NCBI GenBank assembly: GCA_041665385.1
Contig: JBAYIX010000001.1
Span: 47,865-111,864 of the forward strand
Length of the DNA stretch: 64,000 nucleotides
Reading direction: 5' to 3'
Origin: Minisyncoccota bacterium
Lineage (GTDB): Bacteria; Patescibacteriota; Minisyncoccia; Phycocordibacterales; PALSA-1337
How positions within the stretch are numbered: position 1 is the first letter of the stretch; every line of letters begins with the position of its first letter. The notes beneath the pieces were generated by a model, which was not told the DNA's origin, did not search any database, and worked only from the letters and a program-made list of their open reading frames with translations. Below, piece by piece: positions 1 through 64,000 of this stretch. The translations under genes and the position numbers were made by a program.

Positions 1-443
1 TCACGATTTGTGAAGATGGGTGACGGGTGTTCGGGATGGAAGTGACACTTCATCCCCACAGTGCCGCAATATTTGATGATATGAAGTATTTTTCCGTAGT
101 GCTTCACGCCATGTTCGGACATTGTCGTCCTCAAATAGGGATAGACCTTGCCATCGACGATACCGGCTGATACACACTCATCGATATCCTCTTCTGTAGT
201 ATCTTCCGTGATCATCACAAACGGAATAAAGCGCATAGCCCGTCCGAGAGGGACGAGTCTAGCGGCGACATCGCGGTAAGTTGTCACAGAGCGGGCATTA
301 ACGATTGGCATTTTTAGATTTGGCATGATGCCCAACACATCCGTACCCCCTTCGAGAGCGTACCGAATGAGAGCAGACATGATGTCTTCTCTTTGTCTCA
401 AATGAAAGTGGGTGTCCGCCAAAGATTCAACTTCAATAACATT
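1..443 (-). CDS. pyrC: dihydroorotase (class II, E. coli type), 5' portion only; the gene continues beyond the window start
   Basis: Minus-strand translation from ATG at 443 reads MLLKLNLWADTHFHLRQREDIMSALIRYALEGGTDVLGIMPNLKMPIV...GKVYPYL...HFHPEHP. The DxHxHLR metal-binding motif and overall colinearity match E. coli-type PyrC. Not in the ORF track because it runs off the window. Confidence 0.7.
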
Positions 444-552
444 CATATTGTCCTTTCTTCTGGTTGTTTACTGTCCTATTCTGACGAAACATTAGTCCAT
501 CCGAGACTACAAAGCAACACGCCCAGGTAGAAAGAACCAATGCACACTATTA

Positions 553-1260
553 TCAGATAGCTCGAAATTCTTGAATTATTTTTTCTTCATCCTCGGCATT
601 TAACGCCTTTTTGTACCTGGCGCCGCGAACACCCTTTACTCTTTTTTCACATTCTGGCCAGGAATGATAGATCTTGATATCACCTTTTATGGAACTTATA
701 TATGAATATGCCTTGGCCTTGCTTCGAGATTTTGTCTCCATTTTTTCTGCAGATTTGACCGCTGAATGAGTAATTTTCAAAATATCCGAAACCAAATAAC
801 TAGAGAGTGGTCCATTATACAAATCAAAACTTTTTTTATCTGCAAAAGAAGTAGCAATGACATCACATCTCTCATTTCCAGGAATGCCCACATGCCCGCC
901 GACATATTCCCACTTTATGTTCCTCTCGTCTGCGAGCTCGTCCAGCTTTTCCCACAGATCCCTATTCAGAACCTCGGCTTTTGCGCGCGTCACCCAATCT
1001 ATCTTTTTCCAGCCCTTCACCCATTTTGTAATACCATTTATGAGATATGAAGAGTCGGTATACAGTTTTCCATTAGAACCTTCCGGAATATTTGCTAGTG
1101 CTTGTATAGCCGCGACTAGCTCCATTCTATTATTTGTAGTGTGCTCTTCCCTACCACTCAGCTCTACAACTGTGCCTTTTGCTTCGTCTATGATTATCGC
1201 CCCCCAGCCGCCAGGACCGGGATTGCCACGCGATGCTCCGTCGGTAAAGATGATTGTCAT
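553..1260 (-). CDS. rnhA: ribonuclease HI with a C-terminal Cauli_VI-like (RNA/DNA hybrid-binding) extension
   Basis: N-terminal region TDGASRGNPGPGGWGAII...TNNRMELVAAIQAL...YTDSSYLINGITKWV...GHVGIPGNERCD has the RNase H catalytic motifs. The C-terminal ~60 aa (YSYISSIKGDIKIYHSWPECEKRVKGVRGARYKKALNAEDEE) resembles the caulimovirus-VI / RNase H N-terminal domain, but placed C-terminally. Confidence 0.75.
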   Translation of the reverse strand: MTIIFTDGASRGNPGPGGWGAIIIDEAKGTVVELSGREEHTTNNRMELVAAIQALANIPEGSNGKLYTDSSYLINGITKWVKGWKKIDWVTRAKAEVLNRDLWEKLDELADERNIKWEYVGGHVGIPGNERCDVIATSFADKKSFDLYNGPLSSYLVSDILKITHSAVKSAEKMETKSRSKAKAYSYISSIKGDIKIYHSWPECEKRVKGVRGARYKKALNAEDEEKIIQEFRAI

Positions 1261-1322
1261 CTTTCGATTTTAGCATGTATTGGAATAAAATTTTAGATTT
1301 GTGTATGTTTGCTCAAAAGAAA

Positions 1323-1343
1323 ACCGCTCAGAAAAGCCGAGCG
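1323..1343 (-). terminator. rho-independent terminator hairpin after the ABC exporter gene
   Basis: ccgctc-agaaaagcc-gagcgg gives a 6-bp GC stem. On the minus strand it is followed by TTTTCTTTTG, and it lies between two minus-strand genes. Confidence 0.45.
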
Positions 1344-1377
1344 GCTTCTTTGAGCGGTGTGATCAGATGACGTGCAA

Positions 1378-3207
1378 TTACTGGAATCGATCGGCTTGGA
1401 GCCGGAACAGGCGAGCATAAATACCTCCCTGTCGCATGAGTGCCGCATGACTTCCGATCTCGGCAACGGAGCCGTTTTCCAGAACACAGATGCGATCGGC
1501 TTGCACAACATTTGCATAGTTATGCGAGATGAGCACCGCCGATGTTTTCCCTTTGAGACTATAGAGCCTCTCAAATATGGCAGCCTCGGCCTTCGCATCA
1601 GTGGCCGCTGTCGGCTCGTCCAGAATAGCGAAATGAGCTTTGCGGTATGATACCCGCGCCAGAACAAGTCGTTGAGACTGACCCCGAGAGAGATCGATCC
1701 CGCCGAATTCCCGACCAATCTGCTGAGAGTAGCCTTCGTCAAACTTCTCAATGAACCTGTCGGCTCCTGAGAACTTTGCTGACTCGAGTACTCGTTCGCG
1801 CCGTATCGGATCGGTTGTCCTACCTAGGGCGATAACCTCATCAGCTTTGAAACAATACTCCCCATACCATTGCGCGAGAATAGCGAGCTCTGCATACCAC
1901 GATTGGAGGTCGATGGTCTTCAGATCGATACCATCGATAAGGATCTTCCCTTTGTCTGGGTCGTACACGCGACAGAGTAACTTTGCCAACGTAGTCTTAC
2001 CTGCTCCATTTTCCCCGACGATAGCCAAGATTTCTCCAGGTTTGATCGTGAGGGATACGTTTCGCAGGACAGGCTCGCTTTGATCCGGATATGTGAATGT
2101 CACATTCCGAAACTCGATAGTCGGGATTTTACCCCGACACACAACAATACCGTTCTCAGGCTGTTTGATCACAGGCTCGGTCGCCAGTACTTTTCTAATG
2201 TCACTGGCAAAGAGACTGTTCTCGTACTGCCTCGCCAGAGTGTTGAACAGTCCGGAGAATGAACTCTGGAAACTGAACAATGTACCAGTAATAAATAGCC
2301 AAGTCCCTATCTGAGTCTCTCCGCTGACAACTCTCATAATCACTATGAGAACCGTCAAGGAGATCGCCAGGGTAGAGACCATTCCCGAGATCAGATCTGC
2401 ACGGAACTTCTTCTTGTCATTGACTCTATGCTCGGCATTAAAGCCTTTGAGCATACTTTCAACGCGTGTGATGAAGTGTCCAACGTTCTGAAACACTTGT
2501 AGTTCGAAAAGATTCGAACTACTTTGGAATTTGTTACGGAGATGAAAGAATCTCCTCCGTGTGGTCGACTGGGTATCGTAGATGTCCCAGACGTTGTGAC
2601 TGTATCGGAACTGAGCGATCAAGGATGGGATTTCTCCAAATGCGACCATGAGCCAGAGCGTACTGTCGATCGACAGTAGGATCGCCGAGGCTATGACCAA
2701 ACCGGCCACCGATGACAACATGTCGTACTGACCCTCCAGGAGATTTATCAAGGAAAAGATTCCCCGCTCACCTGCCTTATTTGAGAGGTCTTGAAATGCT
2801 GGATCTTCATGACGCGCCAAGTCTAGCTCAGAACGTTTCTTCAACATCATCATCTCGAACCTTTCAGACATGACCATGTGCAATGCCTTTTCCCAATACC
2901 GCTTCAATGAATGAAGCAGACTAGGCAATGCATATGCGAACATGAGAAGACCGACAGAGAAGGTCAACATCAAGGTGAATTGTCCGTAACGACTAGCTCT
3001 CATGAGCTCGTTCACTACTAAGGCGTTTGCGCCCGATCGCAGGAATGACAGTAAAGTCATTGCCAAGGTGACCGCAAACATAAGGATGACCAAATTGTGG
3101 CTCTCTTGCCAAGCCAACTTGGCTACCACGACCATGTTCCGAAACATCTCGACCACAGAAGCGATAGAAAGTGACGTTTTTGCCACTTTCTCTTTTTCGA
3201 TATTCAT
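1378..3207 (-). CDS. ABC transporter, fused permease/ATP-binding exporter (MsbA-like)
   Basis: N-terminal half has multiple transmembrane helices. C-terminal half has Walker A GENGAGKTTLAKLL, an ABC signature variant LSRGQSQRL and Walker B ILDEPTAATD. Confidence 0.8.
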   Translation of the reverse strand: MNIEKEKVAKTSLSIASVVEMFRNMVVVAKLAWQESHNLVILMFAVTLAMTLLSFLRSGANALVVNELMRASRYGQFTLMLTFSVGLLMFAYALPSLLHSLKRYWEKALHMVMSERFEMMMLKKRSELDLARHEDPAFQDLSNKAGERGIFSLINLLEGQYDMLSSVAGLVIASAILLSIDSTLWLMVAFGEIPSLIAQFRYSHNVWDIYDTQSTTRRRFFHLRNKFQSSSNLFELQVFQNVGHFITRVESMLKGFNAEHRVNDKKKFRADLISGMVSTLAISLTVLIVIMRVVSGETQIGTWLFITGTLFSFQSSFSGLFNTLARQYENSLFASDIRKVLATEPVIKQPENGIVVCRGKIPTIEFRNVTFTYPDQSEPVLRNVSLTIKPGEILAIVGENGAGKTTLAKLLCRVYDPDKGKILIDGIDLKTIDLQSWYAELAILAQWYGEYCFKADEVIALGRTTDPIRRERVLESAKFSGADRFIEKFDEGYSQQIGREFGGIDLSRGQSQRLVLARVSYRKAHFAILDEPTAATDAKAEAAIFERLYSLKGKTSAVLISHNYANVVQADRICVLENGSVAEIGSHAALMRQGGIYARLFRLQADRFQ

Positions 3208-3292
3208 TTCTCAAGGTCCTTTCGTTTGTTGTGAATTCTCCTATATTATACTACACATATAGATGCTTGTCTAGTAACTTGCAAGTAACCCA

Positions 3293-5050
3293 TTACACCC
3301 CCATAAAAACCTCCACGACCCTCATCCTAAGCTCCGTCTTGCCACCAAACATAGATTTTTCTAGTGTTGATATGAGATCTATCTTACTCTTCGGCTGTAC
3401 TTCCCTAGCCCAATCGCTTGATGCCCCAAAAAAGGATATGGCCTTTAGCTTTTCCCCGCTTAGTTTCTGAAAAGTCAGTTCCACATGCTCCTTTGTCTTA
3501 CCAAATATTTTTAGAGATTCCACTGTAATATTTCGAAATAGGAAAACTGGTTTTTTATTGCCTGTGCCGAATGGCGCAAGTTTGGCAATATCGTTATAAA
3601 GATTCCAATTCACTGCATCGAGAGTTAGCTCTGCGTCTATCTCGTCACCATTTACGGCAGAAATTTCCGTTACGCCTGCAAGCGCAGCTTTTTCCATATT
3701 AGATAATGCCGCTTCATTTAGCCTTTGCTCGAGATAGTGCACAGCGTCATTTGCGACAGCGAAGCCCCCTGAATGTTTGTGTCCACCAAACTGTACGAAA
3801 ACCCCCTCGGGCACAGCACGCATGAGCTCTACCACATGAGTCCTGCCTTCCGAACGACAAGAACCCTTTATAGCATTGTCACCATCGCGCCCCCAAAGGA
3901 AAACAGGTCTGTCATATTCTTCGGCACAGGTGTTCGCCGCAAGACCTAGGAGTGCAGGTCTCCAACTAGGATTACCCAGGACTATCACACTCGGTATACT
4001 CTGACTCTCCTTCTGACTGCCATAGCGATCACGCAAAGTCTTCTTTATTTCCTTAACCAGAGCCGCGACTACCCCTTTCCTTTCGTTATTTATCTCATCC
4101 AAATGATCCGCCGCACTGCTCGCATCCGTATCATTGTCTGCTGTGAGCATACGAAATGCATCCATGGGCACACCCATTCGCGAAGCGGCATTGATGCGTG
4201 GTGTTATCATAAAAGCGATATCATCCTCCGTCACATACCTTTGTTGTATTCGCAATTTGGAAAGCATTTTTATCAAACCTTTCCTCGGACTCTTGCGCAG
4301 CACATCGAGACCATATCTGGCAAATACACGATTCTCCCCCACCAGAGGCACCATGTCTGACATTGTAGCCATACCGACCAGGTCCAGCATCCATTTTTCC
4401 ATACCTTCCTTCATACCCAGCCTGTCTTTTTTCAATATCGCCTGAATGAGTTTGAAACCGACACCAGTACCACAAAGATTTTTATCAGGATATAAGCAGT
4501 CTGCCTGTTTGTGATCTATGATGGCAAAAGCCGCCGGCAATATGAGCGGTGGCTCATGATGATCCGTGATTATTACGTCCACCTCCAGACTATTCGCATG
4601 CGCCACGGGACCCACGTCCGATATGCCGCAGTCGAGCGTAACCAAGAGCTTCACACCCCCTCTCGCAAGCTCAGTCACAGCGTCATCATTCAAACCAAAA
4701 CCTTCGTCATGACGATGTGGGATATATATAACAAAGTTTTTGTACCCTATACGAGCAAAAAATTCATGCCACATGGCCGCGCCGGGTATACCATCGGCAT
4801 CATAGTCGCTATATATCGCCACTTTTTCTTCATTTCGTATGGCTCCGAGTATCCTATCTGCCGCTTTTTCGGCATCCTTTAGGAGAAATGGGTCATGTAT
4901 ATCACGATCGTAATCCGGAGCGATAAATTTTCCCGCCTTTTCCGCATCATCAATACCCCTGTGATACAAAAGATGTGACAAAAGTGTAGAAAATGGCGCG
5001 AGTTGGAGCTGTTCTACCGTGCTCAGTTGTCGGCGTATAGCATACTTCAC
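3293..5050 (-). CDS. recJ: single-stranded-DNA-specific exonuclease RecJ
   Basis: DHH phosphoesterase motifs (DYDADGIPGAAMW, ITDHH), a DHHA1-like region and a C-terminal OB-like extension. Length 585 aa. Confidence 0.8.
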   Translation of the reverse strand: MKYAIRRQLSTVEQLQLAPFSTLLSHLLYHRGIDDAEKAGKFIAPDYDRDIHDPFLLKDAEKAADRILGAIRNEEKVAIYSDYDADGIPGAAMWHEFFARIGYKNFVIYIPHRHDEGFGLNDDAVTELARGGVKLLVTLDCGISDVGPVAHANSLEVDVIITDHHEPPLILPAAFAIIDHKQADCLYPDKNLCGTGVGFKLIQAILKKDRLGMKEGMEKWMLDLVGMATMSDMVPLVGENRVFARYGLDVLRKSPRKGLIKMLSKLRIQQRYVTEDDIAFMITPRINAASRMGVPMDAFRMLTADNDTDASSAADHLDEINNERKGVVAALVKEIKKTLRDRYGSQKESQSIPSVIVLGNPSWRPALLGLAANTCAEEYDRPVFLWGRDGDNAIKGSCRSEGRTHVVELMRAVPEGVFVQFGGHKHSGGFAVANDAVHYLEQRLNEAALSNMEKAALAGVTEISAVNGDEIDAELTLDAVNWNLYNDIAKLAPFGTGNKKPVFLFRNITVESLKIFGKTKEHVELTFQKLSGEKLKAISFFGASSDWAREVQPKSKIDLISTLEKSMFGGKTELRMRVVEVFMGV

Positions 5051-5081
5051 GAGAGAAAGTATAGCATGCTAAACTTGAGCC

Positions 5082-5444
5082 ATGGATAACTGCATATTTT
5101 GCAAAATAGTTCGGAAAGAAATACCGGCACATATAGTCTATGAGGACGAACGATTCTTGGCATTTCTTTCTAGTGAACCATTATCCGTCGGTCATGTTTT
5201 GGTTATTCCCAAAAAACACTACAGATGGGTATGGGATGTCGAGAATGCAGGTGAGTATTTCGAAACTGTAAAGAAAATCGCTCACGCCCAGAGAAAAGCT
5301 TTCTCTACGGAGTTTATAATGAGCAAGATTGTGGGCGAAGAAGTACCCCACGCCCATATCTGGGTCTTTCCTTCAAAAGAAATCGCCGGCGATAAGGATG
5401 ACCTAGCCGGCAATGCAAAAAAGATTATAGATTGTCTCCGTTGA
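5082..5444 (+). CDS. HIT-family (histidine triad) nucleotide hydrolase
   Basis: Histidine triad motif VPHAHIWVFP near the C-terminus, N-terminal CIFCKI zinc-binding motif, 120 aa. Confidence 0.8.
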   Translation: MDNCIFCKIVRKEIPAHIVYEDERFLAFLSSEPLSVGHVLVIPKKHYRWVWDVENAGEYFETVKKIAHAQRKAFSTEFIMSKIVGEEVPHAHIWVFPSKEIAGDKDDLAGNAKKIIDCLR

Positions 5445-6558
5445 GAGCCTGTATACCTGGAAGTGTACCCTTGGCCAGGAAGTCGAGCATAGCCCCGCCT
5501 CCGGAGGAAACAAAAGTAAAATCTTGTGTAAGCTTCATATCTTCGAGTGCGGCCACTGTATCTCCTCCACCGACGACGGACATAAGACCTCTTTTCGTAT
5601 TTTCTGCAATACATTTTGCCAAATCTTCCGTCCCCTTATTATAACCAAGCTCATACAATCCGATTGTGCCGTTCCAAAGTACAAACCGGGCTCCTGCTAT
5701 CTTTTCCTTTAACATCGCCATAGTTTTTGGCCCGGCGTCTACTATCTTGCCATCCTTGGGAAAACCTTCTGGTAGCCAGATCTGCTTTTTCTCATCCATG
5801 ACGTCTATAGGAAGAAGAAGTTTGGTATTGCTTGCATATTGCGATAGGTCTATGTTCCCCGCAGAAACTAGTGAGGTTCCGAGCTCATATCCTTTTTGTT
5901 TGAAAAAGTCATTTGCCAACGCACCACCAACGAAGACTGTGTCTGCTATCTCCAAAAACTTTTTCAATAGAGGCAACTTTGTCTCGAACTTCGCACCATT
6001 CAAGATGAAGACAAAAGGTCGCGGAGGATTGAAAGTCCTAGAGAGATGTTCTACTTCTTTCTCTAGTTGCAGTCCGGCATAGCTCGGTATGAGTTTTGGC
6101 ACAGAAAATATTGATGCATGCTCTCGATGAGAAGAAGGAAATGCTTCATTTACATACATGTCGCCAAATGAAGCCAGCTGTCTAGCAAAAGCCATATCAT
6201 TATTCTTTTCGCCTTCGTAGAATCGAAGATTTTCCAATAAAACCACATCGCCATTCTTCATCTTCTCTTCGATGTAACTATGAGCGATCTTGTAGTCTTC
6301 TATGAAAGTACAAGGCATTCCCAACTTCACTATGCGTTCATTAACAGGCTTGAATGACAAATTCTTACCGTCACTAGACTCTATGTGTGCGATCAGGATG
6401 ACTTTGGCACCCCTCTCCTTCAAGTATGAGATCGTCGGCAAAACTATTCGGATACGAAAATCATCTGTTATCTTGCCGTCCTGCATGGGCACATTGAGAT
6501 CGGCACGTACGAGTACCCTCACCCCTTCCAGATGTTCTATGTCTCGTATGGTCTTCAT
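5425..6558 (-). CDS. pgk: phosphoglycerate kinase
   Basis: N-terminus MKTIRDIEHLEGVRVLVRADLNVP plus the glycine-rich C-terminal nucleotide-binding region GGGDTVAAL...SGGGAMLDFL. Length 377 aa. Confidence 0.9.
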   Translation of the reverse strand: MKTIRDIEHLEGVRVLVRADLNVPMQDGKITDDFRIRIVLPTISYLKERGAKVILIAHIESSDGKNLSFKPVNERIVKLGMPCTFIEDYKIAHSYIEEKMKNGDVVLLENLRFYEGEKNNDMAFARQLASFGDMYVNEAFPSSHREHASIFSVPKLIPSYAGLQLEKEVEHLSRTFNPPRPFVFILNGAKFETKLPLLKKFLEIADTVFVGGALANDFFKQKGYELGTSLVSAGNIDLSQYASNTKLLLPIDVMDEKKQIWLPEGFPKDGKIVDAGPKTMAMLKEKIAGARFVLWNGTIGLYELGYNKGTEDLAKCIAENTKRGLMSVVGGGDTVAALEDMKLTQDFTFVSSGGGAMLDFLAKGTLPGIQALNGDNL

Positions 6559-7322
6559 ATGTCGAGGGTATCTACGGCGCGGAGTAGCTCCACAAAACCA
6601 ACAGAATTTACACTTTCTCTGCCTACCAAGAAACCGTCTGCTTTGCCTATTGTTATGATATCTGGAGCATTGTGAGAATTTACCGATCCACCATAGAGAA
6701 CCCTGGTCTTTATGCCAGCGTCTGGAGTGAAGACATCGGCAAATATTTTCTTTACAAACAACGATGTCTCATAAACATCTTCTGGTCGCATTGCGTCCTT
6801 GCCACCTATGGCCCAGACGGGCTCGTAGGCTATGACTATGTCTTTTGTAAATTTTTTTGCTACTCCCTCGAGACTATTACGGATCTGATTTTTCAGACTT
6901 TCAAGGTATGATCCCTCTGGGTCGCGGGTATTTTCCCCCACGCAGACTATGGCTTGCATGCCCTGCTCGAGCACATTTCGCAAACGCTTCGAAACATTTG
7001 CATCTGTGTCTCCTTTTTGCCTTTGTTCAGAATGTCCTACCACCACATATTCTACTCCCATATCTTTGAGCATGGTCGCGCTGACTTCACCGGTATGTGG
7101 CCCAGTATCTACTTCTGTAGATGCAGATTGCGCACCCAAGAAAAAATTTTTGGGTATCTCCCGAGACTTACATACGGAAATATATGGAAATGGTGGACAT
7201 ATCACAGCTTCTGTTCTTTCTAGGCTAGCTGCGGCCAAGCGAAATTTGCGTGCGAGGTTCTTTGCCTCGATTACCGTGGCCGGGTTCATCTTCCAGTTAC
7301 CTGCTACAAGTCTTTTGTTCAT
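6555..7322 (-). CDS. tpiA: triosephosphate isomerase. Likely start is the internal Met at 7322; the ORF-track start is 7388
   Basis: VAGNWKMN, VVGHSEQR and AYEPVWAIGG motifs. Overlaps the pgk stop, suggesting an operon. Confidence 0.9.
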   Translation of the reverse strand: MNKRLVAGNWKMNPATVIEAKNLARKFRLAAASLERTEAVICPPFPYISVCKSREIPKNFFLGAQSASTEVDTGPHTGEVSATMLKDMGVEYVVVGHSEQRQKGDTDANVSKRLRNVLEQGMQAIVCVGENTRDPEGSYLESLKNQIRNSLEGVAKKFTKDIVIAYEPVWAIGGKDAMRPEDVYETSLFVKKIFADVFTPDAGIKTRVLYGGSVNSHNAPDIITIGKADGFLVGRESVNSVGFVELLRAVDTLDI

Positions 7323-7369
7323 GAGTGTAATTGTAACAAGTAGCAAATAAAAAGCGAATTCCTTGTCTA

Positions 7370-8884
7370 TTAGTTCACTTCCTGCCAAGACAACGGTATG
7401 TACGAACTAGATGAAAGCGGAAACGACGGCGGAGGACCATAGAGAAGATCCGGGTCATAGGTAACATCTCGTACACAGTAGCCACTGCCGATATTACCTA
7501 TAGCTCCACCACAATTGAAGTTTGAGCCAGTATAAGAAAATCCGTACCTGACGTATGTCGCTATCATTCCATAGAGAGTGAGGGAATTGCGTGTATATGT
7601 GCTGCCACAATCGGAATTGTAATAATACCTGCCTACCCTGCCCGTCTGAGCCACCAGGGCCGCATCTATTTCCAGATCTGTATCGCTATAAAGGCCGACT
7701 GTCACATTTCCTTGTGCTATAAGGCCGATAGAGTTACTACCATCTTGAGTCGCATAGCTCAGATCCGCATTTATTATGATATCCGGCGGTGTCGCAGGCT
7801 GAGGCAGTTTGGCCGCAGCGATGGTTACCCGGGCTCCATTCCCCACTCTGCCGTCCACCCAAACATTATCTGCCACAAATATTACTCCATTGGACGGGAG
7901 CTTATTACCTGTCGATATGGTTTGTTCGGGGTTGCCTGTATTACCAATACTCCAGCTTCCCCAGTTGGTCTGACTGGCATCATTGCCACATTGGTTCGGC
8001 ACACTGCGGAGGGACTTCACTTTTTTTAGGTCATAGGTAGTAGTGCCATTGTTATTGTAGAAGATAATATGATAACCGTAGTTTCCACTACCCGACGCGG
8101 CAATATTATATTTATTCGTAATAGGATCCGAAGCTATTGCAGCTACCTGAAGCTGGTTAAAATTTGCAGTAATACCGGAAAAACTCACTGCAGGATTCGA
8201 AAGTTGCCTCCCCGCCACAAAAACGTCCGGCCTATTTGGCAATACTGTAGGTGGATTTGGATCATTTGCACCAGACTCCGTAAATACTGCCCACCGGAGC
8301 GCACATGCAGGATAAGGTGAACATGACACATCGGGGTCAGTAGTCGTAGAAAGTGCACTCGCAACTACATTGTTCGCTATACCGTCGAAGTGAATACCCT
8401 GATTTGCATGTATTGGCCCATTTACGACCGTACCAGCACCAAAACGCATAAAATCATTTGCTACAAAAGCGTATTTTGCAAAAGAAGGAATAGCCAAGGT
8501 GGACAGGAGAGTTCTAGAAATACTACTGCTCGCAAGTGTGCCAACAGAGCGTATCTTTACCAAAGTAGAACCTATAGGCGGCGGGGTGATAGTCAGACTG
8601 TATGTCCCCAGAATATTTCCAGACTCGTCAGCAAAGTTGTGGACATATGGTCCAGGGTTTGTGGTCCCGTCTCTGAAATCAGATGGTGAATGCGCTAGGT
8701 GCCAACGATAATATTCTATACCTGCCTCCGCTATCTGCAGAGCCTGCTCTTTTTGCTGTAAGTTTTTCACCGAACGAAATATCTGAACACTCCAATTCAC
8801 TAAACCGGTCGTAATAACCACAGCTATGGTTGCAAATATGAGCACGTTTACCAAAACCATTCCTTTTGAAGGATTCTTACTCAT
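7370..8884 (-). CDS. pilus-associated protein with a non-canonical pilin-like N-terminus (hypothetical)
   Basis: Last gene of the pilB-pilC-pilin-pilin operon. N-terminus MSKNPSKGMVLVNVLIFATIAVV resembles a prepilin leader plus hydrophobic helix but lacks the conserved Glu5 (N instead). Large Gly/Ser/Thr/Asn-rich beta-type C-terminal region. Confidence 0.4.
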   Translation of the reverse strand: MSKNPSKGMVLVNVLIFATIAVVITTGLVNWSVQIFRSVKNLQQKEQALQIAEAGIEYYRWHLAHSPSDFRDGTTNPGPYVHNFADESGNILGTYSLTITPPPIGSTLVKIRSVGTLASSSISRTLLSTLAIPSFAKYAFVANDFMRFGAGTVVNGPIHANQGIHFDGIANNVVASALSTTTDPDVSCSPYPACALRWAVFTESGANDPNPPTVLPNRPDVFVAGRQLSNPAVSFSGITANFNQLQVAAIASDPITNKYNIAASGSGNYGYHIIFYNNNGTTTYDLKKVKSLRSVPNQCGNDASQTNWGSWSIGNTGNPEQTISTGNKLPSNGVIFVADNVWVDGRVGNGARVTIAAAKLPQPATPPDIIINADLSYATQDGSNSIGLIAQGNVTVGLYSDTDLEIDAALVAQTGRVGRYYYNSDCGSTYTRNSLTLYGMIATYVRYGFSYTGSNFNCGGAIGNIGSGYCVRDVTYDPDLLYGPPPSFPLSSSSYIPLSWQEVN

Positions 8885-9507
8885 AGATTGTTTTTGAGAT
8901 TGCGCAAGGATACGCTACTGCTAAAGGTTCTAGGTATTGGCGAGCGGTTCGGGTCGGAGTCAATGATAATAGTTACATTTATAAGCCTCACAGAGGAAAT
9001 GCTGAGCGGATATGAAAGAGGAGAACTAGTACCTTGGTACGAACTATCAAAGTATCTGAATACTGGCAAGGTACTGGAAGCTCTGACACCTGTAGCCAGG
9101 ATCTTCAATGTCTCATTTGCAGGGTTGTATACCGGCGGATTCCCTGTGGGTATGATCTGTCCCCTGTACAGAGTGGTACTGGAGAGAAAATATCGGACCT
9201 TTTCTATTGCTGTATCGTTATTCACATTATTAAAAAAGGTTATGGAGCTGGTCGCTGCGGAAAATATGGCATAAGATCCGCTCGCAGAAGGGATCATGGA
9301 CCGGAGTTCTTTTGTCATGGGCTTCAAGACTGCCTCTGCCTGCCAGGTATTTGTGATCTGTGTCTGTGACTGATTCGTATAGATAAAAATATTCGCTTCG
9401 AAAGCAAAGACTGCGACCATGACAATGCCGATAACAGCTATGACCACCAACATTTCTGCAAGTGTCATTCCCTTTTTCAACAAATATTTTGATGATTGTG
9501 GTGACAT
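8881..9507 (-). CDS. type IV pilin / pseudopilin (prepilin-type N-terminal cleavage/methylation domain)
   Basis: The leader MSPQSSKYLLKKG precedes the cleavage site. Mature N-terminus MTLAEMLVVIAVIGIVMVAV is the class III signal peptide motif G|(F/M)TLxE. Confidence 0.75.
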   Translation of the reverse strand: MSPQSSKYLLKKGMTLAEMLVVIAVIGIVMVAVFAFEANIFIYTNQSQTQITNTWQAEAVLKPMTKELRSMIPSASGSYAIFSAATSSITFFNNVNNDTAIEKVRYFLSSTTLYRGQIIPTGNPPVYNPANETLKILATGVRASSTLPVFRYFDSSYQGTSSPLSYPLSISSVRLINVTIIIDSDPNRSPIPRTFSSSVSLRNLKNNL

Positions 9508-9514
9508 ATGAGAT

Positions 9515-11308
9515 TTATTGTGACAAGGACTGTTGTTTTTCCTGCCAATTACTAGATATGGTCGTACTACTGACTACAGTATTATATCCTGTCTTGGAAA
9601 TAGTGAGAGTATAGTTGCCCGCACTCAACCCCTGGAACAAAACTTGCCCCGGCGGGATACAATCGGAAGTATATGTAAAACCAACATCAGATACGGTAGC
9701 CGTAGAGGTCGAGACTTCTGTCGCAAGATAAGCGCGGTATCTGGCATACTGGTTTCCGTTTGTAACACTATTGAAAGAGGAATTCGATACTGTGTAATAA
9801 GTCGCATTGGTCCCATCCGGTCCAAAAAAATTCCATCCCAAAGGAGGTGTAGAGGAAGGCGACGTTGCAAACTGGAATCTTATGCTGGTAGAAGCCGGCT
9901 CATTGGTCGGTGACCAGATAAAGTTGTAAAAATTACTGATAGTACCTGTATCGAAAGTTGATGACTCCACATACCCGTTTGAGTTGTAGTTACCAAAGGC
10001 ATTGCGGAGCTGAATGCTTCCTGGAACCGCAGTGACATCTACATTTGTGTCGTCGGCAAAATACTGTGTGGGATTCGTAAAATCTACCTGTCCAGCGCCA
10101 CCCGACCAGTCATTTTGATTTAGGAAACCCTGCCCCGTGATTTTGGTAGTATCATACGACCCACCAACAAGTCGTACGCTAGCACCGGACAAAGGCAAGC
10201 CAGTTGAAGTATCGGTGACTGACACCATGAGGGAACGGGGATTTTTCGGCACGACGACGAGTTGGAGACTTACTGCGGCGCCGGGGTTGAGCGAGAGTGG
10301 ATTTGCCGGATTTAGACCTGCTAGATCATATACGCTGTCGTTTGGAGTTATGGCATATGCCGTATCCCATTCCATAGTAGGCAAGGTCAGCTGTCCAGAG
10401 GCATTTGTGACATGATTCACTGAATATTTTGGTACGCCGGTGCCGATCTGCTTCGAACCGGTAATATTGAAATGGTAAGCAGGTACTACGGCACACAGAG
10501 GAGACACACTGGAAACAGACAAAGCTGCTGAACGGTCGATAAAAAAATCTACAGAAGTGACTTGCCCCGTGACAACATTTGCATCGACATTTATGGGATT
10601 TGGATTGCCAGCTCCACCTAGAGGATATGTTTGGTCGCTAGAATACCCGATCTTACCGACTGTGATGTGGTATGCTCTCGAACCTGGAGGCACACCTACC
10701 AGAGCAAGCTTCCCCGTATTATCTGTGACATCATGAATGGTGATCGTGGATGTGCCCTGAGTGTTTACCGTCGTCACATCCGCATCTTGGACACTGCCAC
10801 CCACAGCATCGTGCACATGTATGAACAAGGAACCCGTATTTCCACTACTTTCCAATGACAAAGGAGCGACTTGACCGACAATACTGAAAGGAATCATGTT
10901 GTTGCAAGTGTTGCAGGATACAGTCAAGGATACGAGCTTGTTATCATTTGGTGCAGTATCATTTGGCGTTCCTCCTGCTACACTGTCTGCGGCCAAGTCT
11001 ATGTTGCGTATGATTGTCTTTACTGTGAATGTGGCTCCGCCACGAAGATATGTCTGTTCATAAAGCACGTTACCGTTCGGTATACTTCCTATCACACCCA
11101 CGTCGGAATATGGCATGTTTCTGATGATCTCCATTTGCTCTTCTGCAAGGTCTACCGCCAATTCCTGATATTGTGCGCTATTCATAAACCGGAACAAATT
11201 TACATAAGATCCATACACGGCCATAGCGACAATGACGAAGACCGCCACACCGATAACCGTCTCGACCAACGTGAATCCTCTCCGTCTAGATGCAGCGTTA
11301 TCTTTCAT
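9515..11308 (-). CDS. large type IV pilin-like protein (minor pilin/tip adhesin-like)
   Basis: MKDNAASRRRG|FTLVETVIGVAVFVIVAMAVYG is a canonical prepilin leader and N-methylation site. Followed by a 560-aa Thr/Ser/Gly/Asn-rich domain. Confidence 0.75.
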   Translation of the reverse strand: MKDNAASRRRGFTLVETVIGVAVFVIVAMAVYGSYVNLFRFMNSAQYQELAVDLAEEQMEIIRNMPYSDVGVIGSIPNGNVLYEQTYLRGGATFTVKTIIRNIDLAADSVAGGTPNDTAPNDNKLVSLTVSCNTCNNMIPFSIVGQVAPLSLESSGNTGSLFIHVHDAVGGSVQDADVTTVNTQGTSTITIHDVTDNTGKLALVGVPPGSRAYHITVGKIGYSSDQTYPLGGAGNPNPINVDANVVTGQVTSVDFFIDRSAALSVSSVSPLCAVVPAYHFNITGSKQIGTGVPKYSVNHVTNASGQLTLPTMEWDTAYAITPNDSVYDLAGLNPANPLSLNPGAAVSLQLVVVPKNPRSLMVSVTDTSTGLPLSGASVRLVGGSYDTTKITGQGFLNQNDWSGGAGQVDFTNPTQYFADDTNVDVTAVPGSIQLRNAFGNYNSNGYVESSTFDTGTISNFYNFIWSPTNEPASTSIRFQFATSPSSTPPLGWNFFGPDGTNATYYTVSNSSFNSVTNGNQYARYRAYLATEVSTSTATVSDVGFTYTSDCIPPGQVLFQGLSAGNYTLTISKTGYNTVVSSTTISSNWQEKQQSLSQ

Positions 11309-12525
11309 ATTGCATTTACAATGGAATACAGCGGAGATATCATAGATACCGCGAAAAACCCGACAGCACTACCGATGATGATCATAAGGAAGGGTTCGAT
11401 GATCGTAGACATATCCTTTGTCTTTTGTTCAACATCATCTTCATAGTATTCCGCTACACCCAAAAGCATATCTTTTATATTTCCAGTCTCTTCCCCCACA
11501 CTCATCATTTCCGAAAGGAAAATAGGATAGAGTTTGGTATTTTCGCCAAAAACTTTTGACATTGGCTCTCCGGTCTTTATCGCTCTGGAAGCCTGCTCGA
11601 GAACAGCACGAAAGTGAACGTTTTGAATAACTGTCGCCGTGATATTCACAGACTCGACAACATCAACACCAGCACCAAGGAGAGAAGAAAGTGTGCGCGA
11701 TGTCCTAGCGGCATTTACTTCTTGTACCAAAACGCCGACAACCGGGATCTTCAGGATCGCATAGTGGAGAAAACTCCTACCAAACGGACGATGCCCCCAA
11801 TAGTAGAGAGCAATGGCAACCAAAATGATGACGATGAGCACCCACAACCCTTGATTTTGGATGAGATTACTCACAAAGAGCACAGCCTGAGTAGACTTTG
11901 GCAGTTCTACATTTAGCTCGGTAAATGTCGACATCAGAGTAGGCACTACGAATATGAACATCAATATCCCGATTGCGATCATCAGACACAATATGACTCC
12001 AGGATATATGAGAGCTCCGCGCACTTTCCTTTCCAGGTTATAGGAATTGTCCATCTGAAGAGCGATAACCTTGAGCGATTCCGCCAATGTTCCCGACTGT
12101 TCGCCGGCTCGGACCATGGATATCACGAGCGGTGGAAAAACTTTCGGATATTTTGCCAAACCATCAGAGAAGGTATCACCGCTAGTCACAGTCGCCAATA
12201 CTCCGACAATAATTGACTTGAGTTTTTTGTTTTGAGATTGTTTTTCCAAGACCGAGAGTGCCCTTCCGAGAGGCAGTCCCGCTTCGAGCATAGAACCTAG
12301 ATTTCGGCAAAAATGTATTTTTTCTATCATCTTGACTCGGTTGAGTACACTCGGCATGTCATTTAGTTTGGCCAAAAAATGGAAAGGTGTCTTTTCCTGA
12401 AAGGTCAAAATGTCATCTCCACTTTCTCGGAGCATGCGGTACAGCTCGAAACGGTCGGCGACATCCTTTTCGCCTGTATACACTTCACCACTCTGACGTT
12501 TGGCTTTAAATATGAAATGTGACAT
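11305..12525 (-). CDS. pilC: type IV pilus assembly platform protein PilC (GspF family). Likely start at 12525, overlapping the pilB stop as TAATG
   Basis: Two GspF repeats, three transmembrane segments, C-terminal PLYSIVNAI. Start MSHFIFKAKRQSGEVYTGE is typical of PilC; the ORF track extends to 12579. Confidence 0.85.
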   Translation of the reverse strand: MSHFIFKAKRQSGEVYTGEKDVADRFELYRMLRESGDDILTFQEKTPFHFLAKLNDMPSVLNRVKMIEKIHFCRNLGSMLEAGLPLGRALSVLEKQSQNKKLKSIIVGVLATVTSGDTFSDGLAKYPKVFPPLVISMVRAGEQSGTLAESLKVIALQMDNSYNLERKVRGALIYPGVILCLMIAIGILMFIFVVPTLMSTFTELNVELPKSTQAVLFVSNLIQNQGLWVLIVIILVAIALYYWGHRPFGRSFLHYAILKIPVVGVLVQEVNAARTSRTLSSLLGAGVDVVESVNITATVIQNVHFRAVLEQASRAIKTGEPMSKVFGENTKLYPIFLSEMMSVGEETGNIKDMLLGVAEYYEDDVEQKTKDMSTIIEPFLMIIIGSAVGFFAVSMISPLYSIVNAI

Positions 12526-14306
12526 TACTCTGTGATTACACGGAGAACTTCCTCTATAGTAGTGAGGCCGGTCACGCATTTGTATATACCATCCTCAAAC
12601 ATTGTGAGCATACCCTCTTTCTTTGCTTGGACCTCTATCTCCGCCGCTGTCGCATCTTTCATAACCATTTCTTTTATTGTCTGGGTCATAAGAAGGACTT
12701 CATGGATACCTATACGACTCTTGTAACCTTCATCGTCTCCGACAGGTGATGCCTTCCAAAAAGGTATCTTGTCCCAGGTATCGCTCGGCTTCACGGCTTT
12801 GTCCGCCTTGAGGGCGGCGAGGACATGATCGAGATCCACCATCTTTTGCAACTGGGCAAACTCGGCCTTGGATAGAAAATATTTTTCTTTTGTCTCAGTA
12901 AGCCTTCGGACGAGCCTCTGGCCGATGACAATATTGAGAGTAGAGACGAGGAGGAAGGATTCTACTTTCATATCGAGGAGACGAGGTATGGCACCTGCAG
13001 CAGAGTTCGTATGCAATGTAGATAGCACCAAGTGACCAGTAAGTGCGGCATTCACACCGAGAGCGGCCGTCTCATTGTCGCGTATCTCACCCACCATGAT
13101 GATATCTGGGTCCTGACGGACGAGAGTGCGTATACCCTGAGCAAAGCTAAAACCAATGTCTGGCTTGACCTGAGTCTGATTTATACGAGCCATCTGGTAT
13201 TCTATAGGATCTTCGATTGTGGAAATGTTCACATCCGGAGTATTGAGGAGATCGAGCATAGTATACAGTGTAGTCGTCTTTCCGGATCCTGTAGGCCCGG
13301 TAGTGAGGATCATGCCCGTGGTCTGCTTTAGTGCCTTGTGAATACGCTCCAGTCCCTCGCCGTGAAAATTTAGATACTCCAATGTAAAACCGGAAATATT
13401 TTCGCGGAGGAGACGCATGACGGTCTTTTCACCGTAATACGTGGGCAATATGGAAACACGAAAAGAAACTTTTTCATTATTCATGTCCACCTTGAATCGT
13501 CCGTCCTGTGGGAGACGCTTCTCATCTAGTTTGAGATTGGAAAGAACCTTGATGCGTGCAGTGATGGATGAACCCGCCTGTTTTGGGAGCACCATAGCGT
13601 CGCGGAGGAGACCGTCTATACGGTAACGGACTAGGACCTGTCCTTCCATCTGCTCTATATGTATGTCAGAAGCATTTTGGAGAATGGCGTGTTTTATGAG
13701 AGTGTCGACTATGCGCACTACCGGCAAATCTGTGGCTATTTTCTTCAAATCCTCCTCGGAAACAGCTTCACCCTTTTCTTCCGATATCATCCTCATAGTC
13801 TCTGTCTCTTTTTGGATGATATCTCCAAACTCGGCTTTCAAACTTTTTTGATATTGCACCAACGCCTCCTTTATGGAGTCCGCATCCGTGAGTCGGGGAA
13901 GGATTTTCAGATTTACTTTCTTTTTTATAAAGTCTATAGCAGAAAGATCATTCACATCGAGCATTGCTACTTCGAGCGAGGTATCGTTTTTCTTGAATGC
14001 GACTATGTTGTGAGTGCGAGCAATAGGTTCCGGTATGAGCGAAAGGGTTTCAAAGGGAGTTTTCTTGCCTTTCAGATCTACGAATGGGATGCCGAGCACA
14101 TAGGCATTCATCCTACGGAGATTGTCCGCGGTGATCTTGCCCTCTGTGACGAGTGTGTCTCCCAGATGTTTGTTATTCTCGTTGGACTCTTTCTTTGCAA
14201 CCTCCAAGTCTTCCTTGGAAACTAGTCCCGAGTCGAGGATAAATTTATAAAGTTGGGTATCCTCAATGAGCATTGCTAGAATTATACCATATGTTATACT
14301 GTCCAC
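12525..14306 (-). CDS. pilB: type IV pilus assembly ATPase PilB (GspE family)
   Basis: N-terminal GspE_N-like domain, Walker A GPTGSGKTTTLY, Asp box and His box, and the tetracysteine region is degenerate. Length 593 aa. Confidence 0.9.
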   Translation of the reverse strand: MDSITYGIILAMLIEDTQLYKFILDSGLVSKEDLEVAKKESNENNKHLGDTLVTEGKITADNLRRMNAYVLGIPFVDLKGKKTPFETLSLIPEPIARTHNIVAFKKNDTSLEVAMLDVNDLSAIDFIKKKVNLKILPRLTDADSIKEALVQYQKSLKAEFGDIIQKETETMRMISEEKGEAVSEEDLKKIATDLPVVRIVDTLIKHAILQNASDIHIEQMEGQVLVRYRIDGLLRDAMVLPKQAGSSITARIKVLSNLKLDEKRLPQDGRFKVDMNNEKVSFRVSILPTYYGEKTVMRLLRENISGFTLEYLNFHGEGLERIHKALKQTTGMILTTGPTGSGKTTTLYTMLDLLNTPDVNISTIEDPIEYQMARINQTQVKPDIGFSFAQGIRTLVRQDPDIIMVGEIRDNETAALGVNAALTGHLVLSTLHTNSAAGAIPRLLDMKVESFLLVSTLNIVIGQRLVRRLTETKEKYFLSKAEFAQLQKMVDLDHVLAALKADKAVKPSDTWDKIPFWKASPVGDDEGYKSRIGIHEVLLMTQTIKEMVMKDATAAEIEVQAKKEGMLTMFEDGIYKCVTGLTTIEEVLRVITE

Positions 14307-14362
14307 ATCCCGTATGTTCGCCCGAAAGGCGAACTATTTTATTAAAAGAGTGAGTTTATACA

Positions 14363-14478
14363 TCGGTGTGAGGTGTGCACTACTTTGTTTTTGTTCAAAT
14401 TGAAGAGTTACCTCGAACTCTGCCCGTTGGTTTTTATCCAATTTGAACAAAAACAAAGTAGTGCACACCTCACACCGA
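14363..14478. repeat. hairpin element copy E1: 40-bp perfect inverted repeat with a 36-nt loop
   Basis: Left arm cggtgtgaggtgtgcactactttgtttttgttcaaattg is the exact reverse complement of the right arm. Loop aagagttacctcgaactctgcccgttggtttttatc. Ends 12 nt before the nusA start. Confidence 0.85.
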
Positions 14479-14489
14479 CAATAATCAAC

Positions 14490-15650
14490 ATGTTTGACTT
14501 AAAAGTAATCAATTCCGTCGTAGAACAACTCGAAGAAGAGCGCGGTATTCCCCGTGAAAAAACTCTCGAGGCTATTGCCATGTCTCTCGCTACGGCTTAC
14601 AAGAAAGAATTTGGCAAAAAAGGCCAGATAATAAGGGCTTCATTTGACGTGAACAGCGGCCAGGTAGAATTTTGGCAGGTAAAAGTCGTGGTAGACAGGG
14701 ACCAGGTCATCATGGAAGGAGACGAAGAGATGGCTCATGAGGAGATAAAGGATGCAAATGTCGACGATATCAAGATCCGTTTCAACCCGGAACAGCACAT
14801 GCTTTTCGAGGACGCTCAGAAGATAAAGAAGGATGCCGCCATCGGCGACGAGCTGGTATTCCCTCTAGAAGCAAAGGCAGACTTTGGACGCATAGCGGCA
14901 CAGACCGCAAAGCAGGTCATCATCCAAAAGATTCGCGAAGCAGAGAAAACTTCGGTTTTAGGTGAATTTGGCCAGAAGGAGGGCGAAATAGTAGCAGGGA
15001 CAGTAGAACGAGTAGAGAGAGGCGTAGTCTATATCAATATGGGCCGTGCTCTGGGCATGATCCCTTACGAAGAACAGATACCGAGTGAGCGCTGGAAAAC
15101 TGGCGACCGTATCCGTGCATACCTATATGCAGTAGAGGAGTCCCCTCGTGGCATCATGCTAAAGCTTTCCCGTGCTCATCCCAAGTTCCTGTCCAAACTC
15201 TTCGAGACCGAAACTCCGGAAATAGCGGCTGGAACTGTAGAGATCAAGGCCATCGCCCGCGAAGCGGGCTCACGCTCCAAGATCGCTGTCATATCTCACG
15301 ATCCTCATATCGACCCTATCGGTTCCATGGTCGGACAACGTGGGGTGCGTGTCTCGACGGTGACGAGCGAACTTTCTGGCGAAAAAATAGATATAGTAGA
15401 GTGGAATGAAGATCCTGCGCTGTTTATCGAGGAATCTCTCTCCCCTGCGGAAGTCGTCAGTCTGGAATTGATAGACGAAGAACATCGTGCAATTGTGACA
15501 GTGACAGAAGACGAACAATCCCTAGCTATCGGCAAGGGTGGTCAAAATGTCCGCCTCGCGGCCAAACTCACCGGCTGGAAGATAGATATAAAGTCTGCAG
15601 GAGGGAATGCGACTACAGGAGGTGATGAAGAAAAGGAGGCTACGAAATAA
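14490..15650 (+). CDS. nusA: transcription termination/antitermination factor NusA. Start at 14490; the ORF track extends upstream through the hairpin
   Basis: MFDLKVINSVVEQLEEERGIPREKTLEAIAMSLATAYKK, S1 domain and two KH domains (IGKGGQNVRLAAKLTGWKIDI). Confidence 0.9.
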   Translation: MFDLKVINSVVEQLEEERGIPREKTLEAIAMSLATAYKKEFGKKGQIIRASFDVNSGQVEFWQVKVVVDRDQVIMEGDEEMAHEEIKDANVDDIKIRFNPEQHMLFEDAQKIKKDAAIGDELVFPLEAKADFGRIAAQTAKQVIIQKIREAEKTSVLGEFGQKEGEIVAGTVERVERGVVYINMGRALGMIPYEEQIPSERWKTGDRIRAYLYAVEESPRGIMLKLSRAHPKFLSKLFETETPEIAAGTVEIKAIAREAGSRSKIAVISHDPHIDPIGSMVGQRGVRVSTVTSELSGEKIDIVEWNEDPALFIEESLSPAEVVSLELIDEEHRAIVTVTEDEQSLAIGKGGQNVRLAAKLTGWKIDIKSAGGNATTGGDEEKEATK

Positions 15651-15677
15651 GAACGAGTAAGGTTAGAAAGGCAAAAA

Positions 15678-15701
15678 AACCGCAGTAATAGCGGCTTTTT
15701 T
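15678..15701. terminator. weak bidirectional terminator between nusA (+) and the reverse transcriptase gene (-)
   Basis: aaaaaaaccgc-agtaata-gcggctttttt: a 4-bp GC stem flanked by an A-run and a T-run. Confidence 0.35.
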
Positions 15702-15708
15702 GTATGTT

Positions 15709-16719
15709 TTAATTTACTTTTGCTGATGCTTTTTCACGTAGAACTCTGAAACTTAACTTTCGGCAATTTCCATGACTCATTAGCCCTAGATACGAATTTG
15801 CCGACTTCTCTTTCCACTGATTCAAAATCAAATTCCTAAACATTCTTTTCTTGGTTGTTGTTCGCAGAACTCTGTGGTCCGGAAAATGCACCCACCCCAA
15901 AAAATCAACTCCTGAAGCAATCGTGGAAATAGAAACCTTATTTGGATGCATAGTAAGTCTCAACTTCTCTTCTAAAAAAGACTGCATCTTTGGCAAATGG
16001 CTTTCAAGATATGACCTGTTTTGCGACAACACGACAAAATCGTCAGCATAACGAATATAGTATTTTACTTTGAGCTTGTGCTTCACATATTGGTCAAACT
16101 CATTCATGTAGATATTCACGAGAAGTTGCGAGGTGAGGTTGCCGAGTGGGAGACCGACTCCTTTTGTACCAGAGTTGAAACTACTGACGATTTCAGAGAC
16201 GAGCCTCATAATGTCTCGGCCCGGGATATATTTGCCTATAATACTGAGTAGTATCGTCTGATCAATATTCGCAAAAAACTTTTTGATATCGCATTTGAGA
16301 ACCCATGTTGTACGAGTATTATTTTGCGAGACCGAACGAGAAAATTGCTCGAAACGCTTTAGTGCTCGATGTGTGCCCTTTCCGATCTGACATGAATGTG
16401 AATCCGATATAAATGTTTTTTTGAAAAATGGATAGAGAATGCGGTGTAAGGCATGGTTAACAAGCCTGTCTCGAACGCTCGCCTTATGAATATCCCGCGG
16501 CTTTGGGTCAGAAATCCTAAACGCCTGATATGCTGAATGCGAATATGTTTTTGTGGCAAGCTCGTGGTGAAGCAATATTATATTTGTCATCAAATCTCGC
16601 TCAAACCCTTGAACGTCTTTCCGCGCTCGCTTGTCGCACACAAATTCTTTCCATGCCAAAAGAAGATTTTCGAGAGAAATGATATCATTGTATGCATGTT
16701 GAAAAATAATTTTGGACAT
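15709..16719 (-). CDS. reverse transcriptase of a diversity-generating retroelement (DGR)
   Basis: RT motifs including YIRYADDFVVL (YxDD) and GLPLGNLTSQLLVNIYMNEFD. The [ILV]GxxxSQ motif, replacing the usual QGxxxSP, is the DGR-RT signature. Avd and a TR/VR pair lie adjacent. Confidence 0.88.
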   Translation of the reverse strand: MSKIIFQHAYNDIISLENLLLAWKEFVCDKRARKDVQGFERDLMTNIILLHHELATKTYSHSAYQAFRISDPKPRDIHKASVRDRLVNHALHRILYPFFKKTFISDSHSCQIGKGTHRALKRFEQFSRSVSQNNTRTTWVLKCDIKKFFANIDQTILLSIIGKYIPGRDIMRLVSEIVSSFNSGTKGVGLPLGNLTSQLLVNIYMNEFDQYVKHKLKVKYYIRYADDFVVLSQNRSYLESHLPKMQSFLEEKLRLTMHPNKVSISTIASGVDFLGWVHFPDHRVLRTTTKKRMFRNLILNQWKEKSANSYLGLMSHGNCRKLSFRVLREKASAKVN

Positions 16720-17136
16720 AAAGATAGCGTCAGTCAGTCAGTCAGTCAGTCAGTCAGTCAGTCAGTCAGTCAGTCAGTCAAGATTTTACCTGTTCTAAAT
16801 AAGGTAAAGAGTGCTTATCTGACATGGTACAGATTTTATCAAGATCTCCCGAAGACACATAGACATTCTATAGGACAGCGTATCGATACTTTGTTTGTTG
16901 AGCTGATAGAAGCGATATCGGCGGCAAGTTTCTTATCACGTGAGGAGAAACATCCGTATGTCAGACTAGCAATCAAAAAGCTCGATACCCTACGCGTACT
17001 TCTCATGATCCTTTGGGAAATAAAATCTTTTGATGACAAGAAATATATTACCCTTTCTGTAATGATTGATGAGGCTGGAAAAATGCTTGGTGGATGGAAC
17101 GGTCAGCTTACAAAACAAAACTCTCCCAAGAAATAG
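16696..17136 (+). CDS. avd: DGR accessory variability determinant (Avd-like four-helix-bundle protein). Start at ATG 16696 reading through the (GTCA)n tract is an inference
   Basis: The region after the repeat (PKTHRHSIGQRIDTLFVELIEAISAAS...LAIKKLDTLRVLLMILWEIKSFDDKKYITLSVMIDEAGKMLGGWNGQL) parallels Bordetella phage bAvd (PRKHGVAREMFLKCLLGQVELF...QVETAQVLIAEVGRILGSWIARV). There is no in-frame ATG between the repeat and this domain; the nearest upstream ATG is 16696, overlapping the RT start by 24 nt. Confidence 0.7.
   Translation: MLKNNFGHKDSVSQSVSQSVSQSVSQSVKILPVLNKVKSAYLTWYRFYQDLPKTHRHSIGQRIDTLFVELIEAISAASFLSREEKHPYVRLAIKKLDTLRVLLMILWEIKSFDDKKYITLSVMIDEAGKMLGGWNGQLTKQNSPKK
16729..16780. 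repeat. perfect tetranucleotide microsatellite (GTCA)x13
   Basis: gtcagtca... repeated 13 times without interruption. Lies 10-60 nt upstream of the RT start (minus strand) and inside the 5' end of the avd reading frame (plus strand), where it translates as (VSQS)n. Confidence 0.95.
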
Positions 17137-17154
17137 GGAGAGAAATGAAGTGAG

Positions 17155-17255
17155 TTGCGAACACCAGCGAACCACCAGTTGTCGTTCCAGTCGTTGTCGT
17201 TGCGGTTGACGTTCACCTTGCGCTTGTCGTTCCAACGGTTGAACGTGGCGTAGCA
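17155..17255 (-). repeat. DGR template repeat (TR)
   Basis: Non-coding; matches the 3' end of the downstream minus-strand target gene. All mismatches fall at minus-strand adenines of this copy (plus-strand T), e.g. ttg/cgg, tcg/ccg, ttc/agc. Blocks of 24, 18 and 18 nt are identical. Confidence 0.85.
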
Positions 17256-17642
17256 TTGTATGGAGTCTCGTCTATTTCACTGCCCCTCGAATACTCTCAG
17301 AGCTGTATCGAATCCGGCATCTCATTCAGCAGAATGACCTACTGGGTTTATGCCTTAAAACTCCATACCAAGTAGCTTCATTTTTTTGAAGTGTCTGCAT
17401 GCACCACCCTATCCAAAGCCTCATTTAGCAAAATGACCACTGGGTTGACCGTGGATACTCTCGATGCATGGATACTGGTTTCGGTAGCGGGAAGCCGTAA
17501 CCGCCCGCATATTCACCTACTGCCGGAATAAGTATAACTGGTTTTATATAAAAAAATTAGCCCCACATCCAAAATTAATTGAATGCAGGGCTAAGGACCA
17601 AGTTTCTAAGGACCGGAGTCCAAAGCGACTTAGTGTTGAGAA

Positions 17643-18275
17643 CTACTTGCGAACACCAGCGAACCACCAGCGGCCGAGCCAGCCGCCGCCCCAGCCGTCG
17701 CCGTTGCGGTTGACGTTCACCAGGCGCCCGCCGTCCCAACGGTTGAACGTGGCGAAGCACCAGTTGCCTTTGGCATCTTTCCAATGAGTGCCGTGGGGCT
17801 TCTCATCGGCGAAGGCGGGATCGGCTTCATTCACGGCGGCGACAGAGATCGGATCGACGGGCTTGAGACCACGCAGTTCGAACTCTTTTTCGAGGTCGTC
17901 ATCGGAGATGAAACCATTGCGGTTCGAGAGGTCGGGTTTGAAGAACACAACCTCGACTTCGTCGCCTTCACCTTTCGGCATCGCATCCACGACCTTGCGG
18001 TCCGTGTACTGCGCGCGGCCGGTGGCCTCGATCGCCTCTTGCGGAAAGCGACTACGATTCACCTTGATGGTGCGGACGATGAGGTTCGAGACCGCTTCAG
18101 CGCGTTCGCAGAAGGGCGTAAACATCATCATTCCGAGATTCTCGACGCCGAGAACCTGTTGAGCGACGTCCGAGGTGATCGAGGAGCGATGCTTGCGCAT
18201 CGCGTCGCGGAGTTTGTTGACGGCATTTTCGATTTGGCCGTCGGTCATTTCGGCTGCAGTCATGATCTGTGTCAT
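17643..18275 (-). CDS. DGR variable (target) protein with a C-terminal variable region, probably C-type lectin / FGE-like fold
   Basis: 210 aa. C-terminus ...HGTHWKDAKGNWCFATFNRWDGGRLVNVNRNGDGWGGGWLGRWWFAGVRK is encoded by the VR. GC content is visibly higher than surrounding genes. No obvious signal peptide. Confidence 0.75.
   Translation of the reverse strand: MTQIMTAAEMTDGQIENAVNKLRDAMRKHRSSITSDVAQQVLGVENLGMMMFTPFCERAEAVSNLIVRTIKVNRSRFPQEAIEATGRAQYTDRKVVDAMPKGEGDEVEVVFFKPDLSNRNGFISDDDLEKEFELRGLKPVDPISVAAVNEADPAFADEKPHGTHWKDAKGNWCFATFNRWDGGRLVNVNRNGDGWGGGWLGRWWFAGVRK
17647..17759 (-). repeat. DGR variable repeat (VR) at the 3' end of the target gene
   Basis: Direct repeat of the TR with substitutions only at TR adenines. 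It is 12 nt longer than the TR, with a (ccg/cag) expansion. It ends 1 nt from the target stop codon. The 24-nt identical 3' block ttgcgaacaccagcgaaccaccag is an IMH-like GC-rich segment. Confidence 0.85.
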
Positions 18276-18496
18276 GGTGTCATCCTTTCTTTTTGATTTC
18301 GACTTATATGTAAGAACTGTTCACAATAATTATACTCCTATTATCACCCATTGTCAATAGCTCCCGGTCCTGCCAAAATACCCCTATATTAAGCCCCAAT
18401 CATTGCATATTTGGCCCTTTTTTATTAGAATGCGCACATTGACAATTATTAGAAGGAAGACTAAAAGCCTCCCAAAAAGGGAGTAATAATACCAAA

Positions 18497-20518
18497 ATGA
18501 GCCCTTATATATGGTTCGCACTTATAAGTTCCGTAATCGCTATAGCATACGGCGCTTTTTTGATCACATCGATCTTGAAGAAGCCCACAGGCAATGACCG
18601 CATGAGAGAGATAGCCGCCGCCATCCAGGCAGGCGCAAAGGCGTATCTCAATCGCCAATATCGAACCATCGCCGTCATAGCAGTCATCCTATTCCTAATA
18701 CTCGGCTTTTTCCTAGGCTGGTCCATAGGCATAGGGTTCCTGGTAGGTGCTATCCTCTCTGCGCTTACAGGTTATATCGGTATGAATATATCGGTACGAA
18801 CAAACATAAGGACAGCCGAAGCAGCGAGGAGTGGCTTGGCTGAAGCTCTCTCTCTGGCATTCAAAGGCGGATCTGTGACCGGATTCTTCGTAGTTGGCTT
18901 GGCTCTCCTCGGAGTCACAGGCTTTTATGCCATCACAAAAGATGTAAACTCTCTCATCGGTTTGGCATTCGGAGCGAGTCTTATATCGATATTCGCCCGC
19001 CTAGGCGGAGGCATATTCACAAAGGCCGCTGATGTCGGCACCGATCTCGTAGGCAAATTAGAAGCAGGCATACCTGAAGATGATCCCAGAAACCCTGGTG
19101 TTATCGCAGACAACGTAGGCGACAATGTAGGAGACTGTGCTGGCATGGCAGCAGACTTGTTCGAGACCTATGCCGTCACCACCATAGCAGCCATGATACT
19201 CGGCGCGGTCACCTTCACACAGACTCTCGACGTTTCTGGTGTTGCAGTCAACGCAGTATTTGCAAATGCAACCATTTATCCTCTCGCTATAGGAGGTGTC
19301 GCCATCATCGCTTCTATCATAGGTACCTGGTTCGTAAAGCTCGGAAAAAGTGGAAACATAATGGGTGCAATGTACAAAGGACTCATAGCGGCTGGTGTCA
19401 TTTCTGCCATCGCTTTCTACCCCCTCACCATGGAACTCATGGCTGACAACAAACTCTACGATCCTACGAACTTGTACTACGCAACACTCGTCGGACTTCT
19501 CGTGACCGCAGCATTGGTATATATAACTGAATACTACACCTCCACCAAGTATCACCCAGTGCAATCCATAGCAAACGCGAGCGTTTCTGGTCACGGTACG
19601 AACATCATTCAGGGTCTGGCAATATCCATGAAAGCTACAGCATGGCCTACTCTGAGCATCGTTGCTGGAATATTGGCTGCATATCACTTCGGCGGACTCT
19701 ACGGTATAGCTATAGCCGCTATGAGTATGCTCTCTATGGCAGGTATCATAGTCGCTATCGACTCTTACGGTCCTATCACTGACAATGCCGGAGGCATAGC
19801 AGAGATGGCAGAACTACCAAAGGAGGTCCGTGATGTCACTGACCCATTGGATGCAGTCGGTAATACCACAAAAGCGGTCACAAAAGGATATGCCATCGGT
19901 TCCGCAGGGTTGGCGGCTCTGGTACTCTTTGCTTCCTATACAGAAGCAGTCGGTTCCGGGCACAGCTTTAGCCTCAATGATCCCGAAGTTATCGTCGGAT
20001 TGTTCATCGGAGGACTATTGCCTTACTATTTCGCAGCTCTCTGCATGGAAGCCGTAGGAAAAGCGGCTGGAAAAGTAGTAGAAGAAGTCAGGAGACAGTT
20101 CCGCGAGATCAAAGGCATCATGGATGGCTCTGCAAAGCCAGACTACAGCCGTGCGGTAGATATCGTGACTTCTGCAGCTATCAAGGAAATGATAGTTCCT
20201 GCTCTCATACCGGTTCTAGCACCTATATTGGTCGGATTTATACTCGGCCCAGTCGCTCTCGGAGGTTTGCTCGTCGGTTCCATTGTGACAGGCCTATTCG
20301 TAGCACTTTCTATGACTTCCGGAGGAGGAGCATGGGATAATGCAAAGAAACACATAGAGCAAGGTGCTCATGGAGGCAAGGGTTCGGATGCTCACAAAGC
20401 CGCTGTTACTGGCGACACCGTTGGAGATCCTTACAAAGACACAGCTGGCCCAGCCATAAACCCTATGATCAAGATCTTGAACATTGTGGCCCTGCTCATC
20501 GTCGCTTTCATTATTTAA
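18497..20518 (+). CDS. hppA: membrane-bound proton/sodium-translocating pyrophosphatase
   Basis: 673 aa polytopic membrane protein with [39 protein letters not shown] and [17 protein letters not shown] signature motifs. Confidence 0.9.
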
Positions 20519-20664
20519 TCCAGCTTAGCTAGGATTGTATGGAAAATAGTCACATTTCTGTGGCTATTTTCTTTTGAGCACTTTGCCCCCAAAAGTGCTA
20601 GACTATTCACAAGCCATGATCCACAGATATGGCTATTAATCCTAATAGAAATCACACCATTATA

Positions 20665-21450
20665 ATGAAAAAATTACAATATTCTCTCGCCATTCTAGCC
20701 ATAGTGCTCATAGGTACTCCGGCTTTGATACAGGCAGAGACAGATACAGATGCGAGTGTTTCTGCCAGCGCAGAAATAAAGGTCAGAAATACTCTTCGAG
20801 AAAAGATTAAAGCGGATATGGAGAACAAGGCAGAAAATGCCAAGAATAACCGTGACTATAGAAACTTAAAGCTAGCAGAATACGGAACTACATCTGCTAG
20901 GATCATGGCTACAGGCACACGTCCCATGCCGATCAGGGCCGCTTCCAGCACAATAAGAGTAAAGTTAGAAGAAAGGAGAGATGATAAGAAAGAGGAAAAA
21001 CAGGAAAAAAGAGAGGATCGGAGAGAAGATCGTCAGGAAAAGAGGATAGAGAAATTCCAAGAAGAAAGAGCTCACATAGTGAGACAACTCGAACAATCCA
21101 TATCAAACCTAAAGCAAGTCCAGACTAGGATACAAAGCCGGATCACAAAGGCAGAACAAGAAGGACTCAACATGACAGATGCCAAGACTTTGAATGTCAC
21201 AGCAACAACCAAGATAAATCTTGCAGTACAGGCAGTAGATGCACTCAAAATATTCGATGCATCCTCAAACGTATCGGCATCTAGTACGATAGACCTGAGC
21301 AAACCCCGAGAGCTTCTAAATACAGCTCGCCTATCTATAAAGACTGCTCGCGAAGCATTGAATGATGTTATCGTCTCCATAGCTCACACTATGGGATACA
21401 AACTTGGCGCAAAGATAAATGCCACCTCCACTGGATCTGTGAGTCAATAA
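20665..21450 (+). CDS. secreted coiled-coil protein with a highly charged KR/E-rich repeat (hypothetical)
   Basis: Signal peptide MKKLQYSLAILAIVLIGTPALIQA (start at internal Met; ORF track from 20629). Charged block RRDDKKEEKQEKREDRREDRQEKRIEKFQEER. Confidence 0.5.
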   Translation: MKKLQYSLAILAIVLIGTPALIQAETDTDASVSASAEIKVRNTLREKIKADMENKAENAKNNRDYRNLKLAEYGTTSARIMATGTRPMPIRAASSTIRVKLEERRDDKKEEKQEKREDRREDRQEKRIEKFQEERAHIVRQLEQSISNLKQVQTRIQSRITKAEQEGLNMTDAKTLNVTATTKINLAVQAVDALKIFDASSNVSASSTIDLSKPRELLNTARLSIKTAREALNDVIVSIAHTMGYKLGAKINATSTGSVSQ

Positions 21451-21474
21451 TCATTATTATAATAAATAACAAAA

Positions 21475-21804
21475 ATGGAACCTAACCAAAATCAGCCAGT
21501 GAACCCGACGTTGCCTATTAGCAACATGACACCGACTTCTCACAAAAAGGTCGGTCCGATAGTGGCAATACTTGTCATCGTCTTGGTCCTCATCGTCGCG
21601 GCGTTATATCTCTTTGCTTCCAAACTCAACAAACAACCAGTAATGTTAGAAAATACAAACGGCACGGAGTCCGCATTTATTGCGGAAGAAAATTCTTCTC
21701 CTATGCCAGTCGTATCCCCTGTGACTGGTACCGCTGACGATCCAGATTCGCTCTCAAATGATCTCAATGCTGGCGCACAGGCAGAAAGTAACTTTGCATT
21801 CTAA
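21475..21804 (+). CDS. small single-pass membrane protein (hypothetical)
   Basis: 109 aa with one transmembrane segment (GPIVAILVIVLVLIVAALYLFA). No recognisable domain. Confidence 0.4.
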   Translation: MEPNQNQPVNPTLPISNMTPTSHKKVGPIVAILVIVLVLIVAALYLFASKLNKQPVMLENTNGTESAFIAEENSSPMPVVSPVTGTADDPDSLSNDLNAGAQAESNFAF

Positions 21805-21876
21805 GTAGAGAAATATTTGTGAAAAAATGCAGCTCTAACGGGCTGCTTTTTTTGTTTGCAAATTTCAATTGCAGTA

Positions 21877-21992
21877 TCGGGCAAGCGAGGGATGTGCATT
21901 CTTTTCATAGAAATTGGAGAAAAACCAACCGGCTCTGTTCGTGGTAGCTCTTCAATTTCTATGAAAAGAATGCACATCCCTCGCTTGCCCGA
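21877..21992. repeat. hairpin element copy E2: 40-bp perfect inverted repeat with a 36-nt loop
   Basis: Arms cgggcaagcgagggatgtgcattcttttcatagaaattg and its exact complement. Loop gagaaaaaccaaccggctctgttcgtggtagctctt is closely similar to the reverse complement of the E1 loop. Sits about 50 nt upstream of tig. Confidence 0.85.
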
Positions 21993-22042
21993 GCCCCCAA
22001 CCAAAGTTGCACGATATCCACGATCAATGTAAACTCCCATTT

Positions 22043-23098
22043 ATGACAAAAAATCAAAAAAATTATGGAGAAGCAAAGGTAAAACCGCTAGACAAATCTC
22101 GCATAGAGATCATTGGAAATATCCCACCAGAAATTTGGGAAAACTACCGTGCCCAGGCTCTAAAGGAAGTGAATGATTCTGTGACAATCGACGGATTCCG
22201 AAAAGGTATGGTTCCAGAAAACATACTCATTTCCAAGGTTGGTGAAATGGCTATTCTAGAAGAGATGGCCGAGCTCGCCATGACGCCAGCATACATGGAC
22301 ATAGTCATTGAAAATAAGATAGACGCAATAGGCAGACCCGACATACAGATCACAAAACTCGCTTCCGGAAACCCCATCGAATTCAAAATCGTTTCCGCCA
22401 TCGTTCCTACTGTCACATTGCCTGAATACAAAAAAATCGCCGTGGAAGAAGTTAAGAAACAAAATCCAGATGATGTGAAGGTGACAGAAAAAGACATAGA
22501 GGATACAATTACACGCATATTGTCGGAAACAGAGTCAGCAGATACGGCGGCGGATCGTTCCGACCACAAAACTTTAGCTACAAAAAATGAACTCAATGAC
22601 GATTTTGTAAAAAAATTGGGGGCCTTTTCGAGCGTCTCAGATTTCAAAGAAAAATTGAAAGAGATGATAGCCCAGCAAAAGAAAGACCAGGCAATAGAAA
22701 AACTTCGCATTCAGATAGCGGAAAATATTTCGTCTGCATCCACTATCGACCTTCCGGACATAATGGTCGACAGTGAAACAAGTAGAATAGAGGCTCAGTT
22801 TGGCGGTGATATAGAGAGAATGGGTGTGAAACTCGAGGATTATCTGAAACATTCCAAAAAGACGATAGAGGATCTCAGGAAAGAGTGGCGCCCACATGCA
22901 GAAAAGAAGGCCAAACTCCAACTCATATTGAATGCCATTGCCGATAAGGAAAAGCTAAGACCCAGTAAGGACGAAATCGAACATGAAGTGAAACATATCT
23001 TGGAACACTACAAAGATGCAGATCACGAACAAGCTCACTCGTATGCAGAGACTGTTCTAACAAACGAAAAAGTCTTTCAGTTTCTCGAATCAAAATAG
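22043..23098 (+). CDS. tig: trigger factor (start at internal Met 22043)
   Basis: VTIDGFRKGMVP motif of the trigger-factor ribosome-binding/PPIase region, overall TF architecture, 350 aa. Confidence 0.8.
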   Translation: MTKNQKNYGEAKVKPLDKSRIEIIGNIPPEIWENYRAQALKEVNDSVTIDGFRKGMVPENILISKVGEMAILEEMAELAMTPAYMDIVIENKIDAIGRPDIQITKLASGNPIEFKIVSAIVPTVTLPEYKKIAVEEVKKQNPDDVKVTEKDIEDTITRILSETESADTAADRSDHKTLATKNELNDDFVKKLGAFSSVSDFKEKLKEMIAQQKKDQAIEKLRIQIAENISSASTIDLPDIMVDSETSRIEAQFGGDIERMGVKLEDYLKHSKKTIEDLRKEWRPHAEKKAKLQLILNAIADKEKLRPSKDEIEHEVKHILEHYKDADHEQAHSYAETVLTNEKVFQFLESK

Positions 23099-23110
23099 GT
23101 TACAAAGATA

Positions 23111-23812
23111 TCAAAAAACAACTTGTGAAAGTGCAGCAACAACCGCAGTTTCCGCCCGCAATATTTGAGAACCCAAGCAATAGGTTGGAATATTATATTT
23201 CTGAAACATTTCTAGTTCTGCATCTGACCATCCGCCCTCAGGACCGATAAATATCATTACTGGACCAGAATCTTTTCCTGTTTCCTTTTGCCATTTTTCC
23301 CCCTCAGTATGAAATACTATTTTAGATTCGATAGACATCGAAACAGCATCTGAAAAATCAATCATCTTTTCGAGAGTCGGGATATTTCCTCTTCCACTTT
23401 GCTCGCTAGCCTCGATCAAAATCTTCTGCAGGCGATCTTCATTCAAAAATTTCTTTTCACTCCTTTCCGCTACGACAGGAATGATCCTAGATATGCCGAG
23501 CTCGGTTGCTTTTTCTGCTATCCATTCAAAATTATCTTTTTTTACCAGCGCGGCAGCGAGGACGACTTGTCTCTCTGGCATGAAACGACTTTTGACTATT
23601 TCTGAAACCTGGAGGGACATTAAACTTGCACTCTTTTCCGTTTCCAATATTTCACAGATATAGTCGAAGCCGGAGCCATCAAAGACTATCACTTTGTCTC
23701 CCACCCCCAAACGAAAAACTTTTCGGATCTGATGGATCATATCTTCCGATTCTATCCGTAAATTTTTATCCGATCCTATAGGCGTCGGTATATAAAAACG
23801 GTGCAGTCGCAT
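23111..23812 (-). CDS. rsmE: 16S rRNA (uracil1498-N3)-methyltransferase RsmE
   Basis: MRLHRFYIP... N-terminal PUA-like domain and C-terminal SPOUT knot region (IFIGPEGGWSDAE). 233 aa. Confidence 0.75.
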   Translation of the reverse strand: MRLHRFYIPTPIGSDKNLRIESEDMIHQIRKVFRLGVGDKVIVFDGSGFDYICEILETEKSASLMSLQVSEIVKSRFMPERQVVLAAALVKKDNFEWIAEKATELGISRIIPVVAERSEKKFLNEDRLQKILIEASEQSGRGNIPTLEKMIDFSDAVSMSIESKIVFHTEGEKWQKETGKDSGPVMIFIGPEGGWSDAELEMFQKYNIPTYCLGSQILRAETAVVAALSQVVF

Positions 23813-24396
23813 TATTTGGGGTTGAGAACCTGATCTATGACACCATACTTCTTCGCCTCTTCCGCACTCATAAAGAAATCTCGATCTGCGTCTTTTTCAA
23901 TTTTTGCGAGTGACTGTCCAGTAGCCTTGGCGAGCATTTTATTCAAGTTCTCTCTCATTTTCAAAATGTGCTTTGCACTGATCTCAATGTCTGAAGCCTG
24001 ACCTTCGGTTCCACCGTGAGGCTGGTGTATCATGACTTCGGCATTTGGGAGGGCGTACCTCTTCCCTTTTGTCCCAGAAGCGAGAATGACAGCTCCCATA
24101 GATGCGGCAATACCTACACAATAAGTGGCGATATCATTTTTTATGGAATTCATAGTATCAATTATTGCCAGACCAGAAGAGATCACTCCACCTGGAGAAT
24201 TGATATACATGCTTATTTCCTTCTTGGGATCTTCGGACTGCAGAAACAATAGCTGAGCAATGACCAAGTTTGCCGTAACATCATCTATCGGTCCGCCAAG
24301 GAAAATAATATTCTCTTTCAGGAGACGTGAATAGATATCATATGCACGCTCGCCGAAACTGGATTTCTCGATAACTGTTGGAATGAGTATTGACAT
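23812..24396 (-). CDS. clpP: ATP-dependent Clp protease proteolytic subunit (start at internal Met)
   Basis: [53 protein letters not shown], with catalytic Ser (GIAASMGA) and His (MIHQP). Confidence 0.9.
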
Positions 24397-24633
24397 GGTT
24401 TTGTGTTGGTTTTGTTTTTTATTACTTTCGTACTGTATCACGCATACGAAAATAGTCAACTAAAACTATACCACAATTACTGGACATTATCAGCTTATTC
24501 ATTATATGATGACAATGTTACCAATATTAAATTTTGAAACCGCTTCAACGGACCATGACACTCTTATTTATGATTAGATTTCCTCATACAATAGGTATAA
24601 AGCCATAGATCCAATACGGCGGTTCATCCGCAT

Positions 24634-26163
24634 ATGTCATTAAAACTAGTCGCACTCTTCCTCTCCATTGCTGGAGTTGTCGGTGTGGCAGTTGGTTATT
24701 ATCTCCGATTGATCATTTCTTTGGGCAAAAAAGGCTCAATGGAACTCGAGATCAAGGAAATGCTCCTCGCCGCAAAAGAGGAAGCAAAGAAGATAACAGC
24801 CGACGCCACTACCAGAGCAAACCAAGTAATTACAGAAGGAAGAAAAGAAATAAAAGAAAAGGAAGATAAGATAAGACACACAGAAGATCGTCTGATAAAA
24901 AAAGAGGATCTGCTAGATAAGCGCCAATTAGATCTAGACAAAGAGGTTGATTTGATAAAACAGCGTGTAGTAGAAATAAAAGCCATTCGCGAGCAAGCAG
25001 ACAAACTCGAGGAACACAGGAAACAAGAACTCGAGAAAATATCACGCCTGACGACCGAGGAAGCCAAAGAAGAGCTCATTCGAATCATCGAAAAGCAATC
25101 CGAGGAAGATCTGATGGTTCGCATTACCAAGCTAGAACAGCATGGAGAAGACATGCTAGAAAATAAAGCCAAAGATATCCTAGCGATGTCCATACAACGC
25201 CTGGCTACTTCTGTCGCAGCAGATGTGATGTCTACTGTCGTACCTATTCCAAATGAAGATGTAAAAGGTAAGATTATTGGCAAGGAAGGAAGAAATATAA
25301 AGGCTTTTGAGCGTATCAGCGGCGTAGAAGTGCTGGTGGACGACTCCCCAGGCGCGATAACCATATCCTCATTTGACCCAGTTCGCCGCCACATAGCGCG
25401 TATGGCTCTGGAAGAACTCATCAAAGATGGCCGCATACAGCCGGCTCGCATCGAACAGGTAGTAGACAAGGCAAAACAAGATATAAACAAGACGATCAAG
25501 GAAAAGGGCGAACAAGCTGCATATGAATGTGGCGTGCTCGGCCTCGATCCCAGAATACTTCTCATTTTGGGACGACTTCACTTCCGCACTAGCTACGGCC
25601 AAAATGTCCTCCTTCACTCCATAGAAATGGCTCACATTGCCGGAATGATAGCCGAGGAACTAGGTGCAAACGTCCAGGTCGCAAAAGCAGGTGCTCTCCT
25701 TCACGACATAGGCAAGGCTCTAGACCACGAAGTCAGCGGTACACACGTAGAAATAGGTAGGAGAATCCTGCAAAAGTTTGGCGCACCAGAAGAAGTGATA
25801 AAAGCCATGCAGGCTCATCATGAAGAATATCCTTACGAGACCGTAGAATCTCGTATTGTGCAGACTGCAGATGCAGTCTCCGGAGCGAGACCTGGTGCAA
25901 GAAGGGATAACATCGAAAATTATCTGAAACGCCTCGGTGATCTGGAAGCTTTGGCAAATTCTTTCAAGGGTATAGAAAAGTCTTACGCCCTGCAAGCAGG
26001 CCGTGAAATACGTATATTCGTAAAGCCCGAGGAGATAGGAGATGTCGAGGCAAAAAATCTCGCACGAGACATAGCAGTAAAGATAGAAAAGGATCTCAAA
26101 TACCCCGGCGAGATAAAAGTGATGATAATTCGAGAAACTAGAACCATAGAATTTGCAAGGTAG
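24634..26163 (+). CDS. rny: ribonuclease Y
   Basis: N-terminal transmembrane helix, coiled coil, KH domain (GKIIGKEGRNIKAFERISG) and HD domain (HSIEMAHIAGMIAEELG...LLHDIGKA). 509 aa. Confidence 0.9.
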   Translation: MSLKLVALFLSIAGVVGVAVGYYLRLIISLGKKGSMELEIKEMLLAAKEEAKKITADATTRANQVITEGRKEIKEKEDKIRHTEDRLIKKEDLLDKRQLDLDKEVDLIKQRVVEIKAIREQADKLEEHRKQELEKISRLTTEEAKEELIRIIEKQSEEDLMVRITKLEQHGEDMLENKAKDILAMSIQRLATSVAADVMSTVVPIPNEDVKGKIIGKEGRNIKAFERISGVEVLVDDSPGAITISSFDPVRRHIARMALEELIKDGRIQPARIEQVVDKAKQDINKTIKEKGEQAAYECGVLGLDPRILLILGRLHFRTSYGQNVLLHSIEMAHIAGMIAEELGANVQVAKAGALLHDIGKALDHEVSGTHVEIGRRILQKFGAPEEVIKAMQAHHEEYPYETVESRIVQTADAVSGARPGARRDNIENYLKRLGDLEALANSFKGIEKSYALQAGREIRIFVKPEEIGDVEAKNLARDIAVKIEKDLKYPGEIKVMIIRETRTIEFAR

Positions 26164-26239
26164 TCAATCTCATATACCCTATTGCCTAAAAAACGGCTTA
26201 ATATATAATATGCAGTATTAATAGGTAATAGAAAACACA

Positions 26240-26512
26240 ATGAATAAAGCTAGTATTGTTGACGCTGTGCACGGAGTACTTGGTGGAACAAAGGTTCAAG
26301 CCGAGCAAGCAGTAGAAACTATGATTAACACCGTTATCGATTCTTTGAAGAAAGGAGAGGAAGTCTCCATCTCAGGCCTCGGTATATTCTCAGTAAAGCA
26401 GCGTGCCGCACGTGAAGCTAGAAACCCTCGTACAGGTGAGGCTATCAAGGTCCCAGCTATGAAGGTTCCTAAGTTCCGTGCAGCAAAGGCCCTCAAGGAC
26501 GCGGTAAAATAA
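26240..26512 (+). CDS. hup: DNA-binding protein HU
   Basis: 90 aa. MNKASIVDAV...GLGIFSVKQRAAREARNPRTGEAIKVPAMKVPKFRAAKALKDAV is the canonical HU/IHF fold sequence. Confidence 0.9.
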   Translation: MNKASIVDAVHGVLGGTKVQAEQAVETMINTVIDSLKKGEEVSISGLGIFSVKQRAAREARNPRTGEAIKVPAMKVPKFRAAKALKDAVK

Positions 26513-26540
26513 GGATCCCAGGTTTACTATCGTTAGTAGC

Positions 26541-26567
26541 AAAAAACCGCCCTAGGGCGGTTTTTTG
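26541..26567. terminator. bidirectional rho-independent terminator between hup (+) and tRNA-Gly (-)
   Basis: aaaaaaccgccc-ta-gggcggtttttt: a 6-bp GC stem flanked by an A6 run and a T6 run. Confidence 0.6.
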
Positions 26568-26580
26568 CTACATATAGCAG

Positions 26581-26651
26581 TGCGGGATAGGAGAATCGAA
26601 CTCCTGACATTTGTTTGGAAAACAAATATTTTACCATTAAACTAATCCCGC
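26581..26651 (-). tRNA. tRNA-Gly (anticodon TCC)
   Basis: Minus-strand sequence GCGGGATTAGTTTAATGGTAAAATATTTGTTTTCCAAACAAATGTCAGGAGTTCGATTCTCCTATCCCGCA has a 7-bp acceptor stem, anticodon loop TTTCCAA and T-loop GGAGTTCGATTCTCC. Confidence 0.85.
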
Positions 26652-26684
26652 TTTTGTTTTTGAAATTCCATATCACACAACACC

Positions 26685-27032
26685 CTACGACGCCTTGCTC
26701 CCCGGCGGTATCGTAACATTTGGCTCTAGCAATGAAAAGCCGACGTCCGGCACAGACACAGCCAAGATCATACCACTACTTTCCAAACCACGTATAGTCC
26801 TAGGCTCGATATTTGTAACAAACATACAGGTCTTCCCTACCAAAACCTGCGGGTCTGGGAAATATGCAGAGATACCGGAGACTATCTGGCGAGGCTTTAC
26901 ATTGCCTTGCTCGTCTTTCTCCGCAAAATCTACCACCAACTTCAGTAGCTTGTCCGCATCCAACACCTTTTCTGCAGACAATATTTTGCCCGCTCTTATC
27001 TCGACTTTTTTGAAATCATCAAAAGGTATCAT
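26685..27032 (-). CDS. tRNA-binding protein (CsaA / EMAP-II-like Myf domain)
   Basis: 115 aa. VEIRAGKILSAEKVLDADKLLKLVVDFAE...RQIVSGISAYF matches the OB-fold tRNA-binding domain found in the MetRS C-terminus/CsaA. Located in a tRNA cluster. Confidence 0.7.
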   Translation of the reverse strand: MIPFDDFKKVEIRAGKILSAEKVLDADKLLKLVVDFAEKDEQGNVKPRQIVSGISAYFPDPQVLVGKTCMFVTNIEPRTIRGLESSGMILAVSVPDVGFSLLEPNVTIPPGSKAS

Positions 27033-27463
27033 TTGTGATGAATAGTATGGTCATGCTCGACTGCTTCTTTTATCTCATCTACCTCCTTTTTTATCTCGGT
27101 AACCATGGATGTTATCACTTTTATTTGTGCCTCCTCTTCCCTCACTTCTTTTTCCGTCTTGTCCGTAACCTTCTTTTCACCCTTTATACCACTGAGGAGG
27201 ATCGTATCACCGATAAAGTAAGACACGAATAGACCTGTTGCGAGCAAGATAAGCAAAACGAATACGAGACTAGTAGGTTCATAAAATATAACTCCCAACC
27301 AACCACCCTTTGCCTGCAATATGTCCGCGGTATGCCATACCCCCCTCCAAAACAGCACGATAGCTACACTACCTATCATTGTATACACAATAGGGTGACG
27401 GGAGAGATGCCCCCTCACAGTATCCTCAAATTTATCAAAAAAATTAATTATTTTATGAATCAT
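27029..27463 (-). CDS. membrane protein with C-terminal coiled coil (hypothetical). Start at internal Met to avoid overlapping tRNA-Pro
   Basis: Two transmembrane helices followed by a charged KE-rich C-terminus. No recognised domain. Confidence 0.4.
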   Translation of the reverse strand: MIHKIINFFDKFEDTVRGHLSRHPIVYTMIGSVAIVLFWRGVWHTADILQAKGGWLGVIFYEPTSLVFVLLILLATGLFVSYFIGDTILLSGIKGEKKVTDKTEKEVREEEAQIKVITSMVTEIKKEVDEIKEAVEHDHTIHHK

Positions 27464-27473
27464 TGCTTCTTTG

Positions 27474-27546
27474 TCGGAGCGCCGGGATTCGAACCCGGAG
27501 TCACCTGTACCCAAAACAGGGATGTTAGCCGTTACACCACGCTCCG
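27474..27546 (-). tRNA. tRNA-Pro (anticodon TGG)
   Basis: Minus-strand sequence CGGAGCGTGGTGTAACGGCTAACATCCCTGTTTTGGGTACAGGTGACTCCGGGTTCGAATCCCGGCGCTCCGA; anticodon loop TTTGGGT. Confidence 0.85.
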
Positions 27547-27563
27547 GTGTTCGTATCAGCTTA

Positions 27564-27956
27564 TCACAAGATCACGTTCTTTAGCCACCTTACTTTTGCT
27601 TTTCGACTTTGCATGTTCATATATACTGACAAGACATGTACCTGAAAGTTTGCATCAAGTCCCCTGCTACTATATCCCAGATACGTTTCTATGATCCGAC
27701 GCAGATGCTTTGTCTTCCAACTATCCACATTTTCCTCCGGTTTATGACTATCAAAAAATTGACCTGAAAGAGTATTCGTCACACTTTTGACTTCAAAAAA
27801 GTGAACTATATTGTCCTTTTCGGCTATTATGTCCAATTCTCCCCATTTCCTCTGGAAATTGCGTTCCGAAACCGTGAAACCTAGATTTTCTATATATTTA
27901 CAGGCTATATCTTCCCCGAGATTACCCTTTTGTCGATTATGTAGGTCATTATTCAT
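27564..27956 (-). CDS. yraN: YraN-family (UPF0102) endonuclease
   Basis: 130 aa. GEDIACKYIENLGFTVSERNFQRKWGELDIIAEKDNIVHFFEVKS matches the YraN/restriction-endonuclease-like fold motif. Confidence 0.7.
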   Translation of the reverse strand: MNNDLHNRQKGNLGEDIACKYIENLGFTVSERNFQRKWGELDIIAEKDNIVHFFEVKSVTNTLSGQFFDSHKPEENVDSWKTKHLRRIIETYLGYSSRGLDANFQVHVLSVYMNMQSRKAKVRWLKNVIL

Positions 27957-28136
27957 GGCTTTTACCTGGTAATTAGAAATGGCTTTATCTAGCCATAATA
28001 ATAAAAACTGACTCTCTATAGTACAAAATTAACGGATTAAAGCCATTTAATCTGACTTTTATAAACACTATCCACAGGGTTATCCCCAGTTATTACACTT
28101 ATCATTCCTGCTCCACCTGACATTCGCAATACAATG

Positions 28137-28207
28137 TGCGGGTATGGAGAATCGAACTCCAATCTCGTCCTTGGCAAGGACGTGTCCTACCACTAAACGA
28201 TACCCGC
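28137..28207 (-). tRNA. tRNA-Trp (anticodon CCA)
   Basis: Minus-strand sequence GCGGGTATCGTTTAGTGGTAGGACACGTCCTTGCCAAGGACGAGATTGGAGTTCGATTCTCCATACCCGCA; anticodon loop TGCCAAG. Confidence 0.85.
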
Positions 28208-28261
28208 TTGTGAAACCCCAGTATAACTGAAAGTCTTTTTTTTATCAAAAGATTTATGTGT

Positions 28262-28443
28262 TTTCGCACCGCAGGCACAGCAATGCAGTATCGGGACATT
28301 TGCAGTCCGAGCCGGATACAATGCATCTGCATATCTCTGCGAGGCGAGGACGAAACTAGCGCAAAATCCGCAACTGGCTTTCTGTAGTTGTTGCAGATTT
28401 TGAGCGTGTCCCGATACTGCATTGCTGTGCCTGCGGTGCGAAA
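28262..28443. repeat. 37-bp perfect inverted repeat enclosing a 108-nt structured loop, between tRNA-Trp and tRNA-Arg
   Basis: Left arm tttcgcaccgcaggcacagcaatgcagtatcgggaca is the exact reverse complement of the right arm (28407-28443). The loop contains further small hairpins. Shares the 15-mer caatgcagtatcggg with the left flank of hairpin element E2. Confidence 0.8.
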
Positions 28444-28467
28444 CTAGAACAAAGTGAGAGCGTAGCA

Positions 28468-28539
28468 GTGCGCCCGGTAGGACTCGAACCTACAATAACG
28501 GTTCCGAAGACCGCTGTGATATCCATTTCACCACGGGCG
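28468..28539 (-). tRNA. tRNA-Arg (anticodon TCG)
   Basis: Minus-strand sequence GCGCCCGTGGTGAAATGGATATCACAGCGGTCTTCGGAACCGTTATTGTAGGTTCGAGTCCTACCGGGCGCA; anticodon loop CTTCGGA. Confidence 0.8.
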
Positions 28540-28556
28540 CGTAAAGCTATACTATC

Positions 28557-30074
28557 ATGAAATCGAATCTATGTTATTCTAGTGCAATGGAAGGATCTCA
28601 CCAAACAACTATTCCCTTGCAGGTCATAAGCGCCATTGAAACCCTAGAAAAGGCAGGTTTCAAGGCATATCTCGTCGGTGGATCGGTCCGCGACTTGCTA
28701 CTTGGCAAAAAACCCAAAGACTGGGATATTACGACAAACGCAAAACCCGAACAAATTCAAGGTTTGTTTACAAAAACTGTCTATGAAAACGTTTACGGCA
28801 CAGTAGCTGTCATAGACGAAACTACAGAAGATATTTCACTAAAAAGTATTGAGATTACCCCATTTCGATTGGAATCCGACTATAGCGATAGACGTCATCC
28901 TGACCAAGTAAAGTTTAGTGATAAGATCGAAGATGATCTAAAAAGACGAGACTTCACAATAAATGCGATTGCGGTGTCCTTATCCAATGGCGCTATAAAG
29001 GACATAATTGACCTTTACAGTGGTTTCCAAGACATAAAAGACAAAACTATCAGAACAGTAGGAGATGCCGCATCTAGGTTCAACGAGGACGCCCTACGCA
29101 TGATGCGTGCTATACGACTGGCTGTAGAATTGGGTTTCACCATAGATAAGAACACTCTAGACGGCATAAAAATGAACAGTAATCTCTTGAAGGAAGTATC
29201 TATAGAACGTATTCGTGATGAGTTTACAAAGATAATCCTATCCGAACAGCCAAAAAGCGGTATTGAGCTGATGCAAAGCGCTGGTTTGTTGTTTCACGTG
29301 ACACCTGAGCTCGAAAAAGCCATAGGAGTAGGCCAAAACCAAGCCCATGCCTACGATGTTTGGGAACATCTACTACGTAGTCTGCAATGTGCGGCAGATA
29401 AAGACTGGAGCTTGGAAATACGTTTGGCTGCCCTTTTTCACGATATTTCAAAGCCAAAGACCAAAGGTCTTTCACGTGAAACAGGTATCATCACCTTTTA
29501 TGGCCATGAAATGGCTGGTTCACGTGAAACACGTAAAATATTAGAAAGAATGCGCTTTTCACGTGAAATCATCGAAATAGTCGTAAAACTGGTTAGATGG
29601 CACATGTTTTTCTCAGATACCGAGGTTGTTACCCTCTCTGCTGTTCGCCGTATGATCGCAAACGTCGGCAAAGACCTAATATGGGATCTAATGGACTTGC
29701 GGGTCTGTGATAGAGTCGGTACTGGTCGCCCAAAGGAAAATCCATACAGACTCCGTAAGTACAAGGCTATGGTGGAAGAAGCACTCAAGGACCCAGTATC
29801 CGTCAGTATGTTGAAAATCGATGGTAATAGAATAATGGAAATTTGCAATATTAAACCTGGACCCAAAATTGGATTTATTCTACATGCACTATTCAATGAA
29901 GTGCTCGATGATCCAAAACTAAACACGGCAGAACAACTGGAAAAACGAGCAGAAGAATTGATAGTAATTGACGATAATACGTTGAGAACTATGGGTGAAT
30001 CTGGAAAAGATCGCAAAGAGGAGGAGGAAGAAAAGAGCGTAAAGGAAATAAGGGACAAGTACCATGTCCAATAA
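28557..30074 (+). CDS. cca: CCA-adding tRNA nucleotidyltransferase with HD domain
   Basis: Pol-beta-like NTase head (GGSVRDLLLGKKPKDWDITT), RLAALFHDISKP HD motif, 505 aa. Confidence 0.85.
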   Translation: MKSNLCYSSAMEGSHQTTIPLQVISAIETLEKAGFKAYLVGGSVRDLLLGKKPKDWDITTNAKPEQIQGLFTKTVYENVYGTVAVIDETTEDISLKSIEITPFRLESDYSDRRHPDQVKFSDKIEDDLKRRDFTINAIAVSLSNGAIKDIIDLYSGFQDIKDKTIRTVGDAASRFNEDALRMMRAIRLAVELGFTIDKNTLDGIKMNSNLLKEVSIERIRDEFTKIILSEQPKSGIELMQSAGLLFHVTPELEKAIGVGQNQAHAYDVWEHLLRSLQCAADKDWSLEIRLAALFHDISKPKTKGLSRETGIITFYGHEMAGSRETRKILERMRFSREIIEIVVKLVRWHMFFSDTEVVTLSAVRRMIANVGKDLIWDLMDLRVCDRVGTGRPKENPYRLRKYKAMVEEALKDPVSVSMLKIDGNRIMEICNIKPGPKIGFILHALFNEVLDDPKLNTAEQLEKRAEELIVIDDNTLRTMGESGKDRKEEEEEKSVKEIRDKYHVQ

Positions 30075-30075
30075 A

Positions 30076-30102
30076 GGACAGAGTTATCCACAGTCTGTCC
30101 TT
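30076..30102 (+). terminator. terminator hairpin after cca
   Basis: aggacaga-gttatccacag-tctgtcct: an 8-bp stem immediately after the stop codon, followed by a T-rich tract. Confidence 0.45.
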
Positions 30103-30566
30103 TACACTATTTATTAAAGGACATACAATACTCTCAGATCCGTTCGTTGTCCGAGGTCTGTCATGCTCATCATAGTACGTAAACAAAATATATTTATGTG
30201 TTTTGGTGAGCATGACACAAACGAGCAAAGCTCTTTCAAAAGTTAGGGTAGGTAACTCCTTTTCATGAAGTCTGATGTGTTTGTCAGTGTTAGTTTCGCA
30301 ACCTTCTGTTGCTAGGCCACATCATAGTGTATTCTGTCACAAAATATACACAGTCTCCGAGCAGGAGAACTAATAGGAAGTGAAACAGAAAAAGCACACT
30401 ATATGCCTCAGGAACGGACCGGATAGCGATAGTGGACGTGATGGCCTTTGGCCATTCCATGTCACGGACCTGTGGGTCCTCCTTGTTCTTTAGTGCTTTT
30501 AAGTCAGACTTCAAAAGCCGCGTGAGCGCAGTCCGATCTCTAGGAAACGCATTACGCGGTTTTTTA
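30103..30566. ncRNA. candidate structured non-coding RNA in a convergent intergenic region (class unknown)
   Basis: About 460 nt without a convincing ORF between convergent cca and xth. Contains nested perfect hairpins (atggcc-ttt-ggccat, ggacc-tgtg-ggtcc, cgtga...tcacg, tgtcatgctca...tgagcatgaca) and ends with ccgcgt...acgcgg-TTTTTT. No RNase P, tmRNA or SRP consensus motifs recognised by eye. Confidence 0.3.
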
Positions 30567-30618
30567 TTGGCCGTATTCTGTGTTTTTTGTATTAATACAT
30601 TCAAACAGAGCCATAAAA

Positions 30619-31407
30619 CTATCTAATAACAAGTTCGAGTGGACAATGGTCAGATCCGAGAACATGGTCTAATATTCTTATCTTTTCAACCTTTTCCATC
30701 AGTCCAGGAGTTACAAAAAAGTAGTCTATCCTCCAACCAACATTACGCTCTCTAGCAAACGTCTTCATATCCCAATATGTGTATTTACCGACAAGAGTGG
30801 GGTAGAGAGATCTGAATACATCCACATAACCATTTTTCACAACCTTATCGAGCCATGCTCGCTCTACTGGCAGGAAACCAGTATTGCCAGCATTTTCTTT
30901 TGGACGAGCCAAGTCTATTTCATTGTGAGCGGTATTGATATCCCCAGTAAAGATCACCTCATAACCCTTTTTTTGCAGAGAATTTACGTACTTTAAAAAT
31001 TCATCGTAGTATTCGAGCTTAAATTTCAATCGGACAGGTCCACCGCCGCCATTGGGAAAATAAATGTTCAATACAGCTAGTTTTGATATGTCCTTTATCA
31101 AACCATCATAAAATAGGCCTATAAACCTACCTTCCTGATCATATTGTTCTTTACCGAGTCCATATTCGACTTTTGATGGTTTAACCTTGGTAAAAGCCGC
31201 CACTCCGCTATAGCCATTACGTCCTTTGGAATGGTCAAAGTACGAAAAATACCCAGGAGGATTGTGGACACCTTCTTCTAGTTGTTCTGCCCGGGCCTTT
31301 GTTTCTTGAACAAAATAAATATCTGGAGATTCATTCAAAAACCAGTCAAAACCGCCTTTTTTCACGTTTGCACGAATTCCATTTACATTCCAAGAGATTA
31401 TTCTCAT
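30619..31407 (-). CDS. xth: exodeoxyribonuclease III (AP endonuclease)
   Basis: MRIISWNVNGIRAN...FVQETKA...GDINTAHNEIDL...WRIDYFFV...SDHCPLEL are the EEP-family catalytic motifs. Confidence 0.9.
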   Translation of the reverse strand: MRIISWNVNGIRANVKKGGFDWFLNESPDIYFVQETKARAEQLEEGVHNPPGYFSYFDHSKGRNGYSGVAAFTKVKPSKVEYGLGKEQYDQEGRFIGLFYDGLIKDISKLAVLNIYFPNGGGGPVRLKFKLEYYDEFLKYVNSLQKKGYEVIFTGDINTAHNEIDLARPKENAGNTGFLPVERAWLDKVVKNGYVDVFRSLYPTLVGKYTYWDMKTFARERNVGWRIDYFFVTPGLMEKVEKIRILDHVLGSDHCPLELVIR

Positions 31408-31421
31408 CTCTTCATCATACT

Positions 31422-32351
31422 TTATCTACGTTTATTGTGAAACTGACTATGCACACGCTTTAGTTCTTTGTCTGTAATATGCGTATACATTTGAGTTGTG
31501 CTTATATTCGCATGACCCAAAAGCATCTGGACAGAGCGCAAATCTGCTCCATTCATGAGGAGATCTGTGGCAAAACAGTGACGTATGACGTGAGGAGTAA
31601 CTTTTTTTGATATGCCTGCCCTGACTGCATATTGTTTCACGATACGCTCTATAGAACGCCTATCTAGAGCCAGATCACCACCTCGGGACTTTTCTTTGCC
31701 AAAACGAACAAACAGAGCATCATCTACATCAGTTCTTTTGTTTATATACTTTTTCAAAGCACTCTTTGCCTCCAAAGAAAGGAAGACAACACGTATTTTC
31801 TCACCTTTTCCTCGGATAGAAAACTCATCCGCATCCAGATCCAGGTCTCGAGACAGGGAACAGAGCTCAGAAACGCGCAAACCTGTAGAAAAGAGTAGTT
31901 CTAGAATAGCTTTGTCACGCAGAGACTTGATTTCTTCGCCTTTCGGAGCATCGAGGAGCCGCGTGAGTTCTTCTTTGGTAATGAGATCCATATGCCTTTC
32001 TCCTACCTTGGCGAGTTCGATGTGTTCTGCCGAAAGTGTATTTATATTGCGCTTTGCTAGATATTTCAAGAAAGCACGCAGTGAAATGAGATAATAATTC
32101 TGTGTTTTCTTCTTTAGTGTTCTTATATCGCTCGATCTACCTATTTCTTGGCGCACCGGCTGACGATTGAGCCACAAACGATATGCTCTCATTTTCTCGG
32201 GAGTGATAGAAGCGGGATTATTACTCTTCAAAAAAGCCAAAAACTTACTAATATGATGATCATAATTTTCCAAAGTTTTCATGGAACGACCTTTTTCTAT
32301 CTCGATGTACTCCAAAAATTCTTGTTTCAGATCCCTGAGATTATGCGACAT
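31422..32351 (-). CDS. xerC: tyrosine recombinase XerC/XerD family (start at internal Met)
   Basis: Phage-integrase N-terminal SAM-like domain plus catalytic R...HxxR...Y motifs (GLRVSELCSL, HVIRHCFATDLLMNGADLRSVQMLLGHANISTTQMYTHI). Confidence 0.85.
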   Translation of the reverse strand: MSHNLRDLKQEFLEYIEIEKGRSMKTLENYDHHISKFLAFLKSNNPASITPEKMRAYRLWLNRQPVRQEIGRSSDIRTLKKKTQNYYLISLRAFLKYLAKRNINTLSAEHIELAKVGERHMDLITKEELTRLLDAPKGEEIKSLRDKAILELLFSTGLRVSELCSLSRDLDLDADEFSIRGKGEKIRVVFLSLEAKSALKKYINKRTDVDDALFVRFGKEKSRGGDLALDRRSIERIVKQYAVRAGISKKVTPHVIRHCFATDLLMNGADLRSVQMLLGHANISTTQMYTHITDKELKRVHSQFHNKRR

Positions 32352-32425
32352 ACATATATTGTACGATGTTAACATCTATTTCGGTATCTTGCTCATTTTA
32401 GGCATTCATGCTACTATTTCACATC

Positions 32426-32692
32426 ATGTTATCACCACGCCAAAAGACAAAGATTATCAAGGGTACCGGCATACACGACAAGGACACCGGCTCTGCCGAA
32501 GTTCAGGTCGCCCTGCTCTCGAAAAGGATAGAGGAATTGACCTCTCATTTGAAGAAACACAAGAAAGATAACCACTCCAGAAGGGGACTTTTGGGCATGG
32601 TGGCAGATCGACAAACACATTTGAATTATCTCAAGAAGAACTATCCTCGCAGATATTCGTCTATCATAAAGAAACTAGAACTCAAGAAGTAA
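32426..32692 (+). CDS. rpsO: 30S ribosomal protein S15
   Basis: [71 protein letters not shown] is the canonical S15 sequence. Confidence 0.9.
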
Positions 32693-32749
32693 CTTTTTTC
32701 TCATTTCGGTTCGTACCTTAAAAATTAATATTTTTCATACACAAGTAAC

Positions 32750-33265
32750 ATGTCAGTAATAAAACACAAAGAACAGCGCGTCGGCATTTTCATCGATGCA
32801 CAAAACCTGTATCACAGCGGAAAAAACTTATACCACTCCAAGGTAAACTTCGGAAAAATCGTAGAGGACGCTCTAGACAACAGGAAACTCGTACGAGCAG
32901 TAGCATACGTCATCGCAACAGAAGGAGGTGAGGAAAACGCCTTTTTCGACGCCCTGACCAAAGTCGGCATAGAAACAAAGATAAAAGACCTCCAAGTCTT
33001 CGGCTCCGGAGCCAAAAAAGCAGACTGGGATGTCGGCATGGCGATAGATGCTGTGAAAGTAGCACCCAAGCTCGATGCGGTCGTTCTCGTCACCGGTGAC
33101 GGAGACTTTGTACCACTCGTAGAATACCTCCAGATGAACCAAGGCTGTCAGGTAGAAGTCGTCTCTTTCGGCAAATCCACATCAGCAAAGCTGATCGAAG
33201 CCGCAGACCATTTTACCGATCTAGACATAGCACCCAACAAGTATCTTCTCCGCGGAAGGAAATAA
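32750..33265 (+). CDS. NYN-domain (LabA-like, PIN-fold) putative ribonuclease
   Basis: VGIFIDAQNLYHS...VLVTGDGDFVPLVEYLQMNQGCQVEVVSFGK matches the NYN/LabA architecture. Inserted between rpsO and pnp. Confidence 0.7.
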   Translation: MSVIKHKEQRVGIFIDAQNLYHSGKNLYHSKVNFGKIVEDALDNRKLVRAVAYVIATEGGEENAFFDALTKVGIETKIKDLQVFGSGAKKADWDVGMAIDAVKVAPKLDAVVLVTGDGDFVPLVEYLQMNQGCQVEVVSFGKSTSAKLIEAADHFTDLDIAPNKYLLRGRK

Positions 33266-33441
33266 ATAGCTCGTAAGTATAACCAAAAATAGTTGCGCAC
33301 ATATGCAAAAGTTGTTACATTGCATGTGATTGTGTGGCACATTACAAACACATCGCCATCAGATAGGCAGGTTTGAAACATTGCTTTCAAGTCTGAAATC
33401 TGACGGCGAACTAACAAATAGGAAAACATCCTATAAATTTT

Positions 33442-35595
33442 ATGACAAAAAAAGAATATTCGATGCAGGTGAGCGGCAAGATTCTAACAGCCGAATTCAC
33501 TGATCTTGCAGACCAAGCAAACGGTTCTGTGCTTTTGCGTTATGGCAATACCGTAGTTTTGGCAACCGCCGTGATGGGAGAAAAAAAAGAAGGGGATTTT
33601 TTCCCTTTGACCGTAGACTATGAAGAACGCTTCTACGCTACCGGCAGGATCTTGGGATCACGTTTCGTCCGCAGAGAAGGACGACCCTCCACCGAAGCCA
33701 TACTTTCCGGAAGAGTAGTCGACCGCACCATACGCCCACTTTTCAATCAGAAAATACGAAATGAAGTCCAAGTAGTAATCACAACAATAGCCATAGGTGA
33801 CGAAGATCCAGACGTAATTTCTGTAGTAGGTGCATCGCTCGCTCTCGGTACCTCCAACATACCGTGGAATGGACCAGTTTCTGCTGTGAGATTGATCAAA
33901 AAGGATGCATGGATCATAAACCCAGATTTCAAGGAGCGCGAGGACGAAGTTTCTACACTGGAAATGATAGCATGCGGCAAGGACAGTATGATAAACATGA
34001 TAGAAGTCGGTTCCAAAGAAGTTGGGGAAAGTACGATAGATGAGGCTTTGACAAAAGCTTCAGAAGAAATAGAAAAGATCCAAAAATGGCAGACGACCAT
34101 AATAAAAGAAATTGGCAAAGCAAAAACAAAAGTTGAAATAGCAGAACCTACGCCAGGCACAAAGGAGCTTTTTGCGGCGGAGATATCGCCCAAACTAAAG
34201 TCCCACGTTTTTTCCAATAAACCAGGCAAAGAACATATATCAGAAATAAATAAAGTATGGACAGACAAATTCAAAGAAAAGATACCCGAAGGCGACCAAG
34301 CGATGGCCCAGGAAGTATTCGAAGAAGCTGTGAATGACCTGCTCCATAACGAAGCCATAGACAATGAAAAACGTGCCGACGGCCGCAGCATGGACGAAGT
34401 TCGTCCGCTTTTCGTAAAAGCCGGCGGGATGTCGCCTGTACTTCATGGATCGGGAATATTTTATCGCGGGGGCACACATATCCTGTCAGCTTTGACATTG
34501 GGTTCACCTGGAGATGCCCTCGTCATAGAAGGCCTGACGATGGAAGAAAACAAGAGATTCATGCATCACTACAATTTTCCGCCATTTTCTACAGGCGAGA
34601 CAGGCAGAATGGGCGGTACAAACAGGAGAATGATAGGACATGGTGCTTTGGCAGAAAAGGCTCTCTTGCCAGTCATCCCTGCAAAAGATAAATTCCCATA
34701 CACGATCCGACTGGTTTCCGAAGCTCTTGCCTCCAATGGCTCCACATCTATGGGGTCAGTATGTGGCTCCACACTGGCACTGATGGACGGGGGAGTGCCT
34801 ATAAAAGCTCCTGTCGCAGGTATTGCATCTGGTTTAATGATGAGAAAAGGTGGAACTGGTAAATACCAATATAAGGTGCTGACAGATATACAGGGACCGG
34901 AAGATCACCATGGCGATATGGATTTCAAGGTAGCAGGAACCAGAGAGGGGATAACTGCCGTGCAAATGGACGTGAAAGTCGGCGGCATACCTCTAGATAT
35001 ACTCACCATAGCCCTAGAAAAGGCAAAGAAGGCGCGTTTCCAAATATTGGATCTAATAGAAAAGGAAATACCTGCACCGAGAAAAACAATTTCCCCCAAT
35101 GCGCCAGAAATAATAACTATGACAATAAAACCAGACCAAATAGGTCTAGTCATAGGCACGGGTGGCAAGACGATAAATGAAATCCGAGATAATACAGGCG
35201 TGGAAGATATAAGCATCGAAGACGATGGCTCGATCTTCATAACTGGCAAGGGTGGTACGGCGGAAAAAGCCCGAGAAATAATACACGGAATGACCAGAGA
35301 ATATATGCCAGGGGAAAAGTTCGATGGAGAAGTGACTCGTCTCATGGAATTTGGCGCTTTTGTAAAGATAGGACCGAACGCCGAAGGATTGGTACACGTC
35401 TCAGAATTTGCACCTTTCCGTGTCGAAAGGGTCGAAACGTATGTAAAAGAGGGCATGAAAGTGCCAGTTTCCGTAAAGGAAGTGGATGAAAAGGGCAGAC
35501 TGAACCTGTCCATCAAAGCTGCAAACGCTGAGTTTTTCACAAAAAAAGAAGAAAATCCAAAGCCGCCTCGACAGGAGTTCAAAAAAAGATTTTAA
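33442..35595 (+). CDS. pnp: polynucleotide phosphorylase
   Basis: Two RNase PH domains, a KH domain (IGLVIGTGGKTINEIRDNTG) and an S1 domain (GEKFDGEVTRLMEFGAFVKIGPNAEGLVHVSE). 717 aa. Confidence 0.9.
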   Translation: MTKKEYSMQVSGKILTAEFTDLADQANGSVLLRYGNTVVLATAVMGEKKEGDFFPLTVDYEERFYATGRILGSRFVRREGRPSTEAILSGRVVDRTIRPLFNQKIRNEVQVVITTIAIGDEDPDVISVVGASLALGTSNIPWNGPVSAVRLIKKDAWIINPDFKEREDEVSTLEMIACGKDSMINMIEVGSKEVGESTIDEALTKASEEIEKIQKWQTTIIKEIGKAKTKVEIAEPTPGTKELFAAEISPKLKSHVFSNKPGKEHISEINKVWTDKFKEKIPEGDQAMAQEVFEEAVNDLLHNEAIDNEKRADGRSMDEVRPLFVKAGGMSPVLHGSGIFYRGGTHILSALTLGSPGDALVIEGLTMEENKRFMHHYNFPPFSTGETGRMGGTNRRMIGHGALAEKALLPVIPAKDKFPYTIRLVSEALASNGSTSMGSVCGSTLALMDGGVPIKAPVAGIASGLMMRKGGTGKYQYKVLTDIQGPEDHHGDMDFKVAGTREGITAVQMDVKVGGIPLDILTIALEKAKKARFQILDLIEKEIPAPRKTISPNAPEIITMTIKPDQIGLVIGTGGKTINEIRDNTGVEDISIEDDGSIFITGKGGTAEKAREIIHGMTREYMPGEKFDGEVTRLMEFGAFVKIGPNAEGLVHVSEFAPFRVERVETYVKEGMKVPVSVKEVDEKGRLNLSIKAANAEFFTKKEENPKPPRQEFKKRF

Positions 35596-35653
35596 AACCA
35601 CAAGACCATACTTGTAAGCAAAAAAATTAATTTTTAGTTATAATGAAGGAGTA

Positions 35654-37264
35654 ATGGACGAGAGTGAACAAAAAAAAGAAAGTGAGGAAAGGGTATATGA
35701 GTTTACCTCAGACCTGAATATTTCCGCAGTCAAAAATACGGATCCGGATGCAGAATCCTTGCCTGTACCGGAAGTACCGATCCCTACGCTAAAAAGTGAA
35801 ATAAAAAAAGAAGTACCAAAACCAGAATATCCAGAAAAAATCGGCGTACCGCAATATGGTAATAGCATAGATGTCCGAAAAGAGGCCCCGACATCTGTTC
35901 CTGAGCAGAAAATATCTCCGCCGGCACATGTGTCTATCACAACACCCAAAGAAGAACCTGTCGCCAAGCGAGAACCAGACAAAGAAAAAGCCATTCGAAC
36001 CCTCGAAGGCGACATTGCCGAATACATGGCGAAAAACAATATTTCTACCGCCACGATGGTAATTGCGGAAAAAGAAAAGAAGGACAAAAAAACCCCACCA
36101 GTGCCTGTAAAACCTGAACCCACAAAACCTGCAGAACCCGAGCCTGAAGACACCACCGTAGATATACCACCCATACCGGAGCAAACCAAACTCAGCGAAA
36201 AACTAAATAAGTTTCGAGAAGAAGAAGCACAGGAACTTGTGGACATAAACAAGGACTCTTTGAACATAGCCGATCTGCAACACGAACAGAGAGTAAAACC
36301 TATTCCAAAACCAGAATCAATCCCGACACCTGTACCTGAGCCTAAAGAGGTACCAGTACCTGTACCCGTACCCGAACCAATACCTAAACCCGAACCAGTG
36401 CCTGAACCTGAACACGTTGAACTGGGACACTTCCAGGCGGCAGATTCTACATGGCAGACGAAAAACACAGACCAGCCAACTGAGAAGGCCATGCCTTCGG
36501 CAATAGAATACACACAGTCGAATCTAGATGAAATGGAGTTACCCAAACAGTCCGGCAAGAAAATCTTTTTTGTCCTATTGAGCATGATATTTGTGTTGGG
36601 TGGAATAATAGTCGCCTACTATCTATATAGTATAAGCGCCTTGGCTGTGAAGGTTCCCGTAAACCTGGAGACTGAACTTGGTACTCCCATCATATCCGTA
36701 GATTCGCGAGCAACCCTGGATGTGAACGGTCTTTCCAATACGGAAATTATTTCGGCCTTGAGACAAGCAGTAAACGTCGGCAGTACACCGAATACTATTC
36801 AGGATATCGTATTAACAGAAAAGATTGCTGACACCCCGACACGTCTAACATCTACAGATATACTGAGAAAGCTGTCCATAACCGTGCCAGATACTCTAGC
36901 CCGATCTTTATCTGGACCCTGGATGGTAGGAACATACACAGATCAGAATGGTGCAAAAGATGTATTTGTGATAGCCAAGCACAGCTTCTTTCAAAATGCA
37001 TTTTCTGGAATGATCTCCTGGGAAAAAACTATGATCAATGACCTCAAAGATTATCTTTTCCAATCACAAGAAGACGTCACTACGCACGGACAGTTCGTAG
37101 ACGGTATAGTGGGGAACAAGGACGTCCGCGCATATATTTCTGAAAAAGGCTCTCTCGTGATCTTGTACTCACTTATTGATAATGAAAAAATCGTATTCGC
37201 TACAAAAGAGAGTACAATAAAAGAAATTATTCAAAGACTTGAAAGACAGGCCTATATAAGATAA
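35654..37264 (+). CDS. membrane-anchored protein with proline/glutamate-rich PEP/PVP repeat N-terminal region (hypothetical)
   Basis: N-terminal 290 aa are low complexity (PVPEPKEVPVPVPVPEPIPKPEPVPEPE), followed by one transmembrane helix (KIFFVLLSMIFVLGGIIVAYYLY) and a 230-aa C-terminal domain. Confidence 0.5.
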   Translation: MDESEQKKESEERVYEFTSDLNISAVKNTDPDAESLPVPEVPIPTLKSEIKKEVPKPEYPEKIGVPQYGNSIDVRKEAPTSVPEQKISPPAHVSITTPKEEPVAKREPDKEKAIRTLEGDIAEYMAKNNISTATMVIAEKEKKDKKTPPVPVKPEPTKPAEPEPEDTTVDIPPIPEQTKLSEKLNKFREEEAQELVDINKDSLNIADLQHEQRVKPIPKPESIPTPVPEPKEVPVPVPVPEPIPKPEPVPEPEHVELGHFQAADSTWQTKNTDQPTEKAMPSAIEYTQSNLDEMELPKQSGKKIFFVLLSMIFVLGGIIVAYYLYSISALAVKVPVNLETELGTPIISVDSRATLDVNGLSNTEIISALRQAVNVGSTPNTIQDIVLTEKIADTPTRLTSTDILRKLSITVPDTLARSLSGPWMVGTYTDQNGAKDVFVIAKHSFFQNAFSGMISWEKTMINDLKDYLFQSQEDVTTHGQFVDGIVGNKDVRAYISEKGSLVILYSLIDNEKIVFATKESTIKEIIQRLERQAYIR

Positions 37265-37273
37265 AATTCCCAC

Positions 37274-37636
37274 ATGACTACACAGGAAATAAAAAAATTT
37301 AAAGAAATGTTACTTGCAGAAAAACAGAGCTTGGAACAGCAATTGACCGGGATAGGAAAAAAAGACTCATCAAGTGCGGGTGGCTGGGATGCCACAACAG
37401 CGAATATCGAGGTGGACGTAGCAGACGAAAATGAACTAGCAGACAAGATGGAAGAATTGGAAGAAAATTCCGAAGTAGCATCGCAACTCGAGAGTCAGCT
37501 CAGTGAAGTAAAGGAAGCTCTTACAAAAATAGAAAGCGGCAATTTTGGCCTATGTGAGATCTGCGGAGAAGAAATAGAAATGGAAAGACTAGAAGCAAAC
37601 CCGAGTGCCAAAGTATCCATAAAGCACGCTCACTAA
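37274..37636 (+). CDS. DksA/TraR-family C4-type zinc-finger protein
   Basis: Coiled-coil N-terminus and C-terminal CEICGEEIEMERLEANPSAKVSIKH zinc ribbon typical of DksA/TraR/YteA. Confidence 0.7.
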   Translation: MTTQEIKKFKEMLLAEKQSLEQQLTGIGKKDSSSAGGWDATTANIEVDVADENELADKMEELEENSEVASQLESQLSEVKEALTKIESGNFGLCEICGEEIEMERLEANPSAKVSIKHAH

Positions 37637-37638
37637 CA

Positions 37639-39177
37639 TTATTTATCTGGTGTCTTTTCTCTGTATTGAAGCGCCTCCAATATATGATTTTTATTTATTA
37701 ATGAACATTGTCCTAAGTCCGCTATTGTCTGTGCAACCTTTATAATTCGATGAAAGGCTCTTCCAGAGAATTCAAATCGCTGTGCTGAAATTTTGAGGAG
37801 AGTTCTGGCTTCCGCTTCCATCATTACGCATTTTTCTATGTCCAGGGCACTCATTTCGCTATTATAGCTTTTGGGTATATTTGCGGCGGCAAAGCGCTCC
37901 ACACATAGAGAACGTGCCGCTATGACCCGCCCACGTACAACGTCTGAAGATTCATTATCAATACTCGACAGAGCGAGGGTCTCATAATCTATCTTGTTCA
38001 CATTTATCCAAAGGTCTATTCTGTCTAATATCGGACCAGATATTTTGCGCCGATAGTTCGATATCATAACTTCGGTACAGGTACAACCTCGGTCTTTGCC
38101 CTTGCCACATGGACATGGGTTCATAGAAGCGATAAATATACACTGAGCAGGAAATGTGACGACGCCCCGAGCTCGAGAAATCGTGATCATACGGTCTTCC
38201 AAGGGCTGTCGAAGTGCTTCTATAACCTCACGTTCAAACTCCGGAAATTCGTCCAAGAATAGTACACCACGGTGAGCGAGCGTGACTTCTCCAGGTTTTG
38301 GAAATGCCCCTCCGCCAACTATGGAAGGGTAAGAGGCCGTGTGATGCGGTGCCCGAAAAGGAGGATCTGCTATAAGGCCGGCTTCCAGAATACGCGCCGC
38401 ACTGTGTATGCCAGTGACTTCTACCGACTGCTCGTATGTGAGTGGTGGCAAAAGAGAACAAAAGCTGTTGGCAAGCATGGTTTTTCCCGTTCCGGGAGGG
38501 CCACACATGAGCAGATTGTGTGCGCCTGCTGCGGCTATTTCCAAACCTCTTTTGCCAACTTCATTGCCACGAATCACACCTATATCCGTCCAAGCCTGCT
38601 TCCGAGAGTGTTTTGCTCGGTCAACATCCGAATAAGATTGGAGTGGTTTCATGTCATTTTCTCCTGATAGAATAGCTATAATCTCGGTGAGAGAGGATAC
38701 CGGATATATGTCGATACCTCTGGCCAAACAAGCTTCAGGAGTGTTTTCCTTCGGTATGTATACGCTTTTGAAACCCTGATCAGCCGCTTGGCACAAAATG
38801 GGTAGAAGGCCTGACATACGTCGCACATTACCCTCGAGAGAGAGCTCGCCCAGAAAGAGTGCTCCTTCCGGATCGAATACTATTTCCTCTGCAGCAGAGA
38901 GATATGCGAGAGCCATGGCGAGGTCAAAAGCTGAGCCTTCTTTCCTGGCATCGGCAGGAGCGAGAGATATCACAACTTTTTGATTTTTTTGTTTTGGCGA
39001 CTGGTAACCGCTGTTTTTTATTGCAGCTGAGATGCGGTCTTTTGCTTCTGAAACAGAACGATCACCCAACCCGACAACAGAAAAATTATTCAGACCATTT
39101 GCTATATCCACCTCCACAGTAACAATTTCGGAACGAAGACCCACGAGCTGGGCACTATATGATTTTGATATTCCCAT
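37639..39177 (-). CDS. comM: YifB/ComM-family Mg-chelatase-like AAA+ ATPase
   Basis: N-terminal Lon-protease-like domain. AAA+ core with Walker A GPPGTGKTML and sensor motifs, C-terminal ChlI-like domain. 512 aa. Confidence 0.85.
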   Translation of the reverse strand: MGISKSYSAQLVGLRSEIVTVEVDIANGLNNFSVVGLGDRSVSEAKDRISAAIKNSGYQSPKQKNQKVVISLAPADARKEGSAFDLAMALAYLSAAEEIVFDPEGALFLGELSLEGNVRRMSGLLPILCQAADQGFKSVYIPKENTPEACLARGIDIYPVSSLTEIIAILSGENDMKPLQSYSDVDRAKHSRKQAWTDIGVIRGNEVGKRGLEIAAAGAHNLLMCGPPGTGKTMLANSFCSLLPPLTYEQSVEVTGIHSAARILEAGLIADPPFRAPHHTASYPSIVGGGAFPKPGEVTLAHRGVLFLDEFPEFEREVIEALRQPLEDRMITISRARGVVTFPAQCIFIASMNPCPCGKGKDRGCTCTEVMISNYRRKISGPILDRIDLWINVNKIDYETLALSSIDNESSDVVRGRVIAARSLCVERFAAANIPKSYNSEMSALDIEKCVMMEAEARTLLKISAQRFEFSGRAFHRIIKVAQTIADLGQCSLINKNHILEALQYREKTPDK

Positions 39178-39271
39178 GAGGGAATAGTATCAATACAAAA
39201 TGAAATTCCAATGAATATTCAGTAAAGAAACGATAAAATTCAGATCAAAAAACGATAAAAAGGGAAATGTA

Positions 39272-40360
39272 TTAGAAAGGATTTTTGGCTCCACGAATCT
39301 CGAAATGAACGTGCGGGCCGGTCGTGAGTCCCGTCATGCCGATATAACCGATAAGCTCTCCTTGTTTGACAGTGTCTCCGGCTGCGACGACCAGGTTGGT
39401 CTGCATATGGGCATACAAAGACTGGGTCCCATTGGGATGCGATACCACTACAAAGTTTCCGTACCCTCCATTCCATCCGCCATTGATGCGACTGATGATA
39501 ACTGTTCCTGCAGCGGAGGCCCGTATCGGCGTGCCTACGGCAGCTGCAAAGTCCACACCGTTGTGTCCGTGCAATCCCTGGCTGACACGTCCGACACTGA
39601 GAGGACTAATATAGTATCCAGCATATGTGGGCAATTTTGTAACATTATCCAAAAGTTTGCCTGTCACGGTACCCTTTTTCGACGATGCGGCGACATTTTG
39701 AGGAGCACCCAACTCTGCATTTGGAATGATAATGTTTTGTCCGATAGTTATGGTAGATACAGAAAGATCGTTATAAGCGACAATATCATCCTCATCTGCT
39801 CCGTATTTCTTTGCTATTTCCGATATAGTATCTCCTCTCTTTACTATGTACATGATTCCCGAAACAGGAAGAATCACGAGGGTTTGACCGGCTTTCAGAG
39901 TAGACTTACTGGTGAGATCGTTCGCCCACAATATCGTGTTTATGGACACATGGAACATTTTGGCAATTTCTGAAACAGTGTCTCCCTCCCGGACAATATA
40001 GGTATTGATCTCCGTACTCGTCTGGTCGGATTCATTACTATTGTTCATAGCTATATCAGGAATGAGGGTATTGTTGGCTATCGGTGCCATATTTGCCGGC
40101 TTATTGGGGTTTGGGTCAAAGTTTGTTGCGGCCTGCAGCAAAACCATTGTTTGAGCATTGGAATCATTCAGAGGAGACACGATCTTGGCAGAAGCAGTGG
40201 TTCCTTCGATGATGGGTGCAAGAAAAGAAAAGAGACCTGCATAGGCGGTCCCAAAAGAAAGAAGAAGAGAAGTTATTATAATAGCAAAAATAGCAGTCCA
40301 GGAATTTGTATGCCTTGAAACAGCCTGTATTGAGTTGTGAGATTTATTTAGAAATTTCAT
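39272..40360 (-). CDS. LysM-domain M23-family peptidoglycan endopeptidase
   Basis: Two LysM repeats (YIVREGDTVSEIAKMFHVSINTILWAN; YIVKRGDTISEIAKKYGADEDDIVAYN) and a C-terminal M23 domain (HNGVDFAAAVGTPIRASAAGTVI...HVHFEIR). N-terminal signal/transmembrane segment. Confidence 0.85.
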   Translation of the reverse strand: MKFLNKSHNSIQAVSRHTNSWTAIFAIIITSLLLSFGTAYAGLFSFLAPIIEGTTASAKIVSPLNDSNAQTMVLLQAATNFDPNPNKPANMAPIANNTLIPDIAMNNSNESDQTSTEINTYIVREGDTVSEIAKMFHVSINTILWANDLTSKSTLKAGQTLVILPVSGIMYIVKRGDTISEIAKKYGADEDDIVAYNDLSVSTITIGQNIIIPNAELGAPQNVAASSKKGTVTGKLLDNVTKLPTYAGYYISPLSVGRVSQGLHGHNGVDFAAAVGTPIRASAAGTVIISRINGGWNGGYGNFVVVSHPNGTQSLYAHMQTNLVVAAGDTVKQGELIGYIGMTGLTTGPHVHFEIRGAKNPF

Positions 40361-40552
40361 AACGAAATTTTCCTTTCGGCAATACTTACCATATAGTTTT
40401 TTCTTCCTTGCTGTACGATACTCTGCCCAATAAATGGCCGAGATAAGCCATTTTGTAGACTGTGGTTTCGAGTTATCTACTCCAGGGTATCAGGCGCCAG
40501 GTTATTGTCAACAAAGTTGTGCACAGGTTATAAACACTGCTAAGATACGAGG

Positions 40553-42526
40553 ATGTCTCTAAATTCCGAACAAGATCGAGCTGTACAAACTACCGATGGG
40601 CCGGTCCTCATCATCGCTGGGGCTGGGGCTGGTAAAACGCGAGTCATCACACATAGAATATTGAATCTGATAAGAAAAGGTGTGACTCCGCACAATATTC
40701 TTGCCATTACTTTTACGAACAAAGCGGCAAAAGAAATGAAAGAACGTGTCGAGTCATTATTGGAAGATGACAAAGATCTGAATCTACCTATTTCTATGCA
40801 AGAAAGACCGTTTGTGAGTACCTTCCATGCACTGGGAGTGCATATACTCCGAGAAAACTCCCGACTTATCGGTCGGACACGACATTTCACGATATATGAC
40901 AGGTCAGATTCCAAACGTGCGGTGAAAGAAGCTATGGAAAGATCATCAGTAGACCCGAAAAAGTTCGACCCAGGATCAATATTAAATAAAATCTCGCTAG
41001 CAAAAGGCGAGGGTATCACAAGATTGGTCTATTTGGACCACACAAAAGATGCTTATGAAGAAATGATAGCCCAGATCTGGGAAAACTATGAAAATATTAT
41101 GGAAAAAGACAAAGCTCTAGACTTCGATGACCTCCTCTTGAAAACTGCATACCTGCTAGAGAACAATGTCGACGTTCGGAGGCATTACAATACTATTTGG
41201 AAATATATTCATATAGATGAATACCAAGACACAAATAGGGTACAGTACAAAATAGCAAAATACCTAACAGGAGAGGAACATCACATATGTGTCGTGGGTG
41301 ATGCCGACCAAAACATCTACAGCTGGAGAGGTGCAACCATAGAAAATATCTTGAACTTTGAAAAAGACTATCCAGAAGCGACCGTGATAGTACTCGAAAA
41401 AAACTATCGATCAACGAAAACCATACTGGATGCGGCAAATATGATCATTGAGAAGAACATTCATCGCAAGAAAAAGAAGCTATATACCGATAGTGGCATG
41501 GGGGAAAAGATATCACTCATAGTTTCATACACAGAAAACGATGAAGCAAGATCTATTGCAGATACGGCTAGAGACCTCATAACAAAAGGCGTAGCGCCGC
41601 GGGACATGGCCGTACTTTACCGGGCAAACTTCCAGTCCCGAGTATTGGAAGAAGCATTCATAAAGAAAAATGTGCCATACCAACTCCTTGGAACTCGCTT
41701 TTTCGAAAGAAAGGAAATAAAAGACGTGCTCTCCTATGTGAGGGCGGCAATGAACCACAAAGAGGGGCAAGAAGGGGATGAAAGTTGGGGTGATATTGCC
41801 AGGATCATAAACGTACCCGCTCGCGGTATAGGTAAAGTCACACTTGCAAAGATATTGTCGGGGAGGTTGGACCTCCTGCCGGACGGAATAAGGGTGAAAA
41901 TCAACAACTTTTTCCATCTACTATCTGATATACGAAAAGAGATCATGGAAAAGAAACCTTCCGAAGCTATACGCTTCATCATCCGAGAGACAGGTATAGA
42001 AAACCAACTCAGGAAAGGGGACAGCGAAGACGAAGAGCGTCTACTCAACATTCAGGAACTTGTTTCTGTGGCCGCACAATATGACACAGAGACAGAAAAA
42101 ACTATCGACTCCGAACAAATTTCCGGCATAGAGAAAATGTTGGAAAATGCCGCCCTAGCGACAGATCAGGATGAACTAGAGAAAAATTCTGATGCAGTGA
42201 AGCTCATGACTGTGCACTCTTCCAAAGGATTGGAATTCGATACTGTATTCATCGCCGGACTGGAACAAGAACTTTTCCCATTTCAGCACATGGACGAAAA
42301 CAACTTGAGCGAAACAGAGAGTGAAGAAGAGCGTAGACTCTTCTATGTCGCCCTCACTAGAGCAAAAAAGAAAGTTTATCTGAGTTATACTATCATCCGT
42401 ACGATATATGGCTCCCAGAAAGTAAACACTCCTTCAGAATTTATTGAGGATATAGCTGCCGAACTCATAGAGTCTGCTGTTCCGGAAAAGCCGAGCGGGG
42501 CAAAAGCATTATTCATAGATTTTTAA
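40553..42526 (+). CDS. pcrA: ATP-dependent DNA helicase PcrA/UvrD family
   Basis: UvrD helicase motifs: Walker A AGAGAGKTRV, motif II DEYQDTN, VGDADQNIYSWRGA, plus C-terminal helicase motifs. 657 aa. Confidence 0.9.
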   Translation: MSLNSEQDRAVQTTDGPVLIIAGAGAGKTRVITHRILNLIRKGVTPHNILAITFTNKAAKEMKERVESLLEDDKDLNLPISMQERPFVSTFHALGVHILRENSRLIGRTRHFTIYDRSDSKRAVKEAMERSSVDPKKFDPGSILNKISLAKGEGITRLVYLDHTKDAYEEMIAQIWENYENIMEKDKALDFDDLLLKTAYLLENNVDVRRHYNTIWKYIHIDEYQDTNRVQYKIAKYLTGEEHHICVVGDADQNIYSWRGATIENILNFEKDYPEATVIVLEKNYRSTKTILDAANMIIEKNIHRKKKKLYTDSGMGEKISLIVSYTENDEARSIADTARDLITKGVAPRDMAVLYRANFQSRVLEEAFIKKNVPYQLLGTRFFERKEIKDVLSYVRAAMNHKEGQEGDESWGDIARIINVPARGIGKVTLAKILSGRLDLLPDGIRVKINNFFHLLSDIRKEIMEKKPSEAIRFIIRETGIENQLRKGDSEDEERLLNIQELVSVAAQYDTETEKTIDSEQISGIEKMLENAALATDQDELEKNSDAVKLMTVHSSKGLEFDTVFIAGLEQELFPFQHMDENNLSETESEEERRLFYVALTRAKKKVYLSYTIIRTIYGSQKVNTPSEFIEDIAAELIESAVPEKPSGAKALFIDF

Positions 42527-42527
42527 C

Positions 42528-43346
42528 ATGTCTTTATTCGCAAAAAAGTCTCTCGGTCAGCATTTTTTGAAGTCCACTCATGTTTTGGAGCAAATCATAC
42601 ATGCATCCGAGATAAAACCCGGTGAAACTATCCTAGAAATCGGTCCGGGTACCGGAGTATTGACCGATGCTTTGCTCAGTGCAGGAGCAAAAGTAGTCGC
42701 AGTTGAAAAGGACCAGAGAGCGCTGGAAGTATTGCATAATAAGAATGCCGAGAATATTTCACTCGGTAAAACCTGTTTTAGACTCATTGATGCTGATATT
42801 TTGGAGGTAAATCCTAATGATCTGGGACTAGAACAGTACAAATACGCCATTGTAGCCAATATCCCTTATTATATTACTGGCGCTATTTTGGAAAAATTCC
42901 TAGAAAATGAACCCCGACCTAGCCGAATGGTCCTTTTGGTACAAAGAGAAGTAGCGGAACGTATATTGGCAAGGCCTGAAAATGGTGAAAAACAAGGCAA
43001 GGAAAGCATACTTTCCATATCCATTAAAGCTTTTGGCGTACCGAAGATAGTTGCGAAGGTACCTCCGGGAGCCTTTGTACCTCCACCTACAGTAGATTCA
43101 GCTATTTTAGCTATTTCTGACATATCTGATAGACGTTTTACAAACAAAAATGTAGATATAAAGCACTTTTTCCGCATCGTACGAGCCGGATTTGCCCATA
43201 AGCGCAAATATTTGGTCAGAAACCTGGAAAGTGTGATAAAATCTGAGGAAATATTGGCTATTTGGAGAAAAAACAGCCTAGACACGAAGGTTAGGGCAGA
43301 GGATCTGCCTCTGGATATGTGGTTTTCTATAGCTTCAGGACAATAA
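42528..43346 (+). CDS. rsmA: 16S rRNA (adenine1518/1519-N6)-dimethyltransferase RsmA/KsgA
   Basis: LGQHFLKS..., SAM-binding EIGPGTGVLT and NIPYYIT motifs. Confidence 0.9.
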   Translation: MSLFAKKSLGQHFLKSTHVLEQIIHASEIKPGETILEIGPGTGVLTDALLSAGAKVVAVEKDQRALEVLHNKNAENISLGKTCFRLIDADILEVNPNDLGLEQYKYAIVANIPYYITGAILEKFLENEPRPSRMVLLVQREVAERILARPENGEKQGKESILSISIKAFGVPKIVAKVPPGAFVPPPTVDSAILAISDISDRRFTNKNVDIKHFFRIVRAGFAHKRKYLVRNLESVIKSEEILAIWRKNSLDTKVRAEDLPLDMWFSIASGQ

Positions 43347-43350
43347 AGGC

Positions 43351-43683
43351 CTAAATACTACTACCGTGGAACACGATAGGGTATCCGCTCCCATATGTCA
43401 CATTTCCTAACATGCATGTCAAAGGCACAGGTAAATATTCTCCGAGTAGCCATTGACCAATATGGGGGACGACATACATTGCGTATGGTAAATTGCCATA
43501 TTGCCACATAAAGAAACCTGGTCCTTTGAAAGGTAAAGGTTGCATAACTGTTAGCAAAAGCCCATGATTGCATGGCTGTGAAAAAATGATATAACCCCCA
43601 AATGGTAGACCAGCCGCCAGAGCAAGATAAGGTAAAGAAATAATCATGAGAAGAACCAAGCAAGCTGTATGAGTTTTGTGCAT
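43351..43683 (-). CDS. small secreted protein (hypothetical)
   Basis: 110 aa with an N-terminal signal peptide (LVLLMIISLPYLALAA). Aromatic/Gly/Pro-rich, no known domain. Confidence 0.35.
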   Translation of the reverse strand: MHKTHTACLVLLMIISLPYLALAAGLPFGGYIIFSQPCNHGLLLTVMQPLPFKGPGFFMWQYGNLPYAMYVVPHIGQWLLGEYLPVPLTCMLGNVTYGSGYPIVFHGSSI

Positions 43684-43768
43684 GTGAAAATTATATCATA
43701 TAAAAAAAGTCTACTATCCCCACAAATACACGAATTAACATAGATTTCTTGCTATAATTCTCTCTAGT

Positions 43769-44638
43769 ATGGCAAAGAACTACCCGCGTTTACAAACGGT
43801 TATTATTTTCGTAATATGCGCCACTGCTGTCGTGATTTTCGGCATGTATGTCTATGGTAAAAGATCTCAAAATTCAAACCCAAATACCGCACAAATCATA
43901 AAAGTGCAGGGGAACAAGGAAAGTACGTCGGAAAAGATCGCAGACACAAACTGGCAAAAGCAATTCTTCTCCGGAGATGCAAAAGATACGATCAAGCTAA
44001 ACCAGTCTGCGAAAGTTGCCGTAAAAGAAAACAAGCAACCGACTCTTACAGATCAGATCGGACAAGATTTCTTTTCGCAGTTTTGGCAAATACACCAGTC
44101 TGGCTTGGAAGGGGATGAAAAAGTAATGAACAGTTTTTCGGAACGCTTTGCGAGCCAAGTCGCAGCTGCGGCAGTACCGGAACTATATTCAAGTTCAGAC
44201 ATACAGATCTCAAATGAGACGAGTGAAAGTGCGACTGTAACATACGTCAAGAAAATATTGGAAATACTGAAGAAACTCCCTGCATCCGATGCCGCCATCA
44301 TTGCAAACAATGCACTGAAAGAAGGCGGCTCGGCTTCGCTATCACAGATCGACCCTATAATCACCAGTTACAGATCTACCTTGAAAAGTTTAAGAACAAT
44401 ACCTGTGCCTCTGACTTTTTCTTCCCCGCACCTGAACCTAGTAAACGCTGTCAGCGCCATGCTATTCAATGCAGAATCTTTGCGCAAAGTGGACGTCGAC
44501 CCGGTAAAGGGGTTGGCGGCAGTGAGCATATATATCCAAGGGTTACAGTCTCTTTCTGACGCTTTGGGTGATGTTGAAAAAGGATTTGCAGCCGCTGGAA
44601 TAGTATTTACAAATGCAAATCCCGCCGGCCGAAACTAA
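43769..44638 (+). CDS. membrane-anchored protein, first gene of a T4SS-like cluster (hypothetical)
   Basis: N-terminal transmembrane anchor (LQTVIIFVICATAVVIFGMYVYG) and 260-aa extracytoplasmic domain. Co-directional and tightly spaced with downstream genes. Confidence 0.45.
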   Translation: MAKNYPRLQTVIIFVICATAVVIFGMYVYGKRSQNSNPNTAQIIKVQGNKESTSEKIADTNWQKQFFSGDAKDTIKLNQSAKVAVKENKQPTLTDQIGQDFFSQFWQIHQSGLEGDEKVMNSFSERFASQVAAAAVPELYSSSDIQISNETSESATVTYVKKILEILKKLPASDAAIIANNALKEGGSASLSQIDPIITSYRSTLKSLRTIPVPLTFSSPHLNLVNAVSAMLFNAESLRKVDVDPVKGLAAVSIYIQGLQSLSDALGDVEKGFAAAGIVFTNANPAGRN

Positions 44639-44642
44639 ACAT

Positions 44643-46316
44643 ATGTCTTCTTTCTTTAAAAAAATCACAACAGCTACTCTAACAATAATTTTGGTTTTTA
44701 GTATTACCATTACTTCGGTCAACGCCCAAGTCATATATGTTCCTACGAACGATATGGGACCATTTGCTATCAAACGCACTACCGACACGACGATGTTGCA
44801 AGTAAAAAACTACGTATTGGACGGACTAGCTTGGTCTGTGGCAAAGATCATGTTGCAACAAGTCACGGCGAGCGTGGTGAACTGGATCAATAGTGGCTTT
44901 GAAGGAAGCCCTGCGTTCCTCACAAATCCTGGAGCATTCTTCGCAGACACCGCGGACCAGATCACGGGGGCATTCATAGCAAATACTGGCGTGCTTTCCA
45001 GGCTCTGTTCACCCTTCAGCATAGATATCCGTCTCGGCCTAGCACTCTCAGGAGGAGGATCGGACTACAGACGCTATGAATGTACTCTGAGCACAGTTAT
45101 AAACAATGCCAAAAAGTCTACTGTAAATGTAAATGGCAATGTGACAGTAAACGGAAGTTCGGTCATCAATGAAAATGTATCGGCGAGCGGAGACGGGGCA
45201 AGTATAGACGGATTTATGAACGGAGATTTCAACCAAGGCGGCTGGCCGGCATTCATGGCTATGACCACACAGCCACAAAACAATATTTATGGAGCATATC
45301 TCCAGGCCAAGAGTGACCTCGACTACCAGATCGCTACGAAGCAAAACAATATTCGCCTCGACCTCCAAATGGGTAGGGGATTCATGTCATGGCAAAAATG
45401 TACGGACGTGAATATAGACGAGGCGGCAATGTTTTCTAACAATAGCAAAGATGCGGGACTGACCCAAAAAGTAGGCAAGGACGGCAAGGTAAAATATCAG
45501 GATTGTCAGACACAAACACCCGGATCCGTAATAGCAGGCTCCATAGACAAGTCTCTCGGTATTCCTCAGGACACACTCAATATCGCGGGATCTCTGGACC
45601 AAATAGTCGGTGCGCTCTTTTCTCAGCTAGTCTCAAAAGTACTATCTGGTGGCTTGCACGCATCTAGCAACTACAGCTCACAGGGCAGTGCTACCGCAGG
45701 AGTAGCAACACAGCTCCTCCAGCAACAAACAGGCGACCAACTCTCTGATTCCAGAAACAGACTGCAGAGTTCATTGACCTCATACTCTGGTACAGCACTG
45801 CAATACTCCGACCTACGCCAAAAAGCCGTGGACTCACTCAATACGGCAAAGTTGACATACCAAACAGCCATAGCTTGCTTCCAAGGCAAACTGCCTACAG
45901 GATCCATTTCAACCGGTACACAGGATGCCGACTACATGTTCCTGCAAAGTCAGATCTCAAATGCAAATGCGGCAATAGCAAAGGTGGATATAGCCATAGC
46001 ACAATACACTGCAAAAGTTGCTGAAGCGTATTCCAGGACAGAAAGGATCCGCGATCTACAGAAGCAGATAGCAAATGCCATGACAACAGATGAGATCAAC
46101 AAAGCATCCTCAGACTATAACACTGCTATACAGAGTGGTCTCGGTGGAGAGCTTATATCTGAAACAGATATTGCAAATGCGACTACAGATCTGGAGGCGG
46201 CAAAGTCCCAAGCTAGTCTCTTTACCCAAAATGCCATGCAGTTCCAGTCTGCTTGCAACTCATTCCGTCCAGGTACAGCGGGGCAGACGGGGTCAGGATT
46301 CCGTACAGGATTATAA
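44643..46316 (+). CDS. large secreted Ser/Thr/Gln-rich protein of the T4SS-like cluster (hypothetical)
   Basis: Signal peptide/transmembrane MSSFFKKITTATLTIILVFSITITSVNA, 557 aa, low-complexity polar composition with coiled-coil segments. Start at internal Met after the upstream stop. Confidence 0.45.
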   Translation: MSSFFKKITTATLTIILVFSITITSVNAQVIYVPTNDMGPFAIKRTTDTTMLQVKNYVLDGLAWSVAKIMLQQVTASVVNWINSGFEGSPAFLTNPGAFFADTADQITGAFIANTGVLSRLCSPFSIDIRLGLALSGGGSDYRRYECTLSTVINNAKKSTVNVNGNVTVNGSSVINENVSASGDGASIDGFMNGDFNQGGWPAFMAMTTQPQNNIYGAYLQAKSDLDYQIATKQNNIRLDLQMGRGFMSWQKCTDVNIDEAAMFSNNSKDAGLTQKVGKDGKVKYQDCQTQTPGSVIAGSIDKSLGIPQDTLNIAGSLDQIVGALFSQLVSKVLSGGLHASSNYSSQGSATAGVATQLLQQQTGDQLSDSRNRLQSSLTSYSGTALQYSDLRQKAVDSLNTAKLTYQTAIACFQGKLPTGSISTGTQDADYMFLQSQISNANAAIAKVDIAIAQYTAKVAEAYSRTERIRDLQKQIANAMTTDEINKASSDYNTAIQSGLGGELISETDIANATTDLEAAKSQASLFTQNAMQFQSACNSFRPGTAGQTGSGFRTGL

Positions 46317-46321
46317 AAAAC

Positions 46322-48187
46322 ATGATTTCTAGATTTATAAAACAAATACTACCGACGCTCGCTACATCTATATTGATATCGGTTGTTTTCACTCATGTGG
46401 CGAGCGCACAACTCGCCTCAGCAGTAGCGGGAGCAGTCGCGTCGACCGCTTGGGATATGTTCTGGGTTGGAGCATCAAACTTTATGCAAGCCCTCCTCAT
46501 GGTGACAGCATGGCTCGTCGGGCTTACAGGTACACTATTAAACGTAGCGATATTCATAACTACAAATCTTGGTCCATTTATAAAAGATACCCCTGTTATT
46601 TATAATGTCTGGACAATCATACGAGACCTCGCAAGCATGGTGCTCATATTTGTCATTCTTTGGGCGGCCATCCAGATGATACTCAACCTGAAACAACCAA
46701 ACTTTGGTAATCTTCTGAAGAATATAGTCATAATGGGAATCTTGATCAACTTTAGCTTCTTCTTTGCACAAGTGATGATAGACGCGTCGAACATAGTATC
46801 GCTACAATTCTTCAACGCTATCACCCCTGGTAAGGAATACTCGACCGGAAGCAAGCTGGGAGATTGGACCTCGAAAGCTTTCAACGACGGAGGACTATCA
46901 AATGTATTCATGGGCGCTCTCCAAGTAAATGGCTGGTACAAGAACATGGGTGTCGTCGGCGGATCGTCATCTTCGGGAACCACAGACCAGAACGCGGCAC
47001 CTATTCGCATTGTCTTGGTCACATTTGCAGGTATGATCGTGATGATCTTTGCGAGTATGAGTTTCCTCGCGGCTGCGGCCGTATGTCTCTTGCGTACAGC
47101 GATGCTAATATTCCTGCTTGCATTTTCTCCTATATGGATAGCGGCATTCGCATTTCCAGAACTCAAGGAAGTAGCAAATCCCTGGTGGAAACAATTCAAA
47201 GTCCAGCTATTGTTCTTGCCGACATATTTGATACTCATGTATGTGGCGATACGTGTATTAAACGAAAGTGGCTTGAACAAACTCACAGGATCTACAGAAT
47301 CCGCTTTGACTATCGCCTCGCAAGCCAATCTTTCTGCATACACTTCGCTCTTTGTAGGTTTTACTATTGTTCTGATCATGATCAACCTACCTCTCATCGG
47401 AGCACTCAGTATCGCCGGTGCGGCAGGGACAGCGACAGAGAAATGGTTCAAGGGCACACAATCTTGGCTCGGTAGAAATACTATGGGTAGATTTGCCTCC
47501 AGAGTGAATGAGAGCGATGTCGCGCGTAACTGGTATGCAAAAAACCCTCGTGCTGGCATGGTTTTGCAAAAGCAACTTTCCAAAGTCAGCTCGGCGAGCT
47601 TTGCATCTGACAAGAACAGCATACTTGGAATGAAAGACACGAAGACTGGATTTGATAAGGTAAGAAAGGATAAAGTCTCAGCTATCGATAAGTACGCAAA
47701 AGGGCTAGGCTTCGATGATGAAAGGGTAAAAACGAAGATTGCGGATGAACTTAAGACAACCGACTCTATCATTGCGACAGATAAAAAAATCCTGAGCGAT
47801 AATCGAAATAAACTAAGTACAACTACCGATCCAGATGAGAGAAGAAGGATTGAAGCAACAATTACTGAATCGGAGAAGGAATTGGAGAAGCGAGTCAACG
47901 AACGAGACACTAAGGCCAAGGAACTCAAAAAGAGTTACGAATCTGAAAGGAAAGGTGAGGTTGTAAAATTCTATCAGGACCGCAGATCAACTGCAGGAAA
48001 ATTTGCGAGACTGGTCACAGGCAACAAGAGATTTAAGGGTCCAAACAAATGGAATGCAAGTGTATTTGGTGCTCTAAAGAAAGACAAAGATACCGCAGCA
48101 AAACTGATCGACGCCCTAAAAGATGAAGTAAAACCAAAAGACGAAGACAAGCCGCCAAAGAAAGAGGAAAGCGCTCATGCAGAATAA
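46322..48187 (+). CDS. TrbL/VirB6-like polytopic membrane protein with charged C-terminal tail
   Basis: Signal-like N-terminus, then at least six transmembrane helices with a large loop (VirB6/TrbL topology). C-terminal 150 aa are Lys/Glu/Asp-rich coiled coil. Located upstream of PrgI-like and VirB4-like genes. Confidence 0.5.
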   Translation: MISRFIKQILPTLATSILISVVFTHVASAQLASAVAGAVASTAWDMFWVGASNFMQALLMVTAWLVGLTGTLLNVAIFITTNLGPFIKDTPVIYNVWTIIRDLASMVLIFVILWAAIQMILNLKQPNFGNLLKNIVIMGILINFSFFFAQVMIDASNIVSLQFFNAITPGKEYSTGSKLGDWTSKAFNDGGLSNVFMGALQVNGWYKNMGVVGGSSSSGTTDQNAAPIRIVLVTFAGMIVMIFASMSFLAAAAVCLLRTAMLIFLLAFSPIWIAAFAFPELKEVANPWWKQFKVQLLFLPTYLILMYVAIRVLNESGLNKLTGSTESALTIASQANLSAYTSLFVGFTIVLIMINLPLIGALSIAGAAGTATEKWFKGTQSWLGRNTMGRFASRVNESDVARNWYAKNPRAGMVLQKQLSKVSSASFASDKNSILGMKDTKTGFDKVRKDKVSAIDKYAKGLGFDDERVKTKIADELKTTDSIIATDKKILSDNRNKLSTTTDPDERRRIEATITESEKELEKRVNERDTKAKELKKSYESERKGEVVKFYQDRRSTAGKFARLVTGNKRFKGPNKWNASVFGALKKDKDTAAKLIDALKDEVKPKDEDKPPKKEESAHAE

Positions 48188-48953
48188 AAATATGAATCAA
48201 GAAGACATACAACAACAAATAAAAGAACAGTTCCGCAGTCTGCCACCGTTACTGCAGGAAGCTATCACTGCTACAGACCTACCGATAAAGATGAAGGACC
48301 TTGCGAACAAGCACAACCTCCTATTAGACGAGGCGGGCATACTAGAAATGGAAATACTATTTGTATTGCTAGGAATGAAAAAATCTTCGGATTTTGTCAG
48401 TACACTTGCCTCAGAACTAAAACTCGACAAACATGAGGTAACAAGCATCGCACAGGATGTGAACACATTCATATTTGATGAAGTGAGAACTCACCTGAGA
48501 GAGATCGAACAAGAAACCGAGGACGAAGGTGATAAAGGCACCGCTCCGTCGTCATCTGCAACCTCAGTGAACTTCGACACACTAAAGAGAGACATGGAAG
48601 CGGTAGGGGGCATAGCTATTCATAATGAAAGCTCAGAACCAGAGGAATACACATATAATAGTATGGGCAAACCTGCCTCTACTCACGAACCCCACATAGA
48701 GCCACCGACAAATTTGCCCGGGAAAACAGAGATAGTAGGCATGACAGATGCTCATACCGAGGCTCTGCCAGATCACCTATTGGGAAAACCTGCAGTTACG
48801 CCTATTGCACACAAACCAATTATAAACCAGACTTTTCCTACATCTTCAACTCAACCTTCAGTTTCAGTACGTCCTACTCAGCCGGTGCAACCCATCCCAC
48901 CTATGCCGCGAGAAGGAGGAAGCATCGGTGATCACTATCGCGAACCAGTGTAA
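48177..48953 (+). CDS. acidic hypothetical protein in the T4SS-like cluster
   Basis: 258 aa, no transmembrane helix, acidic, C-terminal Pro/Thr/Ser-rich tail. Overlaps the upstream gene stop. Confidence 0.4.
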   Translation: MQNKNMNQEDIQQQIKEQFRSLPPLLQEAITATDLPIKMKDLANKHNLLLDEAGILEMEILFVLLGMKKSSDFVSTLASELKLDKHEVTSIAQDVNTFIFDEVRTHLREIEQETEDEGDKGTAPSSSATSVNFDTLKRDMEAVGGIAIHNESSEPEEYTYNSMGKPASTHEPHIEPPTNLPGKTEIVGMTDAHTEALPDHLLGKPAVTPIAHKPIINQTFPTSSTQPSVSVRPTQPVQPIPPMPREGGSIGDHYREPV

Positions 48954-48983
48954 CTCCGAACATTATAAGTTATAATATGTGAG

Positions 48984-49421
48984 ATGCGTTACCAAGTTCC
49001 TCAATTCATAGAGGTGGAAGACAAAATTTTCGGACCACTCACGCTGAAACAGTTCATTTACATTGTCGGCGGAGCCGGACTGTCATTCATCATATATGTC
49101 CTTATCGGCAATCTCCTATTGTCATTCATCCCCATGGCCATAGTCATGGGAATATCTCTCGCTTTGGCATTCTTCAAGGTATACAACCATTTCCCACTCA
49201 TAACCATAGCAGAACATGCCTTCAAATATTGGTTTGGTAGCAAGCTATATATATGGAAAAAAGAAGAGAAACCCCGGGCGAAAGACGCACAGTCAGCTAT
49301 CCGAGACGCAAAGAGCTACGCAGGCATAACTGTACCAAAGATTTCCGATAGCAAACTCAAGGAGCTCACTTGGAGTCTGGATATCAAAGAGAGCATGTAC
49401 TCCAACCGCAACCAAAAATAA
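48984..49421 (+). CDS. PrgI-family (VirB3-like) small membrane protein of Gram-positive/CPR-type T4SS
   Basis: N-terminus MRYQVPQFIEVEDKIFGPLTLKQFIYIVGGAG followed by two transmembrane helices. The QFI(D/E)VEDKI(F)GPLTL(K/R)QF motif is characteristic of PrgI-family proteins encoded upstream of VirB4. Confidence 0.65.
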   Translation: MRYQVPQFIEVEDKIFGPLTLKQFIYIVGGAGLSFIIYVLIGNLLLSFIPMAIVMGISLALAFFKVYNHFPLITIAEHAFKYWFGSKLYIWKKEEKPRAKDAQSAIRDAKSYAGITVPKISDSKLKELTWSLDIKESMYSNRNQK

Positions 49422-49422
49422 A

Positions 49423-50064
49423 ATGGCAAACACACCCCCAAAAGCTACGCAGGATTTTGTACCTATTTCGGAAATACGTGACGGTGTAATCATCCTGAAA
49501 AACGGGGGAATGAGGTCTGTGATACTGGCATCTTCGTTGAACTTCGCGCTCAAATCTGCAGACGAGCAAAACTCCATATTGTTTCAGTTCCAAAACTTCC
49601 TAAATTCTCTCGATTTCTCCGTACAGATAGTCATACAATCAAAAAAACTCGACATAAGGCCGTACCTCGCCCTTTTGGAGTCCCGATACAAAGACCAAGC
49701 TACCGAGCTCATGAAGATTCAAGTCAGAGAATATATAGAATTTATAAAGACTTTCGTTGAAAATACCAATATCATGTCGAAGAGTTTCTTTGTCGTCATA
49801 CCTTATGATCCGGCACTCCTAAACTCATCTAATAACCCCATGAGCAAGTATCTTCCCGGGAAAAATAAAGGTTCGGAAAGGCTGAGTGCCGACCAGCAAT
49901 TCCAAGAATACCGATCTCAGCTCGAACAGAGAGTAGCAGTAGTAGAGCAGGGCCTGGTTCGTTGTGGCATACGCGCGGCAGAACTAGGTACAGAAGAAGT
50001 GGTAGAATTGTTTTATAAACTCTTCAATCCCGGAGAGACGGAAAAGCCTATCCAAATAACCTAA
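49423..50064 (+). CDS. VirB4-like N-terminal segment (possible split or frameshifted 5' part of the VirB4 ATPase gene)
   Basis: 213 aa. VPISEIRDGVIILKNGGMRSVILASSLNFALKSADEQNSILFQFQNFLNSLDFSVQIVIQS resembles the extreme N-terminus of Gram-positive VirB4/Orf16/TcpF proteins. Stop TAA at 50062-64 is followed 1 nt later by the ATG of the next ORF. Confidence 0.5.
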   Translation: MANTPPKATQDFVPISEIRDGVIILKNGGMRSVILASSLNFALKSADEQNSILFQFQNFLNSLDFSVQIVIQSKKLDIRPYLALLESRYKDQATELMKIQVREYIEFIKTFVENTNIMSKSFFVVIPYDPALLNSSNNPMSKYLPGKNKGSERLSADQQFQEYRSQLEQRVAVVEQGLVRCGIRAAELGTEEVVELFYKLFNPGETEKPIQIT

Positions 50065-50065
50065 T

Positions 50066-51877
50066 ATGTCTTTTATCTCAAAAATATTCAGTAAAAAAGA
50101 AGTTTCTCCCATAGTTTCTATCATGCCGGAAGAAATATACCAGGCTGGCGTTCTCGAACTCAAAGATGTCATCGCACCCTCTGCTCTCAAGGTCAGCCCA
50201 AAGGATATAAATCTGGGAGAGAAAGTAGGCAGAACACTCTTTGTCATATCATATCCGAGATTCCTCCAAGAGAGCTGGTTTGCCCCCATCATAAACCTGG
50301 ACAAAGTTTTTAATGTTTCCATCTTCATCCACCCCGTAGACACAGCAAAGATCCTCCGTCATTTTCAAAAGAAAGTTGCGGAAGTCCAGAGCCAGATCTC
50401 GAGGAGGGAAGATAAGGGACTGGTGCGTGACCCTGCTCTCGATACCGCATACCAAGACCTAGAAGCTCTCCGCGACCAACTGATGCAGGCACAAGAGCAC
50501 CTTTTCGACGTGGGAGTTTACATCACACTCTTTGCCGACAATGAAAGCGAACTAGACAAACTCGAATCCGAAGTGAAATCCATACTGGAATCCAAGCTTG
50601 TCTATGTAAAACCAGCTCTTTTCCAACAGGAAAATGGCTTCAAAAGTGTGCTTCCACTAGCAGACGACCAACTCGCAGTACATTCCAAGCTCAATTCTTC
50701 ACCTCTTTCCAGTCTATTTCCATTCGTCTCTTTTGACCTTACCTCGGACAAAGGTATCCTTTATGGCATAAACAGACACAATTCCTCGCTGGTACTTTTC
50801 GACCGATTCCTACTAGAAAACTACAACTCTGTCACTTTTGCAGTAGCCGGAGCCGGAAAATCCTACTGTACAAAGCTCGAAATACTCCGAACTCTCATGT
50901 TCGACACCGATGTCATAGTCATCGACCCAGAAAAGGAATACGAATACATGGCCGAAGCCACAGGAGGAAAATACTTCAACATTTCCTTGAATTCCGAGCA
51001 CCATATCAACCCCTTTGACCTACCTATCCCCAGAGAAGATGAGTCGGCATCAGATGTTTTGCGATCCAATATCATAAACCTTGTCGGTTTATTCCGTATC
51101 ATGCTCGGGGGACTCACTCAGGAGGAAGACGCGATCATAGACAGGGCGATCACCGAGACCTACGCTCTCAAAGACATCACTGCAGAGTCCAACTTTCAGA
51201 GTGTAGAGCCACCACTTTTGTCTGATTTTGAAATGGTACTTGCAGGAATGGAGGGGGCGAATTCTCTGGTAGAAAGACTTTCCAAATATACCAAGGGCAC
51301 GTGGTCCAGTTTTATCAACAGACCATCGAATGTAGATATAAACAAAAAGTTTGTGGTATTTTCCCTGCGGGATATGGAAGACGAGCTCAAACCTGTGGCT
51401 ATGTATATAGTCACGCACTATATATGGAATTCCATACGAAAAGTTCTGAAAAAGCGCCTACTAGTGATCGACGAGGCCTGGTGGATGATGAAATCCGAAG
51501 ACACCGCCTCATTCTTGTTCGGCCTAGCAAAGAGAGGTCGCAAATACTTCCTGGGCCTTGCTACCATCACTCAGGATGTCGACGACTTCCTAAAGTCTCC
51601 TTACGGCCTACCTATCGTGAGCAACTCATCTATGCAAATACTGCTAAAGCAGTCACCGGCTGTCATAGATACTGTTCAGAGAACATTTAACCTTACCGAT
51701 GAAGAAAAGTATTTGCTCCTAGAGTCCGACGTGGGAGAGGGTATATTCTTCGTAGGATTGAAACATGTGGCGCTCAAGATCGTGGCTTCATATACTGAAG
51801 ACCAGATTATCACCACAAATCCTCAGCAAGTGATGGCTATAAGAGAGGCAAAGAAACAATTGGAAAGTGCGGGGTAG
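50066..51877 (+). CDS. virB4: VirB4/TrbE/CagE-family type IV secretion ATPase
   Basis: Walker A AVAGAGKSYCT, Walker B LLVIDEAWWMM, VirB4-type N-terminal domain (GEKVGRTLFVISYPRF) and C-terminal ATPase motifs (GLATITQDVDDF). 603 aa. Confidence 0.8.
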   Translation: MSFISKIFSKKEVSPIVSIMPEEIYQAGVLELKDVIAPSALKVSPKDINLGEKVGRTLFVISYPRFLQESWFAPIINLDKVFNVSIFIHPVDTAKILRHFQKKVAEVQSQISRREDKGLVRDPALDTAYQDLEALRDQLMQAQEHLFDVGVYITLFADNESELDKLESEVKSILESKLVYVKPALFQQENGFKSVLPLADDQLAVHSKLNSSPLSSLFPFVSFDLTSDKGILYGINRHNSSLVLFDRFLLENYNSVTFAVAGAGKSYCTKLEILRTLMFDTDVIVIDPEKEYEYMAEATGGKYFNISLNSEHHINPFDLPIPREDESASDVLRSNIINLVGLFRIMLGGLTQEEDAIIDRAITETYALKDITAESNFQSVEPPLLSDFEMVLAGMEGANSLVERLSKYTKGTWSSFINRPSNVDINKKFVVFSLRDMEDELKPVAMYIVTHYIWNSIRKVLKKRLLVIDEAWWMMKSEDTASFLFGLAKRGRKYFLGLATITQDVDDFLKSPYGLPIVSNSSMQILLKQSPAVIDTVQRTFNLTDEEKYLLLESDVGEGIFFVGLKHVALKIVASYTEDQIITTNPQQVMAIREAKKQLESAG

Positions 51878-51931
51878 GATCCCTGAACACCATGCGGTGA
51901 AGGGACACGCTATTACTGTTATAATAGACTC

Positions 51932-52324
51932 GTGAAACCCGAACACCGCATAACAACAGGCGCATTTGCAATATGGCTCATCGTTGGTGGACTTTTCGAT
52001 CTTCTCGGTCTTATACCATTCGTCGAGAATGTAATAGGAATAATTTTCGCTCTACTATTTGGAACATACCTATGGATAAAAGGCATGGGTGTATTTAAGG
52101 GCAAAGTTTTTATTACCGAATGTATCAGTTTAGTCGGATCTTTTATCCCTATGATACAGAGCCTTCCTCAACTGACAGCAGGCGTAGTAGCAATATTCAT
52201 AATAAGTAGACTAGAAGAAAAGGTCGGTATATCAGCGACATCACTCACGAGTGGCAAGGGTATTCGAACCCCCGTAGGCAGGAATCCGCTAAACCAGGGA
52301 GGTATACGCGCACCACGTGTATAA
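51932..52324 (+). CDS. small polytopic membrane protein (hypothetical; possibly pilin/VirB2-like)
   Basis: 130 aa with three hydrophobic segments, directly downstream of VirB4. Assignment to VirB2 is speculative. Confidence 0.35.
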   Translation: MKPEHRITTGAFAIWLIVGGLFDLLGLIPFVENVIGIIFALLFGTYLWIKGMGVFKGKVFITECISLVGSFIPMIQSLPQLTAGVVAIFIISRLEEKVGISATSLTSGKGIRTPVGRNPLNQGGIRAPRV

Positions 52325-52357
52325 CCAAACATGCAGCTTTGTCATATTCTTGGTAAA

Positions 52358-53413
52358 ATGAAATCAATGAAATCTAAAGTATTCTTAACTTCCACTTTTT
52401 TGCTTTTTATATTTGCTTTCACACAAGCTCAAGGAATATCTACGAATATCCAAGGCATAGATCTGACAGTCTCGAACAATAGCCCAGCCCCAGGACAGAC
52501 TGTGACCATAAAAGCCGAGAGTTATGTTTCTGACCTCAATTCTTCGAATATTACCTGGAAGCTGAACAACGTGGAATATAAAAAGGGTATAGGTGTAACT
52601 TCCGTCGACATACAGGCACCGGCTCTAGGAAAAAAACTAACAGTGAGTATAGTTGCAGTCACTCCGGAAGGGAGGACGATGACAACCAGCGTGAGCCTAA
52701 GTTCCGGAAATGTTGATCTTATATTGGAATCAGACGGCTACGTGCCTCCATTTTTCCAAGGCAAGATGCCCCTCGTCTACCAGAATAACTACCGCGTGAT
52801 AGCCATGCCGCACCTAGCGGATACATCGGGCAAGGAATACGATCCAGCGACACTCATATATCAATGGAGTAAGGATTCCCGTCTGGTCCAGGACCAGAGT
52901 GGTTATGGTAAACAAGTATTTTTGTGGAAAGATGAGATGGTCCCGAGACAGAGACTGATATCCGTAAAAGTATTGACCCGAGACGGCAGTGTCCAAGCAG
53001 AAAAGGTGATACCCATAGAAGCAGGGAGCCCACTCATAGTCTTTTACAAGGATGATCCATTGTACGGCACACTCTTCAATAATGCCCTGGAAAATAGCGT
53101 CAGCCTGGGAAAGAGCGGAGAAATATCGGTTCTTGCTGTTCCTTTTGGTTTCAATAAACCAGCAAATACCATGGGAGATCTCAATTTTTCCTGGCTCATA
53201 AACTCCATCAAACATGATTCTCTTTCGGCGAGTCAGTCCATAACCCTCCGAGCACCGACAGATAGTAGTGGATCTTCGAATATACAGCTCACTGTATATA
53301 ACAACGAAGACATATTAGAAAAAGCAGAAAATAGAATAACTGCAACCTATGCAATACCAAATAGTAATACTTCCATTAATAGTGCAAATACCCTGAACAA
53401 CAATGGCCTATAA
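52358..53413 (+). CDS. secreted beta-rich protein of the T4SS-like cluster (hypothetical)
   Basis: Signal peptide MKSMKSKVFLTSTFLLFIFAFTQAQG. Ser/Thr/Asn-rich, no known domain. Confidence 0.45.
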   Translation: MKSMKSKVFLTSTFLLFIFAFTQAQGISTNIQGIDLTVSNNSPAPGQTVTIKAESYVSDLNSSNITWKLNNVEYKKGIGVTSVDIQAPALGKKLTVSIVAVTPEGRTMTTSVSLSSGNVDLILESDGYVPPFFQGKMPLVYQNNYRVIAMPHLADTSGKEYDPATLIYQWSKDSRLVQDQSGYGKQVFLWKDEMVPRQRLISVKVLTRDGSVQAEKVIPIEAGSPLIVFYKDDPLYGTLFNNALENSVSLGKSGEISVLAVPFGFNKPANTMGDLNFSWLINSIKHDSLSASQSITLRAPTDSSGSSNIQLTVYNNEDILEKAENRITATYAIPNSNTSINSANTLNNNGL

Positions 53414-54599
53414 TACTCTCAAGAAAATAAAGTTTGTGATTTTTGTAGTGATTTTGATGACTTCTTTCTCGGTCATTGCCACACAACAACCTGCATACGC
53501 ACAAGAGTACAAGAAATACGAACTCTTGGAGCCCTTGCCATGCATACCAGATGAAGTATTAGACTGCAACGACTCTACTACCGGAAAAAACTCCACACTA
53601 ACGAGTGTGAACATGGCACAATTTTTCCAGTATGGGTTCAATCTTTTCATAGCAATTGCGGGCGTAGCCGCCGTATTCATGATGGTTTGGGGAGGATTCC
53701 TGTATATCACATCAGATTCCTGGTTCAAGAAAGACCAAGGTAAGACTTATTTCCAAAACGCGATATACGGCCTCCTCATGATTCTATGCTCATATCTGAT
53801 ATTACGAACTGTAAATCCAAAATTGGTTTCATTCCCGAGGACTATACCTGTAATAACCAGTACCGCAGCAACCGAAAACCCCGTCAGTCTTTTTGAACAA
53901 TTAAACAAAGCTGCTACGAACTATAACGTAGAAGCTCGAAAATTTGTCGATGAAGCAAGAGAAGCTGATACAGCTCTGACCGCACTAAAAAAAGAAAAAG
54001 GGGATGTAGAAAAGCAAATATTCAATGCTGAACTGAGTAATGCTGGACTCGATTCACAGACTACATTGATATCAGAACTCAAAGTAAAACTAGCAAAGAT
54101 CGATGACCAAATAAAAGAAAATGAAGCGAAGATAGTTGCTGGTGCAGCAAAAGCGACGATCACCAACGCTGGATTATCTATGACAACCAGCGGGGTCAGT
54201 AACAGTGCAACAGATGTCTATGCGACGGCACTGGAGGTATCCAGCGGTCTCAATCTAGTAGAACAGCAGAGACTTGACGCCGTTAAAAGATTAAATCAAA
54301 TGCAAGCTCCGCAAGAGATAACAGCTGTCAACGAACAAGCAGTTTATGCAAAAGCGATGATAAACTTGACTGACGCACAGGCTTCAGTAAACCGATTCAC
54401 TATAACCAAACCAGATAACTATGGGACTCCTTACACCACCACTGCAGATATAAAGCAATTTAAGGCAGATGTAGCATCTCGCATTACAAAAATTGAAGCT
54501 GAAGCAGCAACGATCAACAATGCCGAACTAAAACAAAAAATGTTAGCTGAAGCAAAAAAAGCAAAGGACGCATTAGAAAAGAAATTGAAAGGATATTAA
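53403..54599 (+). CDS. membrane protein with signal peptide, two-helix hairpin and long C-terminal coiled coil (hypothetical)
   Basis: Signal peptide, then helix pair FNLFIAIAGVAAVFMMVWGGFLYI / IYGLLMILCSYLILRTV reminiscent of conjugative pilin hairpins, then about 250 aa of coiled coil. Confidence 0.4.
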   Translation: MAYNTLKKIKFVIFVVILMTSFSVIATQQPAYAQEYKKYELLEPLPCIPDEVLDCNDSTTGKNSTLTSVNMAQFFQYGFNLFIAIAGVAAVFMMVWGGFLYITSDSWFKKDQGKTYFQNAIYGLLMILCSYLILRTVNPKLVSFPRTIPVITSTAATENPVSLFEQLNKAATNYNVEARKFVDEAREADTALTALKKEKGDVEKQIFNAELSNAGLDSQTTLISELKVKLAKIDDQIKENEAKIVAGAAKATITNAGLSMTTSGVSNSATDVYATALEVSSGLNLVEQQRLDAVKRLNQMQAPQEITAVNEQAVYAKAMINLTDAQASVNRFTITKPDNYGTPYTTTADIKQFKADVASRITKIEAEAATINNAELKQKMLAEAKKAKDALEKKLKGY

Positions 54600-55943
54600 A
54601 TGAAAAAAACAACAACCATAATAACAGTTCTGATCCTCATCCTCGCTCTGGTCGGCGCGGCGTATTGGTATTTCATTTTTGGCTTTGGTTCTGCACCAGT
54701 GACAGCCCTACCGGGGAATCAGACGACTCCGGGAGGATTTGAGCCTATAGACCGTCCTCTACCAACCGAATCCACATTACCAGGCGATATGACGAACAGT
54801 TCTTCTACAACAACGACTACAAATGAGCCTTCACCTCTCGCAACTCTCCGCCATTTGAGCAGTGTGCCAGTGGGAGGCTTTGGTGTATTTACCAGCGCTT
54901 CGCTCCGCTCCGGTCAGGCAGGATCTACGACTATCCGCTGGGTGGATAGAGGAAGAGGAAACACATACGAGGCGTACAGCCACAAACCAGACATAAACAT
55001 TCTTTCCAACACCTTGGTTCCTCGCATATACCAGAGCTGGTGGAATAACAGTCTAAACTCCTTTTTTGCGCAATATTCCAGTGCCACCAACGATACTGTC
55101 ACCACTGTTGTTGCAAATATTCAGAAAACTGTCGCAAACACACCCAGGCCTCAAAATGCGTCTTCTACCAACATCTCAAATAGCTCAACCGAAACAATTA
55201 CCGAAACGCCATATCAGCTCAAAGGAACGCTAGTTTCTGGAAACATTATAGACATTGCAGTATCACCAGCCAAAGATAGGGCAGTAGTAGTTACAAAAGA
55301 GAACAATCGAGCAATAGGATACCTATCCAAGTTCGATGGCACGGGACAAACCCAACTATTCAGCCTACCTCTCACAGCTATCACGGTAGACTGGCCGGAG
55401 ACCAATACTATTTCGGTCGTTACAAAAGGAAGTGCCTCATATGCCGGATACTTGTACTTCATAAATACAAAAACTGGCGTTATGAAGCAAATCTTGGGCG
55501 GTATAGCAGGCCTCAGTGCGAAAGTTAGCAAAGATGCGACACGAGTATTGTATTCGAGCACCGGCAGGGGAGAGTCTGCCATAGAAACGAACATGTTGGA
55601 TGTAAAAACAAGTACTGTCACAGATGTAATATTCAAAACATTAGCTGACAAGTGTACATGGTCTCCCAAAACCCTTGAACAGGTGTATTGCGCAGTACCT
55701 TCAACATTACCAAATGGTCTATATCCCGATGATTGGTACCTCGGTTTTGCCGCCTTTCGTGATAATATTTGGCTTTTAGACACAAAAACTGGCAACGGGA
55801 AACAAATAGCAAACCTACTCACTCTAGGAAATAGCCTTATAGATGCTATAAACCTGGAAATAGACAACTCTGACAACTATCTAGTATTCATGAATAAGAT
55901 CGATCTCAGTTTGTGGTCACTAGATCTAGCTGCTACAAACTAG
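54600..55943 (+). CDS. membrane-anchored secreted protein, Ser/Thr-rich with beta-propeller-like C-terminus (hypothetical)
   Basis: N-terminal transmembrane anchor MKKTTTIITVLILILALVGAAYWY, 447 aa. Last gene of the co-directional cluster. Confidence 0.4.
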   Translation: MKKTTTIITVLILILALVGAAYWYFIFGFGSAPVTALPGNQTTPGGFEPIDRPLPTESTLPGDMTNSSSTTTTTNEPSPLATLRHLSSVPVGGFGVFTSASLRSGQAGSTTIRWVDRGRGNTYEAYSHKPDINILSNTLVPRIYQSWWNNSLNSFFAQYSSATNDTVTTVVANIQKTVANTPRPQNASSTNISNSSTETITETPYQLKGTLVSGNIIDIAVSPAKDRAVVVTKENNRAIGYLSKFDGTGQTQLFSLPLTAITVDWPETNTISVVTKGSASYAGYLYFINTKTGVMKQILGGIAGLSAKVSKDATRVLYSSTGRGESAIETNMLDVKTSTVTDVIFKTLADKCTWSPKTLEQVYCAVPSTLPNGLYPDDWYLGFAAFRDNIWLLDTKTGNGKQIANLLTLGNSLIDAINLEIDNSDNYLVFMNKIDLSLWSLDLAATN

Positions 55944-56697
55944 CCTTCTTTGTCGCATATTGCTTCCTAATGACGAGCTCCTGTCCCAAGGTAAACAAAG
56001 TACTCACTATCCAATAAAGAGCGATGATCGATGCCGCCTGAGGGAAACTGGCGGGAATGATCCAGTATGTGGAGGCGAACGCCAGAATAGGCAACATAAA
56101 TTTCATTTGCTTGTTCATGGTAGTCGCAAAATCTGGAGCAGAAGGTGTTGCACCCTTGGTAGCTGGCACTGCCGACTTTATCTGTTTTGATGCGAGAGAG
56201 AAGTGTAATTGTACATATTGTGCGACTGCAGTCAGAATAGCCAAAATGAGGCTGGGCTGAGTCAGGTCGATGAGACCGAGAAACTGAGTTTTTACAACCG
56301 GCAAATCGATAAAAGAATATAGATATTCTGGGTGAATAGCGGGTATGATCTTGTAAAAAACAGACAGTAGGGCTAACAGGATAGGGAGTTGGATGAGTAG
56401 GAGCAATATACCAGAAAAAGGCTTTACACCCTTGGAACGGTATAACTCCATAATCTTTAGAGCTTGAGCTTGTCGATCGTTTGCGTATTCTGCTTTTATC
56501 TTATTTGCTTCCGGTTCTATCTCTTTCATTCGGATCTGCGTCAGTATAGAAGACTTCGAAAGATGGAAAAGTGCTAATTTTACGATAACTGTAAAAATAA
56601 TTACAGCAACGCCCACATCGGCCCACGGTAAAAGATCCATTACTCCTACCAAGCCATTATAAAGGGGCTGGAATATAAGGGTGTGGTACATATTCAA
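55933..56697 (-). CDS. yidC: membrane protein insertase YidC (short form)
   Basis: LLIQLPILLALLSVFYK and the conserved YidC/Oxa1 transmembrane core. 254 aa. Sits downstream of rnpA-rpmH as in most bacteria. Confidence 0.85.
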   Translation of the reverse strand: MNMYHTLIFQPLYNGLVGVMDLLPWADVGVAVIIFTVIVKLALFHLSKSSILTQIRMKEIEPEANKIKAEYANDRQAQALKIMELYRSKGVKPFSGILLLLIQLPILLALLSVFYKIIPAIHPEYLYSFIDLPVVKTQFLGLIDLTQPSLILAILTAVAQYVQLHFSLASKQIKSAVPATKGATPSAPDFATTMNKQMKFMLPILAFASTYWIIPASFPQAASIIALYWIVSTLFTLGQELVIRKQYATKKASL

Positions 56698-56725
56698 GAA
56701 CTATACACCGTTTCTACCAAAAAAA

Positions 56726-57064
56726 CTAACTTTTTGATATTTTTGCCTTTATGAACAATTCCTGAACATCTTTGGCTATATCTGCAAGCTCTATTTCGGA
56801 AATATCTTTCTTTATGAAGAGAGCCCCCCATATTCCTGGTATTATGACAGCCATTAGCGGTCTTATCGCTGCATATATTCGGCGCCTATTACGATTCCTC
56901 ACTACAGCAGTCTTTGCTATCTTTTTGGGGGCAACGGCAGATATACGTGTGTCTACCTGACCAGAAACGAATCTCAATAAAAAAAGGGTAGAGTGAGCCA
57001 CCCTTCCTTTTTCCATCACTATATCAAACTGTTTTGTTGTCAGTCTTTGCGACTTTGCTAACAT
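56726..57064 (-). CDS. rnpA: ribonuclease P protein component
   Basis: 112 aa basic protein, MLAKSQRLTTKQFDIVMEKGR...RNRNRRRIYAAIR (RNR motif), immediately downstream of rpmH. Confidence 0.85.
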   Translation of the reverse strand: MLAKSQRLTTKQFDIVMEKGRVAHSTLFLLRFVSGQVDTRISAVAPKKIAKTAVVRNRNRRRIYAAIRPLMAVIIPGIWGALFIKKDISEIELADIAKDVQELFIKAKISKS

Positions 57065-57066
57065 TT

Positions 57067-57204
57067 TTAGGAGACGGACACTTTCTTGCGTCCGCGAGCA
57101 CGCCTTCTAGCCACTATTTTGCGGCCTCCAGGACTCTTCATCCTCATGCGAAATCCGTGCGCCTTGGCACGCTTCCTCTTGTTTGGGTGGTAAGTGAATG
57201 ACAT
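57067..57204 (-). CDS. rpmH: 50S ribosomal protein L34 (not in the ORF track; under 60 aa)
   Basis: Manual translation gives [45 protein letters not shown] (45 aa), matching the L34 consensus (KRTFQPS..KR..HGFR.RM.T..GR.VL.RRR.KGR..L). Confidence 0.85.
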
Positions 57205-57247
57205 GATTGATGAAGTATTGCATGGTTTTATTTTATTGGCAAGTTTT

Positions 57248-57365
57248 TGCCTCCCGAGCCGGCAGTGTGCTCCTTTTGTTCCTTTTGAAATAGTTGTGCA
57301 GGGTTCGAGTAATCATAAAAGCTCACAAAAGGAACAAAAGGAGCACACTGCCGGCTCGGGAGGCA
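57248..57365. repeat. hairpin element copy E3: 40-bp perfect inverted repeat with a 38-nt loop, in the rpmH-dnaA spacer
   Basis: Arms gcctcccgagccggcagtgtgctccttttgttccttttg and its exact complement. Loop aaatagttgtgcagggttcgagtaatcataaaagctca has the family core GGGTTCGAGTAATC. A DnaA-box-like tcatccaca follows about 60 nt downstream. Confidence 0.85.
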
Positions 57366-57465
57366 CCAACTCACAACACAAAAAATGTTCTCCACAGCTT
57401 ATCAACATATTTACAGCTCATCCACAAGTTCCCATATTTATAAACAGGTATATACTGTAAAAACG

Positions 57466-58812
57466 ATGAATGATTTTTCTCAAATCTGGCAGACAGCTCT
57501 GATAGAGATGCAATCTATAGTTTCTCCTGCAAATTATTCCACCTGGGTAAAGTCTACTAGGATCATCCGTGAAGAAGAGGGTGTCATATATCTCGGCGTA
57601 CCCAACGAATTTACCCGCGAATGGCTATTCAAGAAGTGTCACAACTCCATTTTGCGCATATTGAGACAACTCAATGAACATGTCCGGGCTTTGGAGTACA
57701 TAGTTCTAAAGGAGGAGGAAGAAAAACAAGACCAGCTCAGGAAAAAGGCATTTATGGCCCCTACTATCTCCATGCCTTTGCAAGATTTCTACATAAACAA
57801 AGAAGATAATCTCAATCCCCGCTACACCTTCGACAACTTTATCATCGGACCCTTCAACGACTTGGCTCACGCAGCCTCTTCTATGGTGGTAAAGAGTCCT
57901 GGTCATGTCTATAACCCACTATTCATATACGGTGGAACTGGCCGTGGCAAAACACACCTCATACAGGCAGTAGGGAACAAGATCAAAAGCCTTTTTCCAA
58001 ATAAAAAAGTCTTTTATTTGACTGCGGAGCGTTTCGGCTCTGAGTTTTTCGAATCCTTACAAAACAGCACGGCTCAACAATTCAAGGAAAGGTATCGCAA
58101 ATACGATGTCCTCATAATGGACGATGTCCAATTCTTCTCTAGCAAAGAAAAGTTCCAAGAAGAACTGTTCCACCTATTCAATACATTCCACGATACGGCC
58201 CGCCAGTTGGTATTTTCTTCCGACAAGCACCCGAATGTCATCCCAAACCTCGAGGATCGTATACGTGGCCGCTTTGCCGCAGGGATGATCGTAGATATAG
58301 CTGAACTCGACAAGGAATCCCGCATGGCAATAGTCAAAACCAAATGTAAACCTCACAATATCACTCTTACAGAAGAAATCGTCGATTATCTGGCGACAGA
58401 AATCGAAGATAATATCCGGGAGATAGAAGGGATAGTGAATATTATTGCTCACCAAACAATGCACAAGTCGCGCGAACTCAATATAAACGAAATAAAAAAC
58501 ATCCTGAAAAACAACGCAAAACCAAAAAAGATGCTGTCTGTAAAGGATGTAGTAAAAACGGTTTGTGACTTTTACAATATAGAAGAGGAGAGTATATACA
58601 ACAAAACCCGCAGAAAAGAAGTAGTGAAACCCCGACAAGTCGTCATGTATATACTCCGAGAAGATTTCAACATCTCTTTTCCTTCCATTGGAGACAAACT
58701 CGGGGGGAGGGATCATACTACCGTTATTCATTCCTATGAAAAAGTAAAGGAAGATATAAAAACAAACTCTGTTTTGTCGCAGGAGATACTTCAGCTCCGG
58801 ACTATGTTATAA
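57466..58812 (+). CDS. dnaA: chromosomal replication initiator protein DnaA (start at internal Met; ORF track from 57385)
   Basis: N-terminal domain I, AAA+ Walker A GGTGRGKTHL, Walker B VLIMDDVQF, sensor motifs and C-terminal DNA-binding domain (REDFNISFPSIGDKLGGRDHTTVIHSYEKV). Confidence 0.92.
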   Translation: MNDFSQIWQTALIEMQSIVSPANYSTWVKSTRIIREEEGVIYLGVPNEFTREWLFKKCHNSILRILRQLNEHVRALEYIVLKEEEEKQDQLRKKAFMAPTISMPLQDFYINKEDNLNPRYTFDNFIIGPFNDLAHAASSMVVKSPGHVYNPLFIYGGTGRGKTHLIQAVGNKIKSLFPNKKVFYLTAERFGSEFFESLQNSTAQQFKERYRKYDVLIMDDVQFFSSKEKFQEELFHLFNTFHDTARQLVFSSDKHPNVIPNLEDRIRGRFAAGMIVDIAELDKESRMAIVKTKCKPHNITLTEEIVDYLATEIEDNIREIEGIVNIIAHQTMHKSRELNINEIKNILKNNAKPKKMLSVKDVVKTVCDFYNIEEESIYNKTRRKEVVKPRQVVMYILREDFNISFPSIGDKLGGRDHTTVIHSYEKVKEDIKTNSVLSQEILQLRTML

Positions 58813-59055
58813 CTGTGAATATCCTTGTTGATAGTTTGTGAATAAGTACCAGAAACCTGGTGATAAAATAAGTACAAAAACCCAAAAATAAAATTACCGA
58901 TACTAATATACACCTTATGAACAAAACAAAATGGAATAAAAAAACCAAAAGACAAGCAAGTAAAAGGTTTATAAACTTTTCAACTTATCCACAGGACTAA
59001 TAATAACTATGGAGTTTTATATAAAAAAATAACTTATTAATTATTACGAACTAAC
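58813..59055. promoter_or_regulatory. putative oriC / DnaA-box region between dnaA and dnaN
   Basis: AT-rich 243-bp spacer. It contains TTATCCACA (about 58985-58993, perfect), TTATTCACA (reverse complement of tgtgaataa at about 58837-58845) and ATATTCACA (about 58815-58823), plus A/T tracts suitable as an unwinding element. Confidence 0.5.
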
Positions 59056-60165
59056 ATGAAAACTGAGCTGAGATTCCAAGAGCTAAGGAAAGCGGTTGCT
59101 ATGACCGAGAGGGTTGCTGGTAAGCATATGACTCTACCAGTCTTATCTTGTCTTCTTTTTGAAATAAAGAAAAACTCTTTGGTGATCAAGGCAACAAATT
59201 TGGATATCGGGGTGGAGGTACATGTTGCCGCAAAATCTGAAGCAGAAGAAACCGTGGCTGTGCCAGCAGCTGTCCTGAGCTCTTTTCTCGGCCAGATAGC
59301 AGAATATGACGGTGTGGCAAGTTTAGAAATATCCTCGGGCAATATGATAATTCAGGCGGCAAAGTCGAGGGGTGTAATAAAAACAGTTCCTCATGAGGAT
59401 TTCCCCAGTATACCAGTAGTCACAGAAGGACAAGAGATCATTATGTCCGCGGATATTTTGATAAAAGGCCTCAAGGCGGTGTGGTATAGCGCCTCACTCT
59501 CTAGTGTAAAACCGGAATTATCTAGTGTGTATATGTACACTATGAATAATGAGCTTGTGTTTGTTGCTACAGATTCTTTCCGCTTGGCAGAAAAGAGAGT
59601 TCGAACTGACGAAAAGGCAAATATCAAGGAGATTCTCATACCATTTAAAAATATAGCCGATATGACGAGGATATTAGAGACATTGAAAGATAAAGCCTCA
59701 GTATATGTGAGTAAAAATATGATCTCATTTGAAGTAAAAAACAAACTGAGGGTTGTGTCTCGCGTCATAGATGGAATCTTTCCAGACTATAAACAAATAA
59801 TCCCCAAGGGGTATGTGACAGAAGTGGTGGTGCTAAAGCAAGATTTGCTAAATGCCCTAAAAATATCAAATGTTTTCTCTGACAAGTTCAACCAGGTTCA
59901 TTTTACTCTAGATCCGAAGGGTAAATTGTTTGAAATACAGACAAAAAACAGCGATATAGGCGAAAATAAAACAGCGATTGATGCCGCAATAACTGGAGAA
60001 AAGATTGAGATAAATTTCAATTACAAGTATATAGTAGACTGCTTCCAGTCTATAGATGCTGATAGTATGACTCTACAACTTTCCGGCATGAATAGACCAA
60101 TGGTCATAAGGCCTGTTTCTGGCGATCAGAGCTTCATGTATCTGGTGATGCCAATGAATAGGTAA
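59056..60165 (+). CDS. dnaN: DNA polymerase III beta sliding clamp
   Basis: 369 aa, three-domain clamp. MKTELRFQELRKAVAMTERVA...ATDSFRLAEK...MNRPMVIRP. Confidence 0.9.
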   Translation: MKTELRFQELRKAVAMTERVAGKHMTLPVLSCLLFEIKKNSLVIKATNLDIGVEVHVAAKSEAEETVAVPAAVLSSFLGQIAEYDGVASLEISSGNMIIQAAKSRGVIKTVPHEDFPSIPVVTEGQEIIMSADILIKGLKAVWYSASLSSVKPELSSVYMYTMNNELVFVATDSFRLAEKRVRTDEKANIKEILIPFKNIADMTRILETLKDKASVYVSKNMISFEVKNKLRVVSRVIDGIFPDYKQIIPKGYVTEVVVLKQDLLNALKISNVFSDKFNQVHFTLDPKGKLFEIQTKNSDIGENKTAIDAAITGEKIEINFNYKYIVDCFQSIDADSMTLQLSGMNRPMVIRPVSGDQSFMYLVMPMNR

Positions 60166-60169
60166 CATA

Positions 60170-60430
60170 ATGTTCAATATTAGCCAATTTCTAAAGAGGG
60201 CCACTGGTAAACAGGGTAGGGAGCTCTATTTCCGTAAATCCATTCAAGATCTTTTGAAAGAAAGGTTTGATCTTGAGGTGCCCTTCGAGATGATATCCTT
60301 GAAGTCTGGCACGATCTATATAAAAAATATTCCCCAATCTGCTCGAACTTCTATTTTTATAAAAAAGACAGCTATACTTCAGGAGATAAATAGAATCCAA
60401 GATATATATGTAATACTAGACGTAAGATAA
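60170..60430 (+). CDS. DUF721/DciA-like small protein (possible replicative helicase loader)
   Basis: 86 aa immediately after dnaN. VPFEMISLKSGTIYIKNIPQSARTSIFIKKTAILQEINR fits the DUF721 pattern (G.L.v.v.s...a.eL......il..ln). Position is typical for dciA. Confidence 0.45.
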   Translation: MFNISQFLKRATGKQGRELYFRKSIQDLLKERFDLEVPFEMISLKSGTIYIKNIPQSARTSIFIKKTAILQEINRIQDIYVILDVR

Positions 60431-60521
60431 TAGGAATTATCCACAGTTTTATTTTGTTGCAAAATTGTCCATGCTTTGTTACAAATGAAGCACCAAATTA
60501 TAAGAGATTAATTTTTGAGTT

Positions 60522-60782
60522 ATGCCGACTAAAACTCAGTCAAAAAAAATCAATACAACTCGCCAAACAAAGCCGAGTTCTGAGAAGGAAGAGGAAGAGA
60601 TTGTAATCACAAAAAAATCTAGTACGAAACCAATCGAGATAGAAGAAACCGATATTATAATAGCTGAAGTAGAAAAACCGGTTGATGATGTGGTTACCGA
60701 GGATGGTGAAGTGGAGGAAGTAGAAGAAGCAGGTCTCAATGAAGAGGACCTTGATCCGTTCGGTGACAAATGGGAACAATAA
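60522..60782 (+). CDS. small highly acidic protein (hypothetical)
   Basis: 86 aa, Glu/Asp-rich C-terminal half (EEVEEAGLNEEDLDPFGDKWEQ). No known domain. Confidence 0.35.
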   Translation: MPTKTQSKKINTTRQTKPSSEKEEEEIVITKKSSTKPIEIEETDIIIAEVEKPVDDVVTEDGEVEEVEEAGLNEEDLDPFGDKWEQ

Positions 60783-60807
60783 ATAAACTCTGATATACTG
60801 GGGTTTC

Positions 60808-63333
60808 ATGAGTCGTCGCCATTCTAATATAAAGGTAATAAAAGGCTTTATCCTCCTTTCTATGTCTGGAGTTTTTTTGGTGGTCGGTGGATCTGCTTTG
60901 TGGGTCGCTACACTAAAGATGCCCGACCTCAATGCTTTTGAGAATAGAAAGGTCTCTCAATCAACAAAAATTTTTGATCGTACCGGAAGTGTACTTCTCT
61001 ATGACCTTAATACAGATGTAAAAAGAACCATAGTTAGTCTCGCGAGTACCTCACCTCTGGTGCAAAAGGCAACTATCGCCATCGAAGATGCGGAGTTTTA
61101 TACACATATGGGCATACGGCCAACTGCCATTATCCGTGCGGTTCTCGCCGACATACTCGCTGGAGATAAGACTCAGGGCGGCTCTACCATAACTCAACAA
61201 GTAGTAAAAAACTCTCTTTTAACAAAAGACAAAACAGTCACCAGAAAAATAAAAGAGTGGGTGCTCGCCATAAAGTTGGAGAAAATAATGACCAAAAACC
61301 AGATATTGGAAACATATCTGAATGAGGTTCCTTATGGTGGCACAATATACGGTATAGAAGAAGCCAGCCAAGCCTTTTTTGGCAAGCCGGCTACAAGCTT
61401 GACCTTGGCGGAGGCGGCATATCTTGCGGCGGTGCCGCAGGCACCTACTTACTATTCACCCTATGGCACACATAGGGACGCTTTGGATGCACGCAAAAAT
61501 CTGGTGCTTTCGAGAATGAAATCTCTAAATATGATAACAAAGGAAGAATATCAAGTCGCATCGGAGGAAAAAGTTCAATTCCTTTCCAAAAACAATGCCG
61601 GCATAAAGGCTCCACACTTTGTCATGATGGTTCGCGATTATTTGTCCCAAAAATACGGCGACGAGGCGGTGAATGAAGGTCTAAAAGTTATCACTACGCT
61701 CGATTTCGAAATGCAAAAGAAAGCCGAAGCTGTCGTGGATAAATTTGCACCTTCTCTCGCAACAAACTTTAATGCTAGTAATACTGCAATTGTTGCAATC
61801 GATCCCAAAACAGGGGATATATTGACCCTGGTAGGATCTAGAGATTATTTTAGCCAAGATATAGATGGCAATTATAATATTGCTCTGGCATTACGTCAGC
61901 CAGGCTCCACATTCAAACCTTTCGTCTACGCGACGGCTTTCAAACAAGGCTATACTCCAAATACAGTACTTTTCGATGTGCCGACACAGTTTTCCACACA
62001 GTGTGCCCCTGACGGAAAGCCCAACAATCCTACGGCAGATCCCAAAAAAGTTTGTTATTCTCCTCAGGAATTTGATGATTTGTATCCTGGACCCATGATC
62101 ATGCGTTTTGCTCTGGCTCAGTCACGCAATATTCCTGCGGTCAAAACCCTCTATCTCTCTGGGGTGGCAGAATCTATGCAGACAGCGGAAGACCTCGGCA
62201 TAACAACTCTCACTGACCCAAATCGCTACGGACTCACACTCGTTCTCGGTGGCGGTGAAGTCAGATTACTCGACTTGGTCAGTGCCTACGGTGTATTTGC
62301 GAATGATGGAGTGCGCAATACGCATCGTTCTGTGTTGGAAGTTTATGACAATGAAGGTAATGTCCTCGAAAAAGTATCAACCAATCCCAAAGAAGCCATA
62401 GAGCCGGAGATAGCCAGACAAATATCCGACATACTATCTGATACTAGTGTGCGTATGAATAGTCTCAAACCTATAGCAGAGGGTGTCGGCAGGCCCGTCG
62501 CCATAAAGACAGGTACGACGAACGATTATCGCGATGTTTGGACTGTCGGTTATACTCCGAACCTGGTAGTCGGTGCATGGGCAGGGAACAGTGACAATAC
62601 TCCGATGGAGCACAACGTAGCTGGTCTCATAATATCTCCTTTGTGGGGGGCGTTCATGTCACAAGCAGTAAAGGAACTGCCAAAGGAAAATTTCAAACCG
62701 CCTCCACCAGAGACGAACGAGAGCAAGCCAAGCCTCCACGGAATATGGGAAGGAGGTGTGTCCTATTGGAAAGATAGTGTTTCGGGCAAGCTAGCCACGG
62801 AATATACGCCTCCGGAAGCAAAAAAAGAAGTTGTCTTCAATAGTGTCCATACCATTCTGCATTGGCTGGACAAGAAAAATCCCACCGGCCCAGCACCTCT
62901 GCGTCCACAAGACGATTCCCAATATGCAAACTGGGAGTTCGCTGTGAGAAAGTGGTTCGTAGAATACCAAAAACTAAACCCAAGCTTTATCGAACAGACA
63001 AAGATAGAGATACCGAAAGAGAAAGATGATGTGCATACTCCGGAAAAATCTCCAAAAGTCACCATAGTTTCACCTCCGGACAATTCCCTCATCAATCCTC
63101 AGGGTCAATTAACAGTACAACTGACTTCGACAGGAGGCTTTCCGGCGCAAAAAACTGAGGTTTATGTGAATGGAAAGTATGTGATGACAGCTACGAGCAA
63201 TCCTCTCAATTTCTCCTTTATTCCTGCGGATGTGGGGAATCTGACTTCAAATAATACATTGTCAGTAATACTGTATGATAGTGTTTTGAATAAGGCACAA
63301 GCAGTCGCAAACTTTACTGTAAGTACTCAATAA
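60808..63333 (+). CDS. mrcA: penicillin-binding protein 1A (bifunctional transglycosylase/transpeptidase)
   Basis: N-terminal transmembrane anchor, GT51 motifs (EDAEFYTHMGI, GGSTITQQVVKN) and transpeptidase motifs (STFKPF, SRN, KTGTT). 841 aa. Confidence 0.9.
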   Translation: MSRRHSNIKVIKGFILLSMSGVFLVVGGSALWVATLKMPDLNAFENRKVSQSTKIFDRTGSVLLYDLNTDVKRTIVSLASTSPLVQKATIAIEDAEFYTHMGIRPTAIIRAVLADILAGDKTQGGSTITQQVVKNSLLTKDKTVTRKIKEWVLAIKLEKIMTKNQILETYLNEVPYGGTIYGIEEASQAFFGKPATSLTLAEAAYLAAVPQAPTYYSPYGTHRDALDARKNLVLSRMKSLNMITKEEYQVASEEKVQFLSKNNAGIKAPHFVMMVRDYLSQKYGDEAVNEGLKVITTLDFEMQKKAEAVVDKFAPSLATNFNASNTAIVAIDPKTGDILTLVGSRDYFSQDIDGNYNIALALRQPGSTFKPFVYATAFKQGYTPNTVLFDVPTQFSTQCAPDGKPNNPTADPKKVCYSPQEFDDLYPGPMIMRFALAQSRNIPAVKTLYLSGVAESMQTAEDLGITTLTDPNRYGLTLVLGGGEVRLLDLVSAYGVFANDGVRNTHRSVLEVYDNEGNVLEKVSTNPKEAIEPEIARQISDILSDTSVRMNSLKPIAEGVGRPVAIKTGTTNDYRDVWTVGYTPNLVVGAWAGNSDNTPMEHNVAGLIISPLWGAFMSQAVKELPKENFKPPPPETNESKPSLHGIWEGGVSYWKDSVSGKLATEYTPPEAKKEVVFNSVHTILHWLDKKNPTGPAPLRPQDDSQYANWEFAVRKWFVEYQKLNPSFIEQTKIEIPKEKDDVHTPEKSPKVTIVSPPDNSLINPQGQLTVQLTSTGGFPAQKTEVYVNGKYVMTATSNPLNFSFIPADVGNLTSNNTLSVILYDSVLNKAQAVANFTVSTQ

Positions 63334-63339
63334 TTACGA

Positions 63340-63450
63340 GCAAGCAATGAGCAAAACTTCCTTTTTGTCGGATTTGAGAAGTTGTGCAATGTCCGGGTAA
63401 TCATAAGAGCTCGCAAATCCGACAAAAAGGAAGTTTTGCTCATTGCTTGC
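63340..63450. repeat. hairpin element copy E4: 37-bp perfect inverted repeat with a 37-nt loop
   Basis: Arms gcaagcaatgagcaaaacttcctttttgtcggatttg and its exact complement. Loop agaagttgtgcaatgtccgggtaatcataagagctcg is about 80 percent identical to the E3 loop. Lies between the PBP1a stop and the ruvC stop. Confidence 0.85.
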
Positions 63451-63940
63451 GTGCACTACAGGTGAGTGCTACAGCGATGGCGTCGTATTCATCATCATGA
63501 GTCTTTTTTACAGGTAACTTTACCAGAAGATTCACCATCTTTGTCACTCGTGCTTTGTCGCTCGTACCATCACCGGTTATTGCCATCTTGATCTCCATGG
63601 GAGAGTATTCAAAAACCGGAATATTCTTCTTGAATGCTTCGTACATGATGATGCCACGTGCTTCCGAAACGCGCATTGCTGTTTTTTGGTTCTTGGTTAT
63701 AAATAGATTTTCTATGCCGACCTTGTCGGGTGCATACAGCTCTAAAACCCGCGCTATTTCCTGACCGATACATAAAAGGCGGAAGTGAATAGCATCTTTG
63801 GGGGAAGTGCTGAAGCAGTCTGAATATAAAACCCTTTCCTTGCCGGCAGTATCCCTGTCTACGACAGCTATGCCTAGTCGATCATAACCCGGATCTATGC
63901 CGAGTATGCGGGTATGGCTCGGACGAGCGTCACTCGGCAT
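63440..63940 (-). CDS. ruvC: crossover junction endodeoxyribonuclease RuvC. Start at ATG 63940; the ORF track extends to a TTG at 63976
   Basis: ILGIDPGYDRLGIAVV, catalytic Asp/Glu residues, 166-178 aa. Confidence 0.88.
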   Translation of the reverse strand: MPSDARPSHTRILGIDPGYDRLGIAVVDRDTAGKERVLYSDCFSTSPKDAIHFRLLCIGQEIARVLELYAPDKVGIENLFITKNQKTAMRVSEARGIIMYEAFKKNIPVFEYSPMEIKMAITGDGTSDKARVTKMVNLLVKLPVKKTHDDEYDAIAVALTCSARKQ

Positions 63941-64000
63941 TTGTATAGACTTCCTGGACATCATCATTTGCTTCAAGTTCCTCGACGAGTTTGGTGAGTT
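63930..64000 (-). CDS. yebC: YebC/PmpR-family transcriptional regulator, 3' end only; the gene continues beyond the window
   Basis: Minus-strand frame reads ...LTKLVEELEANDDVQEVYTNAE*, the characteristic YebC C-terminus. Overlaps the ruvC start, as is typical for yebC-ruvC. Confidence 0.6.
   Translation of the reverse strand, partial: LTKLVEELEANDDVQEVYTNAE

Follow-up and report, generated by a model that had tools for sequence, protein, structure and literature searches.

Hairpins in the window and their neighbours

The DNA analysed here, referred to as the window, is a stretch of 64,000 nucleotides in which long hairpins are found beside nusA, tig, dnaA and ruvC and inside a tRNA operon. 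The source genome is a Paceibacteria (CPR) MAG. A preliminary description had listed four hairpins (E1 to E4) with stems of 40, 40, 40 and 37 bp and loops of 36, 36, 38 and 37 nt, and all of these positions and lengths were confirmed. Its count of at least four copies was also correct, although it had missed a fifth, E5. When the whole window was searched exhaustively for perfect stems, with 14 bp as the minimum length, the result was E1 to E5 and, next in length, a 16-bp terminator. A sixth hairpin of this kind, E6, was found 6.4 kb beyond the window, and the six copies, of 111-182 nt each, lie within 83 kb of the source genome. None of them contains a credible open reading frame, and the reading frames that cross them are spurious.

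Table 1. Positions of the hairpins in the window and of their loops
Feature	Position	Arms or length	Loop type	Loop strand
E1 hairpin	14363-14478	14363-14402 and 14439-14478, 40 bp perfect		-
E1 loop	14403-14438	36 nt	A	-
E2 hairpin	21877-21992	21877-21916 and 21953-21992, 40 bp perfect		+
E2 loop	21917-21952	36 nt	A	+
E3 hairpin	57248-57365	57248-57287 and 57326-57365, 40 bp perfect		+
E3 loop	57288-57325	38 nt	B	+
E4 hairpin	63340-63450	63340-63376 and 63414-63450, 37 bp perfect		+
E4 loop	63377-63413	37 nt	B	+
E5 hairpin	28262-28443	28262-28298 and 28407-28443, 37 bp perfect; 108-nt interior

E1 is located between a pilB-like gene (minus strand) and nusA (plus strand), and the nusA ATG is 11 nt past its end, so the two do not abut as had been stated. 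E2 lies 30 nt beyond a canonical terminator, with the start of tig about 50 nt further on, and its stem would reach 44 bp if one G-T pair were allowed. E3 occupies the rpmH-dnaA spacer, where the cumulative GC skew has its minimum, immediately upstream of the DnaA boxes (57388-57407); the true start of dnaA is probably 57466. E4 was described as lying between the PBP1a gene and ruvC, which are convergent, and in fact it also overlaps the 3' end of ruvC. The right arm contributes the stop codon of this gene, the K and Q codons before it and a portion of the Arg codon that precedes them. The native C-terminus has been replaced by the arm, not copied into it. E5 is found in the spacer between tRNA-Gly(gcc) and tRNA-Arg(tcg). 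Its interior aligns to the A-type element E2 (z=3.6) and looks like a decayed A-type copy, while its perfect stem takes in sequence that beside E2 is unpaired flank.

Pooling the stems of E1 to E4 gave 157 pairs with neither a mismatch nor a G-T pair, just as had been claimed. The chance of a 40-bp perfect stem is about 1e-24 per position, and for both strands the folding z-scores fell between -12.7 and -18. Among assembly and amplification artefacts, inverted duplications are a familiar class, arising for example from chimeric fold-back reads, but an origin of this kind is hardly credible here. An independent JGI metagenome contig, 99.96-100% identical, reads straight through E2 and E3. The same hairpins are present in ENA, JGI and SRA assemblies of the window strain. 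In the third of these data sets, the SRR6484324 contigs end inside the arms of E1, E2 and E3, as is expected for repeats longer than the assembler k-mer. Among relatives, the hairpins of L107-109 are identical in three JGI metagenomes, and those of L047 and L091 come from Hainich wells H41 and H51. It also speaks against an artefact that the hairpins are found in the middle of contigs, keep strictly to intergenic DNA and have conserved loops.

The terminator scan did not flag the elements, and canonical terminators were found separately, beside E1 and E2; an intrinsic terminator, with its short G+C-rich stem, small loop and T-run, was therefore rejected. A known Rfam RNA family was also rejected. 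At the gathering threshold, the Rfam search of the window returned four tRNAs and no match to the hairpins, and the loci of seven relatives gave no matches. In E-value mode only generic miRNA-precursor models appeared, below threshold and on both strands. Scans of viral contigs returned nothing related to the hairpins, and we found no published description of these elements in the literature.

Conserved loops and variable arms

The loops of E1 and E2 are 81% identical in opposite orientation; the orientation agrees with the preliminary description, which had however called them near-identical. Its estimate of about 80% for the loops of E3 and E4 was accurate (79%). The loop core that it proposed, GCAG(R)GTTCGAG(G)TAA(Y)C, fits E1 and E3, but several of its positions differ in E2 and E4. 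The arms do differ substantially, as it had said: they share only 41-59% identity between copies, and 29 of the 37 stem columns are variable.

The same pattern was found in relatives. Paralogues in L006 have loops about 94% identical between arms that are unrelated and unalignable, and among paralogues conservation drops from the loop to the inner arm and then to the outer arm. Between L107 and L126, which are 83% identical overall, the loop is identical at 56 of 56 positions and the arms at about 65%; the L107 stem has an imperfect outer extension that is missing on both sides in L126. Such strong loop conservation at a seemingly orthologous site is easier to understand as a host function than as the mark of a wholly selfish element. 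As a measure of arm divergence, four mirrored changes were counted in 34 bp, compared with 3.9% at third codon positions, which would place the arms roughly at the neutral rate. Loops can also be found in either orientation, since the loop in L047 is flipped with respect to that in L091 relative to the asymmetric termini AAC..TCC, and the loops of L037a and L037b are in opposite orientations.

Another type of loop module, the C-type, folds into two mini-hairpins. These presented compensatory changes in 8 of 18 pairs, a number reached by none of 500 shuffles, and they include G-U pairs. They serve as an internal control: the mini-hairpins evolve as an ordinary selected structure, and the long arms show none of that behaviour. 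A covariance model found 12 C-type modules, every one of them between perfect but mutually unrelated arms.

Copies in relatives and their movement

The census in relatives covered 2.1 Mb of dnaA-centred loci, all of it no further than about 65 kb from the replication origin. We found 47 distinct hairpins of this kind, 42 of them perfect. Over 1541 stem positions there were 7 mismatches, and no G-U pair occurred among about 1500 arm pairs. A relaxed scan added few decayed copies. Across the clade the architecture consists of a loop of 33-66 nt between exactly complementary arms of 24-42 bp, and the loop module reaches about 75-135 nt where an older decayed copy sits inside it. Conservation in relatives, a point raised in the preliminary description, applies to this widespread architecture and not to the A and B loop sequences, which were not found outside the window species apart from a single B-like copy carried by the closest relative.

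Gene context was classified for 40 hairpins, and in every credible case the location was simply intergenic, often between convergent genes; the special link to nusA or tig that had been suggested is not borne out. The rpmH-dnaA spacer is the only recurrent site, with a hairpin in about a dozen relatives. It is free of hairpins in most of the others, very close relatives differ in this respect, and copies were also found 6-64 kb from the origin beside unrelated genes. At this hot spot upstream of dnaA, L017 and L068 carry a loop-less perfect palindrome of 57 nt.

Relatives differ by the presence or absence of whole hairpins, arms and loop together. E3 is missing in the closest relative (L002), which carries its own B-like element at a site that is empty in the window. 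Two elements of L034 are absent from L023, an element of L036 and L014 is absent from L037 and L044, and the empty sites in relatives contain neither arm. For E1 to E4, mobility is judged from presence or absence against a relative of only about 75% nucleotide identity. A much closer comparison was given by L047 and L091, which are about 98% identical (97.8-98.2% depending on the method) and carry one element at two positions separated by 47 nt. In either strain the position used in the other is empty, and each copy is flanked by an 8-bp direct repeat, GATAATTC and AACATTTC respectively. These results indicate that the whole hairpin is mobile.

Target-site duplications had also been raised as a point to consider. 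Perfect 8-mer duplications were observed at three copies in relatives (L047, L091 and L002c) against 0.14 expected; in relatives, then, a fresh insertion produces an 8-bp duplication. No duplication was detectable at the other 44 of the 47 copies or at E1 to E6, and the arms are still perfect in copies whose duplication is undetectable. Because the arms stay perfect after the duplication is lost, and drift at about the neutral rate, we infer that they are copied at the DNA level and not maintained by RNA-level selection, which alone would leave this combination unexplained. This agrees with the DNA-level cause originally proposed.

Known systems and competing explanations

The preliminary description had likened the hairpins to both MITE and REP elements, and only the first likeness is supported. 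Bacterial MITEs such as Correia, RUP and Nezha, and the eukaryotic Foldback elements, are likewise small, non-coding, multi-copy, intergenic and made almost entirely of inverted repeat. The hairpins also share with them terminal inverted repeats, here of 37-40 bp and 100% complementary. Of the insertion polymorphism and target-site duplication typical of MITEs, presence or absence was seen for E3, and empty sites with 8-bp duplications for L047/L091 and L002c, among copies that for the most part have no detectable duplication. In MITEs, however, it is the terminal repeats that the transposase recognises and that are conserved from copy to copy, whereas here the arms are 41-59% identical and their outer ends differ. 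Old MITE copies decay to imperfect hairpins, whereas here the arms are still perfect once the duplication has eroded. No parent insertion sequence, transposase or other mobilising enzyme was found among the Pfam-labelled genes in 83 kb of the source contig, where several genes are unlabelled. Outer ends that are not conserved are difficult to square with a classical end-recognising DDE transposase.

REP and REPIN sequences are mobilised in trans by RAYT transposases, and their arms are conserved over hundreds of copies. These arms are short and imperfect with variable spacers, the reverse of the conserved loops and variable, perfect arms found here. HUH-type transposition leaves no duplication, in contrast to the 8 bp in our fresh copies, and a RAYT-like (HUH Y1) Pfam label was not seen in the 83 kb examined. 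REPs do resemble the hairpins as extragenic hairpin-forming repeats often placed between convergent genes. A published account of REP elements and RAYT transposases is PMC3479197. The sponge mitochondrial RHE (PMC2800124) are likewise small hairpin-forming repeats, which have spread repeatedly into the spacers between genes of a compact genome and for which no transposase is known; they are much shorter.

Resemblances of shape exist with two further systems. The inverted terminal repeats of parvoviruses and AAV are T-shaped hairpins with flip/flop loops, in which the arm is re-copied, and so kept perfect, at every replication. Like the C-type elements they have a stem of about 40 bp capped by two mini-hairpins, with the loop in both orientations, and their re-copying is a possible analogue of the arm copying proposed here. 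However, they end linear single-stranded genomes and require a Rep nickase, whereas our copies are internal chromosomal insertions with duplications and no Rep gene. We rejected this identity given the internal sites and the lack of any related viral match, the likeness being limited to shape and flip/flop. Integron attC sites, which are recombined as single-stranded DNA, are also defined by a hairpin of highly variable stem sequence. They have imperfect stems with obligatory extrahelical bases, conserved R and L boxes at the base, variable loops and a place in cassette arrays next to an integrase. An attC identity was rejected as well, the present stems being perfect, without a conserved base motif, in dispersed single copies and with no integrase nearby.

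A host-functional RNA, transcribed as a hairpin whose duplex is cut by RNase III and whose loop then either becomes a separate small RNA or exerts a cis effect on the adjacent mRNA, seems unlikely. Mobility would then be secondary, and arm perfection a DNA-level side effect of long inverted repeats. The strongly conserved and structured loop modules, with compensatory changes and some G-U pairs workable on one strand only, speak for it, as do the loop shared by L107 and L126, the location of E1, E2, E3 and E6 in 5' leaders and of E5 in a tRNA operon, and the co-orientation of five of six C-type modules with a neighbouring gene. Loop orientation with respect to the adjoining genes is inconsistent, however: the sixth module is antisense to the genes on either side, and the loops of E1 and E2 point in opposite directions. 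Many copies, too, are placed where two genes converge. The absence of G-U from the arms and of any Rfam match also weighs against such an RNA, and the elements come with neither a promoter nor a terminator signature. Use of the hairpin as a host DNA site, in single-stranded or cruciform form, for replication, priming or chromosome organisation near the origin is very unlikely. Strict Watson-Crick pairing, the GC-skew minimum and the recurrent position directly upstream of the DnaA-box cluster would suit it, but the many hairpin-free relatives and the distant copies would not. A central spacer of at least 36 nt also disfavours cruciform extrusion from duplex DNA.

It is distinctly unlikely that the loop alone is mobile, inserting or gene-converting into existing host palindromes or having its arms built locally by inverted copying of flanks. 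This would explain near-identical loops between unrelated arms, the outward gradient of conservation, the bare palindrome in L017 and L068, the E2 flank sequence taken into the E5 stem and the outer extension found in L107 only. Yet in the single observed transposition (L047/L091) the arms moved together with the loop, neither arm is present in empty sites, and the E4 arm substitutes the ruvC C-terminus instead of copying it. An invertible switch, in which a recombinase would flip the loop and alter neighbouring gene expression, is highly improbable even though both orientations occur and one loop is flipped relative to its termini. Loops of 36 nt have no promoter-like site and are too short for conventional synapsis, independent assemblies of one species agree on a single orientation per locus, and no recombinase or integrase gene adjoins any copy in the regions examined. 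An inverton was rejected on these grounds.

On balance, we consider it somewhat probable that E1 to E5 and E6 represent a mobile, non-coding and lineage-specific foldback element found in the ultra-small Paceibacteria (CPR/Patescibacteria), apparently a family not previously described. The best reading is a MITE-like foldback element with the conservation logic reversed. The part under selection appears to be the loop module, perhaps as the recognition structure for a putative trans-acting mobilising activity or alternatively in a host function. The arms would drift freely in sequence, and their complementarity, to judge from the evolutionary pattern, would be renewed at the DNA level, with one arm serving as template for the other. 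This could come about through intrastrand template switching when the hairpin is replicated, through fold-back resynthesis during transposition, or through recombination between the inverted arms, in which case the loop would be flipped too. Such copying would account for the absence of G-T pairs, the mirrored indels and the loops in both orientations. By analogy, the simplest known mechanism may be quasipalindrome correction by template switching in E. coli, which also acts on DNA, perfects inverted repeats and reproduces changes, indels among them, on the other side of the dyad; its known role is that of a mutational hot-spot mechanism and not of maintaining a mobile element family.

A possible but rather doubtful reading is that the hairpins form a prokaryotic mobile element of a new class, one in which structure and not sequence marks the ends for recognition. 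The mobilising machinery would then read the conserved loop module, T- or Y-shaped and carried by about 30-42 bp of perfect duplex, and one arm would be re-synthesised from the other during transposition or replication, in a fold-back or rolling-hairpin-like manner. In that case the arms would drift neutrally, indels would be mirrored, the loop would flip and complementarity would never decay. The activity may come from the replication and repair enzymes of these minimal genomes, instead of a dedicated transposase.

Hairpin elements of the window and of the source contig

The preliminary description had claimed at least four hairpins of about 115 bp in the window, naming E1 to E4, and its coordinates proved exact, the arms being perfect reverse complements in all four. 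An exhaustive scan of the window for perfect stems identified a fifth outlier, E5, after which the longest perfect stem is one of 16 bp, a terminator. A sixth copy, E6, is found on the same source contig outside the window, and the copy density is six in 83 kb of this contig.

Hairpin elements and components of the diversity-generating retroelement (window coordinates, unless a locus is named)
Feature	Position	Strand	Description
E1	14363-14478		40-bp perfect arms, 36-nt loop, A-type read on the minus strand
E2	21877-21992		40-bp perfect arms, 36-nt loop, A-type
E3	57248-57365		40-bp perfect arms, 38-nt loop, B-type
E4	63340-63450		37-bp perfect arms, 37-nt loop, B-type
E5	28262-28443		37-bp perfect stem, 108-nt interior; flanked by two tRNA genes
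E6	L157 19597-19708, 6.4 kb to the left of the window		38-bp perfect stem, 36-nt loop; upstream of fusA
Reverse transcriptase	15709-16719	-	diversity-generating retroelement
Template repeat	~17155-17255		diversity-generating retroelement
Variable repeat	~17647-17759		3' end of ORF 17643-18275 (-)
bAvd-like domain match	16537-17136 (ORF)	+	strand opposite to reverse transcriptase

All stem positions are Watson-Crick pairs (157 of 157), and the loops form two subfamilies, A (81% identity between E1 on the minus strand and E2) and B (79% between E3 and E4). Arm identity between copies is only 41-59%, with 29 of 37 stem columns variable. The E6 loop is intermediate, with a B-type beginning and an A-type end. 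The interior of E5 aligns with a decayed A-type element (z=3.6) and its outer 37 bp are perfect, including sequence that adjoins E2 as unpaired flank, which indicates that the perfectly paired zone can shift outward.

ENA contig ERZ27249449:k141_1377396 matches the window at 100% identity, and the same strain is present in a JGI metagenome. The hairpins are real sequence and an assembly artefact is excluded, because independent JGI contigs are continuous across E2 and E3, and Logan contigs of SRR6484324 end within the arms of E1, E2 and E3. As these Logan contigs illustrate, perfect inverted repeats of 30-42 bp fragment short-read assemblies of these genomes. Spurious ORFs also arise from the hairpins, as do wrongly placed N- or C-termini, here those of ruvC and dnaA. 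The N-terminal part of the DnaA ORF as annotated (57385-57466) is a translation of sequence that includes the DnaA boxes TTCTCCACA and TTATCAACA (57388-57407), whose conservation in relatives is at the DNA level; most relatives' DnaA alignments begin at residues 22-28, an independent gene call begins at M28 (57466), and this annotated stretch is probably non-protein.

Distribution and mobility in relatives

The relatives identified through DnaA all belong to the Paceibacteria group of the Patescibacteria/CPR, under the labels 'Taylorbacteria' and Paceibacterota, the closest having 91% DnaA identity. The dnaA neighbourhood was surveyed in 80 genome and 59 metagenome loci, amounting to 2.1 Mb of exclusively origin-proximal DNA, for hairpins of 24 or more paired bases with a loop of at least 30 nt. 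This yielded 47 distinct hairpins, 42 of them perfect, with mismatches at 7 of 1541 stem positions, and a mismatch-tolerant scan added just a handful of imperfect ones. Stems measure 24-42 bp, and loop lengths fall into two groups, of 33-66 nt and of about 75-135 nt. Loops with A or B sequence were found in this species only, apart from one B-like copy in the nearest relative. A metagenome scan with the A-loop pattern gave 0 matches, and nhmmer with A, B and A+B profiles found no new copies, recovering only the element of locus L002, itself part of the A+B profile. The loop sequence family therefore seems to be young or fast-changing, and the architecture clade-wide. A lack of conservation in relatives, named in the preliminary description as counting against the family, is thus nearly true of the A and B loop sequences but not of the architecture.

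Every credible hairpin is intergenic, 13 lying between divergent genes (mostly rpmH and dnaA), 12 between convergent and 11 between tandem ones; four cases apparently inside genes are spurious ORFs running across the hairpin. Many occupy nearly the entire gap between genes, and E4 provides the last codons and the stop of ruvC, replacing the native tail found in a relative. About a dozen different genomes have a hairpin in the spacer that separates rpmH from the DnaA boxes, where the cumulative GC-skew of the window has its minimum (56-58 kb); these hairpins are unrelated in sequence and their insertion points differ slightly. Orthology of the dnaA-upstream hairpins of L014 and L036 is suggestive at most (alignment z=2.5). 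The placement beside nusA and tig, earlier considered striking, did not hold up as a pattern, neither gene being a recurrent partner in relatives.

In L017 (5838-5894) and L068 (1678-1734), that same hot spot preceding the DnaA boxes is occupied by a perfect palindrome of 57 nt (28-bp arms around a 1-nt centre), which lacks a loop module and could be either an element minus its loop or an unoccupied palindromic site. Small G+C-rich hairpins are found 14-31 nt from E1, E2 and E6 (window 14316-14334 and 21829-21846; L157 ~19722-19740), the first two picked up by a terminator scan and the last by eye only; possibly the elements prefer landing beside terminators, or this is an ordinary intergenic layout. 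Two parS-like palindrome copies containing TTCACGTGAAAC, which we take to resemble the ParB-binding consensus, are located at 29467-29484 and 29515-29532, 48 nt apart and about 28 kb from the putative origin.

Whole hairpins constitute insertion/deletion differences between relatives. E3 has no counterpart in L002, in which only about 10 nt separate the alignable flanks. Between dnaN and the gene that follows, L002 carries a 115-nt element of its own that the window lacks, and the E4 position is occupied there by a different hairpin. Two hairpins upstream of dnaA in L034 are both cleanly missing in L023, and the L014/L036 hairpin is missing in L037 and L044. The most informative pair are the loci of two closely related strains, L047 and L091, which are about 98% identical over 21 kb (97.8-98.2% by method) and carry the same element at two sites 47 nt apart, the site occupied in one strain being empty in the other. 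The two copies differ at four mirrored arm positions and at two loop positions, and perfect direct repeats of 8 bp flank them, one copy having GATAATTC and the other AACATTTC. Perfect 8-bp flanking repeats were observed at three hairpins, against 0.14 expected by chance. These results show that in relatives the whole hairpin transposes with an 8-bp target-site duplication. The window's own copies presumably transposed as well; no target-site duplication is detectable at them.

Among the labelled genes of the 83 kb of source contig examined, none was identified as a mobilising enzyme. A gene cluster immediately to the left of rnpA/yidC (window 50066-56697; L156 1-5136) encodes TraG-like P-loop and T4SS-pilin Pfam matches with several unlabelled proteins, and two PilB-like T2SSE ATPases are encoded elsewhere on the source contig.

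A conserved loop between variable arms

Within a genome the loops are alike and the arms are not. The 95-nt loops of two copies in L006 are about 94% identical, with arms unalignable beyond a T-rich pattern. Similarly, L107 and L126, 83% identical overall, carry a hairpin at the same position upstream of dnaA in which the loop is identical (56/56) and the arms about 65% identical; just one of the two has an outer extension of the stem, which is present on both sides. One loop family, the C-type, is modelled to fold into two mini-hairpins, in which 8 of 18 pairs have two-sided changes, compared with 2.7 in shuffles (0 of 500 shuffles reached 8); some G-U pairs are present and slid controls collapse. 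A covariance model of this family detected 12 members in distant genomes, all of them between perfectly complementary, mutually unrelated arms of 10-38 bp. From these compensatory changes and unrelated arms, it follows that the loop is a selected, structured module whose helices evolve ordinarily, whereas the long arms do not.

The motifs GAG, TGTGC and CTTTT recur in the arms, both in the window and in relatives. Over all hairpin arms, and on whichever strand the sequence is read 5' to 3', T makes up 15% of the first arm's outer half and 40% of its inner half. Two other kinds of repeat were encountered. In three distant genomes (L105 19168-19337, L116 19445-19617, L120 20090-20258), a 25-26 bp hairpin whose stem has 1-2 mismatches and whose loop is about 120 nt long is found 9-10 kb downstream of dnaA; its arm sequences are similar in all three, and it behaves like a conserved structured RNA, unlike the mobile hairpins. 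A separate short repeat, TGTCATTCCCGCGAAAGCGGGAATC, itself a small palindrome, occurs in inverted pairs at several positions each in L004, L005, L007, L022/L088, L084, L085 and L110; its sequence is conserved between genomes and it is therefore REP-like, unlike the hairpin elements.

Nature of the elements and upkeep of the arms

Known categories did not account for these elements. Rfam at gathering thresholds returned tRNAs alone in the window and nothing in 7 loci of relatives, and in E-value mode E3 gave generic sub-threshold miRNA-hairpin matches, so that a known RNA family was rejected. Phage origin was likewise rejected: four pattern scans of viral contigs revealed nothing related, three being without matches and the fourth giving 9 chance matches in GC-rich phage coding regions. 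Terminator and promoter-signal scans did not support either identity for the elements, nor is an arm a built-in terminator, as the E arms remain unflagged despite their T asymmetry. The arms are not spacer-like or antisense copies, having no other match in 1.3 Mb of loci, and do not derive from the flank of the insertion site, since empty sites contain neither arm and E4 replaces the ruvC 3' end; an apparent similarity between L036 and L037 vanished on realignment. The window contains a complete-looking diversity-generating retroelement (15709-18275), whose template and variable repeats differ only at positions with T on the plus strand, corresponding to A in the coding sense. A link to this neighbouring retroelement was rejected, because its repeats lie elsewhere and the arm differences are not adenine-specific. 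Compared with MITEs and REPINs the conservation is reversed, the loop being constrained and structured and the arms free yet never mismatched; the REP-like option raised earlier was not borne out, as the arms vary. The elements are also unlike attC, having perfect stems, no conserved boxes and no array. Full-text literature searches brought up no account of elements of this kind in CPR bacteria.

The perfection of the arms is not simply due to youth: in 44 of 47 copies nothing is left of the duplication, a 16-nt pair and so a five-fold smaller mutational target than the arms, which are intact. Hypermutation of the arms was rejected as well: the four mirrored changes in 34 bp between L047 and L091 fit the neutral rate when third codon positions (3.9% divergence) are the yardstick, other intergenic DNA diverging by 0.9%, and are on these figures compatible with neutral drift of the arm sequence. 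At 83% genome identity (L107/L126) the arms are already largely randomised. Mismatches are nevertheless very rare, G-T intermediates are absent, and any difference in length is matched in the two arms. Selection for pairing alone would slow arm evolution and leave G-U intermediates, and we therefore infer that fast copying of one arm from the other, at the DNA level, keeps them complementary. Two known processes could produce such copying, intrastrand template switching at quasipalindromes and a recombination of the inverted arms with each other. The latter would flip the loop too, and the loop is inverted between L047 and L091 relative to the asymmetric termini (AAC...TCC); opposite orientations are also found in E1 versus E2 and in L037a versus L037b. 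Alternatively, one arm might be resynthesised by fold-back during transposition, by analogy with parvoviral terminal hairpins.

With somewhat better than even confidence, we regard the elements as foldback/MITE-like mobile DNA of a new variant, in which the loop is conserved and structured and the arms are self-correcting. The strong conservation of the loop leaves room for a host function at the DNA or RNA level. The genomes of CPR/Patescibacteria are tiny and streamlined and are thought to be poor in mobile elements; if six copies per 83 kb held genome-wide, about one hairpin element per 14 kb would be a notable exception. The pattern indicates that DNA-level arm-to-arm copying is at work in natural populations, and the family could be a natural system in which to study the upkeep of perfect long inverted repeats, as well as the recognition and movement of hairpin DNA without an obvious transposase.

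Follow-up and report, generated by a model that had tools for sequence, protein, structure and literature searches.

Does a long simple repeat at the divergent start of two DGR genes act as a switch on hypermutation? This question is raised by a 64,000-nucleotide stretch of a Minisyncoccota (Patescibacteria) genome, hereafter the window, in which an earlier note had pointed out a tetranucleotide tract just upstream of a DGR reverse transcriptase (RT) gene and proposed that it phase-varies the neighboring avd gene. DGR reverse transcriptases depend on the accessory protein Avd to make cDNA, a requirement known from the Bordetella phage system, and little is known of how DGRs are regulated. Our analysis indicates that the tract is probably a slipped-strand contingency switch on Avd translation that gates mutagenic retrohoming, with an added effect on the RT leader or promoter being possible.

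A DGR with divergent RT and avd genes

The element in the window is a bona fide DGR, comprising an RT, Avd and a template repeat (TR)/variable repeat (VR) pair that differs only at adenines (Table 1). The RT carries both a DGR-type motif 4 ([I/L/V]GxxxSQ) and the YxDD motif, and none of its closest NCBIfam models (group II RT and others) reaches the respective cut-off. Within the repeat, TR and VR differ by 17 substitutions, each of which falls on a TR adenine (minus strand), and by one length difference. The target gene that ends in the VR has no match in Pfam or NCBIfam. The Avd protein scores 44 bits against the Pfam bAvd model (cut-off 40) and 66.5 bits against the NCBIfam model, which is under the equivalog cut-off of 80. 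It consists of an 11-aa N-terminal leader, 17 repeat-encoded residues, and a four-helix-bundle core from approximately residue 29–31; the NCBIfam alignment spans residues 31–134 and begins 2 residues past the tract.

Table 1. Coordinates of the DGR and of the signals around its repeat tract, as positions in the window.
Feature	Position	Strand	Evidence
DGR reverse transcriptase, 336 aa	15709..16719	−	RVT_1 3.3e-25; LGNLTSQ + YADD
TGATATCAT, extended −10-like, 7 nt 5' of ATG 16696	16680..16688	+	pattern match
Predicted 5' end of the avd mRNA, whose product would begin MLKNNFGHKDSVSQS...	start at or near 16696		
24-nt head-to-head overlap of avd and RT coding starts	16696..16719		sequence
avd ORF, 146 aa	16696..17136	+	Pfam bAvd 3.6e-11; NCBIfam DivGenRetAVD 2.2e-18
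(GTCA)13 simple sequence repeat, (TGAC)13 on the RT strand; proposed slipped-strand switch	16729..16780		Tandem Repeats Finder + direct sequence read
TAAAAT, antisense of Avd codons ATT TTA, directly 5' of the tract on the RT strand	16783..16788	−	
Terminator-like GC hairpin + T-run, directly past TR, overlapping the avd stop codon	17121..17142	−	
Template repeat (TR)	17155..17255	−	alignment to VR
DGR target gene, 210 aa, C-terminal VR	17643..18275	−	ORF
Variable repeat (VR), 3' end of target gene, 12 nt longer than TR	17647..17759	−	

A perfect (GTCA)13 tract within the avd reading frame

Tandem Repeats Finder reports a repeat of period 4 with 13.0 copies, 100% matches and 0 indels at 16729–16780, and direct reading of the sequence bears out the 13 uninterrupted units and 52 nt that had been described. 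It is the sole microsatellite that our own scan found in the window, the only other runs being four of A8/T8. A chance origin can be discounted, since the 48 bases that follow the first unit must all match (about 4^-48 for each site), and the tract, at 13 perfect tetranucleotide units, exceeds the length at which slippage is frequent. On the minus strand, 9 nt (16720–16728) part the tract from the RT ATG, in agreement with the distance first noted, and an RT start farther upstream is impossible since (TGAC)n contains TGA in every frame of the RT strand.

On the plus strand, an ORF (16537–17136) is open across the tract, which is translated as (VSQS)4V, the periodic peptide that the earlier note had predicted. 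ATG 16696, the likely start, was rightly identified there as the sole canonical in-frame entry to Avd: ATG, GTG and TTG are all absent from the codons between the tract and the Avd core (AAG ATT TTA CCT GTT). With this start, a repeat of non-triplet units separates the start codon from the functional domain, and the claimed frame shift on gain or loss of one unit follows in silico. Unit counts of 10, 13 and 16 are in frame; 13 units give the 146-aa protein, while 12 and 14 units give products of 32 and 36 aa, respectively.

The start of avd

The overlap between the two genes places the Avd ATG antisense to RT codon 8 (CAT) and the RT ATG antisense to Avd codon 8 (CAT). Among related loci, RT codon 8 is CAT in 73 and CAC in 1, compared to 63% CAT elsewhere in RT genes (p=4e-14), a bias which argues that the Avd ATG is protected. 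The Avd leader overlaps RT coding sequence, and its conservation at the protein level is thus not independent evidence.

The TGATATCAT element in front of this ATG is a putative promoter of a leaderless avd mRNA. The pattern TAnnnT is found 5–8 nt 5' of the ATG in 73/73 related loci that have the Avd ATG, and in the window the same layout precedes 14 of 41 long ORFs versus 8% of all ATGs. Leaderless-type starts are common in the source genome.

Repeats at the same site in related DGRs

Hundreds of RT homologues that are 64–77% identical occur in Patescibacteria MAGs. We detected 507 metagenome and 291 genome relatives, analyzed 160, and compared 133 non-redundant related Patescibacteria (CPR) loci. 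A simple repeat is present in the ~40-nt gap separating the RT ATG from the Avd core in 101 of the 133: 73 are poly-C (at least 8), 19 tetranucleotide, 5 heptanucleotide, and 4 dinucleotide. The units seen (among them GTCA, GCCA, CAAT, CAAC, ACGA, 7-mers, CA/GA, and poly-C of 8–13) are 1, 2, 4 or 7 nt long, with triplets essentially absent, and every one is stop-free on the Avd sense strand, where the homopolymer is C (proline codons) 73 times and never G. The 626 kb of flanking sequence contains eight non-A/T repeats, none of them poly-C or tetranucleotide, which corresponds to 0.013 per kb versus ~18 per kb in the gap. No repeat was found at the corresponding site in 66 canonical same-strand phage DGRs or in 12 divergent sister-clade DGRs. 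Comparison with orthologous DGRs had been suggested as a check on the switch idea, and its outcome, repeats at most loci with units that differ, together with the length variation and reading frames described below, strongly supports it. We lean towards the broader view that a whole clade of CPR/Patescibacteria DGRs evolved a built-in contingency switch in which one tract would co-ordinate the Avd frame and the RT leader or promoter spacing.

Alternatively, the repeats could be a neutral by-product in an unconstrained Pro/Gln/Ser-rich linker between the Avd leader and core, with switching unselected and out-of-frame alleles tolerated through alternative initiation, transcriptional or ribosomal slippage, or a dispensable Avd. 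Such a reading would gain from the TTG at core codon 3, just past the tract, in ~60% of poly-C relatives, which could start a short Avd whatever the phase, and from homopolymers of 9 or more, which allow transcriptional slippage in other systems. Neither point extends to the subgroup of the window, in which there is no canonical start 3' of the tract (the codon there is TTA, not TTG) and the repeats are tetranucleotide tracts, which are not known as transcriptional slippage substrates. Moreover, it is hard to see how a single 40-nt site could be enriched more than 1000-fold, with at least ten different units and in many lineages, without selection for mutability, and triplet repeats, the neutral choice for a linker, are the ones that are missing. 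We consider neutrality unlikely, and the reading frames described below weigh further on it.

Length variation and reading frame

Exact-protein look-ups with the RT and the target matched three contigs, L001 (Logan), L002 and L003, and the samples containing the source genome are SRR6484324, the reads behind ERZ27249449, and JGI 3300037810. The tract has 13 units in all three full assemblies (the window, L002 and L003), which may not be independent of one another, and gene callers predict the 146-aa avd in L002 and L003 as well. Length heterogeneity, which the earlier note named as diagnostic, is thus shown for the family rather than for the locus itself. Seven groups of contigs with identical flanks, from different samples, differ solely in tract length: L038 and L051 have C9 and C10 with 0 mismatches over 1157 nt, and L072 and L075 have C10 and C9 with 0 mismatches over 2384 nt. 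Likewise, L021 and L023 have (TCAG)7 and 5, and L054 and L055 have (CA)8 and 12. Within repeat-free clusters the gap length never differs.

Could the tract be an assembly or sequencing artefact? Short-k assemblies do break at it (L001 ends within the tract, L009 starts within its repeat, and L084 has an adjacent N-gap), yet the window, one ENA contig and one JGI contig share an identical 13-unit tract with identical flanks. More than 100 independent assemblies, made in many projects, contain analogous tracts as well, and a homopolymer error would not produce a length difference of 2 to 4 whole units. We regard an artefact as wholly implausible.

In repeat-bearing lineages, 37/108 have a gap length divisible by 3, a one-third fraction that is also the expectation were the frame irrelevant. 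An in-frame upstream ATG is present in 45/108, giving 45 lineages with ON alleles and the remainder OFF. In repeat-free lineages, by comparison, the gap is in frame in 13/17 (p=3e-4) and an in-frame upstream ATG is present in 14/17 (Fisher p=0.003), while the sister clade, likewise divergent in layout but repeat-free, has such an ATG at 12/12 loci. Since repeat-free lineages are held in frame, the frame matters, which speaks against neutrality even though the one-third fraction in repeat-bearing lineages is what a neutral process would give.

Both allele states occur with an intact gene. The Avd core ORF is intact in all 68 out-of-frame loci and the RT is intact in most, suggesting that OFF alleles are not decaying. 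Finally, L069 and L082, which come from different samples, differ by C9/C10 plus 15 substitutions that all fall within the VR. This pattern shows DGR activity in the clade, with such activity and tract change proceeding on the same timescale.

Signals around the tract and a possible role in RT expression

The tract end is only 9 nt from the RT ATG, which brings in a different explanation: the tract may act mainly on RT, with the length of the promoter or 5' leader tuning RT transcription or translation and the Avd frame being incidental. The frequency of leaderless-type starts in the source genome would suit this, as would the layout in poly-C relatives, where the RT strand reads TGGCAA/TGGTAA - N6-8 - G8-10 - TAnnnT - N7 - ATG. 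TAnnnT is present in 20/39 of these, about half, and in relatives with this promoter-like layout the poly-G fills a 15–18-nt spacer (17 nt at gap 24).

The multi-nucleotide repeats show a different picture. A −10-like TAnnnT between the tract and the RT ATG is found in 0/28 such loci and is likewise missing from the window, where the repeat does not lie between a −35 and a −10 and, at 52 nt, would be too long for a spacer. TAAAAT on the far side of the tract may, as a weak inference, be a −10 that puts the tract in the RT 5' leader; GGTAnnnT is preserved in the tetranucleotide subgroup. All promoter assignments given here are pattern matches or rest on our own pattern counts. A generic promoter and terminator scan of 16400–17400 called none at the tract and neither the TGATATCAT site nor TAAAAT, its results being two unrelated promoter matches, equal to the shuffle expectation, and one hairpin after TR. 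Use of TGAC units as a −35 with TATCTT as a −10 was rejected, because transcription would start inside the RT ORF. At the RNA level, Rfam gave no match at E<=1 for 15500–18500, and the RT leader including the tract is predicted to fold no better than shuffled sequences (z=0.34), which argues against a structured leader as the means of control.

An effect on RT would, in addition, leave unexplained the in-frame gap and conserved ATG of the repeat-free lineages and the sister clade, the stop-free units on the Avd strand, and a homopolymer that is always C on that strand. It is therefore improbable as the sole mechanism and more plausible as an addition in the poly-C subgroup.

Proposed mechanism of the Avd switch

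We propose that Avd translation starts at ATG 16696, in the stretch shared with codons 1–8 of the divergent RT gene and probably on a leaderless mRNA, such that the four-helix-bundle domain is translated only after ribosomes have crossed the (GTCA)n tract. A count of 13, or one that differs from it by a multiple of three such as 10 or 16, would keep the frame open and allow Avd to be made, while one unit gained or lost in replication would cut the product to 32–36 aa. The outcome would be heritable, reversible ON and OFF sub-populations for mutagenic retrohoming into the VR of the adjacent target gene. The design appears to be common to a large Patescibacteria DGR clade, using any non-triplet or homopolymer repeat that arose, and in poly-C members the tract may also set RT promoter spacing. 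In this scheme the anatomy, the conserved position, the length polymorphism and the frame statistics are direct observations, while we infer a need for Avd like that in the Bordetella phage DGR, the use of ATG 16696, and an adaptive value of switching.

Discussion

A DGR that is permanently active goes on rewriting its target protein even when that protein is already functional. If the proposed switch is real, a reversible and heritable OFF state resolves the trade-off between exploring variants and keeping a good one, in that a lineage could lock a useful receptor variant and resume diversification later, a second-order control of evolvability. It would be the first case found of slipped-strand phase variation controlling retroelement-based mutagenesis, and would carry the concept of contingency loci beyond host-adapted pathogens, to ultra-small bacteria of the environment. 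In the literature, covered mostly as open full text, we found no link between DGR or Avd and simple-repeat phase variation, an absence that is not proof; a DGR survey (PMC5758913), a DGR immunity paper (PMC10053308) and a 2025 phase-variation review (PMC11868660) have no such link.

There are practical consequences as well. Assemblies break at the tract, and avd in out-of-frame alleles is shortened or missed by gene callers. With ~900 nt between tract and VR, long reads can tie tract phase to VR diversity in existing metagenomes, and the switch could be borrowed for engineered DGR diversifiers.

The closest parallels are Haemophilus influenzae lic1A, with (CAAT)n, and mod, with (AGTC)n/(AGCC)n, which likewise have a long perfect tetranucleotide repeat just 3' of the start codon whose units shift the frame. 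The unit classes are shared, GTCA being a rotation of AGTC and GCCA of AGCC, with CAAT the same. As in Haemophilus loci, some relatives have ATGs in two frames before the tract (for example CAT A ATG GTG GCA ATC in the CAAT/CAAC subgroup), and tract length varies between near-identical strains, here relatives. Unlike in Haemophilus, the hosts are environmental Patescibacteria rather than host-adapted pathogens and the switching is predicted; the gated gene encodes an accessory subunit of a retroelement mutagenesis machine rather than a surface or modification enzyme; and the overlapping, divergent RT gene has the tract in its leader as well. The promoter-spacer type of Neisseria porA and opc is resembled by the poly-C relatives, with G8-10 between putative −35-like and −10-like hexamers and spacers of 15–18 nt, but not by the window, where the tract is 52 nt and no −10 lies between it and the RT ATG.

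The Bordetella phage BPP-1 DGR (mtd-VR, avd, TR, brt) shares with this element the RT motif [I/L]GxxxSQ, an Avd four-helix bundle, and adenine-specific substitutions between TR and a VR at the target C-terminus. In contrast to BPP-1, avd is inverted here, overlaps the RT start head to head by 24 nt, and carries a hypermutable repeat in its 5' coding region. Phasevarions (Type III mod) share the concept of a simple repeat that switches a gene altering many downstream phenotypes, whereas the effect predicted here is sequence diversity in one target protein rather than a methylation-dependent regulon.

A tetranucleotide tract lies at the divergent starts of avd and the RT gene

TRF and the sequence itself agree on the perfect 13-unit tetranucleotide reported in the earlier note (period 4, 13.0 copies, 100% matches). 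It is the sole microsatellite of the 64-kb window, which besides holds four A8/T8 runs. A plus-strand ORF stays open across the tract, read there as (VSQS)4V, which bears out the claim that the repeat codes for (VSQS)n within the reading route of avd. Avd from ATG 16696 comprises 146 aa, with an identical gene-caller prediction in two public contigs, and a search for start codons after the tract revealed no alternative Avd start in the window. At 10, 13 or 16 units this ATG is in frame with Avd, whereas 12 units leave a 32-aa peptide and 14 units one of 36 aa, a frame shift on unit gain or loss just as proposed. On the minus strand, the RT ATG lies 9 nt from the tract; TGA recurs in all frames of (TGAC)n, which makes this ATG the first possible start. 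The two coding starts overlap head-to-head in the same codon register, with Avd Met1 antisense to RT His8 and RT Met1 antisense to Avd His8.

RVT_1 (3.3e-25) identifies the minus-strand protein as a reverse transcriptase, in which a DGR-type LGNLTSQ motif and YADD are present; the plus-strand protein is recognized as Avd by Pfam bAvd (above cut-off) and NCBIfam DivGenRetAVD (2.2e-18); the Avd profile begins at residue 31, 2 residues past the repeat-encoded segment. The template repeat (TR) and variable repeat (VR) differ by 17 substitutions inside the repeat, 17/17 at TR adenines, and VR exceeds TR by 12 nt through an in-frame indel inside the repeat, in a locally repetitive CCAGC/CGNC stretch. 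The target protein has no Pfam or NCBIfam match. Read along the minus strand, the order is target-VR, TR, inverted avd, RT; the element is a complete DGR with an unusual layout, and antisense avd takes the place of the usual TR-to-RT spacer. Directly after TR, and overlapping the avd stop codon, comes a terminator-like GC hairpin with a T-run, which might mark the end of a short TR RNA or be a structured element of the DGR RNA. Homologues and neighbouring genes point to a Patescibacteria/CPR bacterium as host.

Features of the DGR and its repeat tract in the window
Feature	Position	Strand	Description
RT ORF	16719 to 15709	-	336 aa
TGATATCAT	16680-16688	+	-10-like, then 7 nt, then ATG 16696 of avd
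avd/RT overlap	16696-16719		24 nt
(GTCA)13 tract	16729-16780		
TAAAAT	16783-16788		putatively upstream of RT leader
ORF containing avd	16537-17136	+	
Hairpin and T-run	17121-17142	-	
TR	17155-17255		101 nt, downstream of avd
Target ORF	17643-18275	-	210 aa
VR	17647-17759		copy of TR, 3' end of target ORF

Related loci keep the position of the repeat

For 160 related loci, the positions of the RT ATG and the Avd core were determined; 80 loci come from metagenomes and 80 from GTDB species representatives, and nearly all carry a Patescibacteria/CPR MAG label. RT and avd are divergent in 150 of them. There, typically ~13-84 nt separate the RT ATG from the Avd core codons (K/R-I/L-L-P-V), a short gap that a simple repeat fills almost completely. 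A qualifying repeat is present in 101 of 133 non-redundant loci, so that the comparison with orthologous DGRs suggested in the earlier note finds a repeat at the same site. The summed gap sequence is 5.5 kb; the remaining 626 kb of these loci hold 8 non-A/T repeats (including one poly-G) and no poly-C or tetranucleotide repeat, giving densities of ~18 per kb in gaps versus 0.013 per kb elsewhere. Conservation of position and not of unit is the pattern that would be expected if mutability itself were maintained. At the same place, Avd homologues read ASQPASQP, NQSINQSI, TNQPTNQ or 7-residue periods, peptides derivable solely from non-triplet repeats. Compound or long dinucleotide tracts, (CA)8-12(AG)10, (GA)6.5 and (GA)19, occupy the site among L054/L055, L140 and L164.

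Repeats in the gap of related loci
Repeat	Length	Remark
(GTCA)/(TCAG)/(CAGT)	5-13 units	
(GCCA)	8-17 units	
(CAAT)	7-10 units	
(CAAC)	3-13 units	
(ACGA)	9 units	
(AGCAATC)	3-11 units	
(ACCATCA)	6 units	
(GCCAGCC)	6.6 units	
(CA)8-12(AG)10		compound
(GA)	19 units	
Poly-C	7-13 nt	most of the more distant members

Tract length varies between otherwise near-identical loci

When loci were clustered on 750 nt of flanking sequence at an identity of at least 97%, seven groups from different samples combined flanks 99.9-100% identical with different tract lengths; the same clustering gave no length differences within repeat-free clusters. Two poly-C loci from different samples, L069 and L082, are 99.4% identical over 4 kb, and 15 of their 21 substitutions are confined to VR (L069 1548-1635). 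Together with their C9/C10 difference, this puts tract change within the same short timescale as DGR activity, and the pair is evidence from nature that DGRs of this clade have been active recently.

Tract-length differences between related loci
Loci	Tracts	Full overlap
L021/L023	(TCAG)7 vs 5	
L054/L055	(CA)8 vs 12	
L038/L051	C9 vs C10	0 mismatches in 1157 nt; tract sole difference
L062/L065	C8 vs C9	
L069/L082	C9 vs C10	
L072/L075	C10 vs C9	0 mismatches in 2384 nt; tract sole difference
L077/L081	C10 vs C9	

Assemblies of the window's own locus show no length variation. Contigs L002 (ENA) and L003 (JGI) carry flanks identical to the window and 13 units each, in assemblies that are possibly not independent, and L001 (Logan), with the same locus, breaks off within the tract. 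In L001, L009, L031 and L084 a contig end falls inside the tract or an N-gap adjoins it, and at such loci gene callers yield a short Avd (103-121 aa) or RT (316 aa in L002). Throughout this DGR clade, both annotation and assembly thus suffer systematically at the tract.

Avd appears to be read through the gap

Frame statistics were counted per 95%-identity lineage. The gap is a multiple of three in 37/108 repeat-bearing lineages, one third, and in 13/17 repeat-free lineages (p=3e-4 against one third); an in-frame upstream ATG is found in 45/108 of the former versus 14/17 of the latter (Fisher p=0.003). The divergent, overlapping arrangement recurs in a sister clade (L166-L177, an outgroup from IMG/VR viral contigs, whose Avd is 29-43% identical). 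All of its loci (12/12) have an ATG upstream in the Avd frame, as in ATG CCA GAT TCT CAT, whose final CAT is antisense to the RT ATG, and none of the 12 has a repeat in the gap. Classification of these contigs as viral is a hint at a possible phage origin for the arrangement. A repeat upstream of avd was likewise absent from all 66 canonical DGRs in which RT and avd share a strand.

The Avd start codon is protected: its antisense in RT, codon 8, reads CAT in 73 cases and CAC in one, against a CAT share of 63% among His codons in the rest of these RT genes (p=4e-14). A subclade lacking RT His8 has CATATG instead, likewise upstream of the tract. Every repeat unit is stop-free on the Avd sense strand, where the homopolymer is always C, giving proline codons that match the PP-containing linker of repeat-free relatives. 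Loci that are out of frame show no decay, with an intact Avd core ORF in 68/68 and an intact RT in most. Taken together, these sequence comparisons indicate that translation of Avd begins upstream and runs through the gap, and that a fixed in-frame linker was the ancestral state, which the repeat clade turned hypermutable. A CAAT/CAAC subgroup (L010, L012, L013, L101) has, just past the RT start, an additional ATG that lies in a different frame ('CAT A ATG GTG GCA ATC...'), so that two of three phases could be translated, as in Haemophilus lic1A.

Expression signals at the overlapping starts

Shine-Dalgarno sequences are rare in this genome (even by a loose pattern, only 9/46 long ORFs match), and 14/41 long ORFs have a -10-like TAnnnT 5-9 nt upstream of their ATG, compared with 8% of all ATGs, which suggests that leaderless mRNAs are widespread in this CPR genome; TATAAT-N7-ATG precedes a pilB-like gene at 14273. 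The avd start fits this pattern, and the TAnnnT layout recurs in 73/73 relatives having its ATG, although coding for the RT N-terminus constrains this stretch too, so that the evidence is not independent. On the RT side, 0/28 loci of the window's subgroup have a -10 between tract and RT ATG, and the tract may instead lie in the RT leader, downstream of TAAAAT. If so, the 5' ends of the avd and RT mRNAs would be able to pair with each other, with antisense or polymerase-collision effects possible. Among poly-C relatives, 20/39 have TAnnnT-N7-ATG after the G-run and TGGCAA/TGGTAA before it, placing the G-run within a 15-18-nt spacer; at a gap of 24, with Avd in frame, the spacer measures 17 nt. 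A generic promoter scan, Rfam and RNA folding returned nothing at the tract.

A candidate contingency switch and its relation to known systems

Repeat position, tract-length differences and frame statistics provide strong comparative support for the contingency-switch interpretation advanced in the earlier note, that is, for phase variation. Replication slippage would alter the unit number; 10, 13 or 16 units would permit translation from ATG 16696 into Avd (ON), and 12 or 14 would yield the short peptide in its place (OFF). A study of the Bordetella phage DGR describes Avd as needed with RT for adenine-mutagenic cDNA synthesis (PMC6182149). By analogy, the OFF phase would be expected to halt VR diversification, which would resume in the ON phase.

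Our literature search found no paper combining DGR/Avd with simple-repeat phase variation: a DGR survey that covers 126 CPR DGRs says nothing of repeats at avd (PMC5758913), nor does a 2025 phase variation review mention retroelements (PMC11868660). In mechanism, the proposed switch is like the tetranucleotide contingency loci of Haemophilus, with a possible likeness to Neisseria promoter-spacer switches for the poly-C members; as far as we can tell, the gated function, a DGR accessory protein, and the environmental CPR setting are new.

Follow-up and report, generated by a model that had tools for sequence, protein, structure and literature searches.

The window analyzed here, a 64,000-nt stretch of a Minisyncoccota contig (JBAYIX010000001.1), carries the reverse transcriptase (RT), accessory gene (avd), template repeat (TR), variable repeat (VR) and target gene of a diversity-generating retroelement (DGR), together with a structured RNA leader and a tetranucleotide repeat (Table 1). 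A preliminary description of this DNA had recognized a complete adenine-mutagenic DGR, and RT, Avd, TR and VR were all recovered where it had placed them. Neither the repeat tract nor the leader featured in that description.

Table 1. Features of the DGR locus, with positions counted from the first nucleotide of the window.
Feature	Position	Strand	Remarks
DGR reverse transcriptase	15709..16719	-	336 aa; Pfam RVT_1 E=3e-25; LGNLTSQ and YADD in translation
avd, full frame	16696..17136	+	146 aa; Pfam bAvd at aa 43-135; NCBIfam DivGenRetAVD positions 1-102 at aa 31-134
(GTCA)13 perfect tetranucleotide repeat	16729..16780		within avd frame, 9 nt upstream of RT start codon; candidate phase-variation switch, in frame (ON)
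Terminator-like hairpin CTCTCCC-N8-GGGAGAG followed by TTTTGTTTTG	17111..17142	-	putative 3' end of TR RNA; overlaps avd stop codon on the other strand
Template repeat (TR)	17155..17255	-	101 nt, 28 adenines; length equal to relatives' TRs
Structured RNA leader directly 5' of TR	17256..17524	-	269 nt here, about 220 nt in relatives; covariation
Candidate -10 box TATACT of TR-RNA unit	17531..17536	-	putative; read by eye from aligned relatives
Terminator-like hairpin and T-run after target gene	17557..17594	-	hairpin at equivalent position in relatives (alignment)
Variable repeat (VR)	17647..17759	-	113 nt; last 37-38 codons of target; 15 mismatches to TR
DGR target gene	17643..18275	-	210 aa; no signal peptide; C-terminal C-type-lectin-like domain
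Promoter-like site of target gene, TTGACA-17-TATAAT	18329..18357	-	12/12 consensus match, 54 nt upstream of ATG; consensus match only

The RT has more than 8000 homologues at E≤1e-30 among the matches listed. Its translation combines an RT domain with the YxDD and (I/L)GxxxSQ motifs of DGR enzymes; the GNLTSQ motif reported earlier was read within LGNLTSQ, and YxDD, whose absence on resequencing had been named as grounds for rejecting the assignment, is present as YADD. Neither Pfam nor NCBIfam contains a DGR-specific RT model, and the best NCBIfam match, a group II intron RT, fell below its cut-off. The Avd domain, previously likened to bAvd, scored 44.0 bits against Pfam bAvd (cut-off 40) and 66.5 bits (E=2e-18) against NCBIfam DivGenRetAVD, under the 80-bit cut-off of the latter model, so that the accessory protein expected of a DGR is also present. 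The avd product begins with a 30-aa N-terminal extension (MLKNNFGHKD, 17 repeat-encoded residues and K), which is followed by the canonical Avd four-helix domain. The avd and RT open reading frames lie head-to-head and share 24 nt.

With the target gene upstream and the order TR, reversed avd, RT in a CPR genome, the locus has the architecture designated B3, which makes up 90% of CPR DGRs according to Wu et al. (2018, NAR 46:11, PMC5758913). The same layout was found in all 18 related genome loci in which avd and RT occur together (window included), and likewise in metagenome loci. The inversion of avd pointed out in the preliminary description is thus genuine, but it is the rule in this group and not an oddity.

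TR and VR could be aligned with one 12-nt gap and 15 mismatches, which fall at 15 of the 28 TR adenines and at none of the 73 other positions; the probability of this by chance is about (28/101)^15 = 4e-9. The adenine-only pattern on which the earlier reading had been made to hinge therefore holds throughout, and the 12-nt insertion, too, differs from its template unit at A positions only, giving the adenine-confined signature of a DGR. Of the identical blocks previously given as 24, 18 and 18 nt only the first length stands, the longest being 24, 20 and 19 nt. The VR ends 1 nt before the stop codon, as had been described, and this TR/VR pair is the only one in the 64-kb window.

Duplication of the TR unit AACGACAACTGG accounts for the extra 12 nt of the VR, the second copy having been mutated independently at adenines, and the two VR copies, GGCGGCGGCTGG and CTCGGCCGCTGG, depart from that unit solely at A positions. 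Because the TR is as long as those of relatives and the family protein normally has 206 aa, it is the VR that gained 12 nt and not the TR that lost them. During the last homing event the RT may have slipped back by one AACGACAACTGG unit, adding four codons to the VR. Wu et al. (PMC5758913) report TR/VR length differences in about 7% of DGRs, mostly in multiples of 3 and beside AAC repeats, and attribute them to RT slippage; the longer VR had been noted correctly, but it does not set this DGR apart. Among related populations with identical RTs, the VR differs between samples while the TR is constant or nearly so (groups P0176, P0183 and P0148).

The VR occupies the 3' end of a gene whose product ends in a variation-tolerant fold of the kind found in DGR targets (C-type lectin or Ig). 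The lack of a signal peptide, which had been listed as unusual, is real but typical of CPR targets according to Roux et al. (2021, PMC8144416). The target is also GC-richer than its neighbors, as had been stated: it has 59.6% GC and a GC3 of 0.75, versus about 0.5 in neighboring housekeeping genes and 0.36–0.42 in RT and avd. However, target homologues in nearly all of 57 species have high GC (0.53–0.66) whatever the GC of their flanks, and the composition is therefore no mark of recent entry into this genome, contrary to the horizontal acquisition proposed before. On these compositional grounds, GC richness belongs to the target family as a whole and not to the window genome. Even so, horizontal transfer of the target module between members of the family finds support in a comparison with one related locus, L058, in which the target coding sequences are 91% identical at the nucleotide level (0.81 at synonymous third positions) whereas the adjacent avd and RT are saturated (0.32–0.43).

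(GTCA)13 is the only short-unit tandem repeat in the window, the two other arrays having units of 18 and 22 nt. Simple-sequence repeats were found at the avd/RT junction in about 90–100 related loci, including 18 of 18 related genome loci with the B3 layout (window included). In metagenome loci, 74 junction windows held 66 repeats, whereas the 354 kb beyond these windows contained 3 repeats of the G/C-homopolymer or tetranucleotide kind, an enrichment of roughly several hundred-fold over the rest of the same loci. The repeat unit varies among relatives (G7-14, GT, GA, AG, CTGG, TGAC) while its position is fixed, even across RTs that are just 54–77% identical, and the strand bias is strict, the G-rich strand being that of the RT in every case. 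The length of the repeat in the window comes from one assembly only; the sole other contig carrying the same RT, a Logan contig, starts inside (GTCA)13.

In the window, the avd frame has a single ATG, at 16696, which lies upstream of the repeat, and no start codon follows the repeat. The 13 units are in frame between this ATG and the Avd domain, and a single unit (4 nt) more or less disrupts it. The RT His8 codon lies antisense to ATG 16696, and among relatives this histidine is encoded by CAT rather than its synonym in a ratio of 57:1, versus 664:486 (58% CAT) at other RT histidine codons (p=6e-13, a value that overstates independence because the loci are kin). From the antisense ATG, the frame runs across the tract without a stop in 56 of 57 loci; more generally, an upstream ATG with a frame open through the repeat is present in 79/79 loci, versus 55% at control positions, while an in-frame ATG between repeat and Avd domain is present in just 2 of the 79. 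The NCBIfam Avd profile starts directly after the repeat-encoded residues. These features suggest that avd is translated from the antisense ATG and across the repeat. In about a dozen loci an in-frame ATG, GTG or TTG follows the repeat, and such a codon (a GTG just after the tract in the P0183 group, as read from its sequence) could serve as a repeat-independent avd start.

The position of the tract also allows for an effect on initiation, in which its length would set the spacing of promoters or the length of the 5'-UTR for RT, for avd or for the two together; a precedent is Haemophilus influenzae, where a (TA)n tract lies between the divergent hifA and hifB promoters and tunes their spacing. 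Consistent with this idea, the tract ends 9–25 nt before the RT ATG in relatives and at the near end of that range here, and in many loci it is directly preceded, when read in the RT direction, by a TAAAAT-like hexamer. Base pairing between G-runs and the anti-Shine-Dalgarno sequence is conceivable, and avd of the P0183 group has its GTG just past the tract. In addition, an in-frame ATG beyond the tract is missing from 25 of 79 RT genes. Given this and the closeness of the tract to the RT start, an effect on RT expression is inseparable from one on avd. However, the hexamer is equally explained by conserved Ile-Leu-Pro codons of avd, and an initiation effect accounts for neither the fixed CAT codon, which preserves the antisense ATG, nor the frame kept open from that ATG, the scarcity of downstream avd ATGs, or the in-frame state of all repeat-free loci. 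We consider it unlikely that the repeat acts on initiation instead of on the avd frame, although the two effects are not mutually exclusive.

The avd frame was intact in 8 of 56 repeat-bearing loci, as compared with 4 of 4 independent repeat-free loci (Fisher p=0.001, again overstating independence since the loci are kin). The consensus sequence was out of frame in the remaining 48 of 56, and the in-frame share lies under the neutral one-third (p=0.001, with the same caution for kinship). This excess of out-of-frame consensus sequences could reflect transcriptional or ribosomal slippage that makes Avd, or the presence of many decaying copies. In comparisons among contigs with identical RT proteins, tract length was polymorphic in three related populations. 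In the P0189 group the G tract is the sole variable column in 2.7 kb, G9 encoding a 141-aa Avd and G10 a 40-codon frameshifted product. The P0176 group has G9 and G11, on either side of the in-frame length G10, and the P0183 group has (GT)6 and (GT)7. No tract variation was seen in two clonal populations across 6–10 assemblies (P0009, G10; P0171, G9).

Transcription is known to slip at homopolymers of 9 or more. Non-heritable slippage by RNA polymerase or the ribosome (for example, +1 on CCC-C) could thus yield a small, roughly constant fraction of Avd from an out-of-frame gene and act as a throttle instead of a switch. Such a throttle would fit the deficit of in-frame alleles, and it would fit the P0176 and P0183 groups, in which the VR differs between samples though all consensus alleles are out of frame. 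Against it, length polymorphism is seen in the DNA itself, and in one case nothing but an in-frame/out-of-frame pair of tract lengths distinguishes 2.7 kb of sequence. Tracts of di- or tetranucleotide units, (GTCA)13 among them, lend themselves poorly to single-base RNA slippage but are classic substrates for DNA slippage, and the window avd, being in frame, has no need of a slip. We judge this explanation to be quite unlikely.

We also considered that the repeat has no function and arose as a by-product of mutation in a short divergent intergenic region with AT/GC skew, or that it marks DGRs in decay; the locus would then be a standard CPR DGR. That the tract is fixed in some populations and many avd genes are out of frame would agree with decay, and cassette loss does occur, since 35 of 57 species hold a target homologue with no RT or avd nearby. 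But a by-product would hardly keep its position across such divergent RTs while the unit type turns over, nor show the enrichment and strict strand bias described above, and decaying elements would not be expected to retain intact RT ORFs, adenine-biased TR/VR pairs and VRs that differ between samples, or to be in frame wherever the repeat is absent. Lack of function is, in our estimation, highly improbable.

The best reading is that avd is phase-variable via the repeat and ON in the window. Translation would start at ATG 16696, inside the 5' coding region of the RT on the opposite strand, and would have to cross (GTCA)13 before reaching the Avd domain; slipped-strand mispairing would add or remove a unit and shift the frame; and Avd, and hence adenine mutagenesis, would be switched ON or OFF heritably and reversibly, thirteen GTCA units corresponding to ON.

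The sequence directly 5' of the TR forms a conserved RNA structure. RNAalifold, applied to an independent MAFFT alignment, predicted 59 pairs in the leader, 34 of them with compensatory changes; in the alignment fitted to our covariance model (R1), which somewhat inflates such counts, 54 of 59 pairs were changed on both sides. In that model-fitted alignment, 95.7% of leader cells were paired versus 37–51% in slid controls, with a covariation score of 0.649 versus 0.10–0.15. The window leader scored 230.6 bits with this model, which matched at 59 of 80 metagenome loci and gave 60 hits of 33–233 bits in all. The excess length of the window leader is due to two hairpin insertions of 26–29 nt. A search of window positions 15000–19000 against all 4227 families of Rfam 15 returned no match at E≤1. 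By its conserved structure, the leader represents a structured non-coding RNA family outside Rfam.

Upstream of the leader, 17 aligned loci, read by eye, share a TGnTAnAAT-like hexamer 7–9 nt before the conserved leader start GG(C/T)AGTAGG; a strict promoter scan did not call the TATACT box at this position in the window. Downstream of the TR, a hairpin of 7–10 bp plus a U-tract is present in 16/16 loci, its inner stem varying in sequence between loci. Because of the conserved -10-like box on one side and the hairpin and U-run on the other, we infer that leader and TR are transcribed as a single RNA. Since the hairpin and U-tract directly follow the TR, this RNA most likely ends before avd, and the concern that a TR-RT transcript would run antisense to avd is probably moot.

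We envisage four transcription units. The first would be the target gene, with its own terminator and a consensus promoter. The second would be a separate TR RNA of about 415 nt, consisting, after the -10-like box, of the structured leader, the 101-nt TR, a short linker and the terminator hairpin. The third, avd, would be read from the opposite strand, convergently with the TR RNA, and the fourth, the RT, divergently from avd. By analogy with Bordetella, RT and Avd would bind the TR RNA and copy the TR into cDNA with random bases opposite adenines, and the mutagenized cDNA would replace the VR, which encodes the lectin-like tip at the C terminus of the target.

Taken as a whole, we favor the reading that the window holds a complete, chromosomal CPR-type DGR of B3 layout in an ultrasmall CPR/Patescibacteria (Paceibacterota) host, including the avd switch and the TR-RNA organization set out above, and we assign it a probability of roughly 0.7. 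The avd repeat, an avd start placed antisense and a 5' RNA leader seem to characterize the CPR DGR group as a whole. With slightly better than even odds, hypermutation itself is phase-variable throughout this large clade, the avd repeat keeping most cells OFF and rare slippage turning adenine mutagenesis ON for a while from an avd start that is antisense within RT, and an uncatalogued structured RNA of about 220 nt, 5' of the template, replaces the 3' spacer of Bordetella. The accessible portions of Wu et al. 2018 (PMC5758913) and Roux et al. 2021 (PMC8144416) contain no mention of the avd repeat, the antisense avd start or the 5' leader. We did not find the repeat or the leader in the searchable literature, outside of which lies the principal study of CPR DGRs (Paul et al. 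2017), so a prior description is possible.

The putative avd switch bears on how DGR activity is regulated in nature and how a host keeps a good variant. If it operates as proposed, a heritable, reversible frameshift in avd would be such a mechanism in one of the largest DGR clades; a stochastic switch would be stacked on a diversity generator, and bursts of diversification would alternate with fixation of useful variants. There are also practical consequences. Gene callers at these loci often miss or shorten avd and misplace RT starts, and assemblies tend to break at the repeat tract; therefore, a search pipeline that accepts only loci with an intact avd will undercount CPR DGRs or annotate them wrongly. 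As for the leader, it is a compact, covariation-defined RNA and a candidate for RT-Avd binding, and its covariance model is a new means of finding TRs. If the leader stands in for the 3' spacer, its 5' placement implies a different assembly of the RT-Avd-RNA complex.

At the level of the DGR itself, the window is a member of the published CPR type (B3 of Wu et al. 2018, PMC5758913; clade 2 of Roux et al. 2021, PMC8144416) and shows no difference from it. Both have the order target, TR, reversed avd, RT, a Patescibacteria host, A-to-N mismatches, a target with no signal peptide or recognized domain, and in-frame VR indels beside AAC repeats. The DGR of Bordetella phage BPP-1 (mtd-avd-TR-brt) serves as the prototype for the mechanism (Handa et al. 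2018, PMC6182149; Naorem et al. 2017, PMC5703328). Like it, the window element pairs an RT with an Avd, has a TR close to 100 nt long, mutates adenines specifically, places the VR at the C terminus of a protein with a C-type-lectin fold, and has a conserved, GC-rich 3' end in both VR and TR. In contrast, avd of BPP-1 is co-oriented, lies upstream of the TR and has no repeat tract, whereas avd of the window is reversed between TR and RT and contains (GTCA)13. The functional RNA structure of BPP-1, a spacer, trails the TR, and a structured region of some 200 nt behind the TR is likewise reported in a review (PMC8867640); in the window, the structure leads the TR and only about 45 nt (linker, hairpin and U-run) trail it. 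BPP-1 is phage-borne and diversifies a tail fiber, while the window element is chromosomal and its target may be cytoplasmic.

Structured RNAs beside bacterial RT genes are represented in Rfam by RT-1 to RT-19 (Weinberg et al. 2017, PMC5737381). Like these, the leader has a conserved structure, adjoins an RT gene and may be part of a retroelement; unlike them, it is fused to a DGR template repeat, and by the Rfam comparison above it is not detectably any of them. The avd repeat, for its part, resembles the tracts of contingency loci. These include (AGTC)n in mod and (CAAT)n in lic1 of Haemophilus influenzae and poly-G in Neisseria and Campylobacter. As in those loci, a perfect short-unit repeat lies in the 5' coding region, unit numbers are in the usual range (G8-G14; 9–13 tetranucleotide units), and length polymorphism between otherwise identical genomes toggles the frame. 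The (GTCA)n of the window is a rotation of the (AGTC)n of H. influenzae mod. Unlike the host-adapted bacteria that carry contingency loci, the groundwater CPR hosts are free-living or episymbiotic, and the gene predicted to be under control is neither a surface antigen nor a restriction-modification gene but the accessory factor of a targeted hypermutation machine.

As a DGR, the element in the window belongs to a well-described group, to which it adds a new member. Its ORFs, their Pfam and NCBIfam matches and the alignment of TR with VR bear out the preliminary description of a complete element with RT, Avd, TR and VR, including an RT of the GNLTSQ type: both LGNLTSQ and YADD are present in the 336-aa ORF. 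As had also been claimed, VR exceeds TR by 12 nt, which appear as one gap in the alignment, and all of the mismatches (15/15) fall at TR adenines; 15 of the 28 adenines differ, and a search for mismatches elsewhere gave 0 of the 73 other TR bases. Within the 64-kb window, we found no further TR-like sequence, second target or remote VR.

Features of the DGR in the window and of the leader modules in a related locus (L024)
Feature	Coordinates	Strand	Description
RT	15709-16719	-	336-aa ORF; Pfam RVT_1, E=3e-25; LGNLTSQ and YADD
avd	16696-17136	+	Pfam bAvd, 44 bits (cut-off 40); NCBIfam DivGenRetAVD, E=2e-18, score under the curated cut-off
(GTCA)13 perfect repeat	16729-16780		inside the avd frame
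TR	17155-17255	-	alignment to VR
Structured leader RNA	17255-17524	-	covariance model, single match in the window, 230.6 bits
Hairpin modules, 26-29 nt	17321-17349 and 17420-17445	-	inserted in apical loops of the leader RNA
VR	17647-17759	-	alignment to TR, one 12-nt gap, 15 mismatches
Target gene	17643-18275	-	210 aa; 59.6% GC, GC3 0.75
Hairpin modules in L024 (core GGTCATTYTGCTRAATGAG)	L024 4184-4202 and 4335-4353		two copies in the leader

Two further elements border the locus. A sequence matching the sigma-70 consensus at 12 of 12 positions (TTGACA-17-TATAAT; 18329-18357, minus strand) lies upstream of the GC-rich target gene; such a perfect consensus is unusual in a low-GC CPR genome and suggests that the variable protein would be strongly and constitutively expressed. 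Between the convergent nusA and RT genes, a hairpin flanked by A/T runs (aaaaaaaccgc-agtaat-agcggctttttt; 15675-15705) looks like a bidirectional terminator common to both.

Two features initially described as unusual proved to be ordinary. The inverted avd corresponds to architecture B3, TR-(avd reversed)-RT, which makes up 90% of the CPR set in Wu et al. 2018 (PMC5758913). NCBI names the source of the window protein as a Candidatus Paceibacterota MAG; we found target homologues in 57 Patescibacteria species genomes, and the layout was B3 in 17/17 of those with avd and RT nearby. Length differences between TR and VR are likewise known from ~7% of DGRs, mostly as multiples of three beside AAC repeats, and were assigned to template slippage by the same authors (Wu et al. 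2018, PMC5758913). Here, the additional 12 nt repeat the TR unit AACGACAACTGG a second time, and the VR copies GGCGGCGGCTGG and CTCGGCCGCTGG depart from that unit only at its adenines. The TR is equal in length to the TRs of 16 relatives, and the target protein, 210 aa in the window, is normally 206 aa in its family. On these grounds we reject a deletion in TR; VR has gained four codons. Each of the two VR copies carries A mutations of its own, which is most simply read as a 12-nt backward slip by RT during the last homing event that would have created the four extra codons. Length changes also occur inside single populations, as a 2-nt deletion in the TR of one locus (L158) and a 3-nt indel in the VR of another pair (L161/L163), and changes in TR and VR length seem frequent in the clade of these DGRs.

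A perfect (GTCA)13 repeat is absent from the preliminary description. It lies between the only in-frame avd ATG (16696) and the Avd domain. The 64-kb window has no other tandem repeat of the short-unit (simple-sequence) kind; two longer-unit repeats, at 36358-36413 (18-nt unit, x3.1) and 39217-39260 (22-nt unit, x2), are unrelated to the DGR. Every related genome locus carries a simple repeat at the same junction, either (CTGG)10 or more, (GT)9, or G8-G11. Scanning a metagenome collection with the RT alignment yielded 80 further loci, with RTs 56-74% identical and targets mostly unrelated. Their 74 junction windows with enough sequence contained 66 repeats (G7-G14, GT, GA, AG or CTGG), compared with only two G/C homopolymers and one tetranucleotide repeat in the rest of the same loci (354 kb). 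The strand bias was strict, the tract being G-rich on the RT strand in all cases. That the position is fixed while the unit type changes points to selection that would act on repetitiveness itself. Assemblies tend to break at the tract, with an N-gap in one locus (L001) and a contig end in another (L003), and the only other contig carrying the window's RT (Logan, SRR6484324) starts inside the repeat and is uninformative on tract length. In two related loci, L035 (~7430-7450) and L053 (~490-510), a perfect DnaA-box-like 9-mer (TTATCCACA, avd sense) stands after the poly-C tract and before the Avd domain; it may be due to chance.

The position of the tract bears on where avd begins. An in-frame ATG between tract and Avd domain was found in only 2 of 79 loci, and 48 of the 79 lacked any in-frame canonical avd start in their consensus sequence. 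Upstream of the tract, an ATG whose frame stays open through it was present in 79/79 loci, compared with 55% at control positions on the strand opposite the RT body. On the RT strand, this ATG reads as a conserved His codon near the RT N-terminus, in the motif xHxY(D/E)xIIS. Of 58 loci, 57 use CAT for this codon, versus 58% CAT for the other His residues of the same RTs (p=6e-13; this and all other p-values are optimistic, the loci being related to one another). Judged from codon usage, the CAT bias looks like a dual-coding constraint preserving the avd start. With avd starting at this RT-antisense ATG, avd and RT overlap head-to-head by 24 nt in the window. The NCBIfam Avd profile aligns from residue 31 of the 146-aa ORF onwards, immediately past the residues that the repeat encodes. 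We rejected another conserved antisense ATG, which faces the RT Ile-Ile codons, as the avd start, since its frame usually does not stay open as far as the tract. Public gene calls are inconsistent at several loci (L058-L067, L156-L159, L166-L169): with differing tract length, avd goes uncalled or is called as a truncated (62-123 aa) or a full-length (141 aa) gene, and RT calls either use internal starts (287 aa) or extend through the tract (345-365 aa).

Read from the His-antisense ATG, only 8 of the 56 repeat-bearing loci were in frame with the Avd domain; 30 loci were shifted by +1 and 18 by +2. Loci without a repeat (L074/L076, L131, L132 and the P0148 group) were in frame, with products of 134-141 aa, and the two classes differed in a conservative Fisher test (p=0.001, also optimistic for related loci). 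We searched for polymorphism by comparing contigs of different samples with exactly identical RT proteins. In one such group (P0189), the G tract was the sole variable column in 2.7 kb; the G9 allele encodes a 141-aa Avd, and the G10 allele is frameshifted after 15 codons. A second group (P0176) has G9 and G11 alleles, flanking the in-frame G10, and its VR differs between samples at 23 columns. In a third (P0183), with (GT)6 and (GT)7 alleles, VR differs too, including a 3-nt indel. No tract variation was seen between the contigs of P0171 (G9) or among the ten contigs of P0009, all G10 and identical over 2.6 kb; the latter were chosen by identical target protein, which biases the look-up to frozen VRs.

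Phase variation of avd by slipped-strand mispairing is the interpretation that best fits the tract. On this reading, most populations would be in OFF states, with the avd frame broken by repeat length, and the window would be ON, with the frame intact at 13 units, a length taken from a single assembly. The RT start codon follows 9 nt after the tract, which may additionally act on RT expression, alongside the avd frame. In out-of-frame alleles, low-level Avd may come from non-heritable transcriptional or ribosomal slippage.

Target stop and TR are separated by ~390 nt of non-coding yet conserved sequence. Folding a MAFFT alignment of 14 loci gave 59 pairs, with compensatory changes in 34, and the covariance model built from this alignment matches 59 of the 80 metagenome loci. 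Without exception, the matches fall on the RT strand, upstream of avd, irrespective of target. Over 60 matches, 95.7% of cells were paired and 54 of the 59 pairs had changed on both sides, counts that lean towards the model to which this alignment was fitted; the covariation score was 0.649 versus 0.10-0.15 for slid controls. The independent MAFFT alignment already supports the predicted leader structure. Scanning window positions 15000-19000 against Rfam 15 at E<=1 gave no match.

Reading the alignment by eye, we found a TGnTAnAAT-like box 7-9 nt upstream of the conserved leader 5' end (GGCAGTAGG); a strict sigma-70 scan called no TR-RNA promoter. Directly 3' of TR, a 7-10-bp hairpin with a UUUUGUUUU tail is present in 16/16 loci, each sequence having been folded on its own. 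From the upstream box and this downstream hairpin we infer a discrete TR RNA, which would span ~415 nt and comprise leader, TR, linker and terminator. The hairpin and its U-run disfavor the alternative raised in the preliminary description, a single TR-RT transcript antisense to avd. The inserted hairpin modules are the source of the extra 49 nt in the window's leader, and those of L024 sit partly at different apical loops. Their 19-nt core is confined to these two leaders and absent from the rest of the window and from the other 182 loci, which argues against a genome-wide mobile element.

The target was correctly described as GC-richer than its neighbors: its GC3 exceeds that of the flanking housekeeping genes (~0.5) and of RT and avd (0.36-0.42). 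The horizontal acquisition proposed on this basis holds only in part. Target-family GC is 0.53-0.66 in nearly all hosts, versus 0.35-0.57 in the flanks; high GC is thus family-wide, and we reject recent acquisition by the window genome alone. What is supported is exchange of the target module. In a comparison of the window with L058, nucleotide identity in the target CDS is 91% (0.81 at synonymous third positions), whereas for the adjoining avd and RT protein identity is 58-59% and synonymous sites are saturated; identity falls away abruptly at the target gene borders. Among the window, L058, L010, L004 and L068, genomes with avd/RT only 55-65% identical have target CDSs that are 86-97% nucleotide-identical. 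The cassette is a mosaic, and the target module seems to be exchanged within the family by recombination between cassettes. Close target homologues (up to 88% identity) without avd, RT or TR within 6 kb occur in 35 of the 57 species genomes (L002, L005, L007, L008, L011-L014, L016-L023 and others), and their variation falls precisely at the VR positions. A distant cassette may diversify these homologues in trans, or they may be remnants that are now frozen. One locus (L010) carries tandem target paralogues (116-742 and 1153-1716; 80% and 54% identity to the window protein) upstream of one TR-avd-RT set and may be a two-target DGR.

Three features extend across the lineage: the proposed repeat switch in avd, the putative antisense avd start within RT, and the 5' leader RNA. 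We found no mention of these three in Wu 2018, Roux 2021 or targeted full-text searching, a scope that did not extend to the principal paper on CPR DGRs (Paul et al. 2017); within the same scope, nothing relevant was found on DGRs combined with phase variation, slippage, simple repeats, covariation or frameshift. In the Bordetella paradigm, a structured element trails TR (PMC8867640), whereas in the DGR of the window the structured element leads it.
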